From positions 2,232,695 through 2,296,694 of the forward strand of contig OZ250159.1 in assembly GCA_965237785.1 (NCBI GenBank): 64,000 nucleotides of DNA. The letters are read 5' to 3'. The first letter of the stretch is position 1, and each line of letters starts with the position of its first letter. The position numbers and the translations under genes were made by a program. The stretch is from Candidatus Rariloculaceae bacterium (GTDB taxonomy: Bacteria > Pseudomonadota > Gammaproteobacteria > Steroidobacterales > Rariloculaceae). Positions 1 through 64,000 of the stretch are shown here, piece by piece. The notes beneath the pieces were generated by a model. The model had not been told where the DNA came from, searched no databases, and was given only the letters and a program-made list of their open reading frames with translations.

Positions 1-786
1 GCCGGCAACGGCCCGCTGACCACGTACCGGGCCGTCAAGTACGGCGTACTGGCGGGTTTCTACCGTTATGCAATCAGCCGCGGTTACGCCAGCGTCTCAC
101 CGCTGCCGGACAATGAACCCAGGCGACCGCCGTCGGCTCCACCGTACATCTACTCACACGACGAACTGTGCCGGCTGTTCGGCGCAATCGATGACAGTCG
201 GCGGCATGCCGTCAAGCTGGATGCGCGCACCTTCCGCACACTGCTCCTTCTTCTCTACGGAGTCGGATTGCGTAGCGCCGAGGCGCTGAACCTGACGCTA
301 GCGGATGTCGATCTGGCGGCGACCGTGCTGACAGTGCGCGACACCAAGTTCTATAAGTGCCGCCTCGTCCCGGTCGGATCGCGGCTTGCCGATTCGCTGA
401 GAATGTATGCGGCGCGGCGCGCGCGTCGTCCTCTCCCGCAATCCACGGACTCCGCCTTTCTTGCGAACCGAGACGGATCTCCGGTGGTGAAACGAACTGC
501 CCAGGTCGCGTTTGCCGGGCTACTCTGCACCGCCGCGGTCCATGGCGCGGATGATGCCCGGCAATCCCCGTGCCTGCATTCGTTCAGGCACAGCTTCGCG
601 GTCCATCGGCTCACCGCCTGGTATCGGCAGGGCGCCGATGTGCAACGGCTGCTGCCGATCCTCTCGACCTATCTCGGTCATCAAGACCCGGCGGGCACCC
701 AAGTTTATCTCTCGATGACGCCGCAGCTGCTGCAACAAGCCTCGCTGCGCTTTGAGCGCTATGTACGGGGAGAGAACAATGAATGA
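1..786 (+). CDS. RIT element tyrosine recombinase B (5' part outside window)
   Basis: Frame open from base 1: PPYIYSHDEL, YGVGLRSAEAL, LHSFRHSFAVHRL, LSTYLGH..TQVYL; overlaps the next recombinase gene. Confidence 0.9.
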   Translation, partial: AGNGPLTTYRAVKYGVLAGFYRYAISRGYASVSPLPDNEPRRPPSAPPYIYSHDELCRLFGAIDDSRRHAVKLDARTFRTLLLLLYGVGLRSAEALNLTLADVDLAATVLTVRDTKFYKCRLVPVGSRLADSLRMYAARRARRPLPQSTDSAFLANRDGSPVVKRTAQVAFAGLLCTAAVHGADDARQSPCLHSFRHSFAVHRLTAWYRQGADVQRLLPILSTYLGHQDPAGTQVYLSMTPQLLQQASLRFERYVRGENNE

Positions 787-1774
787 GATCCGCACCCTGG
801 GCCCCTGGCTCGAACGTTTTTTCTTGGAACACATCGTCACCGAGCGCAATTTGGCCCGCAACACCCGTCTCAGCTATCGGGATACCTTTGAGCTGTTGTT
901 GCCGTTCGTCTGCACCAAGCTAAAGAAGCCAGACGAACGACTCCTCCTCCGCGACATCACGTCCGATCTTGTGCTGCAATTCCTCGCTCATCTTGAGGAA
1001 AACCGCGGCTGCTCCGCACAGACTCGCAACCAGCGTCTGGCGGCTATACGCGCGTTTGCCCGCTTCGTGGGGAGCCGCGACCCAGCGCATGTCGCATGGT
1101 GCGGCCACATCCGGGCAATTGCGTCGAAGAAGGCGACACCACAGCCGGTCGAATGGCTGACCAAGGCGGAGATGGATGCCATGCTCGAAGTACCAGACCG
1201 CAAGACGCTGCGGGGCCGGAACGAGTACGCTCTTCTGCTGTTTCTTTACAATTCCGGAGCGCGTGTCTCCGAAGCGACACAGCTGAGAATAGGCGATTTG
1301 GGGGTCGGCGGCCGTGATGGCCGCCATGCTCTCGTAATCCTGCACGGGAAAGGCGGAAAGATACGCCAATGCCCGCTGTTGTCAGAGACCGAACGCGTGC
1401 TTGCAGAGCTGGTAGCGGGGCGTGGTCACAGCGATGCCGTATTCCTCAGCAGGTATCGAAGACCTTACACCCGGTTCGGTGTCTATCGACTTGTTGAGCG
1501 TTGTGCGGCCAGCGTGCCTGCGCTGGCTGGGAGGAAAATAACCCCCCACGTGTTGCGGCATACGGCCGCGTGCCACTTGGTTATCGCGGAAGTGGACATC
1601 AACATAATCCGTGCATGGCTCGGCCACGTCTCAATCAATACTACGAACATTTATGCCGAGATCGATCTTGAAATGAAGGCCAGAGCATTGGCACTCTGCG
1701 ACATCGCCGAACAGAGTCCGAGCCGACCGTGGAAGGAGAAGAAGGGAATAATGGGCTTCCTGAAATCCTTGTAG
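779..1774 (+). CDS. RIT element tyrosine recombinase C
   Basis: SYRDTF, TRNQRLAAIRAF, YNSGARVSE, HGKGGK, PHVLRHTAA, WLGH..TTNIYA. Confidence 0.92.
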   Translation: MNEIRTLGPWLERFFLEHIVTERNLARNTRLSYRDTFELLLPFVCTKLKKPDERLLLRDITSDLVLQFLAHLEENRGCSAQTRNQRLAAIRAFARFVGSRDPAHVAWCGHIRAIASKKATPQPVEWLTKAEMDAMLEVPDRKTLRGRNEYALLLFLYNSGARVSEATQLRIGDLGVGGRDGRHALVILHGKGGKIRQCPLLSETERVLAELVAGRGHSDAVFLSRYRRPYTRFGVYRLVERCAASVPALAGRKITPHVLRHTAACHLVIAEVDINIIRAWLGHVSINTTNIYAEIDLEMKARALALCDIAEQSPSRPWKEKKGIMGFLKSL

Positions 1775-1784
1775 GCTCGCTAAA

Positions 1785-1866
1785 TTATGTTGCGGTGATT
1801 CTGGCTCCACCCAACATTGAAAGTGGCAACCAAGATCGCCGCAACATAACCGGCACCGCAACATTT
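1785..1866. repeat. RIT1 right terminal arm
   Basis: ttatgttgcg ... cgcaacataa ccggcac cgcaacattt; same layout as the RIT2 arms. Confidence 0.8.
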
Positions 1867-1887
1867 TACATGGAATACGCAGCATCC
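1867..1887 (+). mobile_element. Terminal tip of IS21 right IR plus target duplication GCATCC
   Basis: gaatacgca is the reverse complement of the IS21 left tip tgcgtattc at 42616; followed by gcatcc, which also precedes 42616. Confidence 0.85.
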
Positions 1888-2015
1888 TGAATTGCGACGT
1901 GCAGATCCCAAAAGGAGTAGCTGCCAGGCACCTCGATTTCACGCCAGATAGGGGGTGCAATGTTGCGCAGCTCGACCCGAAACCGAAAAACAGACCTTTT
2001 GCCGGATATTTCCAC
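1882..2015 (-). pseudogene. pRiA4b ORF-3 family gene, 5' fragment
   Basis: MEISGKRSVFRFRVELRNIAPPIWREIEVPGSYSFWDLHVAIQDA joins in frame to MGWQDYHLH at 42609. Confidence 0.85.
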
Positions 2016-2135
2016 TGCTCTTCGCTAGCTATTATTCTTTTAGAATCAGTATATTATGATTTTCGCACCAAGTCTAACAGGAGATTGATCGATGGGGTTC
2101 ATTGAACTATACTATGGTTCATTGGGTCATAGCTA

Positions 2136-2484
2136 ATGCAGACACTGGTTGCAATCGGCACCTTCGAAGAGAAGGCGCGGAAACTGCTTGGCAAGCCTGG
2201 CTTTGACGACATGTTGGAGTTTCTGGCCAGGCGCCCCAAAAGCCGGGAGAATTATCCAGGATACTGGAGGATTGCGAAAGGTCCGCTTCGCGCGGCCGGG
2301 AAAAGGCAAGAGTGGAGGAACGCGTGTCATCTATTACTACCACAACGACACCAAACCGATTCTCTTGCTGCTGATTTACGCGAAAGCCGATCAGGACAAT
2401 TTGACGGATGCGCAAAAAGCGCAACTCAGGAGACATGTCGAGGCCATTATCGACGAGTTTGGCCAGGAGACGAACGATGGACGA
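2136..2484 (+). pseudogene. RelE/HigB-type toxin, frameshifted
   Basis: MQTLVAIGTFEEKARK...ARRPK, then a shift near 2240 to AGRIIQDTGGLRKVRF..GKGKSGGTRVIYY; 3' end approximate. Confidence 0.75.
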
Positions 2485-2770
2485 CAAGCTTTTCAGAGAA
2501 CTCGATGCCAATCTGAAAGAAGCGGTCAAGGTCGCCAAGGGCACCAAGGCACCGAAGTCCGTCTATGTCGTCTTGAAACCGGCCGAGATCAAGGCCATTC
2601 GCACCAGCGTCGGCATGTCACAATCTGTATTCGCAAACACGTTTCGCCTCAGTCTCGATACCTTGAAAGGTTGGGAACAAGGCAAGCGCAAACCCGATGC
2701 GGCCGCCGCGAATTTTCTTCGCATGATCGAGGCAGATCCGGACTTCGTCAGGCGGACGCTGGCAGCCTAA
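2477..2770 (+). CDS. HigA-type HTH antitoxin
   Basis: EIKAIRTSVGMSQSVFA...TLKGWEQGKRKP; downstream of the toxin. Confidence 0.85.
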   Translation: MDDKLFRELDANLKEAVKVAKGTKAPKSVYVVLKPAEIKAIRTSVGMSQSVFANTFRLSLDTLKGWEQGKRKPDAAAANFLRMIEADPDFVRRTLAA

Positions 2771-2959
2771 CCCGCACAACAGAGTCTCAGGCGTACCCGG
2801 GGTAGTTCATTTCTGTCGGGGGATAATGGAGTTCTCATTGAACGAGCATTTGTCGAATGCGGCATTTCGAATTGAACGGGACCTCGAAATCGTAACTTCG
2901 AAAGCTACGATTTCGTTACGCTGAAAAGAAAAAGGGCCTACAGAAAACTGTAAACCCTT

Positions 2960-4279
2960 GATGACCTTCCCGAGAGAAGGGTAACACTCCATTCCGAAGA
3001 CATAGGTGACACTTTCTCCCTTTTGGGAGAGAGATCGTGCCCTGGAAGGAGTGCAACATCGTGGAAGAACGTCTGAAATTCATCTATCGCCTGCTCGATA
3101 GCGAGAAGATGGCGCCCTTGTGCCGCGAGTTCGGTATCTCCCGAAAAACCGGCTACAAAATCTACAGCCGCTACAAAGATCATGGCGTCAAAGCCCTGAC
3201 CGATCGCTCGCGACGACCGTATCGGCACGCCAACCGGCTGCCGATGGTCATCGAAAAGCGCATCGTCAGCCTGAAGAAAGAGTATCCCCACTGGGGTGCG
3301 CCGAAGATCCGTGATTGCCTCAGGCGCCGATACCCGGAGCTCGTCTGTCCCGCCATCAGCACCGTGCACGCCGTACTGGATCGCAATGGCCTGGTCCGGC
3401 GACGTCGACGACGACGTCATAAAGCCAAGGGCACCGCGCTCGACCATGTCAGAAAGCCCAACCAGCTCTGGTGTGCCGACTACAAGGGCGAGTTCATGCT
3501 CGCAGACCGCCGCTACTGTTACCCACTGACCATCACGGATTACGCCAGTCGCTACCTCATCACCTGTGATGCCCTGGGCACCACCAAGGAAGCCTATGCC
3601 TTCAGCGTCTTTGAGCGCGCCTTCAGGGACTACGGTCTGCCCAGGACCATCCGCACCGACAACGGCGTACCCTTCGCCAGCGGCAATGCCCTGTACGGCC
3701 TCTCCAAGCTCTCCGTGTGGTGGCTGCGCCTCGGCATCAACATCGAGCGCATCAAGCCCGGCCATCCCGAACAGAACGGCCGCCATGAGCGCATGCACCT
3801 GACGCTCAAGATCGAGGCCACCAAACTCGCCGCCGAGAACTTCCTGCAGCAACAGGCCCGCTTCGATGACTTCGTCGACTGCTTCAACCACGAACGGCCG
3901 CATCAGGCCCTCGATATGAAGGTCCCCGCCGACCTCTATGAAGAATCGCCCAGACCCTATAAGGGCCTGGGCGAGCTCGAGTATCCGTTCCATGACCGCA
4001 GCGCCATCGTCACGTCCTGCGGCCGGATCTGCTTCAACCGGCAGAAAATCAACCTCTCAACCGTCTTTGCCGGCCAGAAGGTCGGTATCAAACAGGTCGC
4101 CGATAAGATCTGGCTCGTCAGCTTCATGCAGTATGATCTGGGCTATTTTGACCACCAGACCTGCCGACTCGAGCCCATCGACAACCCGTTCAAAGCAAAA
4201 GTGTTACCTATGTCTCCGGTATGAAAGTGTTACCTATGTCTCCGATATAAACTGTCACCTATGTCCTCGGAACGGACCT
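2960..4279 (+). mobile_element. IS481-family element (ends approximate)
   Basis: Transposase flanked by inverted repeated motifs gacataggtgacac (left) and three gtg/ttacctatgtc-like copies (4198-4270). Confidence 0.8.
3037..4224 (+). CDS. IS481-family transposase
   Basis: MPWKE, LCREFGISRKTGYK, WCADYKG, IRTDNG, QNGRHERMHLTLK. Confidence 0.93.
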   Translation: MPWKECNIVEERLKFIYRLLDSEKMAPLCREFGISRKTGYKIYSRYKDHGVKALTDRSRRPYRHANRLPMVIEKRIVSLKKEYPHWGAPKIRDCLRRRYPELVCPAISTVHAVLDRNGLVRRRRRRRHKAKGTALDHVRKPNQLWCADYKGEFMLADRRYCYPLTITDYASRYLITCDALGTTKEAYAFSVFERAFRDYGLPRTIRTDNGVPFASGNALYGLSKLSVWWLRLGINIERIKPGHPEQNGRHERMHLTLKIEATKLAAENFLQQQARFDDFVDCFNHERPHQALDMKVPADLYEESPRPYKGLGELEYPFHDRSAIVTSCGRICFNRQKINLSTVFAGQKVGIKQVADKIWLVSFMQYDLGYFDHQTCRLEPIDNPFKAKVLPMSPV

Positions 4280-4288
4280 TGATCGGAA

Positions 4289-4333
4289 TGGCGCGCCCGG
4301 CAGGATTCGAACCTGCGACCGCCTAGTTCGTAG
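4289..4333 (-). other. 3' fragment of tRNA-Arg(ACG), att-like site
   Basis: Minus strand reads CTACGAACTAGGCGGTCGCAGGTTCGAATCCTGCCGGGCGCGCCA; the 5' half is absent; IHF-like aaatcagtaagtta nearby. Confidence 0.85.
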
Positions 4334-4658
4334 GCGTATAAGCCAAGAATCGTTTTCTTTTAAATCAGTAAGTTAGATGGCCCGCCCTCATCCTTTGCGC
4401 CGCCAAACGCCGCCAAGAACCGTGAATCGCCGTCTCAACGCTACGTTGTCGCCGTGAGTGTCTGGACACTGAGGTGCGGAAAACCGTCCGCCTCGACGAA
4501 TCCTGCTGGTAAGCATGGTGACGCGGTCTGTATCAGCTTCCGATTGCCGCCGAAGTCGAACCGTCGGTTCCATTGATGCCTATCGATGGAAATCATGCTG
4601 TCGTGGCCTGTTTCAGCTTCCGATTGCCGCCTGAATTGCAATTCGCACCGCACAGGCA

Positions 4659-5008
4659 GTGAACCAGATGCAACGGTCATGGGCGGCGTCGCCCTGCTGG
4701 CACTAATCGTGAACGTGGCGGTTGCCGTTATGCTATATCGTTTTCGGCGGGGTGACAGCAACAAGCGCTCGATCTGGCTGTGCAGCCGAGGTGCCAACGC
4801 TGGCTATATAGTCGGCGACACCGAGCACTACGAGCAGACCGCCACGGTCGAGGCGCGTTTCGATCGCATGCTCGTCTACCGCAGCCGGCTACTGCATTTC
4901 GGCCGGATCGATTCGGAAACCACCCTGTCGAGCGACCCCCGCCGCGGCTGGCTGACCGCCAACGTGTTCGTCAACTATCGGCCCGCCCGACGCCCTCGCG
5001 GCCAGTAG
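4659..5008 (+). pseudogene. Fused fragments of a cation efflux (CDF) transporter and a DUF6445-like protein
   Basis: PDATVMGG..ALIVNVAVAVMLYRFRRGDSN.RSIWLCSR, then GYI.GDT..YEQ..FDRML.YRS.LLH.G..SSDPRRG.LTAN. Confidence 0.6.
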
Positions 5009-5180
5009 GAGCAGTCCATGCAATCTTTGCTGCGCCGCTGAAACGGCTGCGCCGGTGGCAAACACTTGTCGGCGAAGGGACAATACTACGGGCATTGAGC
5101 CGGAAATCGGGGCATTGTCCTGACCGGGCAATCAAGGTCACGATACGTGAGTATCGCGGCGACAGGATCTGACGATTTTC

Positions 5181-7307
5181 ATGCAAGCATCAAACTCCCG
5201 CGGGTCAACGCGCCCGTTTTTTATCTGGCTGGTCCTGTTCGAGTTGTCCTGGTGCGCATGCGTCTACACCGGAGACCATTGGGACACGGTAGTGACCCAC
5301 TGGCCAATCGCACTGGCGATGGCGCTTGGCTCCTACTTCGCCGGTTCGACGCCAATGGGCGGCGGCACGATCGGTTTTCCGGTGCTGGTGCTGCTGTTCG
5401 ACCAGCCCGCATCGCTCGGCCGCAACTTCGGGCTCGCCGTCCAGTCCATCGGCATGGTATCGGCCAGCATCTTCATCCTGTGCGCGCGCCGGCCGCTAAA
5501 CTGGCACCTGTTAAAGCCCGCTATCGCCGGAGCGCTCGTTGGCACGCCGCTCGGCGCCGCATTCATTGCGCCGCATGTGCCCGATCTCTGGATCAAACTG
5601 CTGTTCGCCGTCATCTGGGCCAGCTTCGGCGTAATGCATTACGTAAAAATACGGCCGATCGTCGCGGCGACCGGCAACGCCGCCGCATGGCCCGGCAAGG
5701 ATTTGCCGATCGGCGCGTCCATCGGCTTCTGCGGTGGCTTCGTGGCGTCGATGACCGGCGTCGGCATCGACATGATAATCTACGCCGTGCTCGTGCTGCT
5801 CTACCGCGCCGATCTCAAGATAGCGATTCCGACGTCGGTGGTGCTGATGGCATTTACATCCGTTATCGGCATCGTCTCGAACCTGCTGCTGGCTGCCGCG
5901 TTCCCGCAGTCCTACAACGTGGCACCGGCCGTGTTCGAAAACTGGCTGGCTGCCGCTCCAATCGTTGCCGTCGGCGCGCCATTCGGCGCCTTTGTCATCA
6001 GCCGGCTCCCGCGTACACCGACGTTGCTGATCGTATCCGCGCTGTGCCTGCTGCAGTTCGCGTGGACACTGGTCATGGAACAGGTAACCGGCTGGGAGCT
6101 GGCACTGGCGCTGGGCGGGGTACTGGCGATGAATATAGTTTTTCAGGCTCGTCAGCAAAATCTGTGGGTGAATTCAGGCTCGGGTAACGCGCCGAGGGCA
6201 TGGTACAAGGCGATTTCAGCACCGTGATAGGTCCGAAACCCGAAGGCTTTTCTGGAGGTCAGTTTTGCCTTGCCATTAAATCCCTCCACAACGCCGCTTG
6301 AGAGCTGACCTTTGGCCCGAAACCAATTGAGCAGAAGCTCGCGATGGTTACGTAGCATCCTGGCGACTTTCTTCATCGGCTCGATCTTCGATCGCATCGT
6401 CTTCGTGCACCATTGATCCAGGAAGCGTCCCGCCCAGTAGGGGGAAGCATAGCTCCAGAAGAACTGGAACTCCTCCTTCAGCAGATAGGCGCGGACGGAC
6501 CGGAGGTTGTATTGCAGGAGCTCGGCAAGGCGGATGTCCTGCTTGTCGGTGAGGTTCTCCGGTCGCTTCAGCAGCAGCCAGCGGCTCTTGGTCAACACCG
6601 GCTCGTAGCCCTTCGCCTTCAGCGCCTTCGATTCCTCAGCGCGAACTGCGTCCAGCGCCTTGCTGAAATGCATCATGATGTGAAAGCGGTCCAGCACGTG
6701 CACGGCTTGGCCAGCTTTCTTGGCGATCACTTTCAGGTACGGCTTCCACATGTCCGAGCACACGTACTTCAGCGCCGCGCTGCGCTCTCGGCCAAACCAG
6801 CGGAAAAAGCCCAGTAACGTCTTGATCTTGCGCTTGTTGCCGACCCACAGCAGGCGCTTGCAGTGCGCGTCGATCTGGTACACCAGCGTCAAGTACTTAT
6901 GCCCTCTCTGCCAGGCAATCTCGTCGATCCCGATGGCTTGGACCCCGGAGTAGTCCGCCTGCGCCCGACCCCATTCGACCGCGGCTCGATCTCCACCTCC
7001 AACGCCGGCTCACCCAAATGTTCTATCCATCGCACCGCCGTGTAGACAAAGGACTTGAACTTCTGCACCCGGTTCAGGATAGTCTTGAGTTGCATCTCGG
7101 CTTTGTTGTTCTGATTGATAAATGGCTTGCACCTTTATCTTCTCGGACTCGAGGCCGGGATGCCTCTCCAACCCCTTGCTTGCTTTCCAATCAGTTCTTC
7201 GCCGAATCTACCCTCGAACTACCCACAGATTCTGCGGAGGAGCCGTTTTTCATGCGGCGTACCGCTGCGGCGAACGCCGGCGCATGCGCCGCCAGCACAA
7301 TTCATAA
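5181..7307 (+). CDS. TauE/SafE sulfite exporter family protein, last codons displaced by ISL3
   Basis: GSYFAGSTPMGGGTIGFP and many TM segments; removing the IS gives NIVFHAAYRCGERRRMRRQHNS*. Confidence 0.75.
6146..7244 (-). mobile_element. ISL3-family element with internal deletion, 8-bp TSD GTTTTTCA
   Basis: IRs ggctcgtcagcaaaatctgtgggt / ggctcctccgcagaatctgtgggt; IGIDE, CSDMW, LDRFH, VEGFNGKAK. Confidence 0.93.
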
Positions 7308-7356
7308 TGGCTTCCAATGTCCGGTCACAGCCGCCCCGTCAGCCGACCCAGAACGA

Positions 7357-8655
7357 TCAGCCGACCCAGAACGAGAAGTAAAGGTACAGGGCAGCGACCA
7401 GCCCCAGCACAACCGCGGTGGCGGCGACATCCCGGCGATCCCAGCTGGCGCGCACCGCGGCACGGTCAATCGAGTCATAGGTCAGGCCGCGAATGCGCTC
7501 ACGATCCGGCGCGGCGTCGGTCCGCGAGGCCACGACGATGGTGACAACGCAGATCAGGAACAGGACACCGGAGAAATACAGGAAATTGAAGTCGCCGATC
7601 GCCGCAAGCAACGCGGGCGACTCGATCTTGCCTTCGCCAAACAGGGCCTGTATGACGAGCTTGCTCATGCCGAGCACGAAGCCGAGACCGAGTCCCCACA
7701 CCGCGCCGCGAGTGTTGATGCGGCTCGAGAACAGGCCCAGCAGGAACACTGCAGTGATCGGCGGCGCAAGATACCCCTGCACGTTCTGCAGGTACTGGTA
7801 CAGACCTCCCTCCGATATCAGTGGCATTATCGGAATCCAGGCGAGACCTTGAGAAACGCGCCGAACAGGGCGCCGCGCCGGGCCGTCTTCAAGTCCCTGG
7901 CGGCCAACGTACGCTGCACGATGTACTGGTCCGTGCACCAGTACCAGATGCCAACGATGGGCGATGCAATCAGGATCCCCAGCCAGGGAAAGTCCGGGTC
8001 GGACAATGGCCGCCACAGTGCGTACTGCGCGACATTCTGGCTGGTGAACTCCCGCAACTCACCCCAGCCGCCGAGCCGGTCGAGTCCGAACCAGGTCACT
8101 GCCACCGAGCCGATGATAAGGATCACGGGCCTGTACCGAGTCCGTGTAGAGCACGGCGCGCAGGCCGCCCGCGACGGTGTACAGACCCGTCAGCACGACG
8201 GTTGCGATCGCGCCAACCCAGAACGCATTCTGCGGCGAGCCGAACGTGTCCGGCAGCAGCGTACTGAATACCACCGCGCCGGCGTAGACGGTCACCGACA
8301 CCTTGGTCAGCACATAGGCCGCAAGCGATACCAGCGACAGCATCCAGCGCGGCTTCGGGCCGAAGCGCCGCTCGAGGAACTCGGGCATCGTAAAAACTTT
8401 CGACTCGTAGTAGAACGGCACGAAGATCCAGGCGAGCAGCACGACGATCCACGCATGCAGTTCGTAATGCGCCATGGCAAGCCCGGTCGACGCGCCCTGC
8501 CCCGCCAGGCCAACGACATGCTCCGAACCGATGTTCGAGGCAAAAATCGACGCGCCAATCGCAAAGAACCCGACATTCCGGCCAGCGAGAAAATAATCAG
8601 TTGTGTTTTGCTGCTTGCGCGTTACCGCGATTACAACGATCAGCAGTACAAGAAA
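7357..8655 (-). pseudogene. Sodium:solute symporter (SSS), 5'-truncated, two frameshifts
   Basis: DYFLAGR, ASNIGSEHVVGLAG, MPEFLERRF, WYWCTDQYIVQRTL; frame breaks near 8126 and 7850. Confidence 0.88.
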
Positions 8656-9192
8656 AAAGGTGCAAGCCATTTATCAATCAGAACAACAAAGCCGAGATGC
8701 AACTCAAGACTATCCTGAACCGGGTGCAGAAGTTCAAGTCCTTTGTCTACACGGCGGTGCGATGGATAGAACATTTGGGTGAGCCGGCGTTGGAGGTGGA
8801 GATCGAGACGGCGGTCGAATGGGGTCGGGCGCAGGCGGACTACTCCGGGGTCCAAGCCATCGGGATCGACGAGATTGCCTGGCAGAGAGGGCATAAGTAC
8901 TTGACGCTGGTGTACCAGATCGACGCGCACTGCAAGCGCCTGCTGTGGGTCGGCAACAAGCGCAAGATCAAGACGTTGCTGGGCTTTTTCCGCTGGTTTG
9001 GCCGAGAGCGCAGCGCGGCGCTGAAGTACGTGTGCTCGGACATGTGGAAGCCGTACCTGAAAGTGATCGCCAAGAAAGCTGGCCAAGCCGTGCACGTGCT
9101 GGACCGCTTTCACATCATGATGCATTTCAGCAAGGCGCTGGACGCAGTTCGCGCTGAGGAATCGAAGGCGCTGAAGGCGAAGGGCTACGAGC
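8656..9192 (+). mobile_element. ISL3 fragment (no left IR, in-frame internal deletion)
   Basis: Near-identical to the 6146-7244 copy, in opposite orientation. Confidence 0.9.
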
Positions 9193-10407
9193 GGGGGTGT
9201 AAAAGGAACTGTGTAACTGGTTATTCTGAGAGAGTGACAGAAGGAGGGAATGATGGCCAGTTTGAAGGACAAACGAAGCGAGCTACTGGATGATCTGCTA
9301 AAGGATTATGACGGCGATCCGAAGGCAATTCTTGGCGAAGGCGGATTGCTGAAGGATTTGACGAAGTCGCTGGTGGAGCGCGCGCTGGAAGGCGAGATGA
9401 CGGCGCATGTGGGTTATGCACCGCATGCTGACGAGGGCCGCGGCAGCGGCAACTCGCGCAACGGCACGAGCGGCAAAACGCTTCAGAGTGAAGCCGGGCA
9501 ATTCGAGGTGGCGGTACCGCGGGACCGCAACGGCACCTTCGAGCCGCAGCTGGTGAGAAAGCGACAGCGGCGCCTGCAGGGACTGGAAACGTCACCGATG
9601 CGGTGCTCGAGGAGGTGCGTGCCTGGCAGGCGCGGCCGCTATCGGCGCTGTACCCGATCGTGTATTTCGATGCGCTGTTCGTCAAATCGCGCCAGGACGG
9701 CTCAGTGAAGAACAAGGCAGTATATCTGGCCCTGGGGATCAATCTGGAGGGCGAGAAAGAACTGCTGGGGCTGTGGATTGCGGAGACTGAGGGCGCGAAG
9801 TTCTGGCTGAACGTGTTCAACGAGCTCAAGAACCGCGGCATGCACGATTGCCTGATTGCCTGCATGGACGGGCTGAAGGGCTTGCCGGAGGCGGTGGAGA
9901 GTGTCTTCCCGCAGACGCGGGTGCAGCTGTGTATCGTGCACAAGGTGCGCCAGTCGCTGAAGTACGTGATCTGGAAGGATCGTAAGGCGGCGGCCAAGGA
10001 CCTGCGGGCCATTTATGCGGCTGCCACGCTTGAGGAAGCGGCATCGGCGCTGGACCGCTTCGAGGCCAGCTGGGGTGACAAATATCCGGCGATCGGGCCA
10101 AGCTGGCGCGCCGACTGGGACCGTCTGACCGCGCTGTTCGACTTTCCGCCGGCGATCCGCAAAGTTATTTATACCACCAATGCGATTGAATCGCTGAACT
10201 ACTCGCTGCGCAAGGTGCTAAAGAATCGCGGTGCGTTTCCGAACGACGAATCGATCCAGAAGATTTTGTATCTCGCCCTGCAGAACGCCTCGAAGAAATG
10301 GAACCGGCCGATTCGCGATTGGAAGGCAGCGCTCAATCAATTCGTCATTTTATTCGAAGATCGGGTGCCAGTCTGAAATGCAGTTACACAGTTTGCTTGA
10401 CACGCCC
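9193..10407 (+). mobile_element. IS256-family element, transposase with internal deletion and frameshift
   Basis: IRs gggggtgtaaaaggaactgtgtaactg / gggcgtgtcaagcaaactgtgtaactg; NSRNG, VPRDR, DGLKGL, QLCIVH, TTNAIES. Confidence 0.9.
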
Positions 10408-10481
10408 CTGAAATCGCCTTATACCATGCCCTCGGCGCGTTACCCGAGCCTGAATTCACCCACAGATTTTGCTGACGAGCC
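10408..10481 (+). mobile_element. ISL3 right end
   Basis: ...cacagattttgctgacgagcc. Confidence 0.9.
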
Positions 10482-10764
10482 ATATAAAGCATTTGAGCCA
10501 CCGGTTGCTCGTGCCCTGTTGAATAAACTGGAGTTCAAATATACGCCGAAGCATGGAAGTTGGTTGAACATAGCAGAATGCGAATTCAGCGTGCTGACGC
10601 GACAATGTTTTGATCGGCGCTTACCGGACATGGAGACGGTAGAGCAAGAGGTCAAGGCGTGGACTGAAATGCGGAACCAGGCAGGTGCCACGGTCAACTG
10701 GCGGTTTACGACTCAGGATGCACGAATAAAACTGAAACAGCTCTATCCGACAATATTAAAATGA
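10482..10764 (+). mobile_element. IS630 transposase 3' fragment
   Basis: YTPKHGSWLNIAECE, VNWRFTTQDARIKLKQLYP. Confidence 0.88.
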
Positions 10765-10877
10765 AGAACGGCTACCCTCCTGCCGAAAAACACCGTCGAT
10801 ACCACCCGCCCCCAAAGGAAACGCACATGTTTGATGCTTCCTCTCCTGTTTCCCGCAAGATCAAAAGGAAAGAGTCT

Positions 10878-12467
10878 ATGCATACGGAATCTACAATGAA
10901 TATTGACCGGGATAAATTGTTTTTGGGTATCTGTATGGCTTTGCTGCCAACAGCGTTCTCTTTTGTATTAGTAAGTAATATTCTGAATCAGTTAAAAACC
11001 GAATTCATCCTTACTAATGCGAATGTTGGATATATTGGTGGAGCAGCACTCTGGGGGATGTCCATTTCCCTGTTGACGATTGGCCCCTTTTTGGAAAAAT
11101 TAGGCTTGAAAAATGCGACGATAGGTGCATTTTTGGGTCACCTTTCCGGTGTGACTCTATTTCTGATAGGTTACTTTTTTGCCGGGGACCCTTCTGCATT
11201 TTGGATTCTATTTATGGGAGCCATTGGAATGGGATTCGGCAATGGAATGATTGAAGTTGCTGGGAATCCATTGACAGCTGCCCTGTACCCCGACAATAAA
11301 ACGACAAAACTGAATCACTTCCATGGGTTTTATATGGGGGGGCTTGTCCTTGGGGGATTAATTGGTTGGGGAATGTCCCAAATTGGGTCGATAGGATCTA
11401 TTAATATTGGCCATTGGACTGCGCAAATGGCAATTGTATATATTCCCATACTCATTTATGGATGGCTGCTTTTTCCAAGAAAATTCCCAAAAACAGAAAT
11501 CGCAGAAGCAGGTATTCCTGTCAGAGAGATGTTTCGCTATACCTTTACCAGCCCTAAAGTACTGGGTCTTATTGCACTGATGGTAATCACCCTTGGTATG
11601 GAGATGGGGCCCATGCGCTGGATTCCCGATGTACTGCAAGCGGCCGGATTACATGGAATGCTGGTATTGGTTTGGATTAGTGGATTGATGTTTATTTTGC
11701 GAATGTATGCAGGGCCCTTTGTTGTAAAATTTTCCCCAACAGGAATGCTTTTAGGAGCATCGTTTTTGACTTTTATTAGCCTTTTGCTGTTCAGTTATGT
11801 AGAAACAAACATCCTCCCGTTGATGATTGCTGGTGCCGTTTTTGCCATTGGCATTGCTTTCTTTGTACCCAACATGATTGGGCTTATGAGTGAGCGTTTC
11901 CCCAAGGCAGGGTCTCTGGGTATTGTGTTATTAATTGGAATGGGGTTTGTGGGAGGAGGAATTTCCAATGCTATCATGGGAGAGATTGCTGATGGTTACC
12001 TTCCCAGAGCATTGGACGAGCAATCTACGGTTCGAATTCTACAGCAGATAGAACAGCAGTTCCCGGAGTATCTAAATGAGGCGAGTCAAGCGAAGGGTGA
12101 TCCTGAGGCTGTTGCGCGATTAGGGTATCGGGAAGCTGATGTCCAAAATATTTTGGAAGAAACAAAAAGCGCTCTTGATTACTATCGTCAAAATAATCAG
12201 TTACAAGGGACTGCAACCGGGAATGCGCTTCGGGCTTTAATTGGTTCTGGGATACCGCAGGAAACGCAGCTCATACAACAGGCTTCTGCAACATTACGGC
12301 CTGCAGATAACTATGGAGGGCGTATGGCTTTTCGATGGGTATCGCCGATTCCAATTGTAGTTGGATGTATATTTTTAGTGTGGTTTATCAAAGATTACCG
12401 TAAAGGTGGGTATAGAGTAGAGCACTTAGAAAAAAGGCGGTCAGCTGAAGATGATCAAGCTATTTAA
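10878..12467 (+). CDS. MFS transporter, probably for sugars; AT-rich
   Basis: About 12 TM segments, GFGNGMIEVAGNPLTAALYP..KLNHFH; soluble insert before the last TM; start uncertain. Confidence 0.82.
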   Translation: MHTESTMNIDRDKLFLGICMALLPTAFSFVLVSNILNQLKTEFILTNANVGYIGGAALWGMSISLLTIGPFLEKLGLKNATIGAFLGHLSGVTLFLIGYFFAGDPSAFWILFMGAIGMGFGNGMIEVAGNPLTAALYPDNKTTKLNHFHGFYMGGLVLGGLIGWGMSQIGSIGSINIGHWTAQMAIVYIPILIYGWLLFPRKFPKTEIAEAGIPVREMFRYTFTSPKVLGLIALMVITLGMEMGPMRWIPDVLQAAGLHGMLVLVWISGLMFILRMYAGPFVVKFSPTGMLLGASFLTFISLLLFSYVETNILPLMIAGAVFAIGIAFFVPNMIGLMSERFPKAGSLGIVLLIGMGFVGGGISNAIMGEIADGYLPRALDEQSTVRILQQIEQQFPEYLNEASQAKGDPEAVARLGYREADVQNILEETKSALDYYRQNNQLQGTATGNALRALIGSGIPQETQLIQQASATLRPADNYGGRMAFRWVSPIPIVVGCIFLVWFIKDYRKGGYRVEHLEKRRSAEDDQAI

Positions 12468-12475
12468 ATACAAAT

Positions 12476-12930
12476 GGCTCGTCAGCAAAATCCGTGGGTG
12501 AATTCAGGCTCGGGTAACGCGCCGAGGGCATGGTACAAGGCGATTTCAGCACCGTGATAGGTCCGAAACCCGAAGGCTTTTCTGGAGGTCAGTTTTGCCT
12601 TGCCATTAAATGTAGAAGTTCAGACCCAGTCTGACAGTTACCGATTCTGGAGAGTGTCTTCCCGCAGACGCGGGTGCAGCTGTGTATCGTGCACAAGGTG
12701 CGCCAGTCGCTGAAGTACGTGATCTGGAAGGATCGTAAGGCGGCGGCCAAGGACCTGCGGGCCATTTATGCGGCTGCCACGCTTGAGGAAGCGGCATCGG
12801 CGCTGGACCGCTTCGAGGCCAGCTGGGGTGACAAATATCCGGCGATCGGGCCAAGCTGGCGCGCCGACTGGGACCGTCTGACCGCGCTGTTCGACTTTCC
12901 GCCGGCGATCCGCAAATTTGCTGACGAGCC
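12476..12930. mobile_element. Mosaic linker: ISL3 right end (inverted), IS481 right tip, IS256 internal piece, ISL3 right tip
   Basis: Pieces match 6146-6281, the reverse complement of about 35421-35459, about 9895-10163, and tttgctgacgagcc. Confidence 0.85.
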
Positions 12931-12989
12931 AAACTTCCGATATCCTCAATAATCAGACCTTTCACGCCGGACGCGAAGGGGGGTAAGCC

Positions 12990-15191
12990 ATGACTATCAG
13001 AAAAATCCTCTCTCTGATTTTTACAGGACTTCTTCCACTCACGTTCATTGCCTGCGGCTCCGAGGACGGGCAAGAGCCATCCCAGCCGGATGCCAGTCTT
13101 CAAGCACCGGCCGCAGGCGGTGTCCAGATAGCAAGTGACGATATCGGCGGCACGGTGACCGGCCCGGGCGGTCCCGAAGCCGGTGTCTGGGTCATCGCCG
13201 AGACCCGCGATCTCGGGACGCGCTACGCCAAGATCGTGGTCACCGACGACCAGGGCCACTACCTCATCCCCGACCTGCCCCAGGCCGATTACGACGTCTG
13301 GGTGCGCGGTTACGGCCTGGTGGATTCCGAAAAAACCCAGGCCTCACCGGGTGGCAATCTGGACCTCACGGCGGTGCCCGCCCCCAATGAAGCGGCGGCA
13401 GCGCAATACTACCCGGCCGGCTACTGGTTCTCCCTGCTGGAAGTGCCGGCCAAGAGCGAATTCCCCGGCACCGGTCCGGCGGGCAACGGCATCAGCCCCA
13501 ACGTCATGCACCAGGGGGACTATATCCGCCTCATCACCTCCGGCAGCTGCCTGAGCTGTCATCAGATGGGCAATGAACCGACGCGGGAAATCCCGGCCCT
13601 GTTCAGCAGTTATGATACCTCCGCTGAGGCTTGGGCGCGCCGCATCCTGTCCGGTCAGGCCGGAGGTTCCATGGTCCGCGCCCTGACCGGATTGGGAATG
13701 GAAGGCACCATCCGCATGTTCGCCGACTGGACCGACCGCATCGCCGCCGGCGAACTGCCGCCGGCACCGACGCGGCCCCAGGGATTGGAGCGCAACGTGG
13801 TCATCACCCAGTGGGACTGGGCCGATCCCACCGCCTACCTCCATGACCTGGTCTCCACCGACCGGCGCGACCCCACCGTCAACGCCTATGGCAAAATCTA
13901 CGGCGCCCTGGAAGAAAGCGCCGACTACCTACCGGTGCTCGACCCCGTCAATCACACCCTGGACCAGATTCCATTGACCATGATGGACCCCGAGGCGGGC
14001 CCCGTCTCCAGTCCTCCCCTGGGGGAATCCCCTTATTGGGGCGATGAAGCCATCTGGGATTCCAGGGCCAACGTGCACAACCCCATGCTGGACGAACAGG
14101 GCCGGGTGTGGATCACCGCCCGGGTGCGCGGCAGGGACAACCCCGACTGGTGCCAGTCGGGCTCGGATCATCCCTCCGCCCAGGTCTTCCCCTTGCAGGG
14201 CTCGGGACGCCAGTTGGGCCTGTACGATCCGGCCAGCGGGGAATACACTCATATCGATACTTGCTTTGGCACCCACCACCTGATGTTCGCCGAGGATGCA
14301 AATGACACCCTGTGGACCAGCGGCGGCGGCCAGGTGATCGGTTGGCTGGACGCGAAAGAATTCCTGGAAACCGGTGACGCCGCGGCCTCCCAGGGATGGA
14401 CGCCGTTCATCCTGGACACCAACGGCAACGGCGTGCGCGACGCGGAATACGTGGAACCCGGCGACGCCGTGGACCCCACCAAAGACAAGCGCATCTATCC
14501 CGGCGGCTTCTACGCCGTGAGTCCCGCGCCGGACGGTTCCGTGTGGGGGTCGATCCTCGGCTTCCCCGGCGGCGTGGCCAGGCTGGTGCCGGGCGACAAC
14601 CCCAGCGAGACCGCCCTGACCGAGTACTACGAACTGCCGGTGGATGAAAACGGCGATCCCATTGAGGGTTTCTCCCCCCGCGGCATGGACATCGACCGCG
14701 ACGGCGTGGCCTGGGTGGCCCTGGCCAGCGGCCACATGGCCAGCTTCGACCGCCGCAAGTGCGTGGGCCCCTTGAACGGTCCCCAGGCCACCGGCCAGCA
14801 CTGCCCCGAGGGCTGGAGCTTCCACACGGAGCCCCTGCCTCAGTTCAAGAACCTGGACCGGTCCGGCAGCTCCGAAGGCAGCTACTATACCTGGGTAGAC
14901 CAGTTCAACGCCCTTGGTCTTGGGGAAAATATCCCCATCAACACCGGCAACCAGAGCGGCGCCTTGCTGGTGCTCAAAGACGGAGAGTGGGTGAGAATGC
15001 GCGTGCCCTACCCCCTGGGCTTCTACACCAAGTGGATGGACGGTCGCATCGACGATCCCAACGCCGGCTGGAAAGGCCGGGGCATCTGGGCTACCTTCAG
15101 CGGCCGCGCGCCCTTCCACATGGAAACCGGGGAAGGCACCACCAGCCAAGTGTTCCACTTCCAGATGCGGCCGAACCCGCTGAGCAACTGA
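12990..15191 (+). CDS. Lipoprotein with carboxypeptidase regulatory-like domain, CxxCH motif and predicted beta-propeller
   Basis: Lipobox FIAC; GPEAGVWVIAET..VVTDDQG.Y..PDLP; SCLSCH; repeated DxxGxVW. Confidence 0.65.
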   Translation: MTIRKILSLIFTGLLPLTFIACGSEDGQEPSQPDASLQAPAAGGVQIASDDIGGTVTGPGGPEAGVWVIAETRDLGTRYAKIVVTDDQGHYLIPDLPQADYDVWVRGYGLVDSEKTQASPGGNLDLTAVPAPNEAAAAQYYPAGYWFSLLEVPAKSEFPGTGPAGNGISPNVMHQGDYIRLITSGSCLSCHQMGNEPTREIPALFSSYDTSAEAWARRILSGQAGGSMVRALTGLGMEGTIRMFADWTDRIAAGELPPAPTRPQGLERNVVITQWDWADPTAYLHDLVSTDRRDPTVNAYGKIYGALEESADYLPVLDPVNHTLDQIPLTMMDPEAGPVSSPPLGESPYWGDEAIWDSRANVHNPMLDEQGRVWITARVRGRDNPDWCQSGSDHPSAQVFPLQGSGRQLGLYDPASGEYTHIDTCFGTHHLMFAEDANDTLWTSGGGQVIGWLDAKEFLETGDAAASQGWTPFILDTNGNGVRDAEYVEPGDAVDPTKDKRIYPGGFYAVSPAPDGSVWGSILGFPGGVARLVPGDNPSETALTEYYELPVDENGDPIEGFSPRGMDIDRDGVAWVALASGHMASFDRRKCVGPLNGPQATGQHCPEGWSFHTEPLPQFKNLDRSGSSEGSYYTWVDQFNALGLGENIPINTGNQSGALLVLKDGEWVRMRVPYPLGFYTKWMDGRIDDPNAGWKGRGIWATFSGRAPFHMETGEGTTSQVFHFQMRPNPLSN

Positions 15192-15325
15192 TGATTCACG
15201 CGATGAGCGGCAATTTCCACGGCGAAGTATAAGAAGAATAAACGCCCTTTTTACCCAAGTTCAGCAGCAGTTGACCGTAATTACACCAAAGGACAAGGCC
15301 GGGATGACCGGGATGAGGTACTGAG

Positions 15326-16663
15326 ATGAACAGAATTCAGCGCGTCGCAGCATTGATATTCACCTGCTTATGCTTAACGGTCGGCGCTCAGACCACCGAC
15401 CTTGTTATTCGTGAATTTGAAAAACAGGAACTGACCCCCGCCTATTGGTCGGAAGGCGCCGATTTCGCCGACTTTAATCAGGATGGTCACCTGGATGTCG
15501 TCAGCGGACCACACATATTCCTGGGACCCGACTTCAACCACCGTTACGAATACTATCCGGCGGTGGCGCCGACCAAGCGGATGCCAAATGATCATTCGAT
15601 TTACTCTAACGACAATTTCTTTTCATTCGTCTTCGATTTCAATGCGGACGGCTGGCCGGATATCCTGACGGTGGGACTTCCCAATACCGATGCTTACTGG
15701 TACCAGAACCCGGGCAACTCTTTCAGCGGTCCGGCCCCGGACCAGCCGGACCACTGGGAGCGCCACTTTGTCATAGATCATGTTGCCAACGAAGCGCCCA
15801 ATTTTGTAGACATTACCGGCGATGGTGTGCCTGAACTGTTGATGGCCTACAGCAGACATTACGGCTATGCCTCGCCGAGCCCGGTAGCTCCGACGCTTCC
15901 CTGGAATTTTCACCCGATATCGACCAGCGAAGAGGTGGTTCATCACTACACCCACGGCCTGGGCTACGGGGATGTCGACGGCGACGGACGCACCGACGTT
16001 CTGCACGGGGATGGCTGGTTGCAACAACCCTCCTCCCTGCAAAACGATCCGGATTGGGCTTTTCACCCCTTCCCATTCGCTGAACGGGGGGGAGCCGGGC
16101 TGTTCGATGGTTTGCAGGGGGGAGCCCAGATGTACGCCTATGACGTGAATGGCGACGGGCTCAACGACGTCATCACGAGCCAGGACGCTCACGGTTGGGG
16201 CCTGAGCTGGTTTGAACAGAGCCGTACCGGAGAGCAGATCACCTTTCAGGAGCATATTATCCTGAGCAAGGAGGAGACAAATACCGACAACCCTTATGGG
16301 GTTCAATTTTCCCAGCTCCACGCAGTAGAGCTTGTCGACATCGATGGCGACGGCCTGCAAGACATTGTGACCGGAAAGACCTACCGGGCTCACGACTTCG
16401 GCGACCCCGGGGCCCGACAGGCCCCGGTGATCTATTATTTCCGGCTCACGCGCCAGGATGGCCAGGCAGAATTCGTTCCTCATCTAATCGACGACCAGGC
16501 GGGCATCGGACGGCGACTGGTAAGCGGAGACCTCAATGGAGATGGGCTGATCGATTTGGTGGTCGGCAATAAATTCGGGACGTTTGTCCTTACCCAAAAG
16601 GTTCGAAACGTCGACCAGGAGGAATGGGAAAAGGCTCAGCCTGTCCGCAGCCAGGATTTTTAA
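15326..16663 (+). CDS. Secreted FG-GAP/VCBS repeat protein
   Basis: Signal peptide; seven DxxxDGxx(D/E) repeats. Confidence 0.85.
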   Translation: MNRIQRVAALIFTCLCLTVGAQTTDLVIREFEKQELTPAYWSEGADFADFNQDGHLDVVSGPHIFLGPDFNHRYEYYPAVAPTKRMPNDHSIYSNDNFFSFVFDFNADGWPDILTVGLPNTDAYWYQNPGNSFSGPAPDQPDHWERHFVIDHVANEAPNFVDITGDGVPELLMAYSRHYGYASPSPVAPTLPWNFHPISTSEEVVHHYTHGLGYGDVDGDGRTDVLHGDGWLQQPSSLQNDPDWAFHPFPFAERGGAGLFDGLQGGAQMYAYDVNGDGLNDVITSQDAHGWGLSWFEQSRTGEQITFQEHIILSKEETNTDNPYGVQFSQLHAVELVDIDGDGLQDIVTGKTYRAHDFGDPGARQAPVIYYFRLTRQDGQAEFVPHLIDDQAGIGRRLVSGDLNGDGLIDLVVGNKFGTFVLTQKVRNVDQEEWEKAQPVRSQDF

Positions 16664-16721
16664 CACCGGTAACTGCTAATACTAGCCAAAAAGTTAGAAA
16701 TTTTGGCTCGTCCAGTGACGC

Positions 16722-17786
16722 TCAGCCGGCCGCTATAAAGCGGTAGCGCGTCGTCTGCGAATAGCGCTCGCCCGGCTCAAGCAGCGTGCCGGGAAAGGCG
16801 GGTTGATTGGGTGTATCGGGAAAATGCTGGGGCTCGAGGCACAGGCCGCGGTGCGGCGCGAACGGCGGTCCAAGTTTCTGCCCGCCGTATACCTGAAGCC
16901 CGGGGCACGTTGTCGTCATCCGCAAGCAAAGGTCGCCGTTCGGGCTCTCAAGCTCGGCACGGCCGCCGGATTCGCCCAGAACATAGTTGAAGTCCATACC
17001 GCCGGTACGCACGACAAGCGGGTGCCGCGACCCGATGACATCACGCAGCGCCGCTGGCTGGCGTAGATCCAGTCCGGAACCGGTGACATCGAGGAAATCG
17101 CCGGTCGGCAGCAGGTCGTCGTTGACCTGCAAGATTTGGCGGCTGGCAATATGCAAGCGATGCCCGAGCACGTCGGCACCGCCAGCCGCGAGATTGAAAT
17201 AGGCGTGGTTGGTCATGTTTACATGTGTCGGCCGGTCGGTTTCAGCTTCCAGCCGGATCACGAGCTCGCGTTCATCCGTCCAGCGGTACGTGACGCTCGC
17301 CTCGAGCGTTCCGGGGTAGCCCTGGTCGCCATCCGCTGACCTCAGCCGAAACCGCCCTGTATCGTCCGGGACCGCCGCATCGATTGACCAGTGCCTGTGG
17401 TGAAAGCCGCCCGCACCGCCGTGCAGGTGGTGTTCCCCCTCGTTGGCATCGAGCGGATAGTCAACACCACCGAGGTTGAAGTGTGCACCGGCAATGCGGT
17501 TGCAGGTACGCCCGACGGTCGCGCCCATGAAGTAAGGGTCGGTCAGGTAACCCGCGCAATCTTCATAACCGAGAATCACGTTGCGGATGCCGTCCGGCAG
17601 CTGCAGTTCGATGCGTGTCAGTCGAGCGCCGTAATTCAGCAGCGTGACACGGTCGCCGCGGGCATTTCGCAGTACCCGCTCTGCCAGGCTGTCCGCCGCT
17701 ATCGTGTCGCTTGCCTGGTGCCGCGGTTCGTTGCAGGCAGCGCGGCTGGCACGCAGTGCCGGACGGTCCGGACTTCGCCGCGTCAT
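16722..17786 (-). CDS. galM: Aldose 1-epimerase
   Basis: GATVGR.CNRI, HLHGG, MTNHAYFNL, LCLEPQHFPD. Confidence 0.92.
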   Translation of the reverse strand: MTRRSPDRPALRASRAACNEPRHQASDTIAADSLAERVLRNARGDRVTLLNYGARLTRIELQLPDGIRNVILGYEDCAGYLTDPYFMGATVGRTCNRIAGAHFNLGGVDYPLDANEGEHHLHGGAGGFHHRHWSIDAAVPDDTGRFRLRSADGDQGYPGTLEASVTYRWTDERELVIRLEAETDRPTHVNMTNHAYFNLAAGGADVLGHRLHIASRQILQVNDDLLPTGDFLDVTGSGLDLRQPAALRDVIGSRHPLVVRTGGMDFNYVLGESGGRAELESPNGDLCLRMTTTCPGLQVYGGQKLGPPFAPHRGLCLEPQHFPDTPNQPAFPGTLLEPGERYSQTTRYRFIAAG

Positions 17787-17828
17787 CGGGGGTGCCTGTA
17801 CAGATTACGATGCCCGCTCACGAGACGC

Positions 17829-19178
17829 TCAGGGCTTCACCCGAAATATGAAGTCATTAATGACGTTCTCGACCCATTCCTGCCGGCCGCTTTGCTTGCG
17901 CGGCTCACCCTGTTTCGCGGCATGTTCGCGGAGATCCTCGAGGGATAACCGGCCTTTGGCAAATGCCTGGCCCTGTCCGTTGTCGAAACTGGCATAGCGC
18001 TCGCGGCGAAAATCAGCCAGCGAGGACTTCTCGAGGATCTCGTGGGCGATGATCAGGCCGCGTGCATATGAGTCCATGCCGCCGATATGCGCGATAAACA
18101 GGTCTTCCAGGTCGGTCGATTCACGCCGTACTTTCGCGTCAAAGTTCAGTCCGCCGGTCTTGAAGCCACCGTCTTCGAGTACGATAAGCATCGCCTGCAC
18201 CGTGTCGTAAAGGTCGGCCGGGAACTGGTCCGTATCCCAGCCGTTCTGGGGATTGCCGCGATTGGCGTCGATCGAGCCAAGCAAGCCGGCATTCGCACAC
18301 ATTCTGAGCTCGTGAGCGAATGAGTGGCCCGCCAGCGTGGCGTGATTGGCTTCCACGTTGACCTTGAAATCGTCGGCAAGTCCGTATTGCCGGAGAAAGC
18401 CGATGACGGTCTGGGCGTCGACGTCGTACTGGTGGTACATGGGTTCCATCGGCTTGGGCTCGATCAGGAACGTGCCGTTAAAGCCGATCGAGCGGCCGTA
18501 GTCGCGGGCCATGCCAAGGAACCTCGCCATGTGTTCCAGCTCGCGGCCGGTATCGGTGTTGAACAGTGTGGAATACCCCTCGCGACCACCCCAGAACACA
18601 TAGTTCTCGCCGCCGAGTTCGACCGTCGCATCCAGCGCCGCCTTGACCTGGGCCCCCGCCTGCGCGACGACATCGAAATCCGGGTTGGTTGATGCACCGT
18701 TCATGTAACGCGGGTGCGAGAACACGTTCGCAGTGCCCCACAGCAACCGGATTCCGGTTTCCTTTTGCCGTGCTTTGACACGCCCGACCAGGTGCTGCAG
18801 GTTTTTCTCGCTTTCGGTAACGCTCGCGCCTTCGGGAGCCAGGTCGCGATCGTGAAAGCAAAAGTAGGGCACCGTCATCTTGCTGAAAAACTCGAACGCA
18901 GCGTCAAGCCTTTCTTCTGCCGCCTCGAGCCGGTCGGTACTCTCATTCCAGGGGTGGGGGCGCGTGCCGGGACCAAAGGGATCGGCGCCGTCAGCGCATA
19001 ACGTGTGCCAGTAGCAGATGGAAAAACGCAGATGGTCGCGCATGGTCTTGTTGCCGACCACGCGATCCGCATCGTAGGCTTTGAATGCCAGGTGGTTATC
19101 GGACTCCGGGCCTTCGTACTCTATACGTGAAATGCCGGGAAAGTACTCGCGGTTGCCAATCCAGGGTCGCGCACTCAT
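17829..19178 (-). CDS. xylA: Xylose isomerase
   Basis: [39 protein letters not shown]. Confidence 0.97.
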
Positions 19179-20686
19179 GGTCTTGCTCCGTCTGTTTCGA
19201 ATAATGGTGCCACGCCCGCTACCGCGCGCCGGTAGGCCGCGTAGCCGTCAGCGTAGCGATCGGATGTGGTTTCGTCGGGCGTGCAGGCGAGATCCGGCCG
19301 CTGCACGATGTGCTCGCGGGTTACGTCGCCGATGCCGCGCCCGGAATCATACTGGCGTTCCAGCACCCACAGTGCATGCAGCGCAGCACCGAACGAGGCG
19401 CCTTCGTCCTGCGCGAGCCGTACGACCGGCAGCCGGCAGATATCGGCCACGATCTGGCGCCAGGTTCGACTGTTGGCGCCGCCTCCGGTCAGCACAATTT
19501 CCGATGACTCGATGCCCAGCCGGCGCAGTTCGTCGAGTCCGAAGCGCAGCCCGTAGGTTGCACCTTCAACAGTCGCCCGCAACAGGTGTCCTTTCTCGCA
19601 GTTTTCCGGGTTGAGCCCCAGCACGCTCGCGCTGGCGCGCGGCAGGTTCGGTGTACGTTCGCCGGTGAAAAACGGCAGGACAATCAGACCGCCGGAAGCG
19701 GCCGGTACGGCGTCGATGGCTGCGTCGAAGCCGGCGTTGTCGATGGCCAGCGGCTGCTTCATTAACTCGGTGGCGAGCGTGCAGTTCATTGTGCAAAGGA
19801 GGGGCAGCCATCCGCCGGTCGAGCTGCAAAACGCCGCGATATTGCCTTGCGGGTCGACAATCGGCCGATCTGCGTAAGCAAACAGCGTTCCTGACGTGCC
19901 AAGGCTCATCGTCAGCTGGCCCGGCACGACGTTGCCGGTGCCGATCGCTGCCATCATGTTGTCGCCGCCGCCCGGTGCCACCGGGATACCGGCCGGCAGG
20001 CCGAACTCCTGTGAGAACAGAGCCGCAGTATGCCCGATGACTTCGCCGGGTTCAACCAGCTCCGGCAGGCAGTTGGCCAGGTCCCGCGACGGCTCGACGG
20101 CTCGCAGCAGCTCACGGCTCCAGCGGCGATTCCGCACGTCGAGTAACGCCGTGCCCGATGCGTCACCGTACTCCATCATCGCGCGGCCCGTCATGACGAA
20201 ATTCAGGTAGTCGTGCGGTAGCAGCACCTGCGCCATGTTTCGGTACTTGCGCGGATGATGCTTCCGCAGCCAGCGAATCTTCGGGGCGGTGTAGCCGGTC
20301 AGCACCGGGTTTCCGGCGAGCTCGATGCAGCGCTCACGGCCGCCGCAATCCTCCATGATCTCGTCCGCTTCCTGCTGCGTCGACGTATCGCACCACAGTT
20401 TTACCGCGTGCAGGACCTCGCCATTGCCATCTATCGGCACGAAACCATGCTGCTGCCCGGAAACCGCAACCGCGCGCACCGACATGCGTACGCTTGCGCT
20501 GACCTGCTGCAGTGCCTGTTTCAATGCCACCAGCCACCAGCTCGCTTCCTGTTCGGCCCGACCGGTTGTATCGCGCATGACTTCGAGCGGCGCGGATGCC
20601 GAGGCGACGACTTCGCGAGCCTTGTAGTCGTAGAAAACGACTTTCAGGCCTTGTGTGCCGAGATCTATGCCGAGTGTCGTGTCCAT
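19175..20686 (-). CDS. xylB: Xylulokinase
   Basis: [37 protein letters not shown]. Confidence 0.95.
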
Positions 20687-20817
20687 CGTGTCGCGAGGGG
20701 TATGGGCGACAGGTCGGCCGCGCCGTGACAGCCGGTGCGGATTCGCCCTCTCGAATAATGGGTAATGGTTATTGTTGGCAGTTCCACAAGAATAACAACA
20801 GCCGCATATAACCTTCT

Positions 20818-22296
20818 CTAATTGTTATCCGGCAATAGACGAATCATCGGATTCCGGAAGTAAACGCGGCTGTCGGAGCCCACGGACTCCAGGCCGATCG
20901 TGCCCCGGTGCAGACTGGCCGGCCCATCTACATCTGCAGGTTCGGTGAATTCGTTGACGGTCTCACCATTCACATTTACCGTTACTTGCTTGCCGTCAAC
21001 CTTGATGTAGTAGTTGAACCATTCGTTATCGCCGTGTGGGGCAGTCATCACCTCGCTTGCCCCAACCAGGCTGCCGGTCATGCTCTCACCGGCCCGGCTG
21101 GCGTTAATCTGGGCTTCATAACCAAAGGTAGGAGGTCCCTCCTCTTTGTAACGGGTATGAAAATAGATCCCTGAAGCCGACCCAGGATAGGTATAGACAT
21201 CAACCTTGAATTCAAAATTTCTGAAATCACCGCCGTCAATGGGCCCTGCATAGAACAGGGAGCTCTGCGGACCCTCGACAACAATGTCATTTGGATCCAC
21301 TTCATGGGGGACAAGTTGAAAGGCCGCGGTACCCATGTTCATTTTCGTGGGCCAGACAGCCCCTCCTTCAAACCATGCGATTTCAGCGAAGTTTGTCGTC
21401 TCGGTGTCACGCCAGCCGTTGAGGGTCGCCCCGTCCCGCAGGGAGATCCATCCCAGTCCCCGCTCGCCTGAATATCCTTCCGACGGGCGCCCATTGTCGT
21501 CAAGCTTTCCGGCCGCCCACAGCAGGCCGGCCGCTACCATATTCAAATTCACATCCGCGCCCATGGTCGGAGTGTGGTGACCCAGCGTGCTGGCGAATAC
21601 CCGAACCCCTTCGTATTCGTGGGTCCAGGCTATGGGAAAAAATTCAGCGGCTTCCACGCTGTAGGCACGTGCCAGCGGGGTAGCATTGTCTTTTAACTCG
21701 AAAGGCATGTACAACTCTCCTTCGGGAGTCCGCCAGGTCCCGGGGAAATTGGCCATAATCGGATGATTCGGTTCGAGCGCTTCTATCGTAAAAGGGACAC
21801 GAACAACTTCATGCTGATAGGAGACGGCTCCGGTAAAGTTGTACCATACCGGGGTAGTAGTCCGATGCAGGTGCATCGGGCAGTGCAGCAGTACGGCAGG
21901 TACCTGGTGCTCGGCATGGGCAGTCATGATCCGTTCAACGTGTTCAGCATCGCCCATATCAAGATTACAACTATTGTATAACACCAGATCAAAGTGCTGC
22001 CCCCACTCATCGGTTAACAGGCTTTCAAATTTGAAATGCATATCCTCCTTACTTTCACCCTCGTTATGATCAATGGTAAACACAATATTACCGATGCGAT
22101 CGGTCAGCCCCTCTTCAAGCTGTCTCTTTTGGGTATAGTAGTCGTGGAAAGGCCCTCCACCGGTAATCATCAGAACTTCCAGCGGATCGGTATTCTGCGA
22201 GACGGCTAAACCATGAACGGCCAAACACCCCACAGAAAACAATGCCACTAAAATCGCACGAGTTGTCCTTTTACCTGTATGCGTGAACTTATTCAT
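20818..22296 (-). CDS. Secreted ThuA-like + DUF1080 (3-keto-disaccharide hydrolase) fusion protein
   Basis: LMITGG..HDY, HPIM, ELY, RVF.STLGH; then GWISL, NFEFK, SGIYF, GYEAQI, EWF, GTIGL, VYFRN. Confidence 0.8.
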   Translation of the reverse strand: MNKFTHTGKRTTRAILVALFSVGCLAVHGLAVSQNTDPLEVLMITGGGPFHDYYTQKRQLEEGLTDRIGNIVFTIDHNEGESKEDMHFKFESLLTDEWGQHFDLVLYNSCNLDMGDAEHVERIMTAHAEHQVPAVLLHCPMHLHRTTTPVWYNFTGAVSYQHEVVRVPFTIEALEPNHPIMANFPGTWRTPEGELYMPFELKDNATPLARAYSVEAAEFFPIAWTHEYEGVRVFASTLGHHTPTMGADVNLNMVAAGLLWAAGKLDDNGRPSEGYSGERGLGWISLRDGATLNGWRDTETTNFAEIAWFEGGAVWPTKMNMGTAAFQLVPHEVDPNDIVVEGPQSSLFYAGPIDGGDFRNFEFKVDVYTYPGSASGIYFHTRYKEEGPPTFGYEAQINASRAGESMTGSLVGASEVMTAPHGDNEWFNYYIKVDGKQVTVNVNGETVNEFTEPADVDGPASLHRGTIGLESVGSDSRVYFRNPMIRLLPDNN

Positions 22297-22317
22297 TACA
22301 TAACCTCCTCTAATTAT

Positions 22318-22543
22318 GGTTCGTCAGCAAAATCTGTGGGTGAATTCAGGCTCGGGTAACGCGCCGAGGGCATGGTACAAGGCGATTTCAGCACCGTGAC
22401 AGGCCCGAAACCGGAGGTTGTATTGCAGGAACTCGGCAAGGCGGATGTCCTGCTTGTCGGTGAGGTTCTCCGGTCGCTTCAGCAGCAGCCAGCGGCTCTT
22501 GGTCAACACCGGCTCGTAGCCCTTCGCCTTCAGCGCCTTCGAT
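22318..22543 (-). mobile_element. ISL3 right-end fragment with internal deletion
   Basis: ggttcgtcagcaaaatctgtgggt... Confidence 0.9.
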
Positions 22544-22570
22544 AGGCTGTATTAGAATGAAAGACGAGTA

Positions 22571-22596
22571 GTACCCACCGACATGCCGGTGGGTAC
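22571..22596. terminator. Hairpin downstream of the TonB receptor (terminator or REP-like)
   Basis: 10-bp stem gtacccaccg/cggtgggtac. Confidence 0.4.
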
Positions 22597-22626
22597 CCAG
22601 GTACCTGCTTCTGGTCTTGCCGACTT

Positions 22627-25600
22627 CTACCTCGAGAAGTTGTACCGCGCACCCAGGTACATGCGCATGTCGCCTTCCTGGAAGGACTGTACTTGTTTAT
22701 GCGTGCGACCGCGGAAGACGATCGGTTCGTCCAGCAGGTTGATGCCCTCCAGGAAAATGGTCAGATTATCGGTGGGAGCATAGCTGGCACTGAAGTCAAG
22801 CTGCGAGAACTCGTCAACAAACCGCGGAACGCGTTGACGGGTGTTGGTGTTGGACAGAAATTCACCGCGGTTGTTGTAGTGCAAACGCACACTGAACCTT
22901 TCGTTCTCGTAGAAGCCCATGACATTCCACGAGTCCGACAACCCCGTCAGGGCAAACTGATCCTCAGTGTTCGGGTTGGCGTACAAATCGTAGCCGACGT
23001 CTCCGCCGACAAAGGTCGAGTTGGCCTGGAAGCCGAAGCCGCTGAGGGCGCCGGTGAAGAAGTGCACCCAGTTCAATTCCAGGCCCTGGATATTGGCACT
23101 CGCCTGGTTCGTGGGCTGCTGGACGATAAAGCTCATCAATGGATCGTCTGAATTGGGGTGGATAGTACACCTGCCGGGGATGAGAGACGACTGTTCGGCG
23201 CCCCCCGGCTGACTGGGGTCGATGAATGAATCGGCGCCGCCTGTATAGCCTGCTTCCGCAAGGCACGGTTGATTATCGATGAGGGCGGTCATGGTGAAGA
23301 GGTTCGTCTCGGTCGTGCTCCAACCACGTGCCTCCAATTCCGCGACGGCTTGGCCCGAGCGCGTACCCGGACGCCCGCTGGAGACATCGCGCAGGCCGAA
23401 CAGGTTTGTCGTTACCTGCTCGTTGCCGATAAAGTTCTTTACCGACTTGTCGAAGAAGGCGACCGTAAAGGCACTGCCCTCGCCGTAGTAGTACTCCAGC
23501 GACAGGTCCAAGTTGTCGGACTCCAGCGGCTCCAGTTGCGCGTTACCCCTGCTACCGGTGGAAATGCCACCCAGGTACGTCGCCGTGCCCGGATTACCGG
23601 CTGTGGTATTGACGAACATGCTGCCATACGGCGCGCGCGCGATGGTTGTGCTGAACGAGGCGCGCGCTTTCAGGTTATCGGTGACATCCACCGAGAAGTC
23701 GAGGCTCGGCAGCAAGTTGCTATAGTCGAAAGTCTGCACCACCGCCTGGGTATCCCCGCTGGTCTGGTCGAAGAAGTCGTTGTCCGATGTCCAGGATTTA
23801 CGCAGGGGGACCGACTGCAACGCTATGGATTCGACCTCCGTCTGCTCCCAGCGCAGTCCGACCACGACCTGCATCGGCCTGCCGCCGACTTCGCCATCCA
23901 GGATACCCTCGCCGTAAAGCGACAGAACGTCTTCACTGATGAGGTTGTCGTTCGTTCTTATGCGGGTCCCGCCCCGGTTGGCGTTGTCGAATCTTCTCCC
24001 GGTGGAGCTGACGAAGCCGTCATAGGCCTCCCCCAACACTATCGGGCTGACAAAGAACGCTTCCTGGCCCACGAGCCGCGGACTGGCGCCCGGGGCTACG
24101 GTTCCGCCGGCGGCGGTGAAATCCGCGATCAGTTCCTCCGCCGACAGGAGTTGATTGTCATGGTCGTCAAACTCGCAGCTTATGCATACGGCTTCGATAG
24201 CATCTTCTGGCACCAGAGTCACGACATCGCCAATGAAGAAAGTGTTCCAGTTGCCGATTTCGTCCCAGTGACTCGCGTAGGCCCGGTGCATTTCGTGGTC
24301 GACAAAGCCCAGGCCGAAATTAGCCCTGACCGGGCCGCCGTTGTCGAAGGCGAGTTTCGTATTGAACTGGTCGATGGTGGTTTCCTGATCATTAAAGTCT
24401 CGAAAGATCCACTGGGTACCGAGATCCGACTTTTCGAAGATACCATTCGCATTGCCGCCGGGGAAGGTAACCGACCTACCGCCGACCATGGTGGTGGTGG
24501 GGCCCGAGCCGTCCGCGATGAGCTGGATGACGTTGGGTATCTCAGTGCGGTAGTCTACGATGTGGGCAGCAACAGCCTGACCGCCGAGGGAGGATCCTTC
24601 ATAGACAGAGCCACTCGGGTGATTGCCGCCGGCGGACGCATTGCCATGGGCCGCGTCGAAATTCAACGTCAGCGAGTCATTGATCTGATAGTCGACATTG
24701 AGGCCGAACGAGGACAACTCGTCTCGCAACTCGAACAAGCCATTCCGGAAAGGGAGCTCCTTGCCCGCCTGGCTGAAGTCGCTGCCGCCGCCGGACACGA
24801 GCGGCTCGGATAACCAGTCCGGGAGGCTGAGGACAGGGTTGCCATCGAAGACGACAAAATCGAAACTGCGGACCCAGAAGGGTAGATCCGAAACACTCTT
24901 TGTACTCTGATCATTCTGCGCGAACAACCCATCCGCGGTAATGGTCACGCGGTCCGTGGGCGCCCACTGCAGGGTCACCATGCCGTTGGTGCGCTCGCGC
25001 GAGGCCTCGCTGTACACCAGGGTCGCAGAATGCGGGAAGCCGGTCAGTTGATCGGGGCTGGGTGGGTTGATCACGGTGGCGTTCTGGTAGTCGTTGCTGT
25101 TCTGATCGAAGGGAAACCTCCATTCGAGCCCGGCCCCGCCGCCGTGAAGCGCCGTGCGATTCGAGTATTGGCGCTCCTGGACGGAACCGAAGGCGGCCAC
25201 GCCGAAGGTGCCTGCATCATTCGTCCAGTTGCCCAGAGCGCTCACCTCCGGCGTCGCGCCACTGAAACCGGCGTCCTGGAGGGCTTTGGCGCCGAGGGAG
25301 AACTGGTTAGCCGATTCCAGGGGCTGGATGGTCTGGATATTGATCGTGCCGCCAAGACCGCCGGACGGCACCCCGACCCGGCCCGATTTGTACACCTGCA
25401 GGCCCGATACCCCCTCGGACGCCAGGTTCGAGAAGTCGAAGGAGCGCGACTGGCCGCTAGTACGGTTGGCGTTGATGCCGAAGAAGGGAGGCGTGGTGTT
25501 GGACGCGGGCATCTGGCGGCCGTTCAGGGTCACGATGTTGAAGTCGCCACTGAAGCCGCGAATCGTGACCTCGGAACCCTCGCCCTCGACGCGGTTGATG

Positions 25601-25875
25601 GACACCCCGGTAATGCGCTGCAGCGATTCCGCCAGGTTGGTATCGGGAAACTTGCCGATATCTTCCGCGGAAATGGCGTCCATCACGCCTGAAGTCTCAC
25701 GCTTGAGATCCATGGCCGCCTGCAAACTGCCGCGAATACCGGTGACCACGATCTCCTCGATACCGTCACCGGTCTGCTGCGCACTCGCCTGGCTGGCCAT
25801 AATGGACAAAGCTGCCGATACGGCGGCAGCCAATTTGGTCTTTTGCACAGTTCTTTTCATTTCACCCATCTTCAT
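22627..25875 (-). CDS. TonB-dependent receptor
   Basis: IEEIVVTGIRGSL, AEDIGKFPDTNLAESLQRITGVSI, C-terminal YLGARYNF. Confidence 0.95.
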   Translation of the reverse strand: MKMGEMKRTVQKTKLAAAVSAALSIMASQASAQQTGDGIEEIVVTGIRGSLQAAMDLKRETSGVMDAISAEDIGKFPDTNLAESLQRITGVSINRVEGEGSEVTIRGFSGDFNIVTLNGRQMPASNTTPPFFGINANRTSGQSRSFDFSNLASEGVSGLQVYKSGRVGVPSGGLGGTINIQTIQPLESANQFSLGAKALQDAGFSGATPEVSALGNWTNDAGTFGVAAFGSVQERQYSNRTALHGGGAGLEWRFPFDQNSNDYQNATVINPPSPDQLTGFPHSATLVYSEASRERTNGMVTLQWAPTDRVTITADGLFAQNDQSTKSVSDLPFWVRSFDFVVFDGNPVLSLPDWLSEPLVSGGGSDFSQAGKELPFRNGLFELRDELSSFGLNVDYQINDSLTLNFDAAHGNASAGGNHPSGSVYEGSSLGGQAVAAHIVDYRTEIPNVIQLIADGSGPTTTMVGGRSVTFPGGNANGIFEKSDLGTQWIFRDFNDQETTIDQFNTKLAFDNGGPVRANFGLGFVDHEMHRAYASHWDEIGNWNTFFIGDVVTLVPEDAIEAVCISCEFDDHDNQLLSAEELIADFTAAGGTVAPGASPRLVGQEAFFVSPIVLGEAYDGFVSSTGRRFDNANRGGTRIRTNDNLISEDVLSLYGEGILDGEVGGRPMQVVVGLRWEQTEVESIALQSVPLRKSWTSDNDFFDQTSGDTQAVVQTFDYSNLLPSLDFSVDVTDNLKARASFSTTIARAPYGSMFVNTTAGNPGTATYLGGISTGSRGNAQLEPLESDNLDLSLEYYYGEGSAFTVAFFDKSVKNFIGNEQVTTNLFGLRDVSSGRPGTRSGQAVAELEARGWSTTETNLFTMTALIDNQPCLAEAGYTGGADSFIDPSQPGGAEQSSLIPGRCTIHPNSDDPLMSFIVQQPTNQASANIQGLELNWVHFFTGALSGFGFQANSTFVGGDVGYDLYANPNTEDQFALTGLSDSWNVMGFYENERFSVRLHYNNRGEFLSNTNTRQRVPRFVDEFSQLDFSASYAPTDNLTIFLEGINLLDEPIVFRGRTHKQVQSFQEGDMRMYLGARYNFSR

Positions 25876-26097
25876 TATCCTCAGCGATTGTCAGCGATGC
25901 GCCCGCTGCACGCGCCAGCGTACATCCAGACGACATCGATATCTGGTCTTTTAGCGAACTTAGCACATTTCCCCATGGTTAGGAAGCCTTTTGGCCGCCG
26001 AAACCCGAAAAAAATTGGCAGCGCGTTTCCTGCCACAATTCTACCCCAAATTTTGTGGCCAATGCGCAACATTACGTCCCCGCGCGCCACCCCTGCC

Positions 26098-26234
26098 CGC
26101 GTGATAAGCTCACTTCAAGGGAGACCGCTCATATGACCACCGTCGCTCTGATTCTGGCCCTGATCGCGTGATAAGCTCACTTCAAGGGAGACCGCTCATA
26201 TGACCACCGTCGCTGCTGATTCTGCGCCCTGATC
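26098..26234 (+). repeat. Tandem duplication, unit 67-69 bp
   Basis: cgcgtgataagctcacttcaagggagaccgctcatatgaccaccgtcgct... twice, differing by two 1-bp indels. Confidence 0.9.
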
Positions 26235-26305
26235 GGCTTGCTCGGCGCGCAGGCTGCGCGCGGTTGCAGCATAACCTGAATCGTTGACTCTCCGGAGAAC
26301 CCTTG

Positions 26306-27790
26306 ATGTAGGAGAAAATTCGCGTAATCGTCGCCGGTGGCGGAACGGCTGGTTGGTTGACAGCTTACAGCCTGGTCAGGCGGCTGGGTAACCTGCTCGA
26401 AATCACCCTGGTCGAATCCGACCGGATCGGAACCGTGGGTGTCGGCGAGGCGACCGTTCCCACCATCTGCAATTTTCACCATATTTTTAAAATCGACGAG
26501 CGCGAGTTCATGCGCGCAACCCAGGCAACCTTCAAGCTCGGCATTTTCTTTGACAACTGGGGCGCGCCGGGCGAAAGCTACATTCACACGTTCGGCGTTG
26601 CCGGGCAAAGTACCTGGATGGCGGGATTCCACCAGTACTGGATGGAGGCCCATGCCAATGGTTTTGGCGGCAGCCTGGAGGACTATTGCCTCGAATTGAA
26701 GGCGGCGAACGCCGGCAAATTCGCGGTAAAGGTAGGTGAGACGCCACTGGCGTACGCCTATCACCTGGACGCAACGGCCTACGCCGGATTTCTGCGGCAA
26801 AAAAGCGAATCACTCGGCGTCCGGCGAGTCGAAGGCAAGATCGGCGAAATTACCGTTGATCCGGTGACGGGCAATATCCGATCGCTGGAGTTGGAGCAAG
26901 ACAGACAGGTCGCCGGTGATTTCTTTATCGATTGCACCGGCTTCAGAGGCCTGCTGCTCGGCGGTGCACTGGACGTCGAATACGAGGACTGGAGCCATTG
27001 GCTGGCCGCCGACCGCGCTCTGGCAATACAGACGAGAAGTACCGAGCCGCCTCCCCCCTATACACGCGCCATTGCACATTCCTCCGGGTGGCAGTGGCGT
27101 ATCCCCCTGCAAAGCCGTACCGGCAATGGCCTTGTTTACAGCAGCCGGTTTTGTTCCGACGACGATGCCCGTGCAACTTTGCTCGGCAATATCACAGGAA
27201 AGACCATCACTGAGCCCCGCCTCCTGAGATTTAAAACCGGTCTCCGTACAAATGCGTGGCGCAAAAACTGTGTTGCCATAGGTTTATCGAGCGGCTTTAT
27301 CGAGCCACTTGAATCGACCAGCATACACTTGATTAACACTTCGCTGATACGCTTGATGAAGCTCTTCCCGTTTTCAGGCGCAATGGCGCCGCTGGCCGAG
27401 CACTTTAATCGTGAAACCCGGATTGAATGGGAGGCAGTGCGCGATTTTATCATCCTGCACTACAAGCAGACGCAACGGGATGACAGTGAATTCTGGAATT
27501 ATTATCGTACCATGGATATCCCGGACAGCCTCGCTCACCGCATAGAGCTCTTTCAGGAAAACGGCCATGTGTGGCCGGATTTGGTAAATTTGTTTCGCAC
27601 GAACTCTTGGGTTCAGGTGATGATTGGGCAGGGTTTGTTCCCGAAACATCGTCACGGTGCAGGTCGTATATTGCCACCGGAGGCATTAAAGCGAGAGCTT
27701 GAAAAGCTGAGTGCTTTTGTAAATCATAATCTTGCCAAGCTGCCTGATCACAATGACTTTATCAAACAGTATTGCCCGGCGCAGAACTGA
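26306..27790 (+). pseudogene. Tryptophan halogenase-family flavoprotein with TAG at codon 2
   Basis: ATG TAG GAG AAA ATT reads M*EKIRVIVAGGGTAGW; VGVGEAT, ATFKLGI, GWQWRIP, FIEPLEST. Confidence 0.8.
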
Positions 27791-27947
27791 GTGGCACTGA
27801 GGCCAATCAAGAACGAAATCTTTTTTGAAGGTATCTTTCAAAATATCGGGTGTAATCGGAAAAGGCATTGGGATGGGTCTACCGTTGATCTGGTCATAGG
27901 CGAGAAACCTGGTTTCCTTGCTACTCATTGTCTTTAACACTACTCGC

Positions 27948-28203
27948 GGATAGTGCGTATAAGCGGCCTTATGTGAGACGTCGAGCCCGATGGGGCCGCT
28001 GGCAGCCGGGGGATAACGGTGTGGTCAGCTCGATCGAGGCCGCCATCGGCGACGAGCCGGGGTGGAGAGGCGATCAGCACGACCGGTCGCCCGTCGGCGG
28101 TGCGCGGCTCGGATGCGCCGGATCGACGGACCCGGCATCGCGGCCGAGGCGCTCGAGAATCCGTTCAATGACCGCCGGCGCCTCGATGCTGGCAATGACA
28201 CGC
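27948..28203 (-). mobile_element. IS91/ISCR-like transposase C-terminal fragment with putative oriIS end
   Basis: RVIASIEAPAVIERILERL...SRAPP; end sequence gcttatacgcactatcc. Confidence 0.55.
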
Positions 28204-28229
28204 TAGCGGCCGATGCCTTGGCACACTCG

Positions 28230-28312
28230 GTGCCACCGGCCGTGCTCCTGCGCGAAGGCTGGCGCGAGGGTAAGCGCGTGCGCAAACGCACCCTCGCCAA
28301 TCTCACCGCCTG
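28230..28312 (+). mobile_element. IS1634 transposase N-terminal fragment
   Basis: PPAVLLREGWREGKRVRKRTLANLTAW. Confidence 0.7.
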
Positions 28313-30207
28313 GCAGCGGCGGCGCGTGTCTTAGCCCGACGTAAGCATTCGCTCAAGCCGGGATGAGTAGATGGCGAGGGGATCGATATGGGCTGATGAG
28401 AGGCGCCTGGCAAGGGACTGGTAACGCAGCTCGTCTTGCGGTATCGTACCGGCATGACGATTCTCGACGACGCAGTTGGGGCGGATATCACGTTAGTCGA
28501 GAGGCCCGATGGCCGGTGGTCCGCGCCCTCTGAGACGCAGTTGCGCGGGGAGTTGGATTGGCGGTTGCTATTCGAGCGGGAGCGGGCCCGCGCTGAACAG
28601 CTTCGCTGGTCGGATGTGGATGCGCGTTCTCGATCGGGCTGGCTGAAGTGGCAGCTCGACGCCTGCCGGGAGAAGCTGAAGGCGGCCGTGGAGGAGACCA
28701 AGGAGGTCCGCCGCACGGCCAGGGACGCCTTGTCCTTGCAGGCCGAAGTGGCGCGTCTGACGAAGTTGCTTGTCGCGATGCCGGTGTGGAGTCGAGCAAG
28801 CGCAGCACGATGGCGCGGGGAGTTGGATTGGCGGTTGCTATTCGAGCGGGAGCGGGCCCGCGCTGAACAGCTTCGCTGGTGTCGCTTCGCAAGGAAGTCG
28901 GGCGGCTGCGCAAGGCGCTGCGGGCGTTGGAGATCCGCACGGTGTCGCTGGAGGCTCAGCTTGCCAAGGTTCGCGCGACCAGGGCGGTGCTGTCGAAGAC
29001 GCTGTTCGGGCGCAAGAGCGAGAAGCAGGAGACGCCGCGCTCGCAGCGCCGACGCGGCCACCAGCCCGGCGCCGCCGGACATGGCCGCACGCAACGGCCC
29101 GCGCTCGAGGAGCGCACCGAAGAACACCACCCGCCGGCGGATGCGCGCGTGTGTTCGTGTTGCGGCAAGCCTTACGTGGCGAATGGCGCCGAGGTTTCCA
29201 CCCTCGTCGAGATCGATGTCGCGGCCCACAAGCGCGTGATCCATCGTCCGCGGTGGCGCCGGCTCTGCGCCTGCGCATCGTCGCCCCGGGAAGTGTCGGC
29301 GCCCCCGGCGCCGCGGCTGTTCGTCAACACACCCTACGGGACCAGCGTGTGGGCGCGGTTTTTGTTCGAGCGCTATGCCTGCTTGCGCCCGATGAACCGG
29401 GTCGCCGCGTGGCTGCGCGACCAGGGTCTGGCGATTTCGCCGGGCACGCTGGGCGACAGCGTGCACCGGTTCGAGCCGCTGTTCGAGCCGCTCGCCGAGG
29501 CGATTCTTGAACACCGGAATGAGGTGGCGGTGCGCCATGGCGATGAGACGGGCTGGCGCATCCAGTCGCTTCGCGGACAGGGCCGCTCGAGCCGCGCCTG
29601 GCTGTGGACCTCGGTCAGCCAGGACGCGGTCTATTTCCACATCGACCCCTCGCGTAGCGCCGCGGCGGCGGCCAAGCTGTTCGGCGATGCCGCGCCCGGT
29701 ACGGTGCTGGTCTGCGACCGCTATGGCGCCTATAAGAAGCTGGCCCGCGATCTCGCGGGTGTGCTGGTTTTGGCATACTGTTGGGCGCATATGCGTCGGG
29801 ATTTTATCGAGTGCGCGGCCGGTCGGGAGCAGCTGACGCCGTGGTGCCAGGGATGGCTCGAGCGGATCGCGTCGATCTACCGTTTGAACGAGGCGCGGCG
29901 GGCTGATTACGACCCCGGTCGCAAGCGCCAGACACCGGCGTTCGACGCGGCGCAAGGCACGCTCAAGGAGGCGCTCGACGGCCTGTTCGCGGGCGCCGAA
30001 CGGGAGCTGGCTACCCTGCCGGCGCAAGCGCGCGAGGGCAAGGCGCTGCGCTCGCTGGTGAACCATCGCGACGGATTGAGCCTGTTCGTCGACCGCCCCC
30101 AAGTGCCCATGGACAATAATTTTGCACATGCCGACATCCGTTTTATGCCGACAACGCGGCCCAAGTCATTGATCGACCGGGTCATGCGGCAGGATTTATC
30201 GGCATAA

Positions 30208-31209
30208 TCACAAAGCCTCCAGGAATGTCATCAGCTGATCATCGGGCCGGTAGATGCCCTCGGGAATATCGACCGGTCGCGTCCGGTCCATCGCGTCTTT
30301 CTTTATCTGCATGTCGGCATGCAGGTAGATTTGCGTGGTTTCAACCGTTTCATGACCAAGCCACAGTGCGATGACGGTGCAGCCGACGCCGCTGCGGAGC
30401 AGTTCCATGGCGGCCGAGTGGCGCAGCGTATGCGGACTGACCCGCTTGCTCTTCAATGTCGGGCAGGTCCCGGATGCCATCCGGGCGTATTTGCGCACAA
30501 TGCGCTCGATTCCGTCGCGACTGAAGCGTCCCCGGCGGGTACTCACGAACAGCGGCCGGTCCGGCGCTGCGGCCGTTTCGCCCAGCCAGCCGCGCAGCGC
30601 CTGCACACTGTCGGCGCGCAACGGCGTCGCCCGCTCCTTGCGGCCCTTTCCCCGGCAATGCACGTGTGCTTGGGACTGGGGCTCAAGGACCACGTCGCCA
30701 ACATTGAGACCGATCGGTTCCGACACCCTGAGACCGGTCTGCAGGGCAACCAGCAACAGGGTTCTGTCTCGCCGCCCGATCCATGTGGACAGGTCGGGTG
30801 CGGCGAGCAGTGCGGCGCACTCTCCCCGGTCGAGGTAGTCGATCATGCGTTTGTCATGGCGCTTCGCCGGTATGGTGAGCACCTGCTGGCAGTGATACAG
30901 CAGGGCGGGTTCGCGGACCGCGACGAACCGGAAGAACGCCCGGATCGTCGATCGGCGCGCGTTGCGCGTGCGGGGACTGTTCTGCCGGCTGTCTTCGATG
31001 AAGCACAGGAACCGCGCCACGAGATCGGCATCGATGTCGGTGACAAGCAGGTCGGTGGGCTCGCGCCCGACTTGTTCACAGGTGTAGTTGAGCAGCAGCC
31101 GGAAGGTGTCACGGTAGCTCGCCACCGTGTGAGGACTGGCCCCTTGCTGTGCGATGAGGCGATCGGCGAAGAAGCGCTGCACATAAGCAGGCAATGCATA
31201 CGTCGTCAT
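30208..31209 (-). CDS. RIT recombinase C
   Basis: SPHTVASYRDTF, TGLRVSE, GKGRKER, SPHTLRHS, WLGHE..TTQIY. Confidence 0.92.
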   Translation of the reverse strand: MTTYALPAYVQRFFADRLIAQQGASPHTVASYRDTFRLLLNYTCEQVGREPTDLLVTDIDADLVARFLCFIEDSRQNSPRTRNARRSTIRAFFRFVAVREPALLYHCQQVLTIPAKRHDKRMIDYLDRGECAALLAAPDLSTWIGRRDRTLLLVALQTGLRVSEPIGLNVGDVVLEPQSQAHVHCRGKGRKERATPLRADSVQALRGWLGETAAAPDRPLFVSTRRGRFSRDGIERIVRKYARMASGTCPTLKSKRVSPHTLRHSAAMELLRSGVGCTVIALWLGHETVETTQIYLHADMQIKKDAMDRTRPVDIPEGIYRPDDQLMTFLEAL

Positions 31210-32159
31210 GATGCCTCCTTTTGCGCGAATGACCGTTCCGCACGTTCGGTGGCCAGTTGCAGCAGTTCAGGCACCGCCTCCACGTACCAGTAGGTATTGC
31301 CCGGACGGCTGTGTCCGAGCCATGTGCTCAGCTTGTACATCTCCCGATCGGGGTTCAGCCCGGACCGGTACCAATCGATGAGGGTGCGGACCGCCATGGT
31401 GTGCCGCAGATCGTGCAGGCGCGGCCCCCGGCCGCGGTGGCCGGGCGGTTTGCGCTCCCGCAGGCCGATTCTCTGGCCGACCTTTGCAAAGTTGTATTCG
31501 GCTGTGCCGGTGCGGACGCGTTGAAGACGATCTCCGACGAAGAACGCCGGCGTCTCGACCGCGCCAAGGATCCGGTCACGCAATGACCGGTATTGCTCAA
31601 GGCGCCGACCGGTGCATGGGGTGAGAGCCAGCACACGGCTTCGGTCATTCTTCGCATGCCGGATATGCACCAGGGCGGCGTCCGTATCGACATCCCCATC
31701 GTCGAGCCCGAGCGCCTCGCCGATCCGAAGCCCCGTCACGGCAAGCAGGCCGAACAGCGTCGCATAGGTCGGGCCGCGCAGGCCGGGTTTTGACGGTAGC
31801 CGTGCGGCCTCGGTCACGATGGCGGCGATCTCGTTGTCGGTGTAGATGTAAGGCCGTGGCCGTCGCCGACCTGCTGGAATGAGGCCCCGGGGCGGCACTT
31901 CGGTCCGTGGATCGACGCTTTGCAGCCAACGGGCAAAGGTGCGCACATGGCTAAAGCGGTAGGACCAGCTTCGATTACTCGCTGAGCCGAACTGCGCTTT
32001 CCAGCATAGGAACAGGTCCGTGGTGACCCGTTCGGCGCCCTGGTCTGCCGCGAAGGAAGCAAACTTGCGTAATGCCTGCACAGCACTGGCCGACAGGCCT
32101 GTTCCGAAGCGGTCCCGCTGGGCGAGATACTGCTCCACGCGCTCTGTCAGCGGGATCAT
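31206..32159 (-). CDS. RIT recombinase B
   Basis: RPYIYT, TGLRIGEA, RLHDLRHT, LSTWLGH..TYWY. Confidence 0.92.
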   Translation of the reverse strand: MIPLTERVEQYLAQRDRFGTGLSASAVQALRKFASFAADQGAERVTTDLFLCWKAQFGSASNRSWSYRFSHVRTFARWLQSVDPRTEVPPRGLIPAGRRRPRPYIYTDNEIAAIVTEAARLPSKPGLRGPTYATLFGLLAVTGLRIGEALGLDDGDVDTDAALVHIRHAKNDRSRVLALTPCTGRRLEQYRSLRDRILGAVETPAFFVGDRLQRVRTGTAEYNFAKVGQRIGLRERKPPGHRGRGPRLHDLRHTMAVRTLIDWYRSGLNPDREMYKLSTWLGHSRPGNTYWYVEAVPELLQLATERAERSFAQKEAS

Positions 32160-33397
32160 CGCACCGCTCCCGGCACCGGCCATGACCGCGCAAGCGGTCG
32201 CAGTGCATCGATATCGTAGTGGGCGTATACGGCGGTCGATTGGCGGGAGCGGTGACGCAGGACATCGCCAATCTCTTCCAGGGAGGCGCCCCGGCCCAGC
32301 AGGTCCATGGCCAGACTGTGCCGCAGCGCATGGGTCCGGGCCTGGCCCCGGGGCGGAGTCAGGCCGGCCCGTTCGTACGCCTGGAGAAGGGCTCTGCGAA
32401 CGACCGGAGATGATGTGAACGGTCGATACGGCGGCCGCACGGATACAAACAAGTGACGCGACGAGCCCTGCCTGCCATTGCGGATCCAGGCGACCGCCGT
32501 CTCTCCCACATCGACGGGCAACGGCATGCGATCCAACTGGCCGGCTTTGCCGCGGACAACAAGCCTGCCGGCCCGCCAGTCGATGTCATCGAGCCGTACC
32601 GCGATCGCTTCCTGCCCACGAAGGCCGAGCCTGGCCATCATCAGCAGCATCGCACGATCGCGCCGTTCACGCGGGCTGTCGCCGCGAACCGCTTCGATCA
32701 GGTGACGCACCGTGTCGGGTTCGAGATGACGCGGCAGCCCATCGGGCCGGCTCCGTGCCGATCGTGGAACGGCGTCGGTCAGGTCGCGCGCGAGTCTGCC
32801 GTTCCAGAAGAGGAACCGCAGGACGTTGCGCAGATACGGCAGTCGCCAGTTGGACTTTCCCGAGAAGCCATCTACAAAAGCGAAGATGCTTTCCGGCGTA
32901 ATGCCTCTCGGATCGTCCAGCGCCCGGGTGCTCGCACCGCAGAACGTCATGAAGCTCTTCAGAATGCTCCGGTGCGTGCGCAGCCGTCTTCCGAACATCC
33001 CACGATGCTGCCGCAGCCAGGCATCGAACTGCGCACTCAACTGTTCCAGCGAGCCCGATGCAGGTGGCGGCGCGGGAAGCATCGGTGCGATCGCGCCGGA
33101 ATCGACCAGGTAGTCGGCAAACCGTCGTGTGACCGATATCAAATCCCGCTCCATCGAAGGCGATCCCGTTCGCGGACATGCTGCCGAGAGATCCGCAAGT
33201 ACGCCTGCATCGACATCGTCGGCCGCGAGTCCGCGGGCATCGAGCGCCGCACAGAGCCGGCCGGTCATGAGCCGGTAGGTGGCCAGGGTACGCTCGGCAT
33301 AGCCTTGTCCGACAAGACAGTTCAGAAACGCGCTGCGATGCGGCGCCCACCAAGAGGAATCCATCGATGCCGATGGAGGCGATATACAACTGGACAT
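32156..33397 (-). CDS. RIT recombinase A
   Basis: RDRAMLLMMARLGLR, IDWRAG, HALRHSLA, DVLRHRS..STAVYA. Confidence 0.92.
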   Translation of the reverse strand: MSSCISPPSASMDSSWWAPHRSAFLNCLVGQGYAERTLATYRLMTGRLCAALDARGLAADDVDAGVLADLSAACPRTGSPSMERDLISVTRRFADYLVDSGAIAPMLPAPPPASGSLEQLSAQFDAWLRQHRGMFGRRLRTHRSILKSFMTFCGASTRALDDPRGITPESIFAFVDGFSGKSNWRLPYLRNVLRFLFWNGRLARDLTDAVPRSARSRPDGLPRHLEPDTVRHLIEAVRGDSPRERRDRAMLLMMARLGLRGQEAIAVRLDDIDWRAGRLVVRGKAGQLDRMPLPVDVGETAVAWIRNGRQGSSRHLFVSVRPPYRPFTSSPVVRRALLQAYERAGLTPPRGQARTHALRHSLAMDLLGRGASLEEIGDVLRHRSRQSTAVYAHYDIDALRPLARSWPVPGAVR

Positions 33398-33834
33398 GGT
33401 TCATCCCTTTCGTGTGAAAACGAAAGAAATGTATGCCAGAACGCGTACAACTTAGAATCCCGTGATTATGCCGACAAATCCTGCCACATGACCCGGTCGA
33501 TCAATGAGTTGGGCCGCGTTGTCGGCATAAAACGGATGTCGGCATGTGCCGCGCTATGCCGATATCGGCATAGTGCGGCCGAACGCGCGCTCAGAGGACC
33601 GGCGATCGGAAGACGGCTGTCCTTCGGGTCCGACAGCGAGACCGGCGCGCGCTTCACGGCGCGGATGTATTCGATCGTCGCCACCCTCGCGTTAAACGGC
33701 ATCGATGTCCGGCACTGGCTTCGGGCGTGGCTGGACGCGTGTGCGGCCAACGGCGGGCGGGCGCCGCCGGATCTGTCCGCATGGCTGCCCTGGTCGATGA
33801 ACGAGGCGCGCAAGCGCACCCTCATGACGCCGCA

Positions 33835-34716
33835 ATGACCGGTCAAGTCGAGTGCCGCTATTACGGGCGCGACTTCACGACCGAAGAGATGGCGCTGCTG
33901 CGCGCGCTGATCGCCGGCCCGCCGCTTTTGAACCGCCATCGGCTGTCGAAGGCGTTTTGCCGGCGCATCGGCTGGCTCAAGCCTGACGGCGGGCTCAAGG
34001 ACATGATGGCCAGGGTGACGATGCTGGACATGCACCGCGACGGCCTCATCGTCCTGCCGCCGCCCACGCGGGGCCAGAACCGGCCCGGCCCCATCGCCTT
34101 CGGACCCGATACCGACGCACCGCTGGAACCGCCGCCGACCGCCCTCGATGACGTGCGCCCGCTCAACCTGCGGCCCGTACTCGGGCGCACGCCCCAGAGC
34201 CTGCAGTGGAACGCGTTCATCGCCCGCTACCACTATCTCGGATACAAGACCCTGGTCGGCGCCCAGATACGCTACACCGTCCACGACCGCGACGGTCGGC
34301 CGATCGCCCTGCTCGGCTTCTCCACCGCGGCATGGAAGCTGGCCCCGCGCGACCGCTTCATCGGATGGACGCCGCCCCTGCGCGAGAAAAACCTCCCGCT
34401 GGTGCTCGACAACCCGAGGTTCCTTATCCTGCCCTGGATCGCCATCCCCAACTTGGGTTCGCACATACTCGCCATGATCCGCCGGCGCTTGCCCGCGGAC
34501 TGGACCGAGCGCTACCGCACCACGCCCGTATTGATCGAAACGTTCGTCGAAACGCCACGCTACACCGGCGCGGTCTACCACGCATCCGGCTGGATCCGCG
34601 TCGGAACCACCCAGGGGCGCGGGCGCTACGACCGGCACAAACAATACGACAAGCCGAAAAAGGACATCTGGCTCCGGCCCCTCCGAAGAGACTGGAAGCG
34701 AATCCTCAATCGATAA
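33835..34716 (+). CDS. DUF4338 domain protein inside IS66
   Basis: RYYGRDF, YHYLGY..VGAQIRY, RDRFIGW, NPRFLILPW, ETFVE, Y.ASGW..VG.T.GRG. Confidence 0.82.
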   Translation: MTGQVECRYYGRDFTTEEMALLRALIAGPPLLNRHRLSKAFCRRIGWLKPDGGLKDMMARVTMLDMHRDGLIVLPPPTRGQNRPGPIAFGPDTDAPLEPPPTALDDVRPLNLRPVLGRTPQSLQWNAFIARYHYLGYKTLVGAQIRYTVHDRDGRPIALLGFSTAAWKLAPRDRFIGWTPPLREKNLPLVLDNPRFLILPWIAIPNLGSHILAMIRRRLPADWTERYRTTPVLIETFVETPRYTGAVYHASGWIRVGTTQGRGRYDRHKQYDKPKKDIWLRPLRRDWKRILNR

Positions 34717-35002
34717 AGAACCGCGCCTGACGGAACAGTTGAACCAGCCGATGTGCGTCCGCGATGGTGCTACCATCCCGGCTTGAGCGAACTCTTACAG
34801 CCCGACTTAGCGGATTCGGGGGTAGATCGAGGTTAAGTAGTTGATCTGTCGAGGAGCCGACCCCAAAGGTCTGCACTACACGGCGGTGGCCTGGGCAGCT
34901 TGTGCCGGGGTGATTTCCGGTGGCGGCTGGGCCGGCAGTGCCAGCTTCAAGCGCTCCAGCAGCAATTTCAATTCCGCTTCGGGTTGCGTGTAACGGCTGA
35001 GC

Positions 35003-35459
35003 TGCAGAAGTTTCGACCTGATCTGACACTGGCTTGAAAAAGCGAGGGTTACCGGTTCTAATGGAGGTGCTTAGTCACCAATCAGAACCACAATAAAGAG
35101 GGGTAACCCTCATGTTGCATACTACAGAGAATGTCATCCGGCACAAGATCGGCCTGTTGGACCTGGCCGAAGAGCTCGACAACGTCTCCAGGGCCTGCAA
35201 GGCCATGGGCGTGTCGCGCGACACGTTCTACCGTTACAAGGAAGCCGTGGAAGATGACGGTGTCGAGGCGCTGATCGAGGAAAGTCGCCGCAAACCCAAT
35301 CCGAAGAACCGCATCGACCAGAATGTGTTGCGGCAGGACGCCGATGGAAACGCTCGAGGACGGCAAGAAAATCTGGCAGGAGAAGGAACTGAACTAGATC
35401 TCTCCTGACAGTCGCCTCCTCAGAATCGGTAACTGCCAGACCGGGTCTTAACTTCTACA
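35003..35459 (+). mobile_element. IS481-family element with large internal deletion
   Basis: Ends tgcagaagtt / aacttctaca; KIGLLDLAEEL.NVSRACKAMGVSRDTFYRY joined to C-terminal CCGRTPM. Confidence 0.85.
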
Positions 35460-35537
35460 GTTCAGTGTATTTTGTAAACTTTGAACTAAACAAAGATGTG
35501 ACTCAATCTACGAGATAAAAATCGAGGGCCCAATATA

Positions 35538-37028
35538 ATGAATACGACTATAAATATATTTAAAAAAATACTCCTTTCTGTTTTAACGCTAATTTTTTCT
35601 GGCAGCCTACCTCAATACGCCGGAGCGCAGAACACAGATCCATTGCAAATCTTGATGATTACCGGCGGGGGCCCCTGGCACGATTATGCAACGCAAAAGG
35701 ACCAGATTGAAGAGGGACTGTTGGAACGTCTTTCGAACATCGAAATTACAACTGACTATGAAGGTGGGGATACGATTACCATGGAATCAACTGATTTCTT
35801 TTTCTCCCGTCATTTGGAGGATGACTGGGCGGCAGAGTTCGACGTTGTCATCTACAATCACTGTAATCTTCAAGTAAAAGATGGCGCCTATGTAAGAGGG
35901 ATCATCGCCGAGCACGTCAAGCATCAAGTACCTGCCGTTATGCTTCACTGCCCCATCCATCTCTATCAATATGCAATGGACGGTGCAGCGGATGACTGGT
36001 GGGATTTTACCGGTGCTGTTTCATCCGTCCACGAGAAAGAAAATCATCCCAATACCTCTCCCTACACGATCGAGGTTCTGGAGACGCACCACCAGATCAT
36101 GAAGAACTATCCTCGTTCTTGGCGGACGCCTGCAGGCGAGTTATATCTAATCGTTGATTTACATGATAATGTCACTCCGTTATCTCACGCCTATTCGGTG
36201 GAGACACACTCCTATACTGAAACAGCTTGGATACACGAATACCAAGGCGTTCGGGTTTTCACCAGTTCACTGGGGCATCATAGTGTTTCGATGGGCTCGG
36301 ATGTGAATTTGAATCTTATTGCATCGGGCGTGCTCTGGGCGGCAGGAAAACTTGAAGAAGATGGTTCGCCAGCCCCGGGATATGAAGGAGAACGTGGACT
36401 TGGGTGGATCTCTCTCCGGGATGATGCACTCAATGGTTGGATTGAAAGCGGCGGTGTCGTGGATTGGACGTCTGCTGCCTGGTATGGGAGAAATGATATA
36501 GAGATGGTCTGGCCGACCGTCGATAATACCTCGGCCGGAGAATCGTTCCGACTTGACGGCGACACCCTAATTGTCGAGGGAGGTCAAAGAAATCTGTTCT
36601 ATGACGGTCCGATCGCTGGCGGATATTTCAAAAATTTTGAATTCAAGGTTGATGTCTATACCTATCCTGGGTCAGCTTCAGGGGTCTATTTTCATACCCG
36701 TTACGAAGAGGAGGGACCTCCTGCCTTTGGTTATGAAGCTCAGATTAACGCCAGCCGGGCCGGTGAGAGCATGACCGGCAGCTTGGCTGGGGCAAGCGAG
36801 GTGGAGACTGCTCCACACGGCGATAACGAATGGTTCAGCTACTACATCAAGGTTGACGGCAAGAACGTAACGGTAAAAGTGAATGATGAGACAGTCAACG
36901 AATTCACCGAACCTGCAGATGTAGATGGACCGGCCAGTCTCCACCGGGGCACGATCGGCCTGGAGTCCGTGGGCTCCGACAGCCGTGTTTACTTTCGGAA
37001 TCCGATGATTCGTCTATTGCCGGATTAA
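35538..37028 (+). CDS. Secreted ThuA-like + DUF1080 fusion protein, paralog of 20818-22296
   Basis: Same motifs; C-terminal part nearly identical. Confidence 0.8.
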   Translation: MNTTINIFKKILLSVLTLIFSGSLPQYAGAQNTDPLQILMITGGGPWHDYATQKDQIEEGLLERLSNIEITTDYEGGDTITMESTDFFFSRHLEDDWAAEFDVVIYNHCNLQVKDGAYVRGIIAEHVKHQVPAVMLHCPIHLYQYAMDGAADDWWDFTGAVSSVHEKENHPNTSPYTIEVLETHHQIMKNYPRSWRTPAGELYLIVDLHDNVTPLSHAYSVETHSYTETAWIHEYQGVRVFTSSLGHHSVSMGSDVNLNLIASGVLWAAGKLEEDGSPAPGYEGERGLGWISLRDDALNGWIESGGVVDWTSAAWYGRNDIEMVWPTVDNTSAGESFRLDGDTLIVEGGQRNLFYDGPIAGGYFKNFEFKVDVYTYPGSASGVYFHTRYEEEGPPAFGYEAQINASRAGESMTGSLAGASEVETAPHGDNEWFSYYIKVDGKNVTVKVNDETVNEFTEPADVDGPASLHRGTIGLESVGSDSRVYFRNPMIRLLPD

Positions 37029-37035
37029 TAATTAG

Positions 37036-37698
37036 GGCTCCTCCGCTTAGGGCTCCTCCGCAGAATCGGTGGGTAGTTCGAGGGTAGATTCGGCGAAGAA
37101 CTGATTGGAAAGCAAGCAAGGGGTTGGAGAGGCATCTCGGCCTCGAGTCTGAGAAGATAAAGGTGCAAGCCATTTATCAATCAGAACAACAAACCCGAGA
37201 TGCAACTCTGCGATTGAATCGCTGAACTACTCGCCGCGCAAGGTGCTAAAGAATCGCGGTGCGTTTCCGAACGACGAATCGATCCAGAAGATTTTGTATC
37301 TCGCCCTGCAGAACGCCTTGAAGAAATGGAACCGGCCGATTCGCGATTGGAAGGCAGCGCTCAATCAATTCGTCATTTTATTCGCAGATCGGGTGCCAGT
37401 CTGAAATGCAGTTACACAGTTTACTTGACACGCCCCTGAAATCGCCTTATACAATGCCCTCGGCGCGTTACCCGAGCCTGAATTCACCCACAAATTTTGC
37501 TGACGAGCCATATAAAGCATTTGAGCCACCGGTTGCTCGTGCCCTGTTGAATAGACTGGAGTTCAAACATACGCCGAAGCATGGAAGTTGGTTGAACATA
37601 GCAGAATGCGAATTCAGCGTGCTGACGCGACAATGTTTTGATCGGCGCTTACCGGACATGGAGACGGTAGAGCAAGAGGTCAAGGCGTGGACTGAAAT
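37036..37698 (+). mobile_element. Composite remnant: ISL3 left end, IS256 right end, ISL3 right end, IS630 fragment
   Basis: 37209-37698 duplicates about 10181-10670; 15-bp tandem duplication ttagggctcctccgc at the left tip. Confidence 0.9.
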
Positions 37699-37713
37699 AA
37701 GGCGGGACGTAAA

Positions 37714-38838
37714 GTGAATATTGCAATTGTAGGTTTAGGATTTGGAGCTGAGTTCATTCCGATTTATCAAAAGCACCCTCATGCGAATATGTATGCAATC
37801 TGCCAGCGTTCGGAATCGGATCTTAATAAAGTAGGAGATGCTTTCAACTTCGATCCAGGTCATCGTTTTCGCTCGTATCAAAAGCTTCTGGAAGATCCAA
37901 AGATTGATGCTGTGCATATAAATACACCCATTCAGCTCCATGCGGAACACTCGCTAATGGCTCTGCGTGCGGGCAAGCATGTTTCATGTACTGTGCCGAT
38001 GGCAACAAGTGTTGAGGATTGCAAGGAAATTGTAGAAACGGTCGCGGAGACGGGATTAAAATATACAATGGCGGAGACGGTTGTGTACAGCCGCGAATAT
38101 CTGTTTGTAAAAGAGCTTTACGAAAAAGGGGAATTGGGAAAAATTCAATATTTGCAAGCCAGTCATCCCCAGGATATGGAGGGATGGCCCGACTATTGGC
38201 AGCATATGAAACCCATGCACTACGCAACTCATGTTGTCAGCCCCGTTCTTGGACTTACTGACAAAGAAGCAGAATATGTATCGTGTTTCGGTTCGGGAAC
38301 AATCAGCGATGACCTTATCGAAAAGTCAGGTTCTCCCTTTGCGGTTGAAACATGCCATATTAAGTTAAAGAACTCTGACTTGACCGCTCACATTTATCGT
38401 TCATTGTTTGATACGTCACGTCAATATCGAGAAAGCTTTGATGTTTACGGATCTAAAAAGTCCTTTGAATGGCCGCTCATTGAAGGGGAGGATCCGGTTC
38501 TTCATACGGCAAAAAAACCCGAACCGGAGATACCCGAACGTATTAAGGTACCGGATTATGGACATCTGTTACCGGAAGAGATACGCGAGTTTACCTTGGA
38601 AGGAGTGTATGATGCAGATGAGCATGCTCACTTATCCTTTATCCAGGGAGCTGGCCACGGAGGTTCTCACCCACACTTAGTACATGAGTTTGTCGACTCT
38701 ATTGTTAACGATCGTGATCCTTACCCCAATGCGGTCCAATCTGCAAACTGGACATGTGTTGGCTTGCTGGCCCATGAGTCAGCTATGGAAGGTGGAGTCA
38801 TTAAACGACTACCCGACTTCACGTTATCAGTAACATAG
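37714..38838 (+). CDS. Gfo/Idh/MocA family oxidoreductase; AT-rich
   Basis: VNIAIVGLGFG, IDAVHINTP..H, AGKHV, GHGGSHPHL; original start possibly clipped. Confidence 0.88.
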   Translation: MNIAIVGLGFGAEFIPIYQKHPHANMYAICQRSESDLNKVGDAFNFDPGHRFRSYQKLLEDPKIDAVHINTPIQLHAEHSLMALRAGKHVSCTVPMATSVEDCKEIVETVAETGLKYTMAETVVYSREYLFVKELYEKGELGKIQYLQASHPQDMEGWPDYWQHMKPMHYATHVVSPVLGLTDKEAEYVSCFGSGTISDDLIEKSGSPFAVETCHIKLKNSDLTAHIYRSLFDTSRQYRESFDVYGSKKSFEWPLIEGEDPVLHTAKKPEPEIPERIKVPDYGHLLPEEIREFTLEGVYDADEHAHLSFIQGAGHGGSHPHLVHEFVDSIVNDRDPYPNAVQSANWTCVGLLAHESAMEGGVIKRLPDFTLSVT

Positions 38839-38890
38839 GAAAATAAATTTACCTGTTATTCAAATATAAACGGAACGAGGCCACGAACTG

Positions 38891-41152
38891 ATGCAAAAGC
38901 AACTCTATTTATTCTCTCCCCTGACCTTCCTTTTTGTCCTGATAGCATTCGGCTGGGTGGATAATGATACATCGGCCCAAACAAGTACCGCTGTTCAAAA
39001 AAGCAGACTGAATAATTTCGTTGATTGGGCTACTTATCGTGGCGATCAGGAAGGAACTGGATACTCTTCTCTAAGCCAAATTACAATCGAAAATGTTCAG
39101 TTATTAGAAGAAGTGTGGACCTATGATACAAGGAATCTTGTCCGGCCGGGGATGTCATCTAACCCGATTGTTATTGAAGGTGTGATGTATTTTTCTGATC
39201 CTGAATTGAATCTTGTTGCCCTGGATGCAGCAACCGGAGAAGAACTCTGGCTGTTTGATCTGTCTGAACACCATTCCAGAGGAGATTATCTCGCCAGTGG
39301 TATTATGAGAGGGGCGGTGTATTGGGAAGATGAGAATGGCAACAACTCAAGAATCTTCCATCTTACGAAAGATCTTGTCTGGGCAATTAACCCGGACGAC
39401 GGCACCCTTATAGAGTCGTTTGGTATCGGCGGGTATATTGATTTAAAGGAAAATCATGTTTGGCCTGCTCACCTGCTGGAAAATAAAATAACGAACACCT
39501 CACCTCCTGTAATCTATGATGACCATTTGATTTTGGATTCAAATGTTTCGGAAGGAAGAGAAGAACCCCCTGGTAACATCAGATCTTTTAACACGATAAC
39601 CGGGGAGTTTGAATGGAGATTTCAAACCATTCCTATAGAAGGACAGCCCGGGTATGAGACGTGGGAGTGGGAAGATAATATGGTTTATGGTGGCGCCAAC
39701 TCATGGGGTGGATTTACTGTTGATGAAGAAAGAGGCTGGGTATTTGCCGCCACGGGTTCAGCCACTGGTGGAATCCATGGAGGTGGTGGTGCGAGACCTG
39801 GCAAGAACCTCTTTTCGAATTCCGTTTTAGCCATTGATGCAGAGACTGGAGAATTACAATGGCATTTTCAAACGATTCACCACGATATTTGGGATTATGA
39901 TATCGCTCCTGCACCGATGTTAGCTACTATTACGCAGGATGGCGAAGAAAGAGATGTGGTCGTTCAAACAGGGAAACAGGGTAAAGTATTTGTATTTGAT
40001 CGAGATACCGGAGAATCTCTATTTCCCATTGTAGAAAAACCGGTACCGACAGAGGCGGCACTCGGTGAAGTTGCTTATCCAACTCAACCATGGCCTTTAA
40101 AACCTGACCCACTTGTAAGAACGTCATTTTATGAGTCTGATTTAACCACTATCACACCCGAGTCTCATGAGTCTGCACTGGAGCAATATAAAAGACTGAG
40201 ACCCGGACCGATGTATACACCTCCAAGTATAGAAGGAACGATCGTACAGCCCGGAATTCACGGAGGAAATGAATGGGGCGGTCCAGCGTTTGATCCGGAG
40301 ACCAATATTGCCTACGTAAACGTAAATGACTTCCCATTTATACTAACGCTGGACATCATACATCCTGATCAATTCGCAGATATGACGGAGACGGCCCAAG
40401 GGAGAACAATATATCTTGCAGCATGTGCGGCTTGTCATGGTGCTGATCGACAAGGAGGGGTAGCTGTTGCTCTTGATAATACAACGCTCAGTTCTGACGA
40501 ACTAAGAGATGTCATTACACAAGGCGTAAATGCGATGCCGGCCTTTCCGGCCTTTGACGAAGATGAATTGGATAATGTTGTAGCCTTTCTTCAAAGTGAA
40601 CCTGGTGAAGCAAGATCCACATCTGATATCGATTTAAGTGACGAAAATTTGACGTGGAGTGGAGGAGAGGGCGAATTGAGTTGGTCCACATCAACCCCAC
40701 AGTATGTACCTCAGTTAGAATATTTCACAGACCATATGGGGTATCATGCAATTAAACCACCATGGGGGAAACTCGTTGCGGTAGATGTTGCAAAAGGTGA
40801 AATTAAATGGTCGGTCCCACTCGGAGAATATCCCGGATTAGTAGAAATGGGGATTCGACATACCGGTGCTGAAAACTTTGGCGGAATGGCTGTTACACAA
40901 GGAGGTTTGATTTTTATAGCAGCAACAGAAGATAACCGGTTCAGAGCATTTGATAAAACCAGCGGCGTGCTTTTGTGGGAATTTGAGATGGATTCGCCTG
41001 GCTTTTCGACTCCCTCCACTTACGAAATTGATGGAAGACAATATGTTGTGATTGTAGCAGGCGGCGGCGGCGGTCGTTATCGTTCGCCTGTAACACAGGA
41101 TATTGGAAGGAGGGTTCATGCATTTGCTCTGCCAGGATCGGAAGTTCAATAA
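38891..41152 (+). CDS. PQQ-dependent (glucose/quinate-type) dehydrogenase with inserted cytochrome c domain
   Basis: W..Y.GD..G..YS.L.QI, WHFQTIHHDIWDYD, GG.EWGG, CAACHG, PPWG.L.A.D, TPSTY..DGRQY. Confidence 0.88.
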   Translation: MQKQLYLFSPLTFLFVLIAFGWVDNDTSAQTSTAVQKSRLNNFVDWATYRGDQEGTGYSSLSQITIENVQLLEEVWTYDTRNLVRPGMSSNPIVIEGVMYFSDPELNLVALDAATGEELWLFDLSEHHSRGDYLASGIMRGAVYWEDENGNNSRIFHLTKDLVWAINPDDGTLIESFGIGGYIDLKENHVWPAHLLENKITNTSPPVIYDDHLILDSNVSEGREEPPGNIRSFNTITGEFEWRFQTIPIEGQPGYETWEWEDNMVYGGANSWGGFTVDEERGWVFAATGSATGGIHGGGGARPGKNLFSNSVLAIDAETGELQWHFQTIHHDIWDYDIAPAPMLATITQDGEERDVVVQTGKQGKVFVFDRDTGESLFPIVEKPVPTEAALGEVAYPTQPWPLKPDPLVRTSFYESDLTTITPESHESALEQYKRLRPGPMYTPPSIEGTIVQPGIHGGNEWGGPAFDPETNIAYVNVNDFPFILTLDIIHPDQFADMTETAQGRTIYLAACAACHGADRQGGVAVALDNTTLSSDELRDVITQGVNAMPAFPAFDEDELDNVVAFLQSEPGEARSTSDIDLSDENLTWSGGEGELSWSTSTPQYVPQLEYFTDHMGYHAIKPPWGKLVAVDVAKGEIKWSVPLGEYPGLVEMGIRHTGAENFGGMAVTQGGLIFIAATEDNRFRAFDKTSGVLLWEFEMDSPGFSTPSTYEIDGRQYVVIVAGGGGGRYRSPVTQDIGRRVHAFALPGSEVQ

Positions 41153-41176
41153 AGTAAGCGGGATGCTTAAATATTG

Positions 41177-41736
41177 GGCTCCTCCGCAGAATCTGTGGGT
41201 ATTTCGAGGGTAGATTCGGCGAAGAACTGACTGGAAAGCAAGCAAGGCGTTGGAGGTGGAGATCGAGCCGCGGGCGAATGGGCGAGCACTGTGCTCGGGC
41301 TGTGAGTTGCCGCGGCCGGGTTATCACAAGCTTGCCGTACGTCGCTTTGAGTTTGTGCCGCTGTGGGGGATGAAGGTGTTTTTCGTCTATGCGCCGCGGC
41401 GGGTGGACTGCTCGAGCTGCGGCGTGCGGGTGGAGCGGCTGCCGTGGGCCTCGGGCAAGCACCGTTTGACAGATGCTTATGCCTGGTTTCTGGCGCGTTG
41501 GGCGAGGCGGCTGAGCTGGAAGGAAGTGGCACAGGTATTCGCGAGCTTCTGCTCAATTGGTTTCGGGCCAAAGGTCAGCTCTCAAGCGGCGTTGTGGAGG
41601 GATTTAATGGCAAGGCAAAACTGACCTCCAGAAAAGCCTTCGGGTTTCGGACCTGTCACGGTGCTGAAATCGCCTTGTACCATGCCCTCGCGCGTTACCC
41701 GAGCCTGAATTCACCCACAGATTTTGCTGACGAGCC
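41177..41736 (+). mobile_element. ISL3 element with internal deletions, both IRs, no TSD
   Basis: ggctcctccgcagaatc...gctgacgagcc; retains the CxxC segment missing from the other copies. Confidence 0.9.
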
Positions 41737-41882
41737 AGGTTTTCTTCACGGTTTATCTCTTGCTTTTCGAGAAACTCTCAATAATCGTCGGTGCCAACCA
41801 GTAGCTCCTCGGAATTCCGGGATTCGAAGAATCACGGGAAGCCCGATATCAAGATGCTCTCATAAAGTGGCGACTTCATTTT

Positions 41883-42020
41883 TGGCGCGCGACGTGCAGG
41901 ATGCACAAGTGCCGCGAAGGCCATGGATGGCCGGGAGCGGCCCCGGAGAGATACCTTCTCCCTGCAGTCGGAGCGTCGCTTCGCGCCGAAGGCGAACTCC
42001 CGACCGCCTGGTTCGTAGCC
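41883..42020 (-). other. 3' fragment of tRNA-Arg(ACG) interrupted by two short insertions, att-like site
   Basis: Minus strand reads GGCTACGAACCAGGCGGTCGGGAGTTCG [40 bp] ATCTCTCCGG [52 bp] GCGCGCCA. Confidence 0.75.
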
Positions 42021-42131
42021 GGGAAGAGTGCTTTAACTTACTGAAAAATATCGCCTTTATGACGACGCCCGTTGACCAACTATCAGTACGCTGCACAACA
42101 ATGCACATCTTGTGTCGGAAATTTGTCGGAA

Positions 42132-42615
42132 CTAAGCATTCTTGAAGGCCCGGTTCCAACGATCCTGTGGGTCGTCAAACTTGACCTTTGTCGGATCGAA
42201 TTTCTCTGAGTCAAATGATCCGCCAATCCAGCGCTTTATTTCATCGTGCTGATCGTGACCTGGATCTGCCAATGCCTCTAACATCGTCTGATAACCCCAA
42301 GGGCCGCCACAATCTTCAGGAGGACAGGCTCGCTCCCCACCGACGCAGACAACAGGTCTTTCAGAATCGCAGGAGATGATGTCAGCCAGGACGACATCGT
42401 GAATCCAATCGTCCCCGAAATCGTACACGTAGGTCATTCTGTCACCGACCTGTTGGAAGTGCTTCGTTACCGGCACTTGCCAACTCGCAATCGTCTCCCC
42501 GCTGCCGACTGGTTCATCATCGATAGGAATTCCTATCTCCCAACGACCGTCGTCGTCGCCATCGTCAACTGGAAGAAACATATGTAGATGGTAATCCTGC
42601 CATCCCATGGCATCC
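42132..42615 (-). pseudogene. pRiA4b ORF-3 family gene, 3' fragment
   Basis: QDAMGWQDYHLH.F, YVYDFGDDW.H, GERACPPEDCGG..GY. Confidence 0.9.
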
Positions 42616-42711
42616 TGCGTATTCTGAGGGAAAGTTGCCACCCGTTCTAAGGCAAAGTTGCCACCTGTTCTAAAGCAAAGTTGCCACCCGTTCTAAGGCA
42701 AAGTTGCCACC

Positions 42712-43763
42712 CTGAGGCGGAGGTCTTTGTCGCGGCGCTGGGTGCGTCCAACTACACCTATGCCGAGGCGACCTGGACGCAGGGCCTGAGCGACTGGATC
42801 GGTTCGCATGTGCGCACCATGGAGTACCTCGGCGTGGCGCCCGAAATCGTGGTGCCGGACAACCTGAAGGCCGGCGTCACCAAGGCGCACCGCTACGAGC
42901 CCAAGCTCAACCGCACCTACCAGGAATGGGGCGAGCACTACGGGGTTGCAATCTTGCCTGCCAGGCCGAGAAAGCCGAAGGACAAGGCGAAGGCCGAGAC
43001 GGGCGTGCAAGTGGTTCAGCGGTGGATCCTGGCGCGGTTGCGTCACCGCCAGTTCTTCTCCCTGGCCGAACTCAACGAAGCCATCGCGGAGTTGCTCGAG
43101 CAGCTCAATACGCGCCCGTTCCAGAAACTGCCCGGGTGCCGGCGGGAGCTGTTCGAGACGCTGGACCGCCCGGCGATGAGGCCGTTGCCGGCGCAGCCGT
43201 ACGAGTACGCGGAATGGAAGAAGGTGCGGGTCAACATCGACTACCACGTGGAGGTCGACCGCCACTACTACTCGGCGCCCTATCAGTTGATCAAGGAACA
43301 GCTCGATGCGCGCATCACCGCGAACACCGTAGAGTTGCTTCACCAGGGCCGGCGGGTGGCCAGCCATGCCCGCAGCTGGCGCCGCGCCGGCCACACCACG
43401 GTGCCCGAGCACATGCCGGAGAGCCACCGGGAACAGGCCAAATGGACGCCGGAACGGTTGATCGGTTGGGCAGGCAAGACAGGCCCATGCACTGCGGCCG
43501 TGGTCGAGCACATCCTGGCCACGCGCAAGTATCCGCAGCAGGGCTTCCGCACCTGCCTCGGGATCATCCGCCTGGGCGATCGTTACGGGCAATCGCGGCT
43601 GGAGGCGGCCTGCAAGCGGGCGATCGCGCTCGGCGCCTACGCCTACAAGAACGTCGAGTCGATCCTGAAGAACAAGCTGGAAAACAAGCCCCTGCCGCCA
43701 TCAACCCCGGAACTGCCGGGCATTGACCATGAGAATCTCCGCGGCCCAGGCTACTTCCACTAA
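42712..43763 (+). pseudogene. istA: IstA transposase, 5'-truncated
   Basis: [41 protein letters not shown]. Confidence 0.9.
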
Positions 43764-43786
43764 CCCCAACCGAAGAGGAACTGAAA

Positions 43787-44550
43787 ATGTTGTATCACCC
43801 CACCGTCGAGAAACTCGCCGAGCTGCGCCTCATGGGCATGCACGCCGGGTTGCTGGAGCAGCAGGACATGACCGATATCGAGCGGCTGGGCTTCGATGAA
43901 CGGCTCGGGTTGCTGCTCGACCGGGAGGCCACCTTCCGCGCCGAGCGTCGGCTCCAGTACCGGATCCGCAACGCCCGGCTGCGCCAGCCCGCCGTCATCG
44001 AAGACCTGGACTATCGGCACCCCCGCGGACTGGACCAAGCCCTGATGAACCGGCTCATCACCGGGCAATGGATCAAGAAGAAGCTCAACTTGCTGATCAC
44101 GGGGCCGACCGGCGTGGGAAAAACCTGGATCGCCTGTGCCCTGGGCAACAAGGCCTGCCGCGACGGCTTCACCGTTCAGTACCGCCGTCTCTCGCGGCTG
44201 TTCGATGAACTCGGCTACGCCCACGGCGACGGCCGCTACCCGAAGATGATGAAGAAACTCGCCCGAACCGACGTCATCATCCTGGATGACTGGGGACTGA
44301 CCAAGCTCACCGCGCCTCAGCGCCGCGAACTGCTGGACATCCTCGAGGACCGTCACCGGCACCGCTCCACCGTGGTGACCAGCCAGCTGCCCGTGGAGCA
44401 CTGGCACAAGATGATCGGCGAACCGACCCACGCCGACGCCATCCTCGACCGGCTCGTGCAAACGCCTATCGCATCAACCTGAAAGGAGAATCCATGCGAA
44501 AACTCAACGCCACCAGGAACCCGAAAACCTCATCCAAGAACGGACTCTAG
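43787..44550 (+). pseudogene. istB: IstB ATPase, frameshift near the C-terminus
   Basis: GPTGVGKT, ILDDWG, TSQLP, DAILDRLV, then a shift to NAYRINLKGESMR. Confidence 0.9.
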
Positions 44551-44629
44551 GCGATCCGCGTCGCTGCGCTCCGAGGGGTGGCAACTTTGGCCTGGAATGG
44601 GTGGCAACTTTGCGCTGGAACAGGTGGCA

Positions 44630-44669
44630 ACTTTACATGTTATGTTGCCGGCAACATAACATGTAAAGT
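44630..44669. repeat. Perfect 40-bp palindrome containing RIT1 core motifs
   Basis: actt tacatg ttatgttgcc|ggcaacataa catgta aagt. Confidence 0.95.
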
Positions 44670-44886
44670 AAGCGGTGGGTGAGCGGGTGAATTTCAAGTT
44701 CAGTGTTGTGTCGAGTAGCGGGCTCGGCAACATCAGTGGCAAATCGACGTTTGGGGAGAGGGAATTTCAACGGCGCAGGCGACCTGCCCCGGTGAGTTCA
44801 CCCTGTTCTGAATTGTATGGGTTCCGACTGACACGTCGTAAGCGGAATACGGTGCGCGCCGGAGGCGGAGTACGGGGGTGCGTCGA

Positions 44887-46002
44887 TCAGATGTTCGTTA
44901 CTTTCTTCACAGCATATCTGCCAGGCGGTGGATCGCCATACGGGACGCCATCTTCTTCTGAAGGCGGCCTGTCTTTTCGGTACATCACGGCGCGGCTGTG
45001 CAGGGGAACCCGGCGGCGTTCCCGGCGAACAGTGATCTTGCTGACGTCAAGTCTCGCAGGTAGAAGGGGCTCGTAGGCGTAGAGAATCGCACTGGATTCT
45101 CCGGCATCAGTCTCCACGGCTTCGGTCTCGACGAACATCGTGCGCGTGTCCGGGCGTTTGGCGCCAAGTCTCCTGCATTGGCTCTCGGTGGTGTTGAGCC
45201 CGTTAATGCCGGCGAAATACACATTGTGGTGCGCGTTCAGGATTTGCAGCGAGTTTAGTTGAGCAACATCGCGCTCGTCCGAGAGTCTAGTGACGGTTGA
45301 TCCCCGATGCGATCGTCCGACCTTGTATGTCGTCGGGTCGTAAAGAACGATCAGCTCCAGTGGCGAGATCGGCCAGAATACTTGCAGGCCCGTGCAATTC
45401 CAGCCCGTCACTCCCCTGTAGGTAATGCCCTCGCAGTACTGATTGTGCATCACGACCGGATCATCGCTCGTAATGAACTCGCGCTCCGTCGTATTGACAA
45501 ACAGGTGCCCCCGCAAGTCCAGGGCAAAGGGCAGGAATTCGTGCGCTAGGCTTAACGGAAGCGCAACTGAATACATGTTCTTCAGCTTGAGACTGGTTGG
45601 GTCAATGCCTTCCAGGGCCGGACTGTTCTCAAGCATCAAGCGACCGAGGTAGTTTGTCCAAGCATCGTTCAACTTGCCAGCATTGGTGGTTCGGAACTTC
45701 TGGAACACGATGTACGCCAGCAGCTCGAACCAATCGTTTGATTGTTGGCCGGGAATGTCTGCGGCGGCCTTGATGCCGCGTATCACGGTTGCGGCTGCGC
45801 CTTCCATGTCGGAGAACGCACGTTCCAATCGCGGCGCAAAGTCGTAGAAATTGTGGCGCGAGCACTGATGCTTAATGCTGGCGCCCGTGATTGTCCGCCC
45901 GCGCGAGAAGTTGAACAGGTTCACGCGCTTGCCATCCTCGGAGAAGTACCGCAGGTAGAATTGCGGCACGAAGTGGTTCTCCCGGCTTGCTGTTTGACTC
46001 AT
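44887..46002 (-). CDS. DUF4238 domain protein
   Basis: NHFVPQFYLRYF, HNFY, FITSDDPV, WPISP. Confidence 0.8.
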   Translation of the reverse strand: MSQTASRENHFVPQFYLRYFSEDGKRVNLFNFSRGRTITGASIKHQCSRHNFYDFAPRLERAFSDMEGAAATVIRGIKAAADIPGQQSNDWFELLAYIVFQKFRTTNAGKLNDAWTNYLGRLMLENSPALEGIDPTSLKLKNMYSVALPLSLAHEFLPFALDLRGHLFVNTTEREFITSDDPVVMHNQYCEGITYRGVTGWNCTGLQVFWPISPLELIVLYDPTTYKVGRSHRGSTVTRLSDERDVAQLNSLQILNAHHNVYFAGINGLNTTESQCRRLGAKRPDTRTMFVETEAVETDAGESSAILYAYEPLLPARLDVSKITVRRERRRVPLHSRAVMYRKDRPPSEEDGVPYGDPPPGRYAVKKVTNI

Positions 46003-46822
46003 CGTTTGACGATCCAAGAAATTGGCAGCGCAAGAAAATAGCAAACATGCATCCGATTCGTGTCCGTATCCTTGCAGAGTCAGGCGAATTTATACCAATT
46101 GGCCGCACCGGCAATAGGCGGCAGACACACGCTTGGCAGCAAGGTCGGGTGCGACGTCCCGAATCCCGTTAAGTGTACAACCGAGCTTGTATTGCTGGCC
46201 CCAATTGGGAGAGCAATGGCGATAGGCGGTTTTGATGCCATATGTCTGACGTCGGTCAAGTGAGACACGTGAGCATGTGTCCGGTAAGGCGCATATTTCG
46301 TTGATTTAAATACATAAAATGGACGGCAATGCCGAGCGTAATTCTTCCGTCGGACGATACGTCAACAAACCGGAACGGAACGCATTCAAGTTCACGCGCG
46401 CGTGGACGCGCTCGAGCGGACGGTTCGTATCGTTCGTCACCCAGTAAATTGTTTCCGTTCGGTGTTGCCGTGTTTTTGGTGCCTGTAGCCAGACGAGAGT
46501 CACACCCAGCGGGCATTCTGATCCTCTACCGATACCGTCATCACGGCTCCGCCGAACGATTGCTGTAAATTGAAGGATACGAGCAGCGCCGAGTCGGCAG
46601 TGTCCACCATTCCCGGGGCACTCCAACTACTATTCTGCGCTATCTGCCAGCACCAATCTGAAAGTGTAGTCATTCTGCCAGTCTGAAATTGTTGTTTTCT
46701 TCGGCGGCGTCTTCTTCGAAAAGCTTCCACTAAACGTTTCTTCGTTTTCTTCGTTTTCTTCGGACCGTTGACGTTCGGTGCCCCGGTCCGGTGCCGATGG
46801 CCGCATCATTGGCGGTCGGAGG

Positions 46823-47022
46823 AAGCCGATCGATGACGAAGCGAAGACGACGCAAGTGTCTGAACTGTGGGCGGTTGTTTCGCCCGGACCCGCGCAATCG
46901 GCGGCACCAGCGTTACTGCTCGGCGCCCGATTGCCGCAAGGCGAGCAAGGCGGTGAGCCACGCGCGCTGGCTGTCCAAACCGCAGAACCGGGACTACTTC
47001 TGCGGCCCGGAGCATGCGGTGC
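46823..47022 (+). pseudogene. Cys-rich ORF fragment of the type found in IS21-like elements
   Basis: RKCLNCGRLFRPDPRN..QRYCS.PDCRKASK; upstream repeated ctgccag..ctgaaa may be an element end. Confidence 0.45.
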
Positions 47023-47595
47023 GGGCAGCAAACCCCAGTCCTCGGCCAGCCGGTACATCTGGGACAGCGTACGCACCACCCGGTTGGCCTGGTTCGGTGT
47101 GTCGCACAGCCGCTGATGAAGTCCCAGCACGTCCTTGCGTTTTACACTTCTCAACGGCTTCTTCCCGAACGCCGGCAGGATGTGAACGTCGATCGCGCTG
47201 CTCAGTCGTCTCGCCGAGGCCGGTTTGAGGCGCACCGCCACGTACTCGTTCCTGAAACGACGGGCCACCTCCGCGACGGTGGGTCCCCCCGCCATCGATT
47301 CGGGCACTGCAGACTCGCCCGCGCGGATTCTCGCAATGATCAGCGCCGCCCGCTTTCTCGCCTCCTCGGCGTTCATCACCCCGTGGCGGCCCACCCGCAC
47401 GCGTTTCGGGCCCTGCGGGCTGCGGGCGTGCGCGAGATACACCTTTCCGCCGGTTGGGTAAACTCGCACGCCGAATCCGGTGAGACTGCGGTCCCAAAAC
47501 ACCGTGTCCTTCTCCACCTTCAAGGTGTTCACCGCGCGGTTCGAAAGCGTCCTCGGCGGCGAGCTTGTCACTTTCCTATCCACTGCCTTTCTCAT
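47023..47595 (-). pseudogene. Phage-type integrase, N-terminal arm-binding part only
   Basis: FWDRSLTGFGVRVYPTGGK, GRHG, EEARKRA; catalytic domain missing. Confidence 0.8.
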
Positions 47596-47598
47596 CGC

Positions 47599-48795
47599 TC
47601 ACGCTACCCTGGATCCATCGGGCTCAAGATGCGCTCCGATGCTCCGGCCCACCCGTCCGGCCGCGGCCTGCTCCGCGTCCCGCACCAGGTGCGCGTATCT
47701 CGCCGTGGTACCAATTTTGCGATGCCCAAGCAATCGGCCGATCGTCTGCAGATTTTCTCCCACGCCCAGCGCCCAGGAGGCGTAGCTGTGACGCAGGTCG
47801 TGCAACCGAACATCGTTCAGACCCGCCCGTTCGCGGATCGTTTTCCAATGCTGGTGGAACCGGGATCTCCCGCCTCCGAAGCGCTCACCCGCGATCACCT
47901 TCTCCGAACCCGCTGTGCGGGGCACCGCTGCGCGGGGCAGCCGCTCCAGCACCGCCGCCACCGCGCGCGTCAGCGGCACCGATCTCGGCCCCGTCTTGGA
48001 ATCCCTCAGCCGCAACACCCCCGCCGTTCGATCCACATCGTCCCAGCGAAGCGAGAGAATCTCCGAACGCCGGCACCCGGTCAGCACCAGGAGCCGAACC
48101 GCGGCGATCGCGCCCGATCCGACCGAGCCGTCCGATTCGGCTTCGTTCAATACCCGTCCCAAGCGCCGGAACTCCTCCCGGCTCAGAAATCGTTCCCTCG
48201 CCGGGACCTTGTACATCTTCACCGAGCGGCACGGGTTCGTGTCTTCCAGATACAGTTCCCAATCCTGCGCCAGCGTCATCATCCTGGAAAACACCCGTAT
48301 CGCCTGGTTGGCCTGATGCGGCGTCGCGTGAAGCCGCCGGTGAAGCGCAATCGCGTCCCCCGTTCCAATCGACTCCACCGCACGGGCACCAAGCGCCGGG
48401 AGAATCTGGTTTTTCAGGGCATTACGATACAACCGCACCGTGCCCGGTTTGCAATGCACTGCCACGTACACCCGCAGAAACCGCTCCGCGAGGCTCTCCA
48501 CCGTGAACGGACCCTTCGGCTCGGTCTCGAGATCCTCCCCCCGCTTGATCCGCCCGATGACCGTCGCTGCCCGCTTTCTGGCCGCGTCCGCCGTGATCTC
48601 CCCGTGACAGCCCAGGCTCACGCGTTTGGATCCGTGCGGGCCGCGCGATTGCACAACATAGACTTTCCGGCCCGAGGGGTGGACGCGAACGCCGAAACCG
48701 GCGAGATCGCGATCCCAGAACAGGGTATCCTTGTCCGGCGCCCGTAGCGCTTCCACGGACCGCTTGGTGAGGCGTATCGAACGGCGTGGGCTCAT
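47599..48795 (-). CDS. Tyrosine integrase with arm-binding (DUF4102-like) domain
   Basis: WDRDLAGFGVRV, RERFL, TGCRRSEI, DSKTG, RLHDLRHSYAS, LLGH..TTARYAH. Confidence 0.92.
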   Translation of the reverse strand: MSPRRSIRLTKRSVEALRAPDKDTLFWDRDLAGFGVRVHPSGRKVYVVQSRGPHGSKRVSLGCHGEITADAARKRAATVIGRIKRGEDLETEPKGPFTVESLAERFLRVYVAVHCKPGTVRLYRNALKNQILPALGARAVESIGTGDAIALHRRLHATPHQANQAIRVFSRMMTLAQDWELYLEDTNPCRSVKMYKVPARERFLSREEFRRLGRVLNEAESDGSVGSGAIAAVRLLVLTGCRRSEILSLRWDDVDRTAGVLRLRDSKTGPRSVPLTRAVAAVLERLPRAAVPRTAGSEKVIAGERFGGGRSRFHQHWKTIRERAGLNDVRLHDLRHSYASWALGVGENLQTIGRLLGHRKIGTTARYAHLVRDAEQAAAGRVGRSIGAHLEPDGSRVA

Positions 48796-49182
48796 TGAAT
48801 CTCCGGAAGGATGAAGGTTGCGGTTCCGGGAAATCCGTAAGCATACCGGAAACACGCGACATCGTATGGAGGGTCATTGGAGCGCAGAATTGTCAGGAAG
48901 GCAAGAGCGCATGGACGTAAGAGATTCGATAAAGTATCTATATTACAATACGTTATGATACTTCTGAGCGCTTATGTCATATTGTGCGCGAATGAAAGCG
49001 GGGGCTCGTCGCTCTTGGCCATCCCTGGCACGCTCCTCGCCCACGACACTCGCAAGTCTGTCCGCACACTCCATCGCACCTCGACGCACCGCGATGATGG
49101 GCGCGCGCATGGATTTGACGAGCCGCCGAGCAGGCGGGCATCATCGCGCTGGCTGGCAATTCCCTTTGTATCAGGAAGTCCA

Positions 49183-49554
49183 ATGGACCGGTCGATTAAC
49201 GTATTCGGCGAGCCTCTGGAAGACTGCAGTGGAGATCCGGTCACCGGATTCTTTCGCGACGGCTGCTGCAATACCGGCAATGACGATCCGGGGTCCCACA
49301 CGGTCTGCATTCGCGTGACTCGGGAGTTCCTGGACTTCTCCCGCTCCAGAGGCAACGATCTGACGACACCACACCCGGAATTCGAGTTTCCCGGGCTCAA
49401 GCCCGGGCATCGGTGGTGCTTGTGCGCGGCACGCTGGCTCGAAGCATACCAGCGCGGGATGGCGCCCCGGGTCATGCTCAAGGCAACCCATGCCCGTGCC
49501 CTGGAGGTGGTCCCGCTGTCGGTGCTGAGGAAATACGCCGCCGATCTGAATTAG
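49183..49554 (+). CDS. DUF2237 family protein
   Basis: NVFGEPL..C..DP.TGFFRDGCC, GNDL.TP, WCLCAARW. Confidence 0.92.
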   Translation: MDRSINVFGEPLEDCSGDPVTGFFRDGCCNTGNDDPGSHTVCIRVTREFLDFSRSRGNDLTTPHPEFEFPGLKPGHRWCLCAARWLEAYQRGMAPRVMLKATHARALEVVPLSVLRKYAADLN

Positions 49555-49599
49555 CGCATAGTTCCACCTGCACCGCTTCCATGGTCACCATCGGCACGT

Positions 49600-51045
49600 T
49601 CATTCGCGCAGAATCTTCGGCGTCACGAAGACAATGAGTTCCACCTCCTTCTCGACCGTGACCCGCGAGCGAAACAGCCGGCCCAGCGCGGGAACGTCGC
49701 CCAGAACCGGCACCTTGTTCGTCGTCTCGCGGGACTCGGTCTCGAGAATCCCTCCCAGAACCACGGTCTCTCCGTCACCGACAAGAACCTGGGTCATGAT
49801 CGACCGTGTGTCGATGCTGGGAACGAAGCCGCCGGTGGCGCTTGAAACCAACTGTCCCACCGAATCCTTGGTTACCTCCAGGTCCATGATGATGCGGTCG
49901 TCGGGCGTGATCTGTGGGGTGACCAGCAGACTGAGCACCGCTTCCTTGAACTGCGTTGTGGTGGCGCCGCTGGAGGACGACTCCTGGTAGGGAATCTCCG
50001 TGCCCTGCTCGATACGCGCCTGCTTCTGGTTCGCCGTGATCACCCGCGGCATGGAGACGATCCGCCCGTTGCCCTCGGCCTGGATCGCGGTCAGTTCCAG
50101 GTCCAGGAGGTAGTCCGGGCGCAGTATCGCCAGTGACAGGCGACCCGCGGGATTGGCGACGGGAACGTTGACGTTGAAGCGCTGATCGACGGGCGGAAGA
50201 CCGTTGCCGAACGCCGCGGGTGCGTTCGGGACGCCATTCAGCGCCGAACCGATCAGCAAATCCGAGCCATCGCCGGTACCGGTCACGGCCACCAGTCCGT
50301 TGCCGGAAAAGTCGCCGACCGCCGTGGCGCCGAGGCGCACGCCGAGGTCACGGCGGTAGTCGCCGTTGACGATCACGATTCGCGACTCGATCAATACCTG
50401 GCGGACGGGCATGTCCAGCCGCTCTACCAATGTCCGGATTTCGTCAATACGGCTGGGGACATCCTGGACCAGCAGGGTGTTCGTTCGTTCGTCGATGGCC
50501 ACGCTGCCGCGTGCCGAGATCAACGGATTCTGACTGTCGCCCGCGATCAGGTTCGCGAGGTCGGCCGCCTTGGCGTAGTTGACTTGAATGTATTGAGTTT
50601 GCAAGGGCCCCAGTTCCTGCCGTGCCAACCGATCATCGGACGCGGCCTGGTCCCGCGCGGCCAGTTCTTCCGCGGGGGCGACGATGATCACGTTGCCGTC
50701 CCGGCGCATATCCAATCCCTTGGTCACAAGAATGATGTCCAGGACCTGATCCCAGGGCACGTCGCTCAGTTGCAGCGTGACGCTGCTCTGCACCGAGTCG
50801 CTGACGACGATGTTCAATCCGCTGGTTTCCGCCAGCAACCGCAGGACGGCGCGCGCTTCGATGTCCTGGAAGTTCAGCGACAGCCGTTCACCGCTGTAGC
50901 GCCGCTCGCCCGCGGCGTCCGTCGCGGCCGCGTCCTGGGTCGACTGGGCAAGCGCCACCGGAACCCAGACGATGGCAACCCACGCGACCGCAAATCTCGC
51001 GCGGCGCAGCTTGCAATATCGATCGATTCCGGCCACCTGGTGCAA
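49600..51045 (-). CDS. pilQ: Type IV pilus secretin, short form
   Basis: YSGERLSLNFQDI, VPWDQ, DERTNTL, QVLIESRIV, KVPVLGDVP.LG.LF. Confidence 0.92.
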   Translation of the reverse strand: MHQVAGIDRYCKLRRARFAVAWVAIVWVPVALAQSTQDAAATDAAGERRYSGERLSLNFQDIEARAVLRLLAETSGLNIVVSDSVQSSVTLQLSDVPWDQVLDIILVTKGLDMRRDGNVIIVAPAEELAARDQAASDDRLARQELGPLQTQYIQVNYAKAADLANLIAGDSQNPLISARGSVAIDERTNTLLVQDVPSRIDEIRTLVERLDMPVRQVLIESRIVIVNGDYRRDLGVRLGATAVGDFSGNGLVAVTGTGDGSDLLIGSALNGVPNAPAAFGNGLPPVDQRFNVNVPVANPAGRLSLAILRPDYLLDLELTAIQAEGNGRIVSMPRVITANQKQARIEQGTEIPYQESSSSGATTTQFKEAVLSLLVTPQITPDDRIIMDLEVTKDSVGQLVSSATGGFVPSIDTRSIMTQVLVGDGETVVLGGILETESRETTNKVPVLGDVPALGRLFRSRVTVEKEVELIVFVTPKILRE

Positions 51046-51053
51046 GATCGGGA

Positions 51054-51575
51054 CTAGTCCGTCAGGGCGACCGCGGCCGGCCGTTCCAGGAAGCCGCCGT
51101 TGCCGTCGGCGACGAGTTCAACCAGTCGTACCTCCCGTTCGGAGATTCCGACGACCTGCCCGTGGTTGCGGCCGAGGTAATCGCCCGTGGCCAGACGATG
51201 CACCAATCCTTCGGGCGTGCGCATGAGTCCGAAAAGGCCGGCGCCGGAGCGCACGGACCCGACCATGCGCAGGGCATCCAGTGAATAGTGCTCCAGGAAG
51301 TCGCGCTTGCGATCGGGGTCGGGCCCCGGTCCGGCAATGGCCTGGCGCGCGACCCCCGTTCCGGGCACCGCAGGTTCGAACGGCGAGCGCCGGCCGGCGG
51401 CTTCATAGACAAACTCCTCAAACTCCGGGACCCGCGGCAACGCCTCAAGCGGTGCCCCCGGCCGCGCCTTGACTTCGTCCACGTAAGCACGCAAGTCGTC
51501 CGGCGGACCGCCGCAGGACGCTGCCCCCGCGGCCAGGCAGGTCACCACGGGCCGCCACCATGCACACCGTTTCAA
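51054..51575 (-). CDS. pilP: Pilus assembly lipoprotein
   Basis: Lipobox Cys, RSPF, LE.Y.LD.L.MVG, G.YLG.N.G. Confidence 0.9.
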   Translation of the reverse strand: MKRCAWWRPVVTCLAAGAASCGGPPDDLRAYVDEVKARPGAPLEALPRVPEFEEFVYEAAGRRSPFEPAVPGTGVARQAIAGPGPDPDRKRDFLEHYSLDALRMVGSVRSGAGLFGLMRTPEGLVHRLATGDYLGRNHGQVVGISEREVRLVELVADGNGGFLERPAAVALTD

Positions 51576-52177
51576 GGCGCCTGCCCTCCTCCGTCCAGGT
51601 GGCGATAGGTCCTGGCGGTGATATCCAACAGCAGTTCCCGCGGTTCGCCGGGGTTCACCGGCCGAACGTGGATGTCGTGCAGGGTCGCGATCCGGGGCAA
51701 CGCGGCGATTTCACTGACAAAGGCGCCAAACTGGTGGTAGTCGCCCCTGAGGCGGATCTTGATGGGCAATTCCGCGTAGAATTCCGTGCGAACGTCCTCC
51801 AGAGGCTGGAAGAGTTGCTCCTCCAGCCCGGCATTTCGGCCCGCCCGAGAGATGTCCGCCAGGAGCCCGGGAATTTCCGCGGTGGCGGGCAACTGATGCA
51901 ACATGGCCCCGAACGAGCGCTCGATTTCCGCGCGCTGCACACGGTAGCCGTCCAGGTTCGCTGCGCGCCGCTGCTTGCGCTCGAATCCCTGCCGCAGTTC
52001 CCCCTCTTCAAGAGCGGCCTGTGCCAGTAGCGCAAATTCCGCGTTGACGACGAATACGCGCCCCCCCAGAACGATTACCGCGAGCAGCATGGAGGCCACA
52101 GCCGTCATGCGAAAACCCTGGGGCCAACGTCCGGGATCGTTCAAGTCCAGCGAGCGGAGTTCTTCCAGAAAGTTCAC
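51572..52177 (-). CDS. pilO: Pilus assembly protein
   Basis: QLP..EIPGLL.DI, FYAELPI, G.YHQFG.FVS.IA.LPRI. Confidence 0.92.
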   Translation of the reverse strand: MNFLEELRSLDLNDPGRWPQGFRMTAVASMLLAVIVLGGRVFVVNAEFALLAQAALEEGELRQGFERKQRRAANLDGYRVQRAEIERSFGAMLHQLPATAEIPGLLADISRAGRNAGLEEQLFQPLEDVRTEFYAELPIKIRLRGDYHQFGAFVSEIAALPRIATLHDIHVRPVNPGEPRELLLDITARTYRHLDGGGQAP

Positions 52178-52761
52178 AGGGGTTGCTCGTTTTCGGGCCG
52201 GTACTCGTCGCCGACGCCACGCTGCTCCGCGAAAATCGTGAAATGCACACTACCCGCCGACCCCTCCGCGGCGGATTCCACCAATTCCAGTCCGGGATCC
52301 CGCAGCCATCGCGAGGCATCGATATTGCGCATCAACGCAGCCACACGGCTGCTGGATTCCACCACGCCGTCGAGAACGATGCGGTTGTTGACTTGCTCGA
52401 TTTCCACCAGACGCACGCCGGCGGGAAGGACACGAACAAACTCGTCGAACAGATGTACGATTGCCGCGCGGGAGCGCTGTAGTTCGACGACTACATGCAT
52501 GCGCGCCATAAGGCTGTTCTTGCGCACCTCCAGGACTTCTATCTCGGCAATTCGCCGGTCCAGGCCGGCGATTTCGCCGCGAAGCGTGTCATTGCGGACG
52601 CGCTGTTCGGCGAGCTTCCCCTGCACCGCGAGTTTGGCGGCGTACACCGCGAGCCCGCCGGCAAGGGCCGCCATGCATACCGCGAGCAGAAACCCCTGTT
52701 GCCGCCTGCGACGCTGTTCCTCGCGCCAATGCAGAAGATTCACGTTCGGCATCTCAGTCAC
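52174..52761 (-). CDS. pilN: Pilus assembly protein
   Basis: NVNLLHWRE, LQRSR, LMRNI..S.WL.DP. Confidence 0.9.
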   Translation of the reverse strand: MTEMPNVNLLHWREEQRRRRQQGFLLAVCMAALAGGLAVYAAKLAVQGKLAEQRVRNDTLRGEIAGLDRRIAEIEVLEVRKNSLMARMHVVVELQRSRAAIVHLFDEFVRVLPAGVRLVEIEQVNNRIVLDGVVESSSRVAALMRNIDASRWLRDPGLELVESAAEGSAGSVHFTIFAEQRGVGDEYRPENEQPL

Positions 52762-53830
52762 AGCTCCTCAAAGCCAGGCCGCATGCCGTGATCAACCCGG
52801 TATCGCCGCCGAATACGCCCTGAGCCTCGGCTCTGGCCGAAACATTCATGTGCCCCAGTGGATCGCCGATCTGGGTGCGAATGCCCAGGCGCGCTTCAAT
52901 CGCGTCGGCGACACCTGGCAGTTTTGCGCAGCCTCCGCAAACCAGAATCTGTACGGGCTGCCCGACGCTACTGTTGGATGCAAGAAAGAACTGCAGGGAA
53001 CGGCTGACCTGCTGCGACATGTCCTCCAGGAAACCATCCAGAACTTCCGCCCGATAGCCGAATGGCAACTCGCCCGCGTGCTTCGCCTGCTCCGCTTCCT
53101 CGACGCCCAGTCCGTAGGTATCCATGATCTCCTCGGTGAGCTGCCGGCCGCCAAAGGCGAAGTCACGCGTGTAAATGAGCTTGCCGTCGGCAAGCGCGCT
53201 GAATGTGGTGGTGACGGCGCCGAAATCGACCAGGGCGATCAGTTGCCGCAAACCGCCGCCGATCATCTGATGGGTGAGCAGCCGGCACGCCCGCTCCACC
53301 GCATACGGTTCCGGCTCCACCACGCGCGCCTCCAGTCCCGCGGCCCGAAGCGCGCGCTGCCGCTGGGTCACGTGCACCGAACGCGTGGCAACGAGCAGCA
53401 CGTCGGACATGCCCGCGGCGACCTCGCTCGGGCCCGCCACCTCGAAATCCAGGCTCGCCTCCTCCATCGGGAATGGCAGGAATTGCTCCACCTGAAACGC
53501 CACATGCCCCTGAATTTCATCGTCGCTCAATTTCCCGGGAACCCGAATGGTGCGTGTGACCACGGCGTCGCCGGCGATGGCGGCCGCCGCCTCCCGGCTC
53601 CTGGTTCCGGCGCGCTTCACCGCACGGCGTACGGCCTTGCCTACCGCCTCGACGTCGAGTATGGAAGGGCCATCGATCGAGTCGGCGGGTACCGGCTCCC
53701 CGGCATACGCCTCCACCCGGTAGCTCTCGTCACTTTGCGCCAGTTCAACCACTTTTACCGCGTCGGCCGTCATGTCCACGCCCAGAATGGGCCCCTTTGT
53801 CCGCATCCAGAGCATGGCAACTGCTCTCAA
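52754..53830 (-). CDS. pilM: Pilus assembly protein
   Basis: LGVD...VKVVEL, LPFP, VDFGA, FGGRQLT, RSLQFF, ACGLALR; start uncertain. Confidence 0.92.
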   Translation of the reverse strand: MRAVAMLWMRTKGPILGVDMTADAVKVVELAQSDESYRVEAYAGEPVPADSIDGPSILDVEAVGKAVRRAVKRAGTRSREAAAAIAGDAVVTRTIRVPGKLSDDEIQGHVAFQVEQFLPFPMEEASLDFEVAGPSEVAAGMSDVLLVATRSVHVTQRQRALRAAGLEARVVEPEPYAVERACRLLTHQMIGGGLRQLIALVDFGAVTTTFSALADGKLIYTRDFAFGGRQLTEEIMDTYGLGVEEAEQAKHAGELPFGYRAEVLDGFLEDMSQQVSRSLQFFLASNSSVGQPVQILVCGGCAKLPGVADAIEARLGIRTQIGDPLGHMNVSARAEAQGVFGGDTGLITACGLALRSCD

Positions 53831-54071
53831 GGCCCTCCGGTTGAGTTAGAATTCACCGTGATGCTCAATTTGCCCATGTATCCGTTCCCATGGATCGATC
53901 GGCACGCGACGCGCTTCGATACACGAACCAAAGGTTATGCCGACAGTCAAAGAAAGACAGCAACCAAACCTTGGCAATAAGTATTGATTGTGATCGCGCG
54001 TGCGGAAGTTGACGACCGGGGTGCGGGGCACGGGCGTAGACTGGCAAAATATCCAGGCTAGGGGCTCGGCG

Positions 54072-56690
54072 ATGCCAAAGTACGCGAGACTCTCACTCGC
54101 CCTCGGGACCCTCATGGCCGCCGGGTTGCTTGGCATGGGCGCCCTGATCGCGGGCGGCTACTACTATGTGGCGCCCGGTCTCCCCCTGGCCGAGGAACTG
54201 CGCGACGTGCGCGTGCAGGTCCCGCTGTCCATCTATAGCCGCGATGGTCGCCTGATTTCTCAATTCGGCGAGCGGCGTACTCCGGTCGCCCTGGACGACA
54301 TCCCGCCGACGATGGTTCAGGCGGTGCTGGCCGCCGAGGATGACCGGTTCTTCGACCACCCGGGGATCGACTACCAGGGCATCGTGCGGGCGACGCTGTA
54401 CTTCATTTTCAGCGCCGGGGAGCGAGAGCAGGGCGGCAGCACCATCACTCAGCAAATCGCCAGACAGTACTTTCTCACCCGAGACCGAACGCTGGTGCGC
54501 AAATTCAAGGAGTGGATTCTCGCGCTTCGCATCGAACAGGAATTCAGCAAGCAGGAAATCCTGGATATCTTCCTGAACACGACTTTTTTCGGACAGCATG
54601 CCTACGGCGTGGCCGCCGCCTCGCACACCTACTTCGGCAAGACCCTCGCGCAAATCAGCCTCTCCGACGCGGCGATCATCGCGGGGATTCCCCGGGGACC
54701 CTCGATCCTCAACCCGATCGCCAGTCCGCGGGCAGCGGCGCAAAGACGCGCCTATGTGCTGCGCCGCATGCGCGAGTTGGGATACATCTCCGCCGAGCGG
54801 CAACGGCACGCCCTGGCGGTTCCCGTCGACGGCCGCCGGCACGGTCCTCAGCAGCAGCTGAGCGCACCCTACGTGGCCGAGATGGTGCGCGCCGAGATGA
54901 TCGACCGCTTCGGCCTTGCCGCGTATACCGCCGGACTGAAGGTCACCACGACCATCGACAGTCGCTTGCAGCGCGTCGCCGATGCGGCGTTGCGGACCGC
55001 GTTGATAGACTACGATGAACGGCACGGCTATCGCGGGCCGCTGGCCCGCATCGCCCTTGACGCTCATGCCGCCGAAGCCGCGGAGGGATCGACGGCGGAC
55101 CGGGAGGCGGATTCGCCCCCGGGTTCCGGCCAGGAATCCAACTGGCAGGCGCTGCTCGCCGACTACGAGCCGGTTGCCGGCTACCGGACCGGCCTGGTGC
55201 TCGGCGTTGTGCCTGTCCCGCACCCTCGGGACGCCTTGCCGGACATCGCGCCGGAACCCACTGGATCCCCGGAATCGGGACTGGTGACCGACACGGAGAC
55301 GCTGGCAGACAAGACGACGGAACCGGAATTTCGCGCCGAGGTCTATTTCAGCGATCTCGGGCGCGTGCCGGTGGAATTCGAATCGCTGGCCTGGGCGGCG
55401 CCCTATGTCGATGAGAACCGCACCGGCAATGCGCCGCGCAGCGTAATCGACGTGCTGTCATCGGGGGATGTGGTGCGCTTCCGGGAAACCGCGGACGGGG
55501 CGCTGCGATTGAGCCAACTCCCCGAGGCGCAGGGGGCCATCGTGTCATTGGATCCCCTCGACGGAGCGGTCACCTCCCTGTCGGGCGGATTCGATTTCTT
55601 TATCAGCAATTTCAACCGCGTCACCCAGGCGCAACGTCAGCCGGGATCGGCGTTCAAGCCCTTTATCTATTCGGCGGCACTGGACCGCGGCTTCACGGCG
55701 GCGTCCATCTTCAATGACGCGCCCATCGTCGAGCGCAGCGCGGAACTTGAAGGATTCTGGCGGCCGACCAATTATTCCGAGGGATTCAACGGCCCGACGC
55801 GGCTCCGGGAAGCATTGATCCAGTCGCTCAACCTGGTGTCGGTGCGGGTCATCCAGCAAGCGGGGATACCCCACACCGTCGACTATGTTCGACGCTTCGG
55901 TTTTGACGAAAACGCCGTGCCGATGAACCCGTCCACGGCTCTGGGTGCGGGCGGGGTGCCGCCTCTGGATCTGGCCGGCGGTTATGCGGCCTTTGCCAAT
56001 GGCGGCTACCGGGTTGCACCGTACGTCATCGAGAAAGTCGAGGATGCGGCAGGTGACACACTGTACGCCGCGTCGCCCGCGCTGGCCTGCACCAATTGCG
56101 ATGAACCGGACGATGACGTCGACGAGCGCCTGCTGGGATCCATCACCGATGTCTACGGCGCCCGGGCGTTGGCGCCGCGCGCCATCGATGCCCAGAACGC
56201 CTACCTGATGAACGACATGCTGCGCGATGTCGTACGGCGGGGCACCGGCGCTCGCGCCTATCGCGAACTCGGTCGAACCGATCTCAGGGGCAAGACCGGC
56301 ACTACCAATGACCGCCGCGACGCCTGGTTCTCCGGATTCAACGGGGATGTCGTTGCCACGGCCTGGGTTGGTTTCGACCAGGAGAGGTCTCTCGGGAGCG
56401 GCGAGCAGGGAGCGCGGACCGCGCTACCCATGTGGATCGACTTCATGCGCGAGGCCCTCGACGGGCGGCCACTGAGCAGCATGGAGCGGCCTCCCGGGAT
56501 CATCGATGTGCGCATCGATCCAGCAACCGGTCTGGCGGCGAGCAGCCGCGAAGAAAGCGTATTCGAGAAATTCAGGATGGAATTTGCACCGCATGCGCCG
56601 GCGCCGCTGATCCAGGCGCCGACGGAATCGTTGACGGGCAATCCACAACCGGGCTCAGATGATTTCGGTGCGCCCGGATCAATTTTCTAG
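54072..56690 (+). CDS. mrcA: Penicillin-binding protein 1A
   Basis: EDDRFFDH.G, GGSTITQQ, RK.KE, RQPGSAFKP, S.N, KTGT; divergent from pilM. Confidence 0.96.
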   Translation: MPKYARLSLALGTLMAAGLLGMGALIAGGYYYVAPGLPLAEELRDVRVQVPLSIYSRDGRLISQFGERRTPVALDDIPPTMVQAVLAAEDDRFFDHPGIDYQGIVRATLYFIFSAGEREQGGSTITQQIARQYFLTRDRTLVRKFKEWILALRIEQEFSKQEILDIFLNTTFFGQHAYGVAAASHTYFGKTLAQISLSDAAIIAGIPRGPSILNPIASPRAAAQRRAYVLRRMRELGYISAERQRHALAVPVDGRRHGPQQQLSAPYVAEMVRAEMIDRFGLAAYTAGLKVTTTIDSRLQRVADAALRTALIDYDERHGYRGPLARIALDAHAAEAAEGSTADREADSPPGSGQESNWQALLADYEPVAGYRTGLVLGVVPVPHPRDALPDIAPEPTGSPESGLVTDTETLADKTTEPEFRAEVYFSDLGRVPVEFESLAWAAPYVDENRTGNAPRSVIDVLSSGDVVRFRETADGALRLSQLPEAQGAIVSLDPLDGAVTSLSGGFDFFISNFNRVTQAQRQPGSAFKPFIYSAALDRGFTAASIFNDAPIVERSAELEGFWRPTNYSEGFNGPTRLREALIQSLNLVSVRVIQQAGIPHTVDYVRRFGFDENAVPMNPSTALGAGGVPPLDLAGGYAAFANGGYRVAPYVIEKVEDAAGDTLYAASPALACTNCDEPDDDVDERLLGSITDVYGARALAPRAIDAQNAYLMNDMLRDVVRRGTGARAYRELGRTDLRGKTGTTNDRRDAWFSGFNGDVVATAWVGFDQERSLGSGEQGARTALPMWIDFMREALDGRPLSSMERPPGIIDVRIDPATGLAASSREESVFEKFRMEFAPHAPAPLIQAPTESLTGNPQPGSDDFGAPGSIF

Positions 56691-56747
56691 CCCGCATGCC
56701 TCACCGATGTGCGTAGCGAGGGCTGTCTCCGAGGAGAAAATACGCCC

Positions 56748-57356
56748 ATGACCAGCACCGCGGCCCTGCGGGAGCGCCTGGCGCAGGAAGCCGCCCGCCT
56801 CATGATCGAAAGTGGCATCCGGGATTACGGACTCGCCAAGCGCAAGGCCGCCCGCCGCCTGGGCGTCCGCGAGGCGTGGGCGCTTCCGGGCAACGCCGAG
56901 GTCGACACGAAAATAACCGAGTGGCAGCGCATCTTCGAACCGGAAACCCACGAGCTGCGGCTGAGAGCGCTTCGCAGTCTCGCGCTGGAGGCGATGGACA
57001 CCCTGGCGCCATTCCAACCCCGGCTCGCGGGGTCCGTACTGACGGGCGCGATCAACGTGAATTCGCCGGTCGAACTGCATCTTTTTTCCGATGCTCCGGA
57101 GGACGTGGCGCTGGCGCTTGAAGACTGGGGCAAGACATACCGGGACTGCCAGCGCCGCTACCGCTATAACGGGCGGGGCGTTACGCTGATCCCGGGCTAC
57201 CGCTTCTCGCTCAGTCGCGAGCGCTTCGAGGCGTTGGTGTTTCCCGAGAAGGGGTTGCGCCAGGCGCCCATGAGTCCGGTAGACAGGCGACCGATGCCGC
57301 GGGCGGGGCGGACGCGGGTTCTGAAACTGCTTGAGCAACATGACACGGCGGATTGA
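56748..57356 (+). CDS. Conserved hypothetical protein (nucleotidyltransferase-like)
   Basis: AQEAARLM.E.G..DY..AKRKAA, F.PRL.GSVL.G, LHLF.D. Confidence 0.7.
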   Translation: MTSTAALRERLAQEAARLMIESGIRDYGLAKRKAARRLGVREAWALPGNAEVDTKITEWQRIFEPETHELRLRALRSLALEAMDTLAPFQPRLAGSVLTGAINVNSPVELHLFSDAPEDVALALEDWGKTYRDCQRRYRYNGRGVTLIPGYRFSLSRERFEALVFPEKGLRQAPMSPVDRRPMPRAGRTRVLKLLEQHDTAD

Positions 57357-57414
57357 CGCAGCAAGTCCCGCGGCCGCACGCACGGCGCGGGAGAACCGGC
57401 ACGGTATCGCGGCG

Positions 57415-57951
57415 ATGCGGATCCGTCGATGGCCGTGTTGGTTGTTCGCTGTGCTGCTGGGCGCGTCGGCCGCGGCACAGGAATTCACCCCCGACCAACC
57501 CGCGGTTTTCGTCGCGCAGGGCCACGACGTCGTCGTGATGCCATCCGCGACGGCCTCGATGCGGATGGAGTCGGAATTCGGGCCGATCCAGGGACGCTCC
57601 TTTGTTTCGGGTTCCGGGCGTGTTCACGTAGTGACTTTCGAGGGCGAGACGTTTCGGGCGTCAACCCCGATGGAAGGCCCCAATTCGCGAATCGTCTTCG
57701 ACCCATCGCAACGAAAGTTCGCCCAACTGCTGCCCAGTATCCGTCTCGAACTGGAGGATTACGCCTCATTGGAATCCATCGCCAGTCTGATCGGCGCCAC
57801 CAACGCGACGGCCTTCGAAAGCCTGGGCTTTGCCATCATTGAACTCCCGGAGACGCTGCATCCGGTTGAGGCCATCCAGATGCTGGGCAGCCATCCGGAA
57901 CAACCGCAGGCGACGCTACGCATTCGCGGACCGCAAATCGAGTGGCGCTAA
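57415..57951 (+). CDS. Secreted hypothetical protein
   Basis: Signal peptide ..LLGASAAA|QE; stop overlaps the protease start. Confidence 0.6.
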   Translation: MRIRRWPCWLFAVLLGASAAAQEFTPDQPAVFVAQGHDVVVMPSATASMRMESEFGPIQGRSFVSGSGRVHVVTFEGETFRASTPMEGPNSRIVFDPSQRKFAQLLPSIRLELEDYASLESIASLIGATNATAFESLGFAIIELPETLHPVEAIQMLGSHPEQPQATLRIRGPQIEWR

Positions 57952-60455
57952 ACGCACCAGGCCCGAAACTCCCGCCGTCTCTCGCAGCGGCTTGTCTGGC
58001 ATTTCCGATCGTGAGCGGTTGCGACGGCCCCGGTACGCCGGAACCGCCGGTGAGCGTATCGCTGGTAGCGCCGTCGCCGACCGACATTCTCGAAGCCGAA
58101 GATCGAACGGTCAGGGTTTCCGTCTCGCTGGATTCCGTGCCGTCAACCAGCCTGCTCGTACCGCTGGAGTATTCGGGTTCGGCCACACGCGACTACGACT
58201 ACGCCGTCAGCGCGGACTCGATCATCGTTCCGGCGCGCACCGCGACGGCCAGCGTGGACATCGACATCTTCAGGGATTTTGACGAGGAAGACGACGAGAC
58301 CATCGCAATCGGCCTCGGTGATATCGAAGGCAACGGCAAGGCCGGCGCAACAACCCGGATCGAGCTGACCATCGTCGACGGCGGCGCGGCAAATGTCGAC
58401 AAGAGGCAAAGCAATCCAGGGCCGGACTTCCTGATCATCCCCACGGGTCTTGTCTTTACCGAAGAGTCCGTCGACTTCGGGGCCGTGGCGATAAATACCT
58501 CGTTTGAGGGCGGGACGCCCGGCCAGTTGATTGCGGAATGGTCGAGCGACCGTGGCTTCAATAGCGACGTCAATTTGCTGGGCGTCGTTGACATTCCCGC
58601 GATTGACCCTGAGATGCAGCTATTCCCGGTACCGCACGAATTCAGCCTGCCGTACAGCCGCCTGGTGCCCAACGAAACCTACTTCGTCAGGACGTACGTG
58701 AACGACGGCCAGGCAGCGCCGAGTATGGATCAGTTGCTACGAGACGGTGCCTTGTACCTGTTCGCGTTTGCAACGAATACCGACGGGAGGATTGCTACCC
58801 GATGCGAGGCGCCGGTCAGGGTACCCGGCACGACGGCATCGGATCCCCTGTTCAGCGAACAATGGCATTTGCAAAACAGCGGGCAATCGGCATTCGCGGC
58901 AAATCCCGGAGTTGCGGGAGCGGACCTGCAAATGGCGGCGACCATTCGTAAAGGTTACCGCGGCGACGGGGCGAAGTTGGCCGTCGTCGACACTGGAATG
59001 GAGATCTGTCATCCGGACCTGGCCGCGAATGTCGAAGCCGGCAAATCATTTAATTTCCGTTTCAGGAACAGTGCCGGTTCGTTACAAACGGATCCCTTCA
59101 ATCACGATATTCTCGGGGATCACGGTACCAGCGTTGCCGGGGTCGCCGCGGCGGTGGCCGACAATGGCCTTGGCGGCCGAGGCGTTGCTCCGGACATCGA
59201 GCTTCGAGCGTTCAATATCGGCGCCGACTTCGCCGCGGATTCCGAATTGCAGTTGCTGAACAGTCTTGGCGCCAGTAGCAGCAACCCGGATTCGGCCAGT
59301 GCGCACATATTCAACATGAGTTTCGGCATTGTTCTTCCCTCCCAGAATCCGACGGACGATTTCGTCACGCTATTCCGGATGGGCACCTCCGAACTACGGT
59401 CGGGGCTCGGCGCGCTCTACGTCAGGGCAGCCGGCAATGCATTCAGCTTCTGCAACCCCGGACACCCACTCAATGTGGAAGTCGGGTGTATCGGCAGCAA
59501 CGCCGACCCCGATCAGAACCTCCCGTACCTGATCACCGTCGGGGCGTTCAACGCCAACGATGTCAAGTCCTCCTATTCGAGCGCCGGTGCGAACTTGTGG
59601 GTGGTTGCGCCGGGCGGCGAGGACGGCGTGGAAAATCCCGCCATGATCACCACCGACCAGATCGGCGTTGAGGCCGGCTATAGCCAATTGCCCGAAAATC
59701 GGCTGACCGGCGGACATCCATTGAATACCGACGGCGACTACATCAGTGCTTTCGGAGGCACGTCCTCGGCAGCGCCCGCGACAGCCGGCGCGGTCGCCAT
59801 CCTGCTCGGAATCAACCCGGATTTAACCTGGCGGGATGTGAAACACATCCTGGCGGCATCGGCGCGCAAGATCGATCCGCGGATCAAGGCGGTGCGCGCC
59901 GCGTTCAATGGCAAACCGTACATACTGCAACACGCCTGGCAAACCAATGCCGCCGGATATTCTTTTCACAACTGGTATGGTTTCGGCGCCATCGCACTCG
60001 ATGATGCGGTTGCCATGGCCGGGTCCTATTCGCCGGATACCCTGGGAGAATTTGTCGCATCTCCGTGGTTCGGGGCGGCGGATATCGGCAACATGCCCCT
60101 ACCCGTTCCCGACACCGACGGTGCCGGAGTGACACACACGCTCGAGGTCACCAGGTTACCGGAGGCGGCCAATATTGAAGCCGTGGTTATCGAGATCGGC
60201 GTCCGTCACGGCTATGGCTCGGACCTGGGCGTTCAACTGACATCCCCAAGCGGCACCACGAGCATCTTGAATACACCATTCAACGCAATTCTCGACGGCT
60301 ACCCGGGATTGCGCGACTGGCAATTGATGAGCAATGCGTTTTACGGCGAGAATGCCAACGGTACCTGGACGGTTCAGGTCGTTGATCTGGCCGAAGAGGA
60401 TACCGGCAGTTTGGATTCGTGGCGGCTGCGGTTCTACTATGGAGACCATCCCTAG
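57942..60455 (+). CDS. S8 kexin-like serine protease lipoprotein with P domain
   Basis: Lipobox VSGC; VVDTG, HGTSVAG, AAGN, GGTSSAAP, LTWRDV, YGFG, GE.ANG.W. Confidence 0.92.
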   Translation: MALNAPGPKLPPSLAAACLAFPIVSGCDGPGTPEPPVSVSLVAPSPTDILEAEDRTVRVSVSLDSVPSTSLLVPLEYSGSATRDYDYAVSADSIIVPARTATASVDIDIFRDFDEEDDETIAIGLGDIEGNGKAGATTRIELTIVDGGAANVDKRQSNPGPDFLIIPTGLVFTEESVDFGAVAINTSFEGGTPGQLIAEWSSDRGFNSDVNLLGVVDIPAIDPEMQLFPVPHEFSLPYSRLVPNETYFVRTYVNDGQAAPSMDQLLRDGALYLFAFATNTDGRIATRCEAPVRVPGTTASDPLFSEQWHLQNSGQSAFAANPGVAGADLQMAATIRKGYRGDGAKLAVVDTGMEICHPDLAANVEAGKSFNFRFRNSAGSLQTDPFNHDILGDHGTSVAGVAAAVADNGLGGRGVAPDIELRAFNIGADFAADSELQLLNSLGASSSNPDSASAHIFNMSFGIVLPSQNPTDDFVTLFRMGTSELRSGLGALYVRAAGNAFSFCNPGHPLNVEVGCIGSNADPDQNLPYLITVGAFNANDVKSSYSSAGANLWVVAPGGEDGVENPAMITTDQIGVEAGYSQLPENRLTGGHPLNTDGDYISAFGGTSSAAPATAGAVAILLGINPDLTWRDVKHILAASARKIDPRIKAVRAAFNGKPYILQHAWQTNAAGYSFHNWYGFGAIALDDAVAMAGSYSPDTLGEFVASPWFGAADIGNMPLPVPDTDGAGVTHTLEVTRLPEAANIEAVVIEIGVRHGYGSDLGVQLTSPSGTTSILNTPFNAILDGYPGLRDWQLMSNAFYGENANGTWTVQVVDLAEEDTGSLDSWRLRFYYGDHP

Positions 60456-60520
60456 CACCAATATCGCGCCACGCGACCCTGCCGCCTGGAAATCCCGCCC
60501 GATTCACAGGAGTAAACCGG

Positions 60521-61951
60521 ATGGCCATGAAGAAAGAAAGATGGCAGACGCCCGTCGCGCTTGCCCTGGCCCTGGGTCTGTCGTGCGCAGCGCACGCTGC
60601 TCCGAATATCCTGTTGATCTTCGGCGACGACATGGGTGTGGAGACGCTGGCTTCCTATGGCCTGGGGGAGAACCCGCCGACCACCGCGACTCTGGACGAG
60701 ATGGCGCGGGAAGGTGTGCGCTTCAGGAACTTCTGGTCGCAGCCGGTGTGCTCGCCCACCCGGGCAACCGTGATCACGGGCCGCTACGGATTCCGAACCG
60801 GTATCGGCAGGCCCGTCCCGGGTGGTCCGCCATTGCCGGAGCTTCCCGAGAAGCCCGCCTGGGCCTCTTACGAGATACCGCGTCCGGGCATGGGCGATGC
60901 GGTGGGTATTCGTATCCCTCTGCCCCCCGAGGAGTTCACGTTGCCCATGGCGTTCAAGGCCAATCCCGATCTGGGCTACGCATCGGCCGCCATCGGCAAG
61001 TGGCACCTGGCCGGTGCCTCCAATGGCTGGATCGACCATCCCAATCTCGTCGGTTTCGATCACTATTCGGGGTTGATCACGGGAACGACGGCCTCGTATT
61101 TCTCCTGGAACAAAGTCGTCAACGGGTCGGTCACGGGAACCACCGGGTATACCCCGGCCGACAAGGCCGACGATGCGATTCGCTGGATCGATGAGCAGGG
61201 AGACGATCCGTGGTTCCTGTGGTTCGCATTCAACCTTCCGCATACGCCACTGCACCTGCCGCCTGAAGAACACTGGCAGTCGGACTACTCGCACCTGGAT
61301 CCGGAATCGCTGCCGGCGGAGCAAGCCGATGCGTACTACGCGGCGATGATCGAGGCCATGGATACCCAGATCGGCCGACTACTGGCGGCGCTGGATGCCG
61401 ACGTTCGCGACAACACCTACGTGATATTCATGGGGGATAACGGCACCGGGGGTAACTCCGTGAGTGCGCCCTTCCGGGCGGGACGAGCCAAGGGCACCAT
61501 CTTCGAGGGCGGTGTGAATGTGCCGCTGATCGTTACGGGTCCGGCTGTCGAGCGTGGCGGTGTGTCCGAGGCGCTGGTGAACTCGGCGGATCTGTTCGTC
61601 ACGATCATGGAGATGGCCGGGATCGATCCCGGCGAGACCGTTCCCGATGAAGTAACCCACGACTCGGTCAGTTTTCTCTCGGCGTTGTCGGTTCCCGATG
61701 CGCCTTCGCAACGCGAATGGCTCTACGCGGACGTATTCGATGGAGGGTTCGCCGGTGTCGATACCGCCGACTACGCCATGCGCAATGCACGCTACAAGCT
61801 GCTGAGGTTCGCGGGCGAGGAAGAGCTCTATGATCTCCTGGAGGACCCCTATGAGTACAACAATCTCCTGTCGGGAGATCCGTCCTCCGATGAGCAAGCG
61901 GCGTACCATTCGTTGAACGAGCAGATACTGTCGCTCCGCAACAGCGAGTGA
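60521..61951 (+). CDS. Sulfatase
   Basis: PNILLI..DD.G, CSPTRA..TGR, GKWHL, PHTP, GDNG. Confidence 0.93.
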   Translation: MAMKKERWQTPVALALALGLSCAAHAAPNILLIFGDDMGVETLASYGLGENPPTTATLDEMAREGVRFRNFWSQPVCSPTRATVITGRYGFRTGIGRPVPGGPPLPELPEKPAWASYEIPRPGMGDAVGIRIPLPPEEFTLPMAFKANPDLGYASAAIGKWHLAGASNGWIDHPNLVGFDHYSGLITGTTASYFSWNKVVNGSVTGTTGYTPADKADDAIRWIDEQGDDPWFLWFAFNLPHTPLHLPPEEHWQSDYSHLDPESLPAEQADAYYAAMIEAMDTQIGRLLAALDADVRDNTYVIFMGDNGTGGNSVSAPFRAGRAKGTIFEGGVNVPLIVTGPAVERGGVSEALVNSADLFVTIMEMAGIDPGETVPDEVTHDSVSFLSALSVPDAPSQREWLYADVFDGGFAGVDTADYAMRNARYKLLRFAGEEELYDLLEDPYEYNNLLSGDPSSDEQAAYHSLNEQILSLRNSE

Positions 61952-62039
61952 TAGCGGCAGGAAACTGTACGGGGCGCAGTCCCCGGCATTCAGATCAGGC
62001 CCTTCGCGATGTACTGCCCCGCGCCTGGCGGCAAGTCGT

Positions 62040-63059
62040 TTAATCAGCGACCCATCGGCTGGTATTCACGGGATCGCAATCGCCGTGCAACATTTCCAAA
62101 TGCGGCGAATGAATCAGCTGCCTGCTGTGCACCATGGGTTCGGCCAGGAACTCCGGGTCGTCGAGCGTAAACTCCAGATCGATGTGGGTACCGTCCTCCG
62201 TCAGGCGGAAGCGCTCCACGACATGCTTCTGTCCGCCCGATGGCACGCCGATCTGGTAGGGGGAGCGGTGATCCTCGAAGTTCGCCGTATCCACCACCAG
62301 CGTGTCGCCTTCCCATCGGCCGATGGAGTGGCCCGTGACGAAACGCTCGCCGGGGTCGGGGTGTTCGCGACCGTCCATATGGATCCTCCTCATTTCATCG
62401 AACCACTCGCTGCGGAAAACGATCGCCTCCTGCTCCTGGCTGAGGTCGATCTCCATCAGATACAGCCCGGTGGACACGAGCGCTGCGGGTGTGGGCCGCC
62501 CGACGCAGGTTGATTCCGGGTTCTCATCCGACAACGGATCGTAGGCGGCCTGCGCGGATCTGCCATTTTCATTCAATGTGAGCAGGGCGTGAAAAAAGCC
62601 GTCGAAACCGCCGGGATAGCTCTGTACGGTTGAGCGGTCCGTCAGCCATTTACCGGCAAGGCTCGTGGCCGGGGGAGTCTGCTCGGGGGCCTGGACAGTG
62701 GCGCCCAGCGAGAAGCCTTCTTTATCGACCGACCTCAGGATGCCGTACGGCCGGCCGCCCTCCATGGGATTTGCCCGCACCGAAACCCGATCGCCCGGCG
62801 AAAGCACATCCCGCGTCCATCCCCTGCGTGAAATAACGTTGATCGGACCGAGTTGCAGCTCCCAATCGACGGGCTCGCCGCTTTGCTCGGTTTCCACGAT
62901 TATGTAGACGTGCGGATTGCGCCACGCAAACTCCTTGACCGTGCCTTCAAAGGCGATCACCGACTCCATGTCCATGCCGGCATCGCTGTGATGCGCCGAT
63001 ACCGGCATCGTGAGAGCGAGCGCTGCGACGAGTACCGCCGTATGTCTTGTGATTTTCAT
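62040..63059 (-). CDS. DUF6152 family secreted protein
   Basis: SAHHS, W.NPH, G.SIGRWEGDTLVVDT. Confidence 0.75.
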   Translation of the reverse strand: MKITRHTAVLVAALALTMPVSAHHSDAGMDMESVIAFEGTVKEFAWRNPHVYIIVETEQSGEPVDWELQLGPINVISRRGWTRDVLSPGDRVSVRANPMEGGRPYGILRSVDKEGFSLGATVQAPEQTPPATSLAGKWLTDRSTVQSYPGGFDGFFHALLTLNENGRSAQAAYDPLSDENPESTCVGRPTPAALVSTGLYLMEIDLSQEQEAIVFRSEWFDEMRRIHMDGREHPDPGERFVTGHSIGRWEGDTLVVDTANFEDHRSPYQIGVPSGGQKHVVERFRLTEDGTHIDLEFTLDDPEFLAEPMVHSRQLIHSPHLEMLHGDCDPVNTSRWVAD

Positions 63060-63112
63060 CCTGGTTGCATCCTGTTGGAATGGCCGACAAGTGCCGACTA
63101 TGGCTAAAAAGG

Positions 63113-63913
63113 CTACTCCAGGTAGCCGAGGTTCGTGGCGAACTGCACAAGATGGTCGCTGACCGAGATCTTGGCGTCGCCCTCCTGAAATCCATGCCCT
63201 ACAGCGGGCATCAGGACAAGCGTCGAATCGACCCCGGCGCTGACCAGGGCGTCGTGATACGCCGAGGATTCGCCAGGCAGCACGACCGTGTCGGCATCGC
63301 CCTGGATGATGAGCGTCGGCGGAGCGCGACGATTCACCTTCAATCTGGGTTCGTAGTCCGCAATGTCCGCCGCGGGCGGCAGATACTCGCCGGCGGTCTC
63401 TGCGGTGGCCGCATAGGGCGCCATCAATGCGAGGGCGTTGGGGCGCGAACTCGCCCGCGTGTAGTCGTCCGCTTCATCGAAGCCGGTGAGCATGGCCGTG
63501 GATGCGGCCAGGTGTCCGCCGGCTGAATGCCCGAGGGCGATGATCCTGCCGGGATGGATTCCCAGGCGGCGTGCGCGCTCGCGGGTCCAACGAACCGCGG
63601 AGGCCGCATCCTTGATGATCTCGTCGAGAGTCGCGGCGTCGGTAAACCGATACTCCGCCGCGAGCGTCACTACGCCGTTTTCCGCCAGCACCTCGGCATA
63701 GGTAAGCACCGACTCGGGGGAGCCACGGCGCCAGCCACCGCCGTGGAAGAAGACGACGGCCGGCGCTCGCGCGCTGTCGGAGTGCCCATCGGGACTTACG
63801 ATGTGCATCTGCAGTTCGCGATCTCCTGCCGTCTTGTAGATGGCGGTGGCGTGTTCGGCGGCACCCGCGGTCAACGCGAAGATACAAGCCGTTACAACAA
63901 TCAGTGCTCTCAT
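63113..63913 (-). CDS. Secreted alpha/beta hydrolase (esterase)
   Basis: HGGGW, GHSAGG, G..D..V, GHG. Confidence 0.9.
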   Translation of the reverse strand: MRALIVVTACIFALTAGAAEHATAIYKTAGDRELQMHIVSPDGHSDSARAPAVVFFHGGGWRRGSPESVLTYAEVLAENGVVTLAAEYRFTDAATLDEIIKDAASAVRWTRERARRLGIHPGRIIALGHSAGGHLAASTAMLTGFDEADDYTRASSRPNALALMAPYAATAETAGEYLPPAADIADYEPRLKVNRRAPPTLIIQGDADTVVLPGESSAYHDALVSAGVDSTLVLMPAVGHGFQEGDAKISVSDHLVQFATNLGYLE

Positions 63914-64000
63914 AGCGATTCCTCTGACGCGACGTATCGATTGTACCTCGCGCATCCGTCCAGTCCCGCTACTCATTTCTCGATTGACGCTTCGTGCTCA

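Follow-up and report, generated by a model that had tools for sequence, protein, structure and literature searches.

A RIT recombinase trio parted from its end palindrome by a circularly permuted segment suggests that RIT elements may join replicons or take up large circles

RIT (recombinase in trio) elements reportedly received their name in 2009, and Van Houdt (2009) and Ricker (2013) are said to have dealt with them. In the stretch of 64,000 nucleotides analysed here (the window), the end palindrome of one such element, RIT1, lies about 46.5 kb away from the remainder of the element. How did the two parts come to be separated? The original prediction held that a circle carrying an IS21 element with RIT1 inside it (IS21::RIT1) had docked at a new target in a genomic island. 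Our best explanation is a crossover at the RIT core site, by which a 42.8-kb circle became joined to the island, there at a second site resembling an IS21 end. We regard this as probable, with appreciable room for doubt.

RIT1 has three adjacent tyrosine-recombinase genes on the same strand, with overlaps of 4 and 8 bp, and each of them matches PF00589 or is XerC/D-like. Its parts are as follows (L001 coordinates include DNA to the left of the window):

L001:10649-11845, ritA, with a 4-bp overlap with ritB
L001:11842-12786, plus strand, ritB, of which the 3' part is window 1-786 (PF00589, E 2.1e-17 for the whole gene and 1.3e-17 for the window part)
779-1774, plus strand, ritC, 331 aa, with an 8-bp overlap with ritB (PF00589, E 2.6e-28, and a SAM-like N domain)
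1775-1864, right (ritC-side) arm of RIT1, which aligns with the left arm
44640-44659, core of the RIT1 end palindrome (TTATGTTGCC/GGCAACATAA), made of two inverted binding-type elements

The XerC/XerD-like matches of ritC scored under the family cut-offs. Over about 100 bp the left arm aligns with the right one; the two have the pattern ATGTTGCGG-N8-TTATGTTGCGG...CCGCAACAT in common and are long imperfect inverted repeats. The right arm holds three ATGTTGCGG binding-type repeats (1787-1795 on the plus strand, 1839-1847 and 1856-1864 on the minus strand). This repeat has 7 matches in the window against 1.81 expected, a number reached in 0 of 100 shuffles. Compared with plasmid loci whose annotation names three tyrosine recombinases, RIT1 showed 67-69% nucleotide identity with 63-73% of the element aligned; to the trios of two same-genus genomes the identity was 71%, and RitA is 58% identical over 401 aa to RitA of G016. 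An IS fragment and a second partial arm cut off the first ~19 codons of ritA and leave an ATG-started frame of 398 aa, so RIT1 may now be inactive. As to signs of mobility, RIT1 has a single copy in its genome and was absent from all other genomes searched.

The second element at this locus is a defective IS21, which had interrupted a PRiA4_ORF3-like gene:

42616-44639, plus strand, defective IS21 (left inverted repeat with 3 repeats from 42616, right repeats at 44565-44634, last 9 bp absent)
42681-43763, istA, 5' part gone (NF033546 profile positions 135-294 only)
43787-44482, istB, frameshifted near its 3' end (PF01695, E 1.1e-63)
1884-2009, minus strand, N-terminal piece of the PRiA4_ORF3-like gene (PF07929 profile positions 2-36, E 3e-10)
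42132-42615 (frame 42132-42641), minus strand, C-terminal piece of the same gene (PF07929 positions 33-172, E 2.1e-42)

The element showed the features of the IS21 family, namely IstA and IstB (both genes damaged), terminal repeats and a target duplication. Each end has three repeats at 23-bp spacing (repeats D7, D15, I16), and the 6-bp GCATCC is found on both sides. One extra C follows 44460 in related IS21 copies. The ends TGCGTATTC and GAATACGCA are common to 58 pattern hits in other genomes. Intact relatives finish with ...CTT TACATG GAATACGCA, as in L028 (the sole one of the 58 pattern hits with this spacer) and in a same-genus copy in L194. Measured against them, the IS21 of the window is short by exactly 9 bp, and TACATG belongs natively to IS21.

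The missing tip was located beside RIT1, and the locus comprises four junctions, of which J1 lies to the left of the window:

1865-1872, J2 core (arm / core / IS21 tip), 8 bp TTTACATG
1873-1881, plus strand, detached final 9 bp of the IS21 right inverted repeat (GAATACGCA)
1882-1887, right copy of the IS21 target duplication GCATCC
42610-42615, left copy of the IS21 target duplication GCATCC
44632-44639, J3 core (IS21 / core / palindrome), 8 bp TTTACATG
44660-44667, J4 core (palindrome / core / flank C), 8 bp CATGTAAA, after which a canonical RIT has its arm

The coordinates first proposed for the truncated IS21, its tip and its duplication all held. The right junction beside the RIT1 right arm reads TACATG (1867-1872), GAATACGCA (1873-1881) and GCATCC (1882-1887); this 21-mer occurs once in the window at up to 3 mismatches, and a match was found in 0 of 100 shuffles. 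At the IS21 left end, GCATCC (42610-42615) is followed by the tip TGCGTATTC from 42616. At its right end, TACATG (44634-44639) runs into the 20-bp palindrome (44640-44659) and then CATGTA (44660-44665), and the perfect palindrome extends to 40 bp (44630-44669). Since the IS21 tip and duplication lie at 1873-1887 and the halves of the split gene lie at opposite ends of the segment, the stretch 1873-44639 is circularly permuted, with its opening point within the right inverted repeat of the IS21. When the gene halves were joined computationally with one copy of the duplication, the frame was open and the N-terminal piece was continuous with 42615 downward.

Insertion of RIT1 into the IS21 inverted repeat, as predicted, was borne out: the right repeat is split, and J2 (1865-1881) and J3 (44632-44649) are the two halves of a canonical insertion, now 42.8 kb apart and on the wrong sides. 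The split point is precisely between the palindrome and the arm that a palindrome normally abuts. The ritA end was expected to lack the palindrome, and this agrees with J1, which reads TGCGTATTC-CATGTAAA-arm with a ritA-side arm, no palindrome and a third, solitary 9-bp IS21 tip. Genome-wide, the one RIT1-type palindrome touches no arm and none of the three RIT1-type arms touches a palindrome. A duplicate of ORF3, IS21 and palindrome upstream of ritA, which would have meant simple duplication, was sought upstream and across the genome and was absent; no second copy of RIT1, the IS21 or the palindrome occurs in the 4.39-Mb genome.

A false join caused by the palindrome or the IS21 repeats would give such an arrangement artificially. 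Perfect palindromes do break or mislead assemblers, and unitigs begin within this palindrome. Against this, RIT1, the IS21 and the two outer flanks each occur just once in a genome that forms one contig, the junctions have just 8 to 27 bp in common, and contigs X21 and X22, from runs of a second study, bridge the junction of palindrome and right flank (44635-45871) with zero differences. We consider an assembly artefact very improbable.

The same 8-bp core, TTTACATG/CATGTAAA, lies at all four junctions. TACATG had been read as a spacer brought by RIT1; it is indeed present at both places, but it belongs natively to the IS21 end. As it is also the RIT tip, it is a shared crossover core, which is really the 8 bp TTTACATG, at once native IS21-end sequence and RIT1 tip. 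The native IS21 right repeat also resembles the arm tip (GGCAAC..TTTACATG versus CGCAACATTTTACATG). The halves of J1-J4 can be put back together into an IS21 end, a pair of identical RIT sites and a 19-bp site resembling IS21, and no base is then missing or left over. An identical core at each junction and exactly reciprocal halves are what a cointegrate should have.

The end structure was then compared across the family. An arm-motif search gave at least 119 loci. Among 15 inward-facing arm pairs, 12 had a palindrome (stem of at least 11) at exactly one end, none had it at both ends, and 3 were below the threshold. Across many RITs, one end thus bears a palindrome directly outside the arm, and the identical 20-mer core adjoins RIT arms in metagenome contigs. 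The palindrome at 44640 is accordingly a genuine RIT end component, as had been supposed. The canonical order in the family of RIT1 is core, palindrome, core, ritA-side arm, and at the other end ritC-side arm and core. Of 7 complete RITs, 5 had the palindrome on the ritA side and 2 on the ritC side; within one genome, two copies differ in this respect. Because the palindrome is one-sided and holds two inverted binding-type elements, an integrated RIT keeps one complete core site. In RIT1 this retained site (palindrome half - core - arm tip) and the insertion site (arm tip - core - palindrome half) are exact reverse complements of each other over 38 bp, and ATGTTGCSG elements flank the core on both sides in both reconstructed sites. 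Metagenome contig L236 is a second candidate case of a palindrome parted from its arm: its palindrome lies between two inward-facing IS21 istA sequences and is joined to the second IS21 target, not to an arm. This contig could be chimeric, since it was assembled from short metagenome reads and extends just 64 nt to one side.

We propose that a conservative crossover of the RIT tyrosine-recombinase type took place at TTTACATG/CATGTAAA, with the RIT1 recombinases as putative catalysts, and that the circle would have consisted of segment B and one IS21. In a second crossover, the still-intact other RIT site would have recombined with the IS21-end-like island site TGCGTATTC-CATGTAAA-GT and given J1 and J4 (44650-44669). 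The RIT body would thereby come to lie at one end of the inserted circle and its palindrome at the other. The predicted break between palindrome and arm stands, while an arbitrary target does not: the site at J1 has 19 bp in common with the IS21 right end. A circle already bearing IS21::RIT1 may have docked at the island site, as first suggested, which fits the junctions; about equally likely, RIT1 already lay in the island site, with the palindrome on its ritC side, and took in a circle with an intact IS21. The product of the second order is identical to that of the first, and both palindrome positions exist in nature.

These 19 bp require a second IS21 end, or a remnant of one. The solitary tip at J1 stops exactly at the IS terminus, and the simplest account is that it was the end of another IS21 copy. 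The remainder of that copy would have formed a perfect palindrome of about 2 kb with the first IS21 and may then have been deleted. On the right side, beyond the core, only 'GT' supports IS21 sequence.

The body of the proposed former circle and an unrelated RIT inside it are:

1888-42609, segment B, 40.7 kb
30126-33577, minus strand, RIT2, of a RIT lineage unrelated to RIT1, inside a repeated IS

Segment B contains a toxin-antitoxin-like pair, many IS fragments, sugar and PQQ-dehydrogenase genes, a TonB receptor, a Trp halogenase and RIT2. None of its genes was recognisable as serving replication or transfer, and blocks of it are 99.8% identical to the chromosome (38305-42474 matches another locus of the same genome at this level). 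Both observations count against a circle.

RIT2 has arms at 30124-30211 and 33462-33549 and an end palindrome at 33550-33577 on the ritA side. Its 3 copies in the genome and one empty site indicate mobility. The palindrome adjoins one arm in 3/3 copies; copy 3 has an inverted body with the palindrome on the unchanged flank. Its junctions showed very little core homology with the target and a 3-nt polymorphism between copies, so the chemistry may differ from textbook homology-dependent exchange.

The genome is rich in recombining IS and RIT repeats, such as the three RIT2 copies with rearranged flanks and large 99%-identical blocks, which leaves room for homologous recombination. Two copies of IS21::RIT1 (or RIT1), one on the circle and one in the island, could have recombined within 3.7 kb of homology, and later excision or deletion of one RIT would leave one body and one solitary palindrome. 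By our reasoning this also gives J1-J4, provided that the palindromes were on opposite sides in the two copies. It takes more steps, however, and requires a second RIT1 copy, of which the genome has no trace. Precise removal of the extra copy at the core still needs a RIT site-specific step, and the J1 tip still calls for a second IS21 end. We judge this route unlikely.

To the right of the segment, the island continues with:

44668-46044, flank C, unique DNA, beginning weakly arm-like (CGGCAACAT at 44725-44733)
44887-46044, minus strand, DUF4238 gene in flank C
46630-48855, minus strand, right-hand P4-type integrase gene pair, one gene truncated by a repeated element (46644-47025)
48996-49873, plus strand, right copy of an 878-bp direct repeat bounding the whole island (a small gene and the 3' end of a pilQ-like secretin gene)

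The left copy of the repeat is at window -5396 to -4519 (99.658% identity; secretin domains were found), and the repeat locus is uninterrupted in G001, G015 and G010. RIT1, a free circle, an empty island site and either outer flank were absent from the relatives, plasmid records and metagenome contigs searched.

The integrase pairs at the two island ends are in inverted orientation, and inverted RIT cores either invert DNA here or RITs insert either way (RIT2 copy 3; L085 versus L143). Chromosomal inversions or transpositions between inverted RIT core sites and IS21 ends might thus have built the locus with no free circle. When the four possible single core-core inversions were undone on paper, however, each ancestor kept three IS21 tips, the IS21 remained apart from the tip bearing its own duplication, and none was simpler than a circle. 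At the two borders of the 46.5-kb segment the cores are in direct orientation, an arrangement that inversion cannot generate. Inversion is in our view an improbable source of the locus.

The preferred reading, fusion of a circle with the island through the RIT core, suggests that RITs are able to fuse replicons or capture large circles, and they would then be island builders, not mere passengers. Together with the family-wide end structure, the locus provides a testable model, in which there is an 8-bp core, a terminal palindrome lies between two sites that are equivalent but inverted, and targets are chosen through a match of the core to sequences within other insertion sequences. We tentatively generalise, at rather less than even odds, that every integrated RIT bears a second, live copy of the site by which it inserted (palindrome half - core - arm tip) and that in each lineage the core tip is tuned to some conserved stretch of a different mobile element, which is the IS21 right end in this case and elsewhere one codon position in the IS21 istA or an IS66 transposase gene. 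If so, RITs would be parasites of insertion sequences and portable docking sites fusing any two DNA molecules with the targeted IS, tens of kb per reciprocal crossover. Islands and plasmids would then be assembled by a route so far not ascribed to RITs.

RITs are widespread, and their movement and mechanism are unsettled in the cited parts of PMC3414803 and PMC10214605. They are treated there as putative self-mobile units of unknown mechanism, and according to the latter RIT transposition has never been reproduced experimentally. Like other RITs (Van Houdt 2012, PMC3414803, in part), RIT1 has overlapping ritA-ritB-ritC tyrosine-recombinase genes between long imperfect inverted-repeat arms; RITs are frequent on islands and in other mobile elements, with several identical copies per genome. 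Unlike described RITs, RIT1 is split from its own end palindrome by 46.5 kb, and its junctions point to an 8-bp core and a spare site able to fuse whole DNA molecules.

Tn554, SE and GInt resemble RITs in having several cooperating tyrosine recombinases, no target duplication and proposed circular intermediates, and they can carry along a few donor-site junction bases, comparable to the 3-nt difference among RIT2 copies (PMC10214605, in part). They differ in having no long inverted arms, no terminal palindrome and specific chromosomal sites, and cointegration via a retained internal site is not described for them in the cited part of that source.

The IS21 copy shares with its family IstA and IstB, multi-repeat terminal inverted repeats and a 6-bp duplication. 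As maker of the joints it was rejected: the circle's opening point is within the right repeat, 9 bp short of the IS terminus, and the copy is doubly defective.

Replicon fusion at secondary sites is known from lambda secondary att sites, Cre pseudo-lox sites, elements exploiting Xer/dif and IS26 translocatable units. As in these fusions, a whole circle would have been inserted at the RIT1 locus by one reciprocal crossover between a short core and a look-alike target, with hybrid sites at both ends. In contrast to them, the enzymes would be those of a RIT trio, the element has its donor site built in as a second copy of the site by which it inserts, and the targets are IS21 ends.

Comparison with intact relatives showed that the IS21 of the window is short of exactly its last 9 bp. 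The features concerned are as follows.
42616-44639: IS21, with GCATCC (6 bp) and then TGCGTATTC at its start, ending at TACATG (44634-44639)
1884-2009, minus strand: PRiA4_ORF3 piece, profile positions 2-36
42132-42641, minus strand: PRiA4_ORF3 piece, profile positions 33-172
The missing 9-bp tip GAATACGCA and a second GCATCC are located at 1873-1887, directly after the right arm of RIT1, the split RIT at the left end of the window. This confirmed the original prediction that the sequence at 1873-1887 completes the IS21. The 21-mer of TACATG, tip and duplication is single in the window and was matched in 0 of 100 shuffles. Intact relatives (L028 and the same-genus copy L194) finish with ...CTT TACATG GAATACGCA, so TACATG is IS21's own sequence and not a spacer brought in by the RIT. 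The TACATG spacer was found in 1 of 58 IS21-end pattern matches (L028). When the two halves of the PRiA4_ORF3 gene, the gene that IS21 entered, were joined with one copy of the duplication, the gene read through. The split IS21 and the split gene together indicate that 1873-44639 (42,767 bp) is a circular permutation opened within the IS21 right repeat. Cointegration mediated by IS21 was ruled out because the break lies 9 bp inside the IS21 end. Logan contigs from four runs, covering 38000-52000, contained no joint or loose end at 44630-44670; their unitigs break at the palindrome and are uninformative on circles and empty sites.

Each end of the IS21 carries three repeats at a 23-bp spacing. 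Its IstA matches positions 135-294 only of the IS21 transposase model, and IstB is also encoded. The element (42616-44639) is doubly defective: the 5′ part of istA is gone immediately after the left repeats, and istB has one C fewer near 44460 than related copies in sequencing-run contigs.

The left end of RIT1 lies upstream of the window, where positions are given as p = genome position − 2232694 (p = 0 exists), and the position in the extended locus L001 is p + 12000. The sequence there reads ...CATGCAGG TGCGTATTC CATGTAAA ATGTTGCGG..., with TGCGTATTC at p −1844 to −1836. The ritA end carries no palindrome, as had been anticipated. A simple duplication, with a second ORF3/IS21/palindrome copy upstream of ritA, had been named as the opposing case; neither an IS21 body nor a PRiA4 piece is present there. 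Unexpectedly, the 9-bp tip of IS21 is present a third time at this left junction (J1), in inverted orientation. J1 is the reverse complement of the right-arm junction J2 (1865-1881) over 27 bp, with the homology breaking off exactly at the IS21 terminus. For these symmetric flanks, inverted-dimer and panhandle fill-in models were considered. Both predict that homology runs on beyond the IS21 tip, through the duplication and into segment B (1888-42609, the body of the proposed circle), and they were rejected because it does not continue beyond the tip. The RIT1-type palindrome occurs once in the whole genome and adjoins no arm. The genome's three arms of RIT1 type, namely the outer left arm, an inner, partial duplicate of it, and the right arm, adjoin no palindrome.

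The left region of RIT1 is scrambled over p −1838 to −1340 (L001 10162-10660). The outer arm is followed by the first ~13 ritA codons and by 148 bp from the interior of a 1669-bp IS, which has three full copies elsewhere in the genome. Next come another left arm, partial and with its spacer shortened, a tandem duplication of 11 bp creating a new ATG, and ritA from about codon 20. The ritA gene is disconnected from its first ~19 codons by the IS piece and the second partial arm.

The end structure of RITs was compared across the family. The arm motif of RIT1, ATGTTGCGG-N-TTATGTTGCGG, was found at 119 or more loci, spread over many phyla. Two inward-facing arms were present at 15 loci, comprising 7 full RITs and 8 arm-only miniatures. 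With palindromes counted from a stem length of 11 upward and immediately outside an arm, exactly one arm was flanked by a palindrome in 12 of the 15 pairs and both ends in none (0/15); the 3 pairs under the threshold looked degenerate by eye. The palindrome has the form x′-TATGTTGC..GCAACATA-x, in which x is a tip of a few bases common to the two arms of that element. In the full RITs it was located on the ritA side in 5/7 and on the ritC side in 2/7, as called from RitC hits and from RitA hits used for place and strand only (the query was out of frame). Two RIT copies within one genome differ in palindrome side. The 20-mer of 44640-44659 was present in 14 metagenome contigs; inspected by eye, about 10 have it directly between a target and the arm of another RIT lineage, 2 seem unrelated, and 2 (L236 and L238) have non-arm sequence inside. 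Among 401 genomes of the phylum, the palindrome core 20-mer was found solely in the window's own. The palindrome of the G016-lineage RIT occurred at 2 places in one of 5 genomes, both canonical.

The arm-only derivatives (L076, L077, L088, L090, L106, L107, L113, and L140) have arms 380-575 bp apart, are gene-free, and have a palindrome beside one arm. They look like non-autonomous forms of RITs, similar to MITEs. Neighbouring RITs in the genome G011 carry different arms. Other RIT lineages are located at one conserved istA position of IS21 (transposase profile ~182-194) or within the IS66 transposase gene, in metagenomes (L241, L244, L245, L246, L238, and L236) and in genomes (L139, L091, L097, L125, L131, and L136). 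The same flank recurs across species. It seems that RITs are specialists for conserved stretches of other insertion sequences.

Four joints were defined at the locus, with flank A to the left of J1 and flank C from 44668 onward.
J1, upstream of the window: flank A and tip, CATGTAAA, left-arm element
J2, 1865-1881: right-arm element, TTTACATG, IS21 tip
J3, 44632-44649: IS21, TTTACATG, palindrome
J4, 44650-44669: palindrome, CATGTAAA, flank C
The core common to all four is 8 bp. The IS21 right end natively contains this core and resembles the arm tip. When the halves are rejoined, an intact IS21 right end is restored, together with two RIT sites. In RIT site I the core lies between the right-arm tip and a palindrome half, and in RIT site II between a palindrome half and the left-arm tip. 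Over 38 bp, each of these two sites is the exact reverse complement of the other. A fourth substrate, TGCGTATTC-CATGTAAA-GT..., has 19 bp in common with the IS21 end. Rejoining involves no gain or loss of bases, as is characteristic of recombination that is reciprocal and conservative. Together, J2 and J3 are a canonical insertion of RIT1 into the IS21 end. J1 and J4 would represent a second crossover, made at the other RIT site. The resulting order is flank A, RIT body, rest of the circle, palindrome, and flank C; the direct CATGTAAA cores have 46,495 bp between them. The insertion of a whole circle by an RIT site-specific crossover is supported. This central idea of the original prediction stood, with three corrections, which concern where the core comes from, what kind of site the second target was, and in which direction events ran. 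By the order first proposed, the circle would have carried IS21::RIT1. By the other, an island-resident RIT1 with its palindrome on the ritC side would have captured a circle with an intact IS21. The sequence produced is identical by either route, the palindrome is found on either side in nature, and the two orders are about equally likely.

The third tip, which ends exactly at the IS terminus, is taken to be the end of another IS21 copy. In that case the second crossover would first have produced IS21 → palindrome ← IS21, a perfect palindrome of ~2 kb. Such a structure is expected to be unstable, so one arm would have been deleted later. On the flank C side, just GT beyond the core supports IS21 sequence. 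Another possibility is a decayed arm at the start of flank C: CGGCAACAT occurs 58 bp into flank C in the right orientation for an arm, and flank C aligns weakly with the right arm, at a score reached by 24 of 500 shuffles (55 of 500 for the left arm). A structure of the IS21 → palindrome ← IS21 kind is seen in the metagenome contig L236 (1-722), where two different, diverged IS21 istA genes converge on a single RIT palindrome and no arm is present. One istA runs toward the palindrome for 64 nt, and the opposite one matches transposase profile positions 1-194. This short-read contig is either a second case of a palindrome separated from its RIT or a chimera made in assembly.

Neither outer flank was found in any genome searched. 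In relatives of the same genus, family, and order, RIT1 was matched in 6 of 61 genomes including the window's own, with a best identity elsewhere of 71%. Matches to flank C in relatives were limited to an unrelated repeat and IS21 ends. The homology of flank A in relatives ended at the end of the integrase gene, and no empty site was found; a weak match in G051 was used for no claim. The DUF4238 protein of flank C was detected in 3 of 401 genomes of the class including the window's own, and the other two, at 58-59% identity, were of no use for context. A search for an arm followed by the IS21 tip returned 3 loci (4 matches), apparently chance matches in coding sequence, which by eye we take to be porin-like. 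The RIT1 tip 17-mer occurred at 26 loci, with the arm motif behind it in 0/26, and the left-arm 26-mer was found in 0 metagenome contigs.

Segment B contains IS debris, sugar-catabolic genes, and RIT2, and no replication or transfer genes were seen in it. It looks like looped-out native DNA, not a foreign plasmid. A 4.17-kb block at 38305-42474, with PQQ dehydrogenase and neighbouring genes, has 99.8% identity with a locus ~1.14 Mb away in the same genome, and the identity ends 141 bp short of the IS21. Inverted repeats of 543-550 bp (99%) at 6595-7149 and 8645-9198 surround an ORF of 566 aa that matches no Pfam family; this may be a mobile element of an unclassified kind. The small gene pair at 2136-2770, adjoining the IS21 tip, is likely a toxin-antitoxin pair; its second gene has an HTH/MqsA-antitoxin-like domain. 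The surrounding island is delimited as follows.
p −4518 to 48995: island of ~53.5 kb, bounded by direct repeats
−5396 to −4519 and 48996 to 49873 (window coordinates): 878-bp direct repeats, 99.66% identical, with a small gene and the 3′-end of a pilQ-like secretin gene
Tandem pairs of P4-type integrases lie at both island ends in inverted orientation, facing each other. The island locus is uninterrupted in three genomes of the same genus (G001, G015, and G010), and G016 has an insertion of ~145 kb at the same position of the secretin gene.

RIT2 belongs to a different lineage from RIT1, with ATGCCGAC repeats. Its copies, all in a repeated IS, are located at the following window-relative positions.
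30126-33577: RIT2 copy in the window
1787959-1791410: RIT2 copy elsewhere in the genome
2139576-2143024: RIT2 copy elsewhere in the genome
An empty site near −909556 has the uninterrupted host IS, ...AATAATTTT|GCCGAACG... Occupied sites have one arm on the left and the other arm with a 28-bp palindrome on the right, without duplication. One copy has GCG in place of TTT at its left joint, and in one copy the entire body is inverted with the palindrome still on the same flank. These copies and the empty site form a ready natural series for resolving the chemistry of RIT insertion.

In the RIT literature covered here, mobility was deduced from the distribution of copies, and target specificity and movement were described as untested. 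The transposition of RITs was stated never to have been reproduced (PMC10214605). Palindromic repeats at RIT ends were noted and hairpin intermediates suggested (PMC5737581). The passages covered did not describe a palindrome at one RIT end acting as a duplicate site for recombination, nor replicon fusion by a RIT; the priority for the RIT end structure is uncertain. The proposed circle insertion, on the basis of one locus, the family-wide end anatomy, and one candidate parallel, is a new behaviour of a known kind of element.

Follow-up and report, generated by a model that had tools for sequence, protein, structure and literature searches.

RITs are present in many bacterial phyla. Directly outside the right (ritA-side) arm of the RIT2 element examined here, immediately after the arm end ...ggcatgt, lies a 32-bp block (33548-33579), and the question that this locus raises is what the block is and what part it plays in the movement of the element. 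According to the available parts of the published accounts, RIT movement has never been reproduced in the laboratory and the site requirements are called unclear (PMC3414803; PMC10214605, Table 1), with the same table of the 2023 SE paper giving RIT target specificity and movement as not tested ('NT'). Van Houdt et al. (2012), in the text available, noted an overlapping palindrome and variable RIT ends, judged these features to be unlike the usual binding-site layouts and left the mechanism open. A first-pass annotation of this DNA had described the block as part of the ritA end of RIT2 and its palindrome as a small adapter; comparison with related sequences confirms that observation in part and supports the interpretation in part.

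The features of RIT2 and of the gene that it interrupts are listed by their position in the window, which is the whole 64,000-nucleotide stretch of DNA that was analysed.

28879..30119, plus strand: 5' part of an IS66-family transposase gene, the left half of the target, interrupted by RIT2 (Pfam DDE_Tnp_IS66, 1.7e-51)
30120..30125, plus strand: 'far' hexamer ttttgc, the target's own 6 bp, at the arm without a palindrome; the empty IS66 reads aataattttgc/cgaacg (slash, insertion point); tgcggc in genomic copy 2
30126..30211, plus strand: ritC-side arm of RIT2 (88-nt inverted repeat, 30124-30211), with ATGCCGA cores at 30128 and 30145 and an inverted core at 30197
30208..31209, minus strand: ritC (Phage_integrase, 1.3e-32, and a SAM-like domain; R..HxLRH..H..Y present)
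31206..32183, minus strand: ritB (Phage_integrase, 1.1e-13; catalytic pattern present)
32156..33397, minus strand: ritA (Phage_integrase, 2.3e-23; catalytic pattern present)
33462..33547, plus strand: ritA-side arm of RIT2 (inverted-repeat partner, 33462-33549)
33548..33553, plus strand: 'mid' hexamer gccgcg, between the ritA-side arm and the palindrome; gccgca in genomic copies 2 and 3
33554..33573, no strand: 20-bp palindrome CTATGCCGATATCGGCATAG, read as two putative back-to-back recombinase half-sites; of the TTATGCCGAnnTCGGCATAA type in RITs of Alphaproteobacteria and Actinomycetota
33574..33579, plus strand: 'outer' hexamer tgcggc, foreign to the target (not in the empty IS66 site) and identical in all three copies
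33580..33800, plus strand: 3' part of the IS66 transposase gene, the right half of the target; the frame goes on as ERALRG... and is 98-100% identical to other IS66 copies

RIT2 shares the known traits of RITs, namely a ritA-ritB-ritC trio, inverted repeats, multiple identical copies and insertion in transposase genes. From left to right the genes are placed ritC-B-A between 88-nt inverted arms that are 97% complementary; all three are on the minus strand, in the order ritA-ritB-ritC with overlaps of 28 and 4 nt, as in other RIT trios. The GLR, HxLRH, H and Y columns of the RIT catalytic pattern (R..HxLRH..H..Y) are invariant in RitA, RitB and RitC. Apart from these recombinases, which are of 325-413 aa, and frames that overlap them, no ORF was listed between the arms. 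The genome contains three copies of the element, with 99.9-100% identity.

The block was detected in a repeat search of the window as a palindrome of 16+16 nt (94% complementary). Its 20-mer, CTATGCCGATATCGGCATAG, occurs once in the window even when up to three mismatches are allowed (0.01 occurrences expected from shuffles) and three times in the 4.39-Mb one-contig genome, always at a copy of RIT2. The RIT2 arms contain the same ATGCCGA core as the palindrome. Just past the IS66 remnant there is an ORF that matches the DruA family (Druantia) (window 33727-34716, plus strand; Pfam 1.1e-36).

All three copies of RIT2 are located at the same position of IS66-family transposase genes on the one contig of this genome. 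The 400 nt of flanking sequence to the left of the element are 100% identical in the three genomic IS66 copies, and 395 nt are so in a fourth. This fourth copy is empty; it reads ...gacaataattttgc/cgaacgcg and encodes DNNFAER. Comparison of the empty copy with the three occupied copies defined the insert as the sequence from arm to arm plus 6 bp, the 20-bp palindrome and a further 6 bp, a total of 3454 bp without target duplication. Consistent with the first-pass annotation, ttttgc was the target's own sequence and the two spacers on the ritA side were foreign to it. In the assembled contigs of four public runs, searched over 29800-33900, the sole precise joint connected 30123 to 33578 and skipped 3454 nt. 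This joint (one contig, depth 2) equals the empty IS66 form that is also present in the genome; no circle joint was found in these contigs over the same interval.

For comparison between copies, the far hexamer was read from the target towards the arm, the mid hexamer from the palindrome towards its arm and the outer hexamer from the palindrome towards the target. The three copies of RIT2 then read as follows.

RIT2 copy 1: far TTTTGC, mid CGCGGC, outer TGCGGC
RIT2 copy 2: far TGCGGC, mid TGCGGC, outer TGCGGC
RIT2 copy 3: far TTTTGC, mid TGCGGC, outer TGCGGC

The hexamers therefore varied among copies of a single element that share a target site. In the mid hexamer, copies 2 and 3 agree and copy 1 departs from them by 1 nt. 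The far hexamer of copy 2 is not the result of ordinary divergence, because three adjacent bases are changed exactly there, between IS66 flanks that are 98-100% identical. Copy 3 has its body in the opposite orientation with respect to IS66; its palindrome keeps to the same side of the target and adjoins the ritC arm, which means that the palindrome is not a feature of a 'ritA end'. The order gccgcg-CTATGCCGATATCGGCATAG-tgcggc after ...ggcatgt was as first described, but its assignment to the ritA end was not upheld, since in copy 3, as in five of the 12 other RITs with a palindrome, it adjoins the ritC arm.

These other RITs were found in a survey of 24 elements from relatives, one MAG and plasmids of Alpha-, Beta- and Gammaproteobacteria and Actinomycetota. 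A search with a single RitA protein had given two loci, both from one MAG. Across the phylum, 8 of the 401 genomes searched held relatives of RitA; plasmid records were taken into the survey in place of these 8. A pair of arms was detected in 19 of the 24 elements, and those without such a pair (L033, L038, L040 and L042, from plasmids, and L056) were left unscored. A strict palindrome, defined as at least 8 matched bases per half with no more than one mismatch and lying no more than 45 nt outside an arm, was present outside exactly one arm in 12 of the 19 scorable RITs (seven on the ritA side, five on the ritC side and none on both). The background level was 273 in 20,000 random 53-nt windows from the same loci. 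No strict palindrome was found in the remaining seven scorable elements (RIT1, L024, L026, L029, L043, L057 and L059); there is an imperfect 26-bp palindrome near L026, and L024 and L029 have in common a 32-bp imperfect palindrome 10 nt from the arm. All five sphingomonad RITs fetched afterwards, each inserted in a strawberry-notch gene, carry the palindrome. With these five and the 12 of 19 scorable elements, the design is represented in RITs from three phyla. Neither of the two observations that would have refuted the first-pass reading, a lack of the palindrome in other RITs or invariant hexamers, was made. A palindrome also lies beside the ritC arm of L038, although no arm pair is detectable there; for L035, which is outside the 24-element survey, a palindrome scan confined to the vicinity of the rit genes found none.

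The distance between palindrome and arm is fixed. Among 16 occurrences of the ATGCCG-type palindrome across 15 loci, 15 have an ATGCCG or ATCCCG core that starts exactly 8 nt from one edge of the palindrome, on one side only; in the sixteenth (L058) the core at this 8-nt distance is ATGTGG. In the same 15 of 16, the palindrome half and the arm core share GGCAT../..ATGCC in inverted orientation, 6+2 nt apart, as expected of a core-type site. Given this fixed spacing, the palindrome half, the 6 nt and the segment made up of 2 nt and the arm core take the form of a core-type recombinase site. In loxP, FRT and dif, inverted half-sites of about 10 bp surround an overlap of 6-8 bp, where strand exchange takes place. 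The RIT unit has the same form, and differs from those sites in that two sites would share the central palindrome back to back and in that the overlap need not match between partners. In the sphingomonad elements L074 and L075 the palindrome combines two half-site types, TAATGTTGAG and TAATCTGGAT, in either order, which supports the reading of the palindrome as two separate half-sites; this is in agreement with the small adapter that had been proposed at first. Chance, a terminator and an operator were considered as readings of the palindrome and rejected on the basis of its conservation, fixed spacing and position.

In an alternative reading the palindrome is a hairpin or cruciform signal, active as a folded single strand or as the hairpin end of an intermediate that is linear or single-stranded, or else it serves as a terminator or operator. 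Hairpin intermediates were proposed for sphingomonad RITs from palindromic repeats of 47 and 51 bp by Nielsen et al. (2017; PMC5737581), whose available text also reports that read mapping found no circular junctions. Against this, it is the sequence itself and not just the pairing that is kept across phyla (TTATGCCGA..TCGGCATAA), hybrids of two half-site types exist in L074 and L075, and the spacing from palindrome to arm core is fixed. Furthermore, there is no T-run, and the palindrome may be at either end relative to the genes. We consider a hairpin role to be very unlikely.

Two minor observations were made on the surveyed loci. The Sphingopyxis plasmid of L034 has, at 442-461, a second ATGCCG-type palindrome at a distance of 8 nt from an arm core. 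It is situated 4.4 kb upstream of the RIT that was scored and could mark another RIT end or be a relic. In L057 (Marinobacter) and L059 (Aromatoleum EbN1 plasmid 2), arm pairs cannot be assigned simply, as the RIT trios are nested or back to back with additional rit-like genes.

The boundaries, the spacing and the hexamers are best explained if the 32-bp block is that part of the RIT recombination site which the element itself carries, acting through a two-site circle with a 6-bp carry-over, and we regard this as the probable reading of the sequences. The 20-bp palindrome would be two recombinase half-sites placed back to back, each of which, together with the adjoining 6 bp and an arm's terminal core, would make up an ordinary core-type tyrosine-recombinase site, with inverted half-sites and a 6-bp overlap. 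In the circular form, the order arm, hexamer, palindrome, hexamer, arm would create two equivalent sites in inverted orientation, and either could be used for integration, which would account for the presence of the palindrome beside ritA in some copies and beside ritC in others.

The integrated element would then have three hexamer positions: far, flanked by the target and the bare arm, with the 6 bp native to the target; mid, which separates the palindrome from the other arm within an intact site; and outer, beyond the palindrome. The three crossover positions postulated at first are in keeping with this arrangement, since each of the three hexamers appears to be flanked by recombinase-type half-sites. 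When the element leaves, the donor's far hexamer would enter the circle, as in Tn554 and the SEs; on arrival, the hexamer of the site that is used would become the outer hexamer and the other would remain as mid. Under this carry-over rule the mid and outer hexamers would be records of earlier targets. For a single step from donor X to product Y without a flip, the mid hexamer of Y should equal the mid of X and its outer hexamer the far of X; with a flip of the palindrome side, the outer hexamer of Y should equal the mid of X and its mid hexamer the far of X.

Two further families provided hexamers for comparison. Five plasmids carry one Phaeobacter RIT, which in every case is inserted at the HExxH codons of ArdC and is found in four states.

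L037: far GACCCA, mid CACGCA, outer GGCTCA; palindrome adjoins ritC
L052: far CACGCA, mid GGCTCA, outer GGCCCA; palindrome adjoins ritA
L053: far GGCCCA, mid GGCTCA, outer GGCCCA; palindrome adjoins ritA
L054 and L055: far GGCCCA, mid CACGCA, outer GGCTCA; palindrome adjoins ritC

All four hexamers of this family are Ala/Thr-His codon variants of the ArdC HExxH target. The empty ArdC site of a near-identical Phaeobacter plasmid reads ...catgagct GGCCCA tgccacgaaagc, and the far hexamer GGCCCA of L055 is therefore native and its outer hexamer GGCTCA foreign. The second family, the G001 RIT, has five copies, which represent three events, all in the LYVDNG codons of rve-type transposases. Its states, in the order far, mid, outer, are given below.

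TCGACG, TCGACG, TCGGCG
TCGTCG, TCGACG, TCGACG
TCGACG, TCGGCG, TCCACG

Empty copies of the target IS elements were sought in G001 and none was found there, every copy detected being occupied. In addition, two relatives of RIT2 in the MAG have caggcg/cgcctg and ctgcag/ctgcag, respectively, around the same palindrome; in the latter, ctgcag is also present at the far end, inside an IS21 istA gene.

These data bear on the simplest alternative, in which the 32 bp are an extension of one inverted repeat that travels unchanged and takes no part in strand exchange, with the copies differing by mutation. A fixed asymmetric end of this kind would be compatible with the outer hexamer common to the RIT2 copies and with L037, L054 and L055, which come from one Phaeobacter strain (P80) and share mid and outer hexamers while the far hexamer differs; under the carry-over rule, this sharing requires either a common master copy or a retained donor outer hexamer, as in Tn916. 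However, hexamers differ at 3-4 adjacent positions between flanks that are 98-100% identical, the same hexamers reappear at other positions in other copies together with a flip in orientation, and all of them are valid target codons. The movement of hexamers between copies already disfavours a fixed end, which we consider very unlikely.

The one-step rule was examined by enumerating all ordered pairs of copies within the RIT2, G001 and Phaeobacter families. Eleven pairs fit the hexamers. For eight of them the rule specified whether the palindrome side should flip, and the observed orientation agreed in all eight; the other three were uninformative. The independent informative transitions number at most five (L022/L023 to L019/L021 in G001; L053 to L052; and L052 to L037, L054 and L055), and because the genealogies were constructed after the data had been seen, they are supportive and do not constitute proof. 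In the transitions from L052 to L037 and from L022/L023 to L019, the former mid hexamer is the outer hexamer at the new target and the palindrome has changed sides, a result that neither a fixed end nor inversion in place would yield.

Inversion in place would be a switch in which the recombinases invert the body of the element between the far and mid sites and swap their hexamers, the orientation being changed after insertion. The far and mid sites are indeed inverted relative to each other, and copy 3 of RIT2 differs from copies 1 and 2 in just this way: it occupies the same position in IS66 and its palindrome faces the same side of the target, but its body is inverted. Such a switch cannot alter the outer hexamer, yet in the two transitions described above, which are at different targets, the outer hexamer equals the former mid. 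We consider this reading somewhat unlikely; inversion in place may occur alongside transposition.

The origin of the foreign hexamers has a possible precedent in Tn916 and Tn1545, whose coupling sequences are variable 6-bp junction sequences that come from the previous insertion site. RITs resemble these elements in having variable 6-bp junction sequences that probably come from a previous site, and the first-pass annotation had drawn this parallel. If coupling were of the Tn916 type, cuts staggered by 6 bp would leave a heteroduplex joint in the circle and at both junctions, and after replication or repair donor or target bases could be found at either junction. Copy 2 of RIT2, whose foreign far hexamer does not fit the one-step rule without an extra assumption, has a foreign hexamer at both junctions, which is easier to obtain by heteroduplex and repair than by the strict Tn554/SE rule. 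Under the latter it would be explicable by the footprint of an earlier visit in that IS66 copy, or by repair; no such footprint was observed. By contrast, segregation of a heteroduplex would place donor bases at either junction, whereas in all three informative insertions (RIT2 copies 1 and 3 and L055), a small sample, the known native hexamer occupies the far junction and is absent from the outer junction. Tn916 also has one integrase and Xis, no palindromic adapter and no internal third hexamer. We consider Tn916-type coupling unlikely. Carriage of the spacers from a previous site is consistent with the finding that hexamers other than the target's own correspond to codons of the same family of target genes, but the specific likeness to Tn916 was weakened, as the Tn554/SE rule fits at least as well.

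In the available text of PMC10214605, the 6-bp rule of SEs and Tn554 takes the 6 bp of attB to attL and the 6 bp of the donor's left flank to attR. The same source describes these elements as tyrosine-recombinase transposons with a target preference and no target duplication, like RITs, and RIT2 copies 1 and 3 and L055 match their arrangement, in which one junction retains the 6 bp of attB and the other has 6 bp copied from the donor flank. RITs differ from them in having three recombinases of ordinary size and no visible TnpC/Srap-type protein, where Tn554 and the SEs have one large and one ordinary recombinase with a TnpC/Srap-type protein. RIT ends, moreover, are long, near-perfect inverted repeats, and the extra palindrome would provide a second site, inverted to the first, as well as a third position for a hexamer; the orientation could then flip and two earlier targets could be recorded. 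Movement of Tn554 and the SEs is by strand-biased copy-out, through a circle with the hexamer of one flank and without an empty donor site.

What can be read directly from the sequences is where the insertion begins and ends, that the spacing is conserved, and that the hexamers vary, match target codons and shift position with a flip in orientation; by this comparison the site layout and the carry-over of hexamers are well supported. The circle, the points of cleavage and the direction of carry-over are inferred; RitA, RitB and RitC might divide the labour among themselves, and the layout might be linked to the need for three recombinases. In the available part of Smyshlyaev (2021; PMC8138268), RitA has two core-binding domains and RitC an extra C-terminal helix.

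A wider proposal, to which we give slightly less than even credence, is that the RIT circle joint is a symmetric double attachment site, that each jump overwrites one of two 6-bp registers, and that copies consequently log their last two insertion sites and the site used. Genealogies would then be readable across plasmids and genomes, and RITs would home to conserved motif codons in the genes of other mobile elements. RITs themselves are already known; this hexamer site logic was not found in the literature searched. That full-text search, made without Ricker et al. (2013, Plasmid 70:226), which may describe part of it, yielded no hexamer carry-over, palindrome role or two-site reading for RITs. 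With a site layout that has three crossover positions, a rule for each hexamer and natural pairs of donor and empty target (the Phaeobacter plasmids and the IS66 copies of this genome), RIT movement becomes open to direct experiment. If the hexamer log is real, the spread of RITs between plasmids could be traced from sequence alone, and the 6-bp carry-over of Tn554 and the SEs would extend to a third, much more widespread group of tyrosine-recombinase transposons.

A second RIT, RIT1, and sequences related to it are also present in the window.

1..1866, plus strand: RIT1, partial in the window, with ritB' (1-786), ritC (752-1774) and the ritC-side arm with ATGTTGC cores (Pfam)
1867..1881, plus strand: hexamer tacatg and gaatacgca, equal to the last 15 nt of the IS21-like right end; without a palindrome
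42616..44639, plus strand: IS21-like element with an internal deletion, comprising istA' (42681-43763) and istB (43760-44550), its right end cut after ...tttacatg (Pfam rve/Mu-transpos_C_2 and IstB_IS21; terminal repeats)
44634..44665, no strand: tacatg, TTATGTTGCCGGCAACATAA and catgta, the RIT1-type palindrome with its hexamers, the only copy in the genome
44666..44760, plus strand: degenerate RIT1-like arm (relic) with no rit genes behind it, which aligns to the RIT1 arm including the inner ...GGCAACAT... core

The string tacatg-TTATGTTGCCGGCAACATAA-catgta had at first been described as an end of RIT1. It exists, as part of a 40-bp perfect palindrome, but it is 42.8 kb from RIT1, beside a decayed RIT1-like arm in an IS21 end. 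RIT1, which occupies 1-1872 of the window and extends upstream of it, is single-copy in the genome, with its ritA-side arm 1.8 kb upstream of the window, and there is no palindrome beside either of its arms. An intact relative of the IS21-like element in G015, which begins TGCGTATTCTGAGGC... and ends ...GGCAGCTTTACATGGAATACGCA, serves as an empty site for the RIT1 type; its end shows that the palindrome and the relic arm interrupt the right end of IS21 between TACATG and GAATACGCA. At RIT1 itself (genome 2230850-2234575), arm-TACATG-GAATACGCA is found at both ends in inverted orientation, that is, the last 15 nt of the IS21-like right end TACATGGAATACGCA. This arrangement may be the product of an inversion between two RIT1-type copies, in which case the relic at 44634-44760 may be the other product.

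An ATGTTGC-core RIT in G011 (L025) carries TTATGTTGACATCAACATAA, flanked by tatcgc and gcgata, beside its ritC arm. The statement that each palindrome is built from the core of its own element thus holds for RIT2, with ATGCCGA in its arms, and at the family level for the ATGTTGC type, but not for RIT1 as it stands. Two other readings were set aside. The sequences TGCGTATTC/GAATACGCA beside RIT1 are not an outer arm or a palindromic target, since they are the termini of the IS21-like element that is intact in G015, and an end-to-end junction of IS21 is not supported for the palindrome at 44640, since its right flank aligns to the RIT1 arm and not to the IS21 left end.

Several further features of this region were observed. 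The left terminal repeats (four units) of the IS21-like element at 42616-44639 are fused directly to the middle of istA (rve domain), and istB appears to be frameshifted close to its 3' end, at about 44465. The RIT1 arm is partly duplicated about 370 bp further in, and in the rearranged ritA-side region of RIT1, upstream of the window, a 148-bp stretch (genome 2231070-2231217) is 100% identical at three other places. Two tandem P4-type integrase genes with Arm-DNA-bind_3, which are not rit genes, lie at 46630-48855 of the window on the minus strand; the downstream gene retains only its N-terminal half, and a small Cys-rich plus-strand ORF starts near 46830.

The targets of the RITs examined, at window positions 30120-30125 and in L019-L023, L032, L036-L041, L052-L055 and L071-L075, are conserved-motif codons in the genes of other mobile elements (DNNxAER of IS66, LYVDNG of rve-type transposases, GVTLQLLW of the IS21 IstA, HExxH of ArdC, and strawberry-notch genes) together with the IS21 right end. 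This distribution suggests that RITs home to multicopy mobile DNA. When the target halves were compared with the half-sites by eye, IS66 and ArdC showed no clear in-register likeness, and only the IS21 end resembled the RIT1 arm core.

On the Phaeobacter plasmids pP13_c and pP80_b (L036 and L055), two different RITs are inserted at the identical ArdC position in near-identical backbones, and other strains have the site empty. Different RITs with bodies about 65% identical are likewise located at the same spot of a 94%-identical 2.6-kb flank in G011 (L024, 5437-9128) and G016 (L029, 5253-8944), each 10 nt from the 32-bp imperfect palindrome, which may be a resident landing site reused by different RITs.
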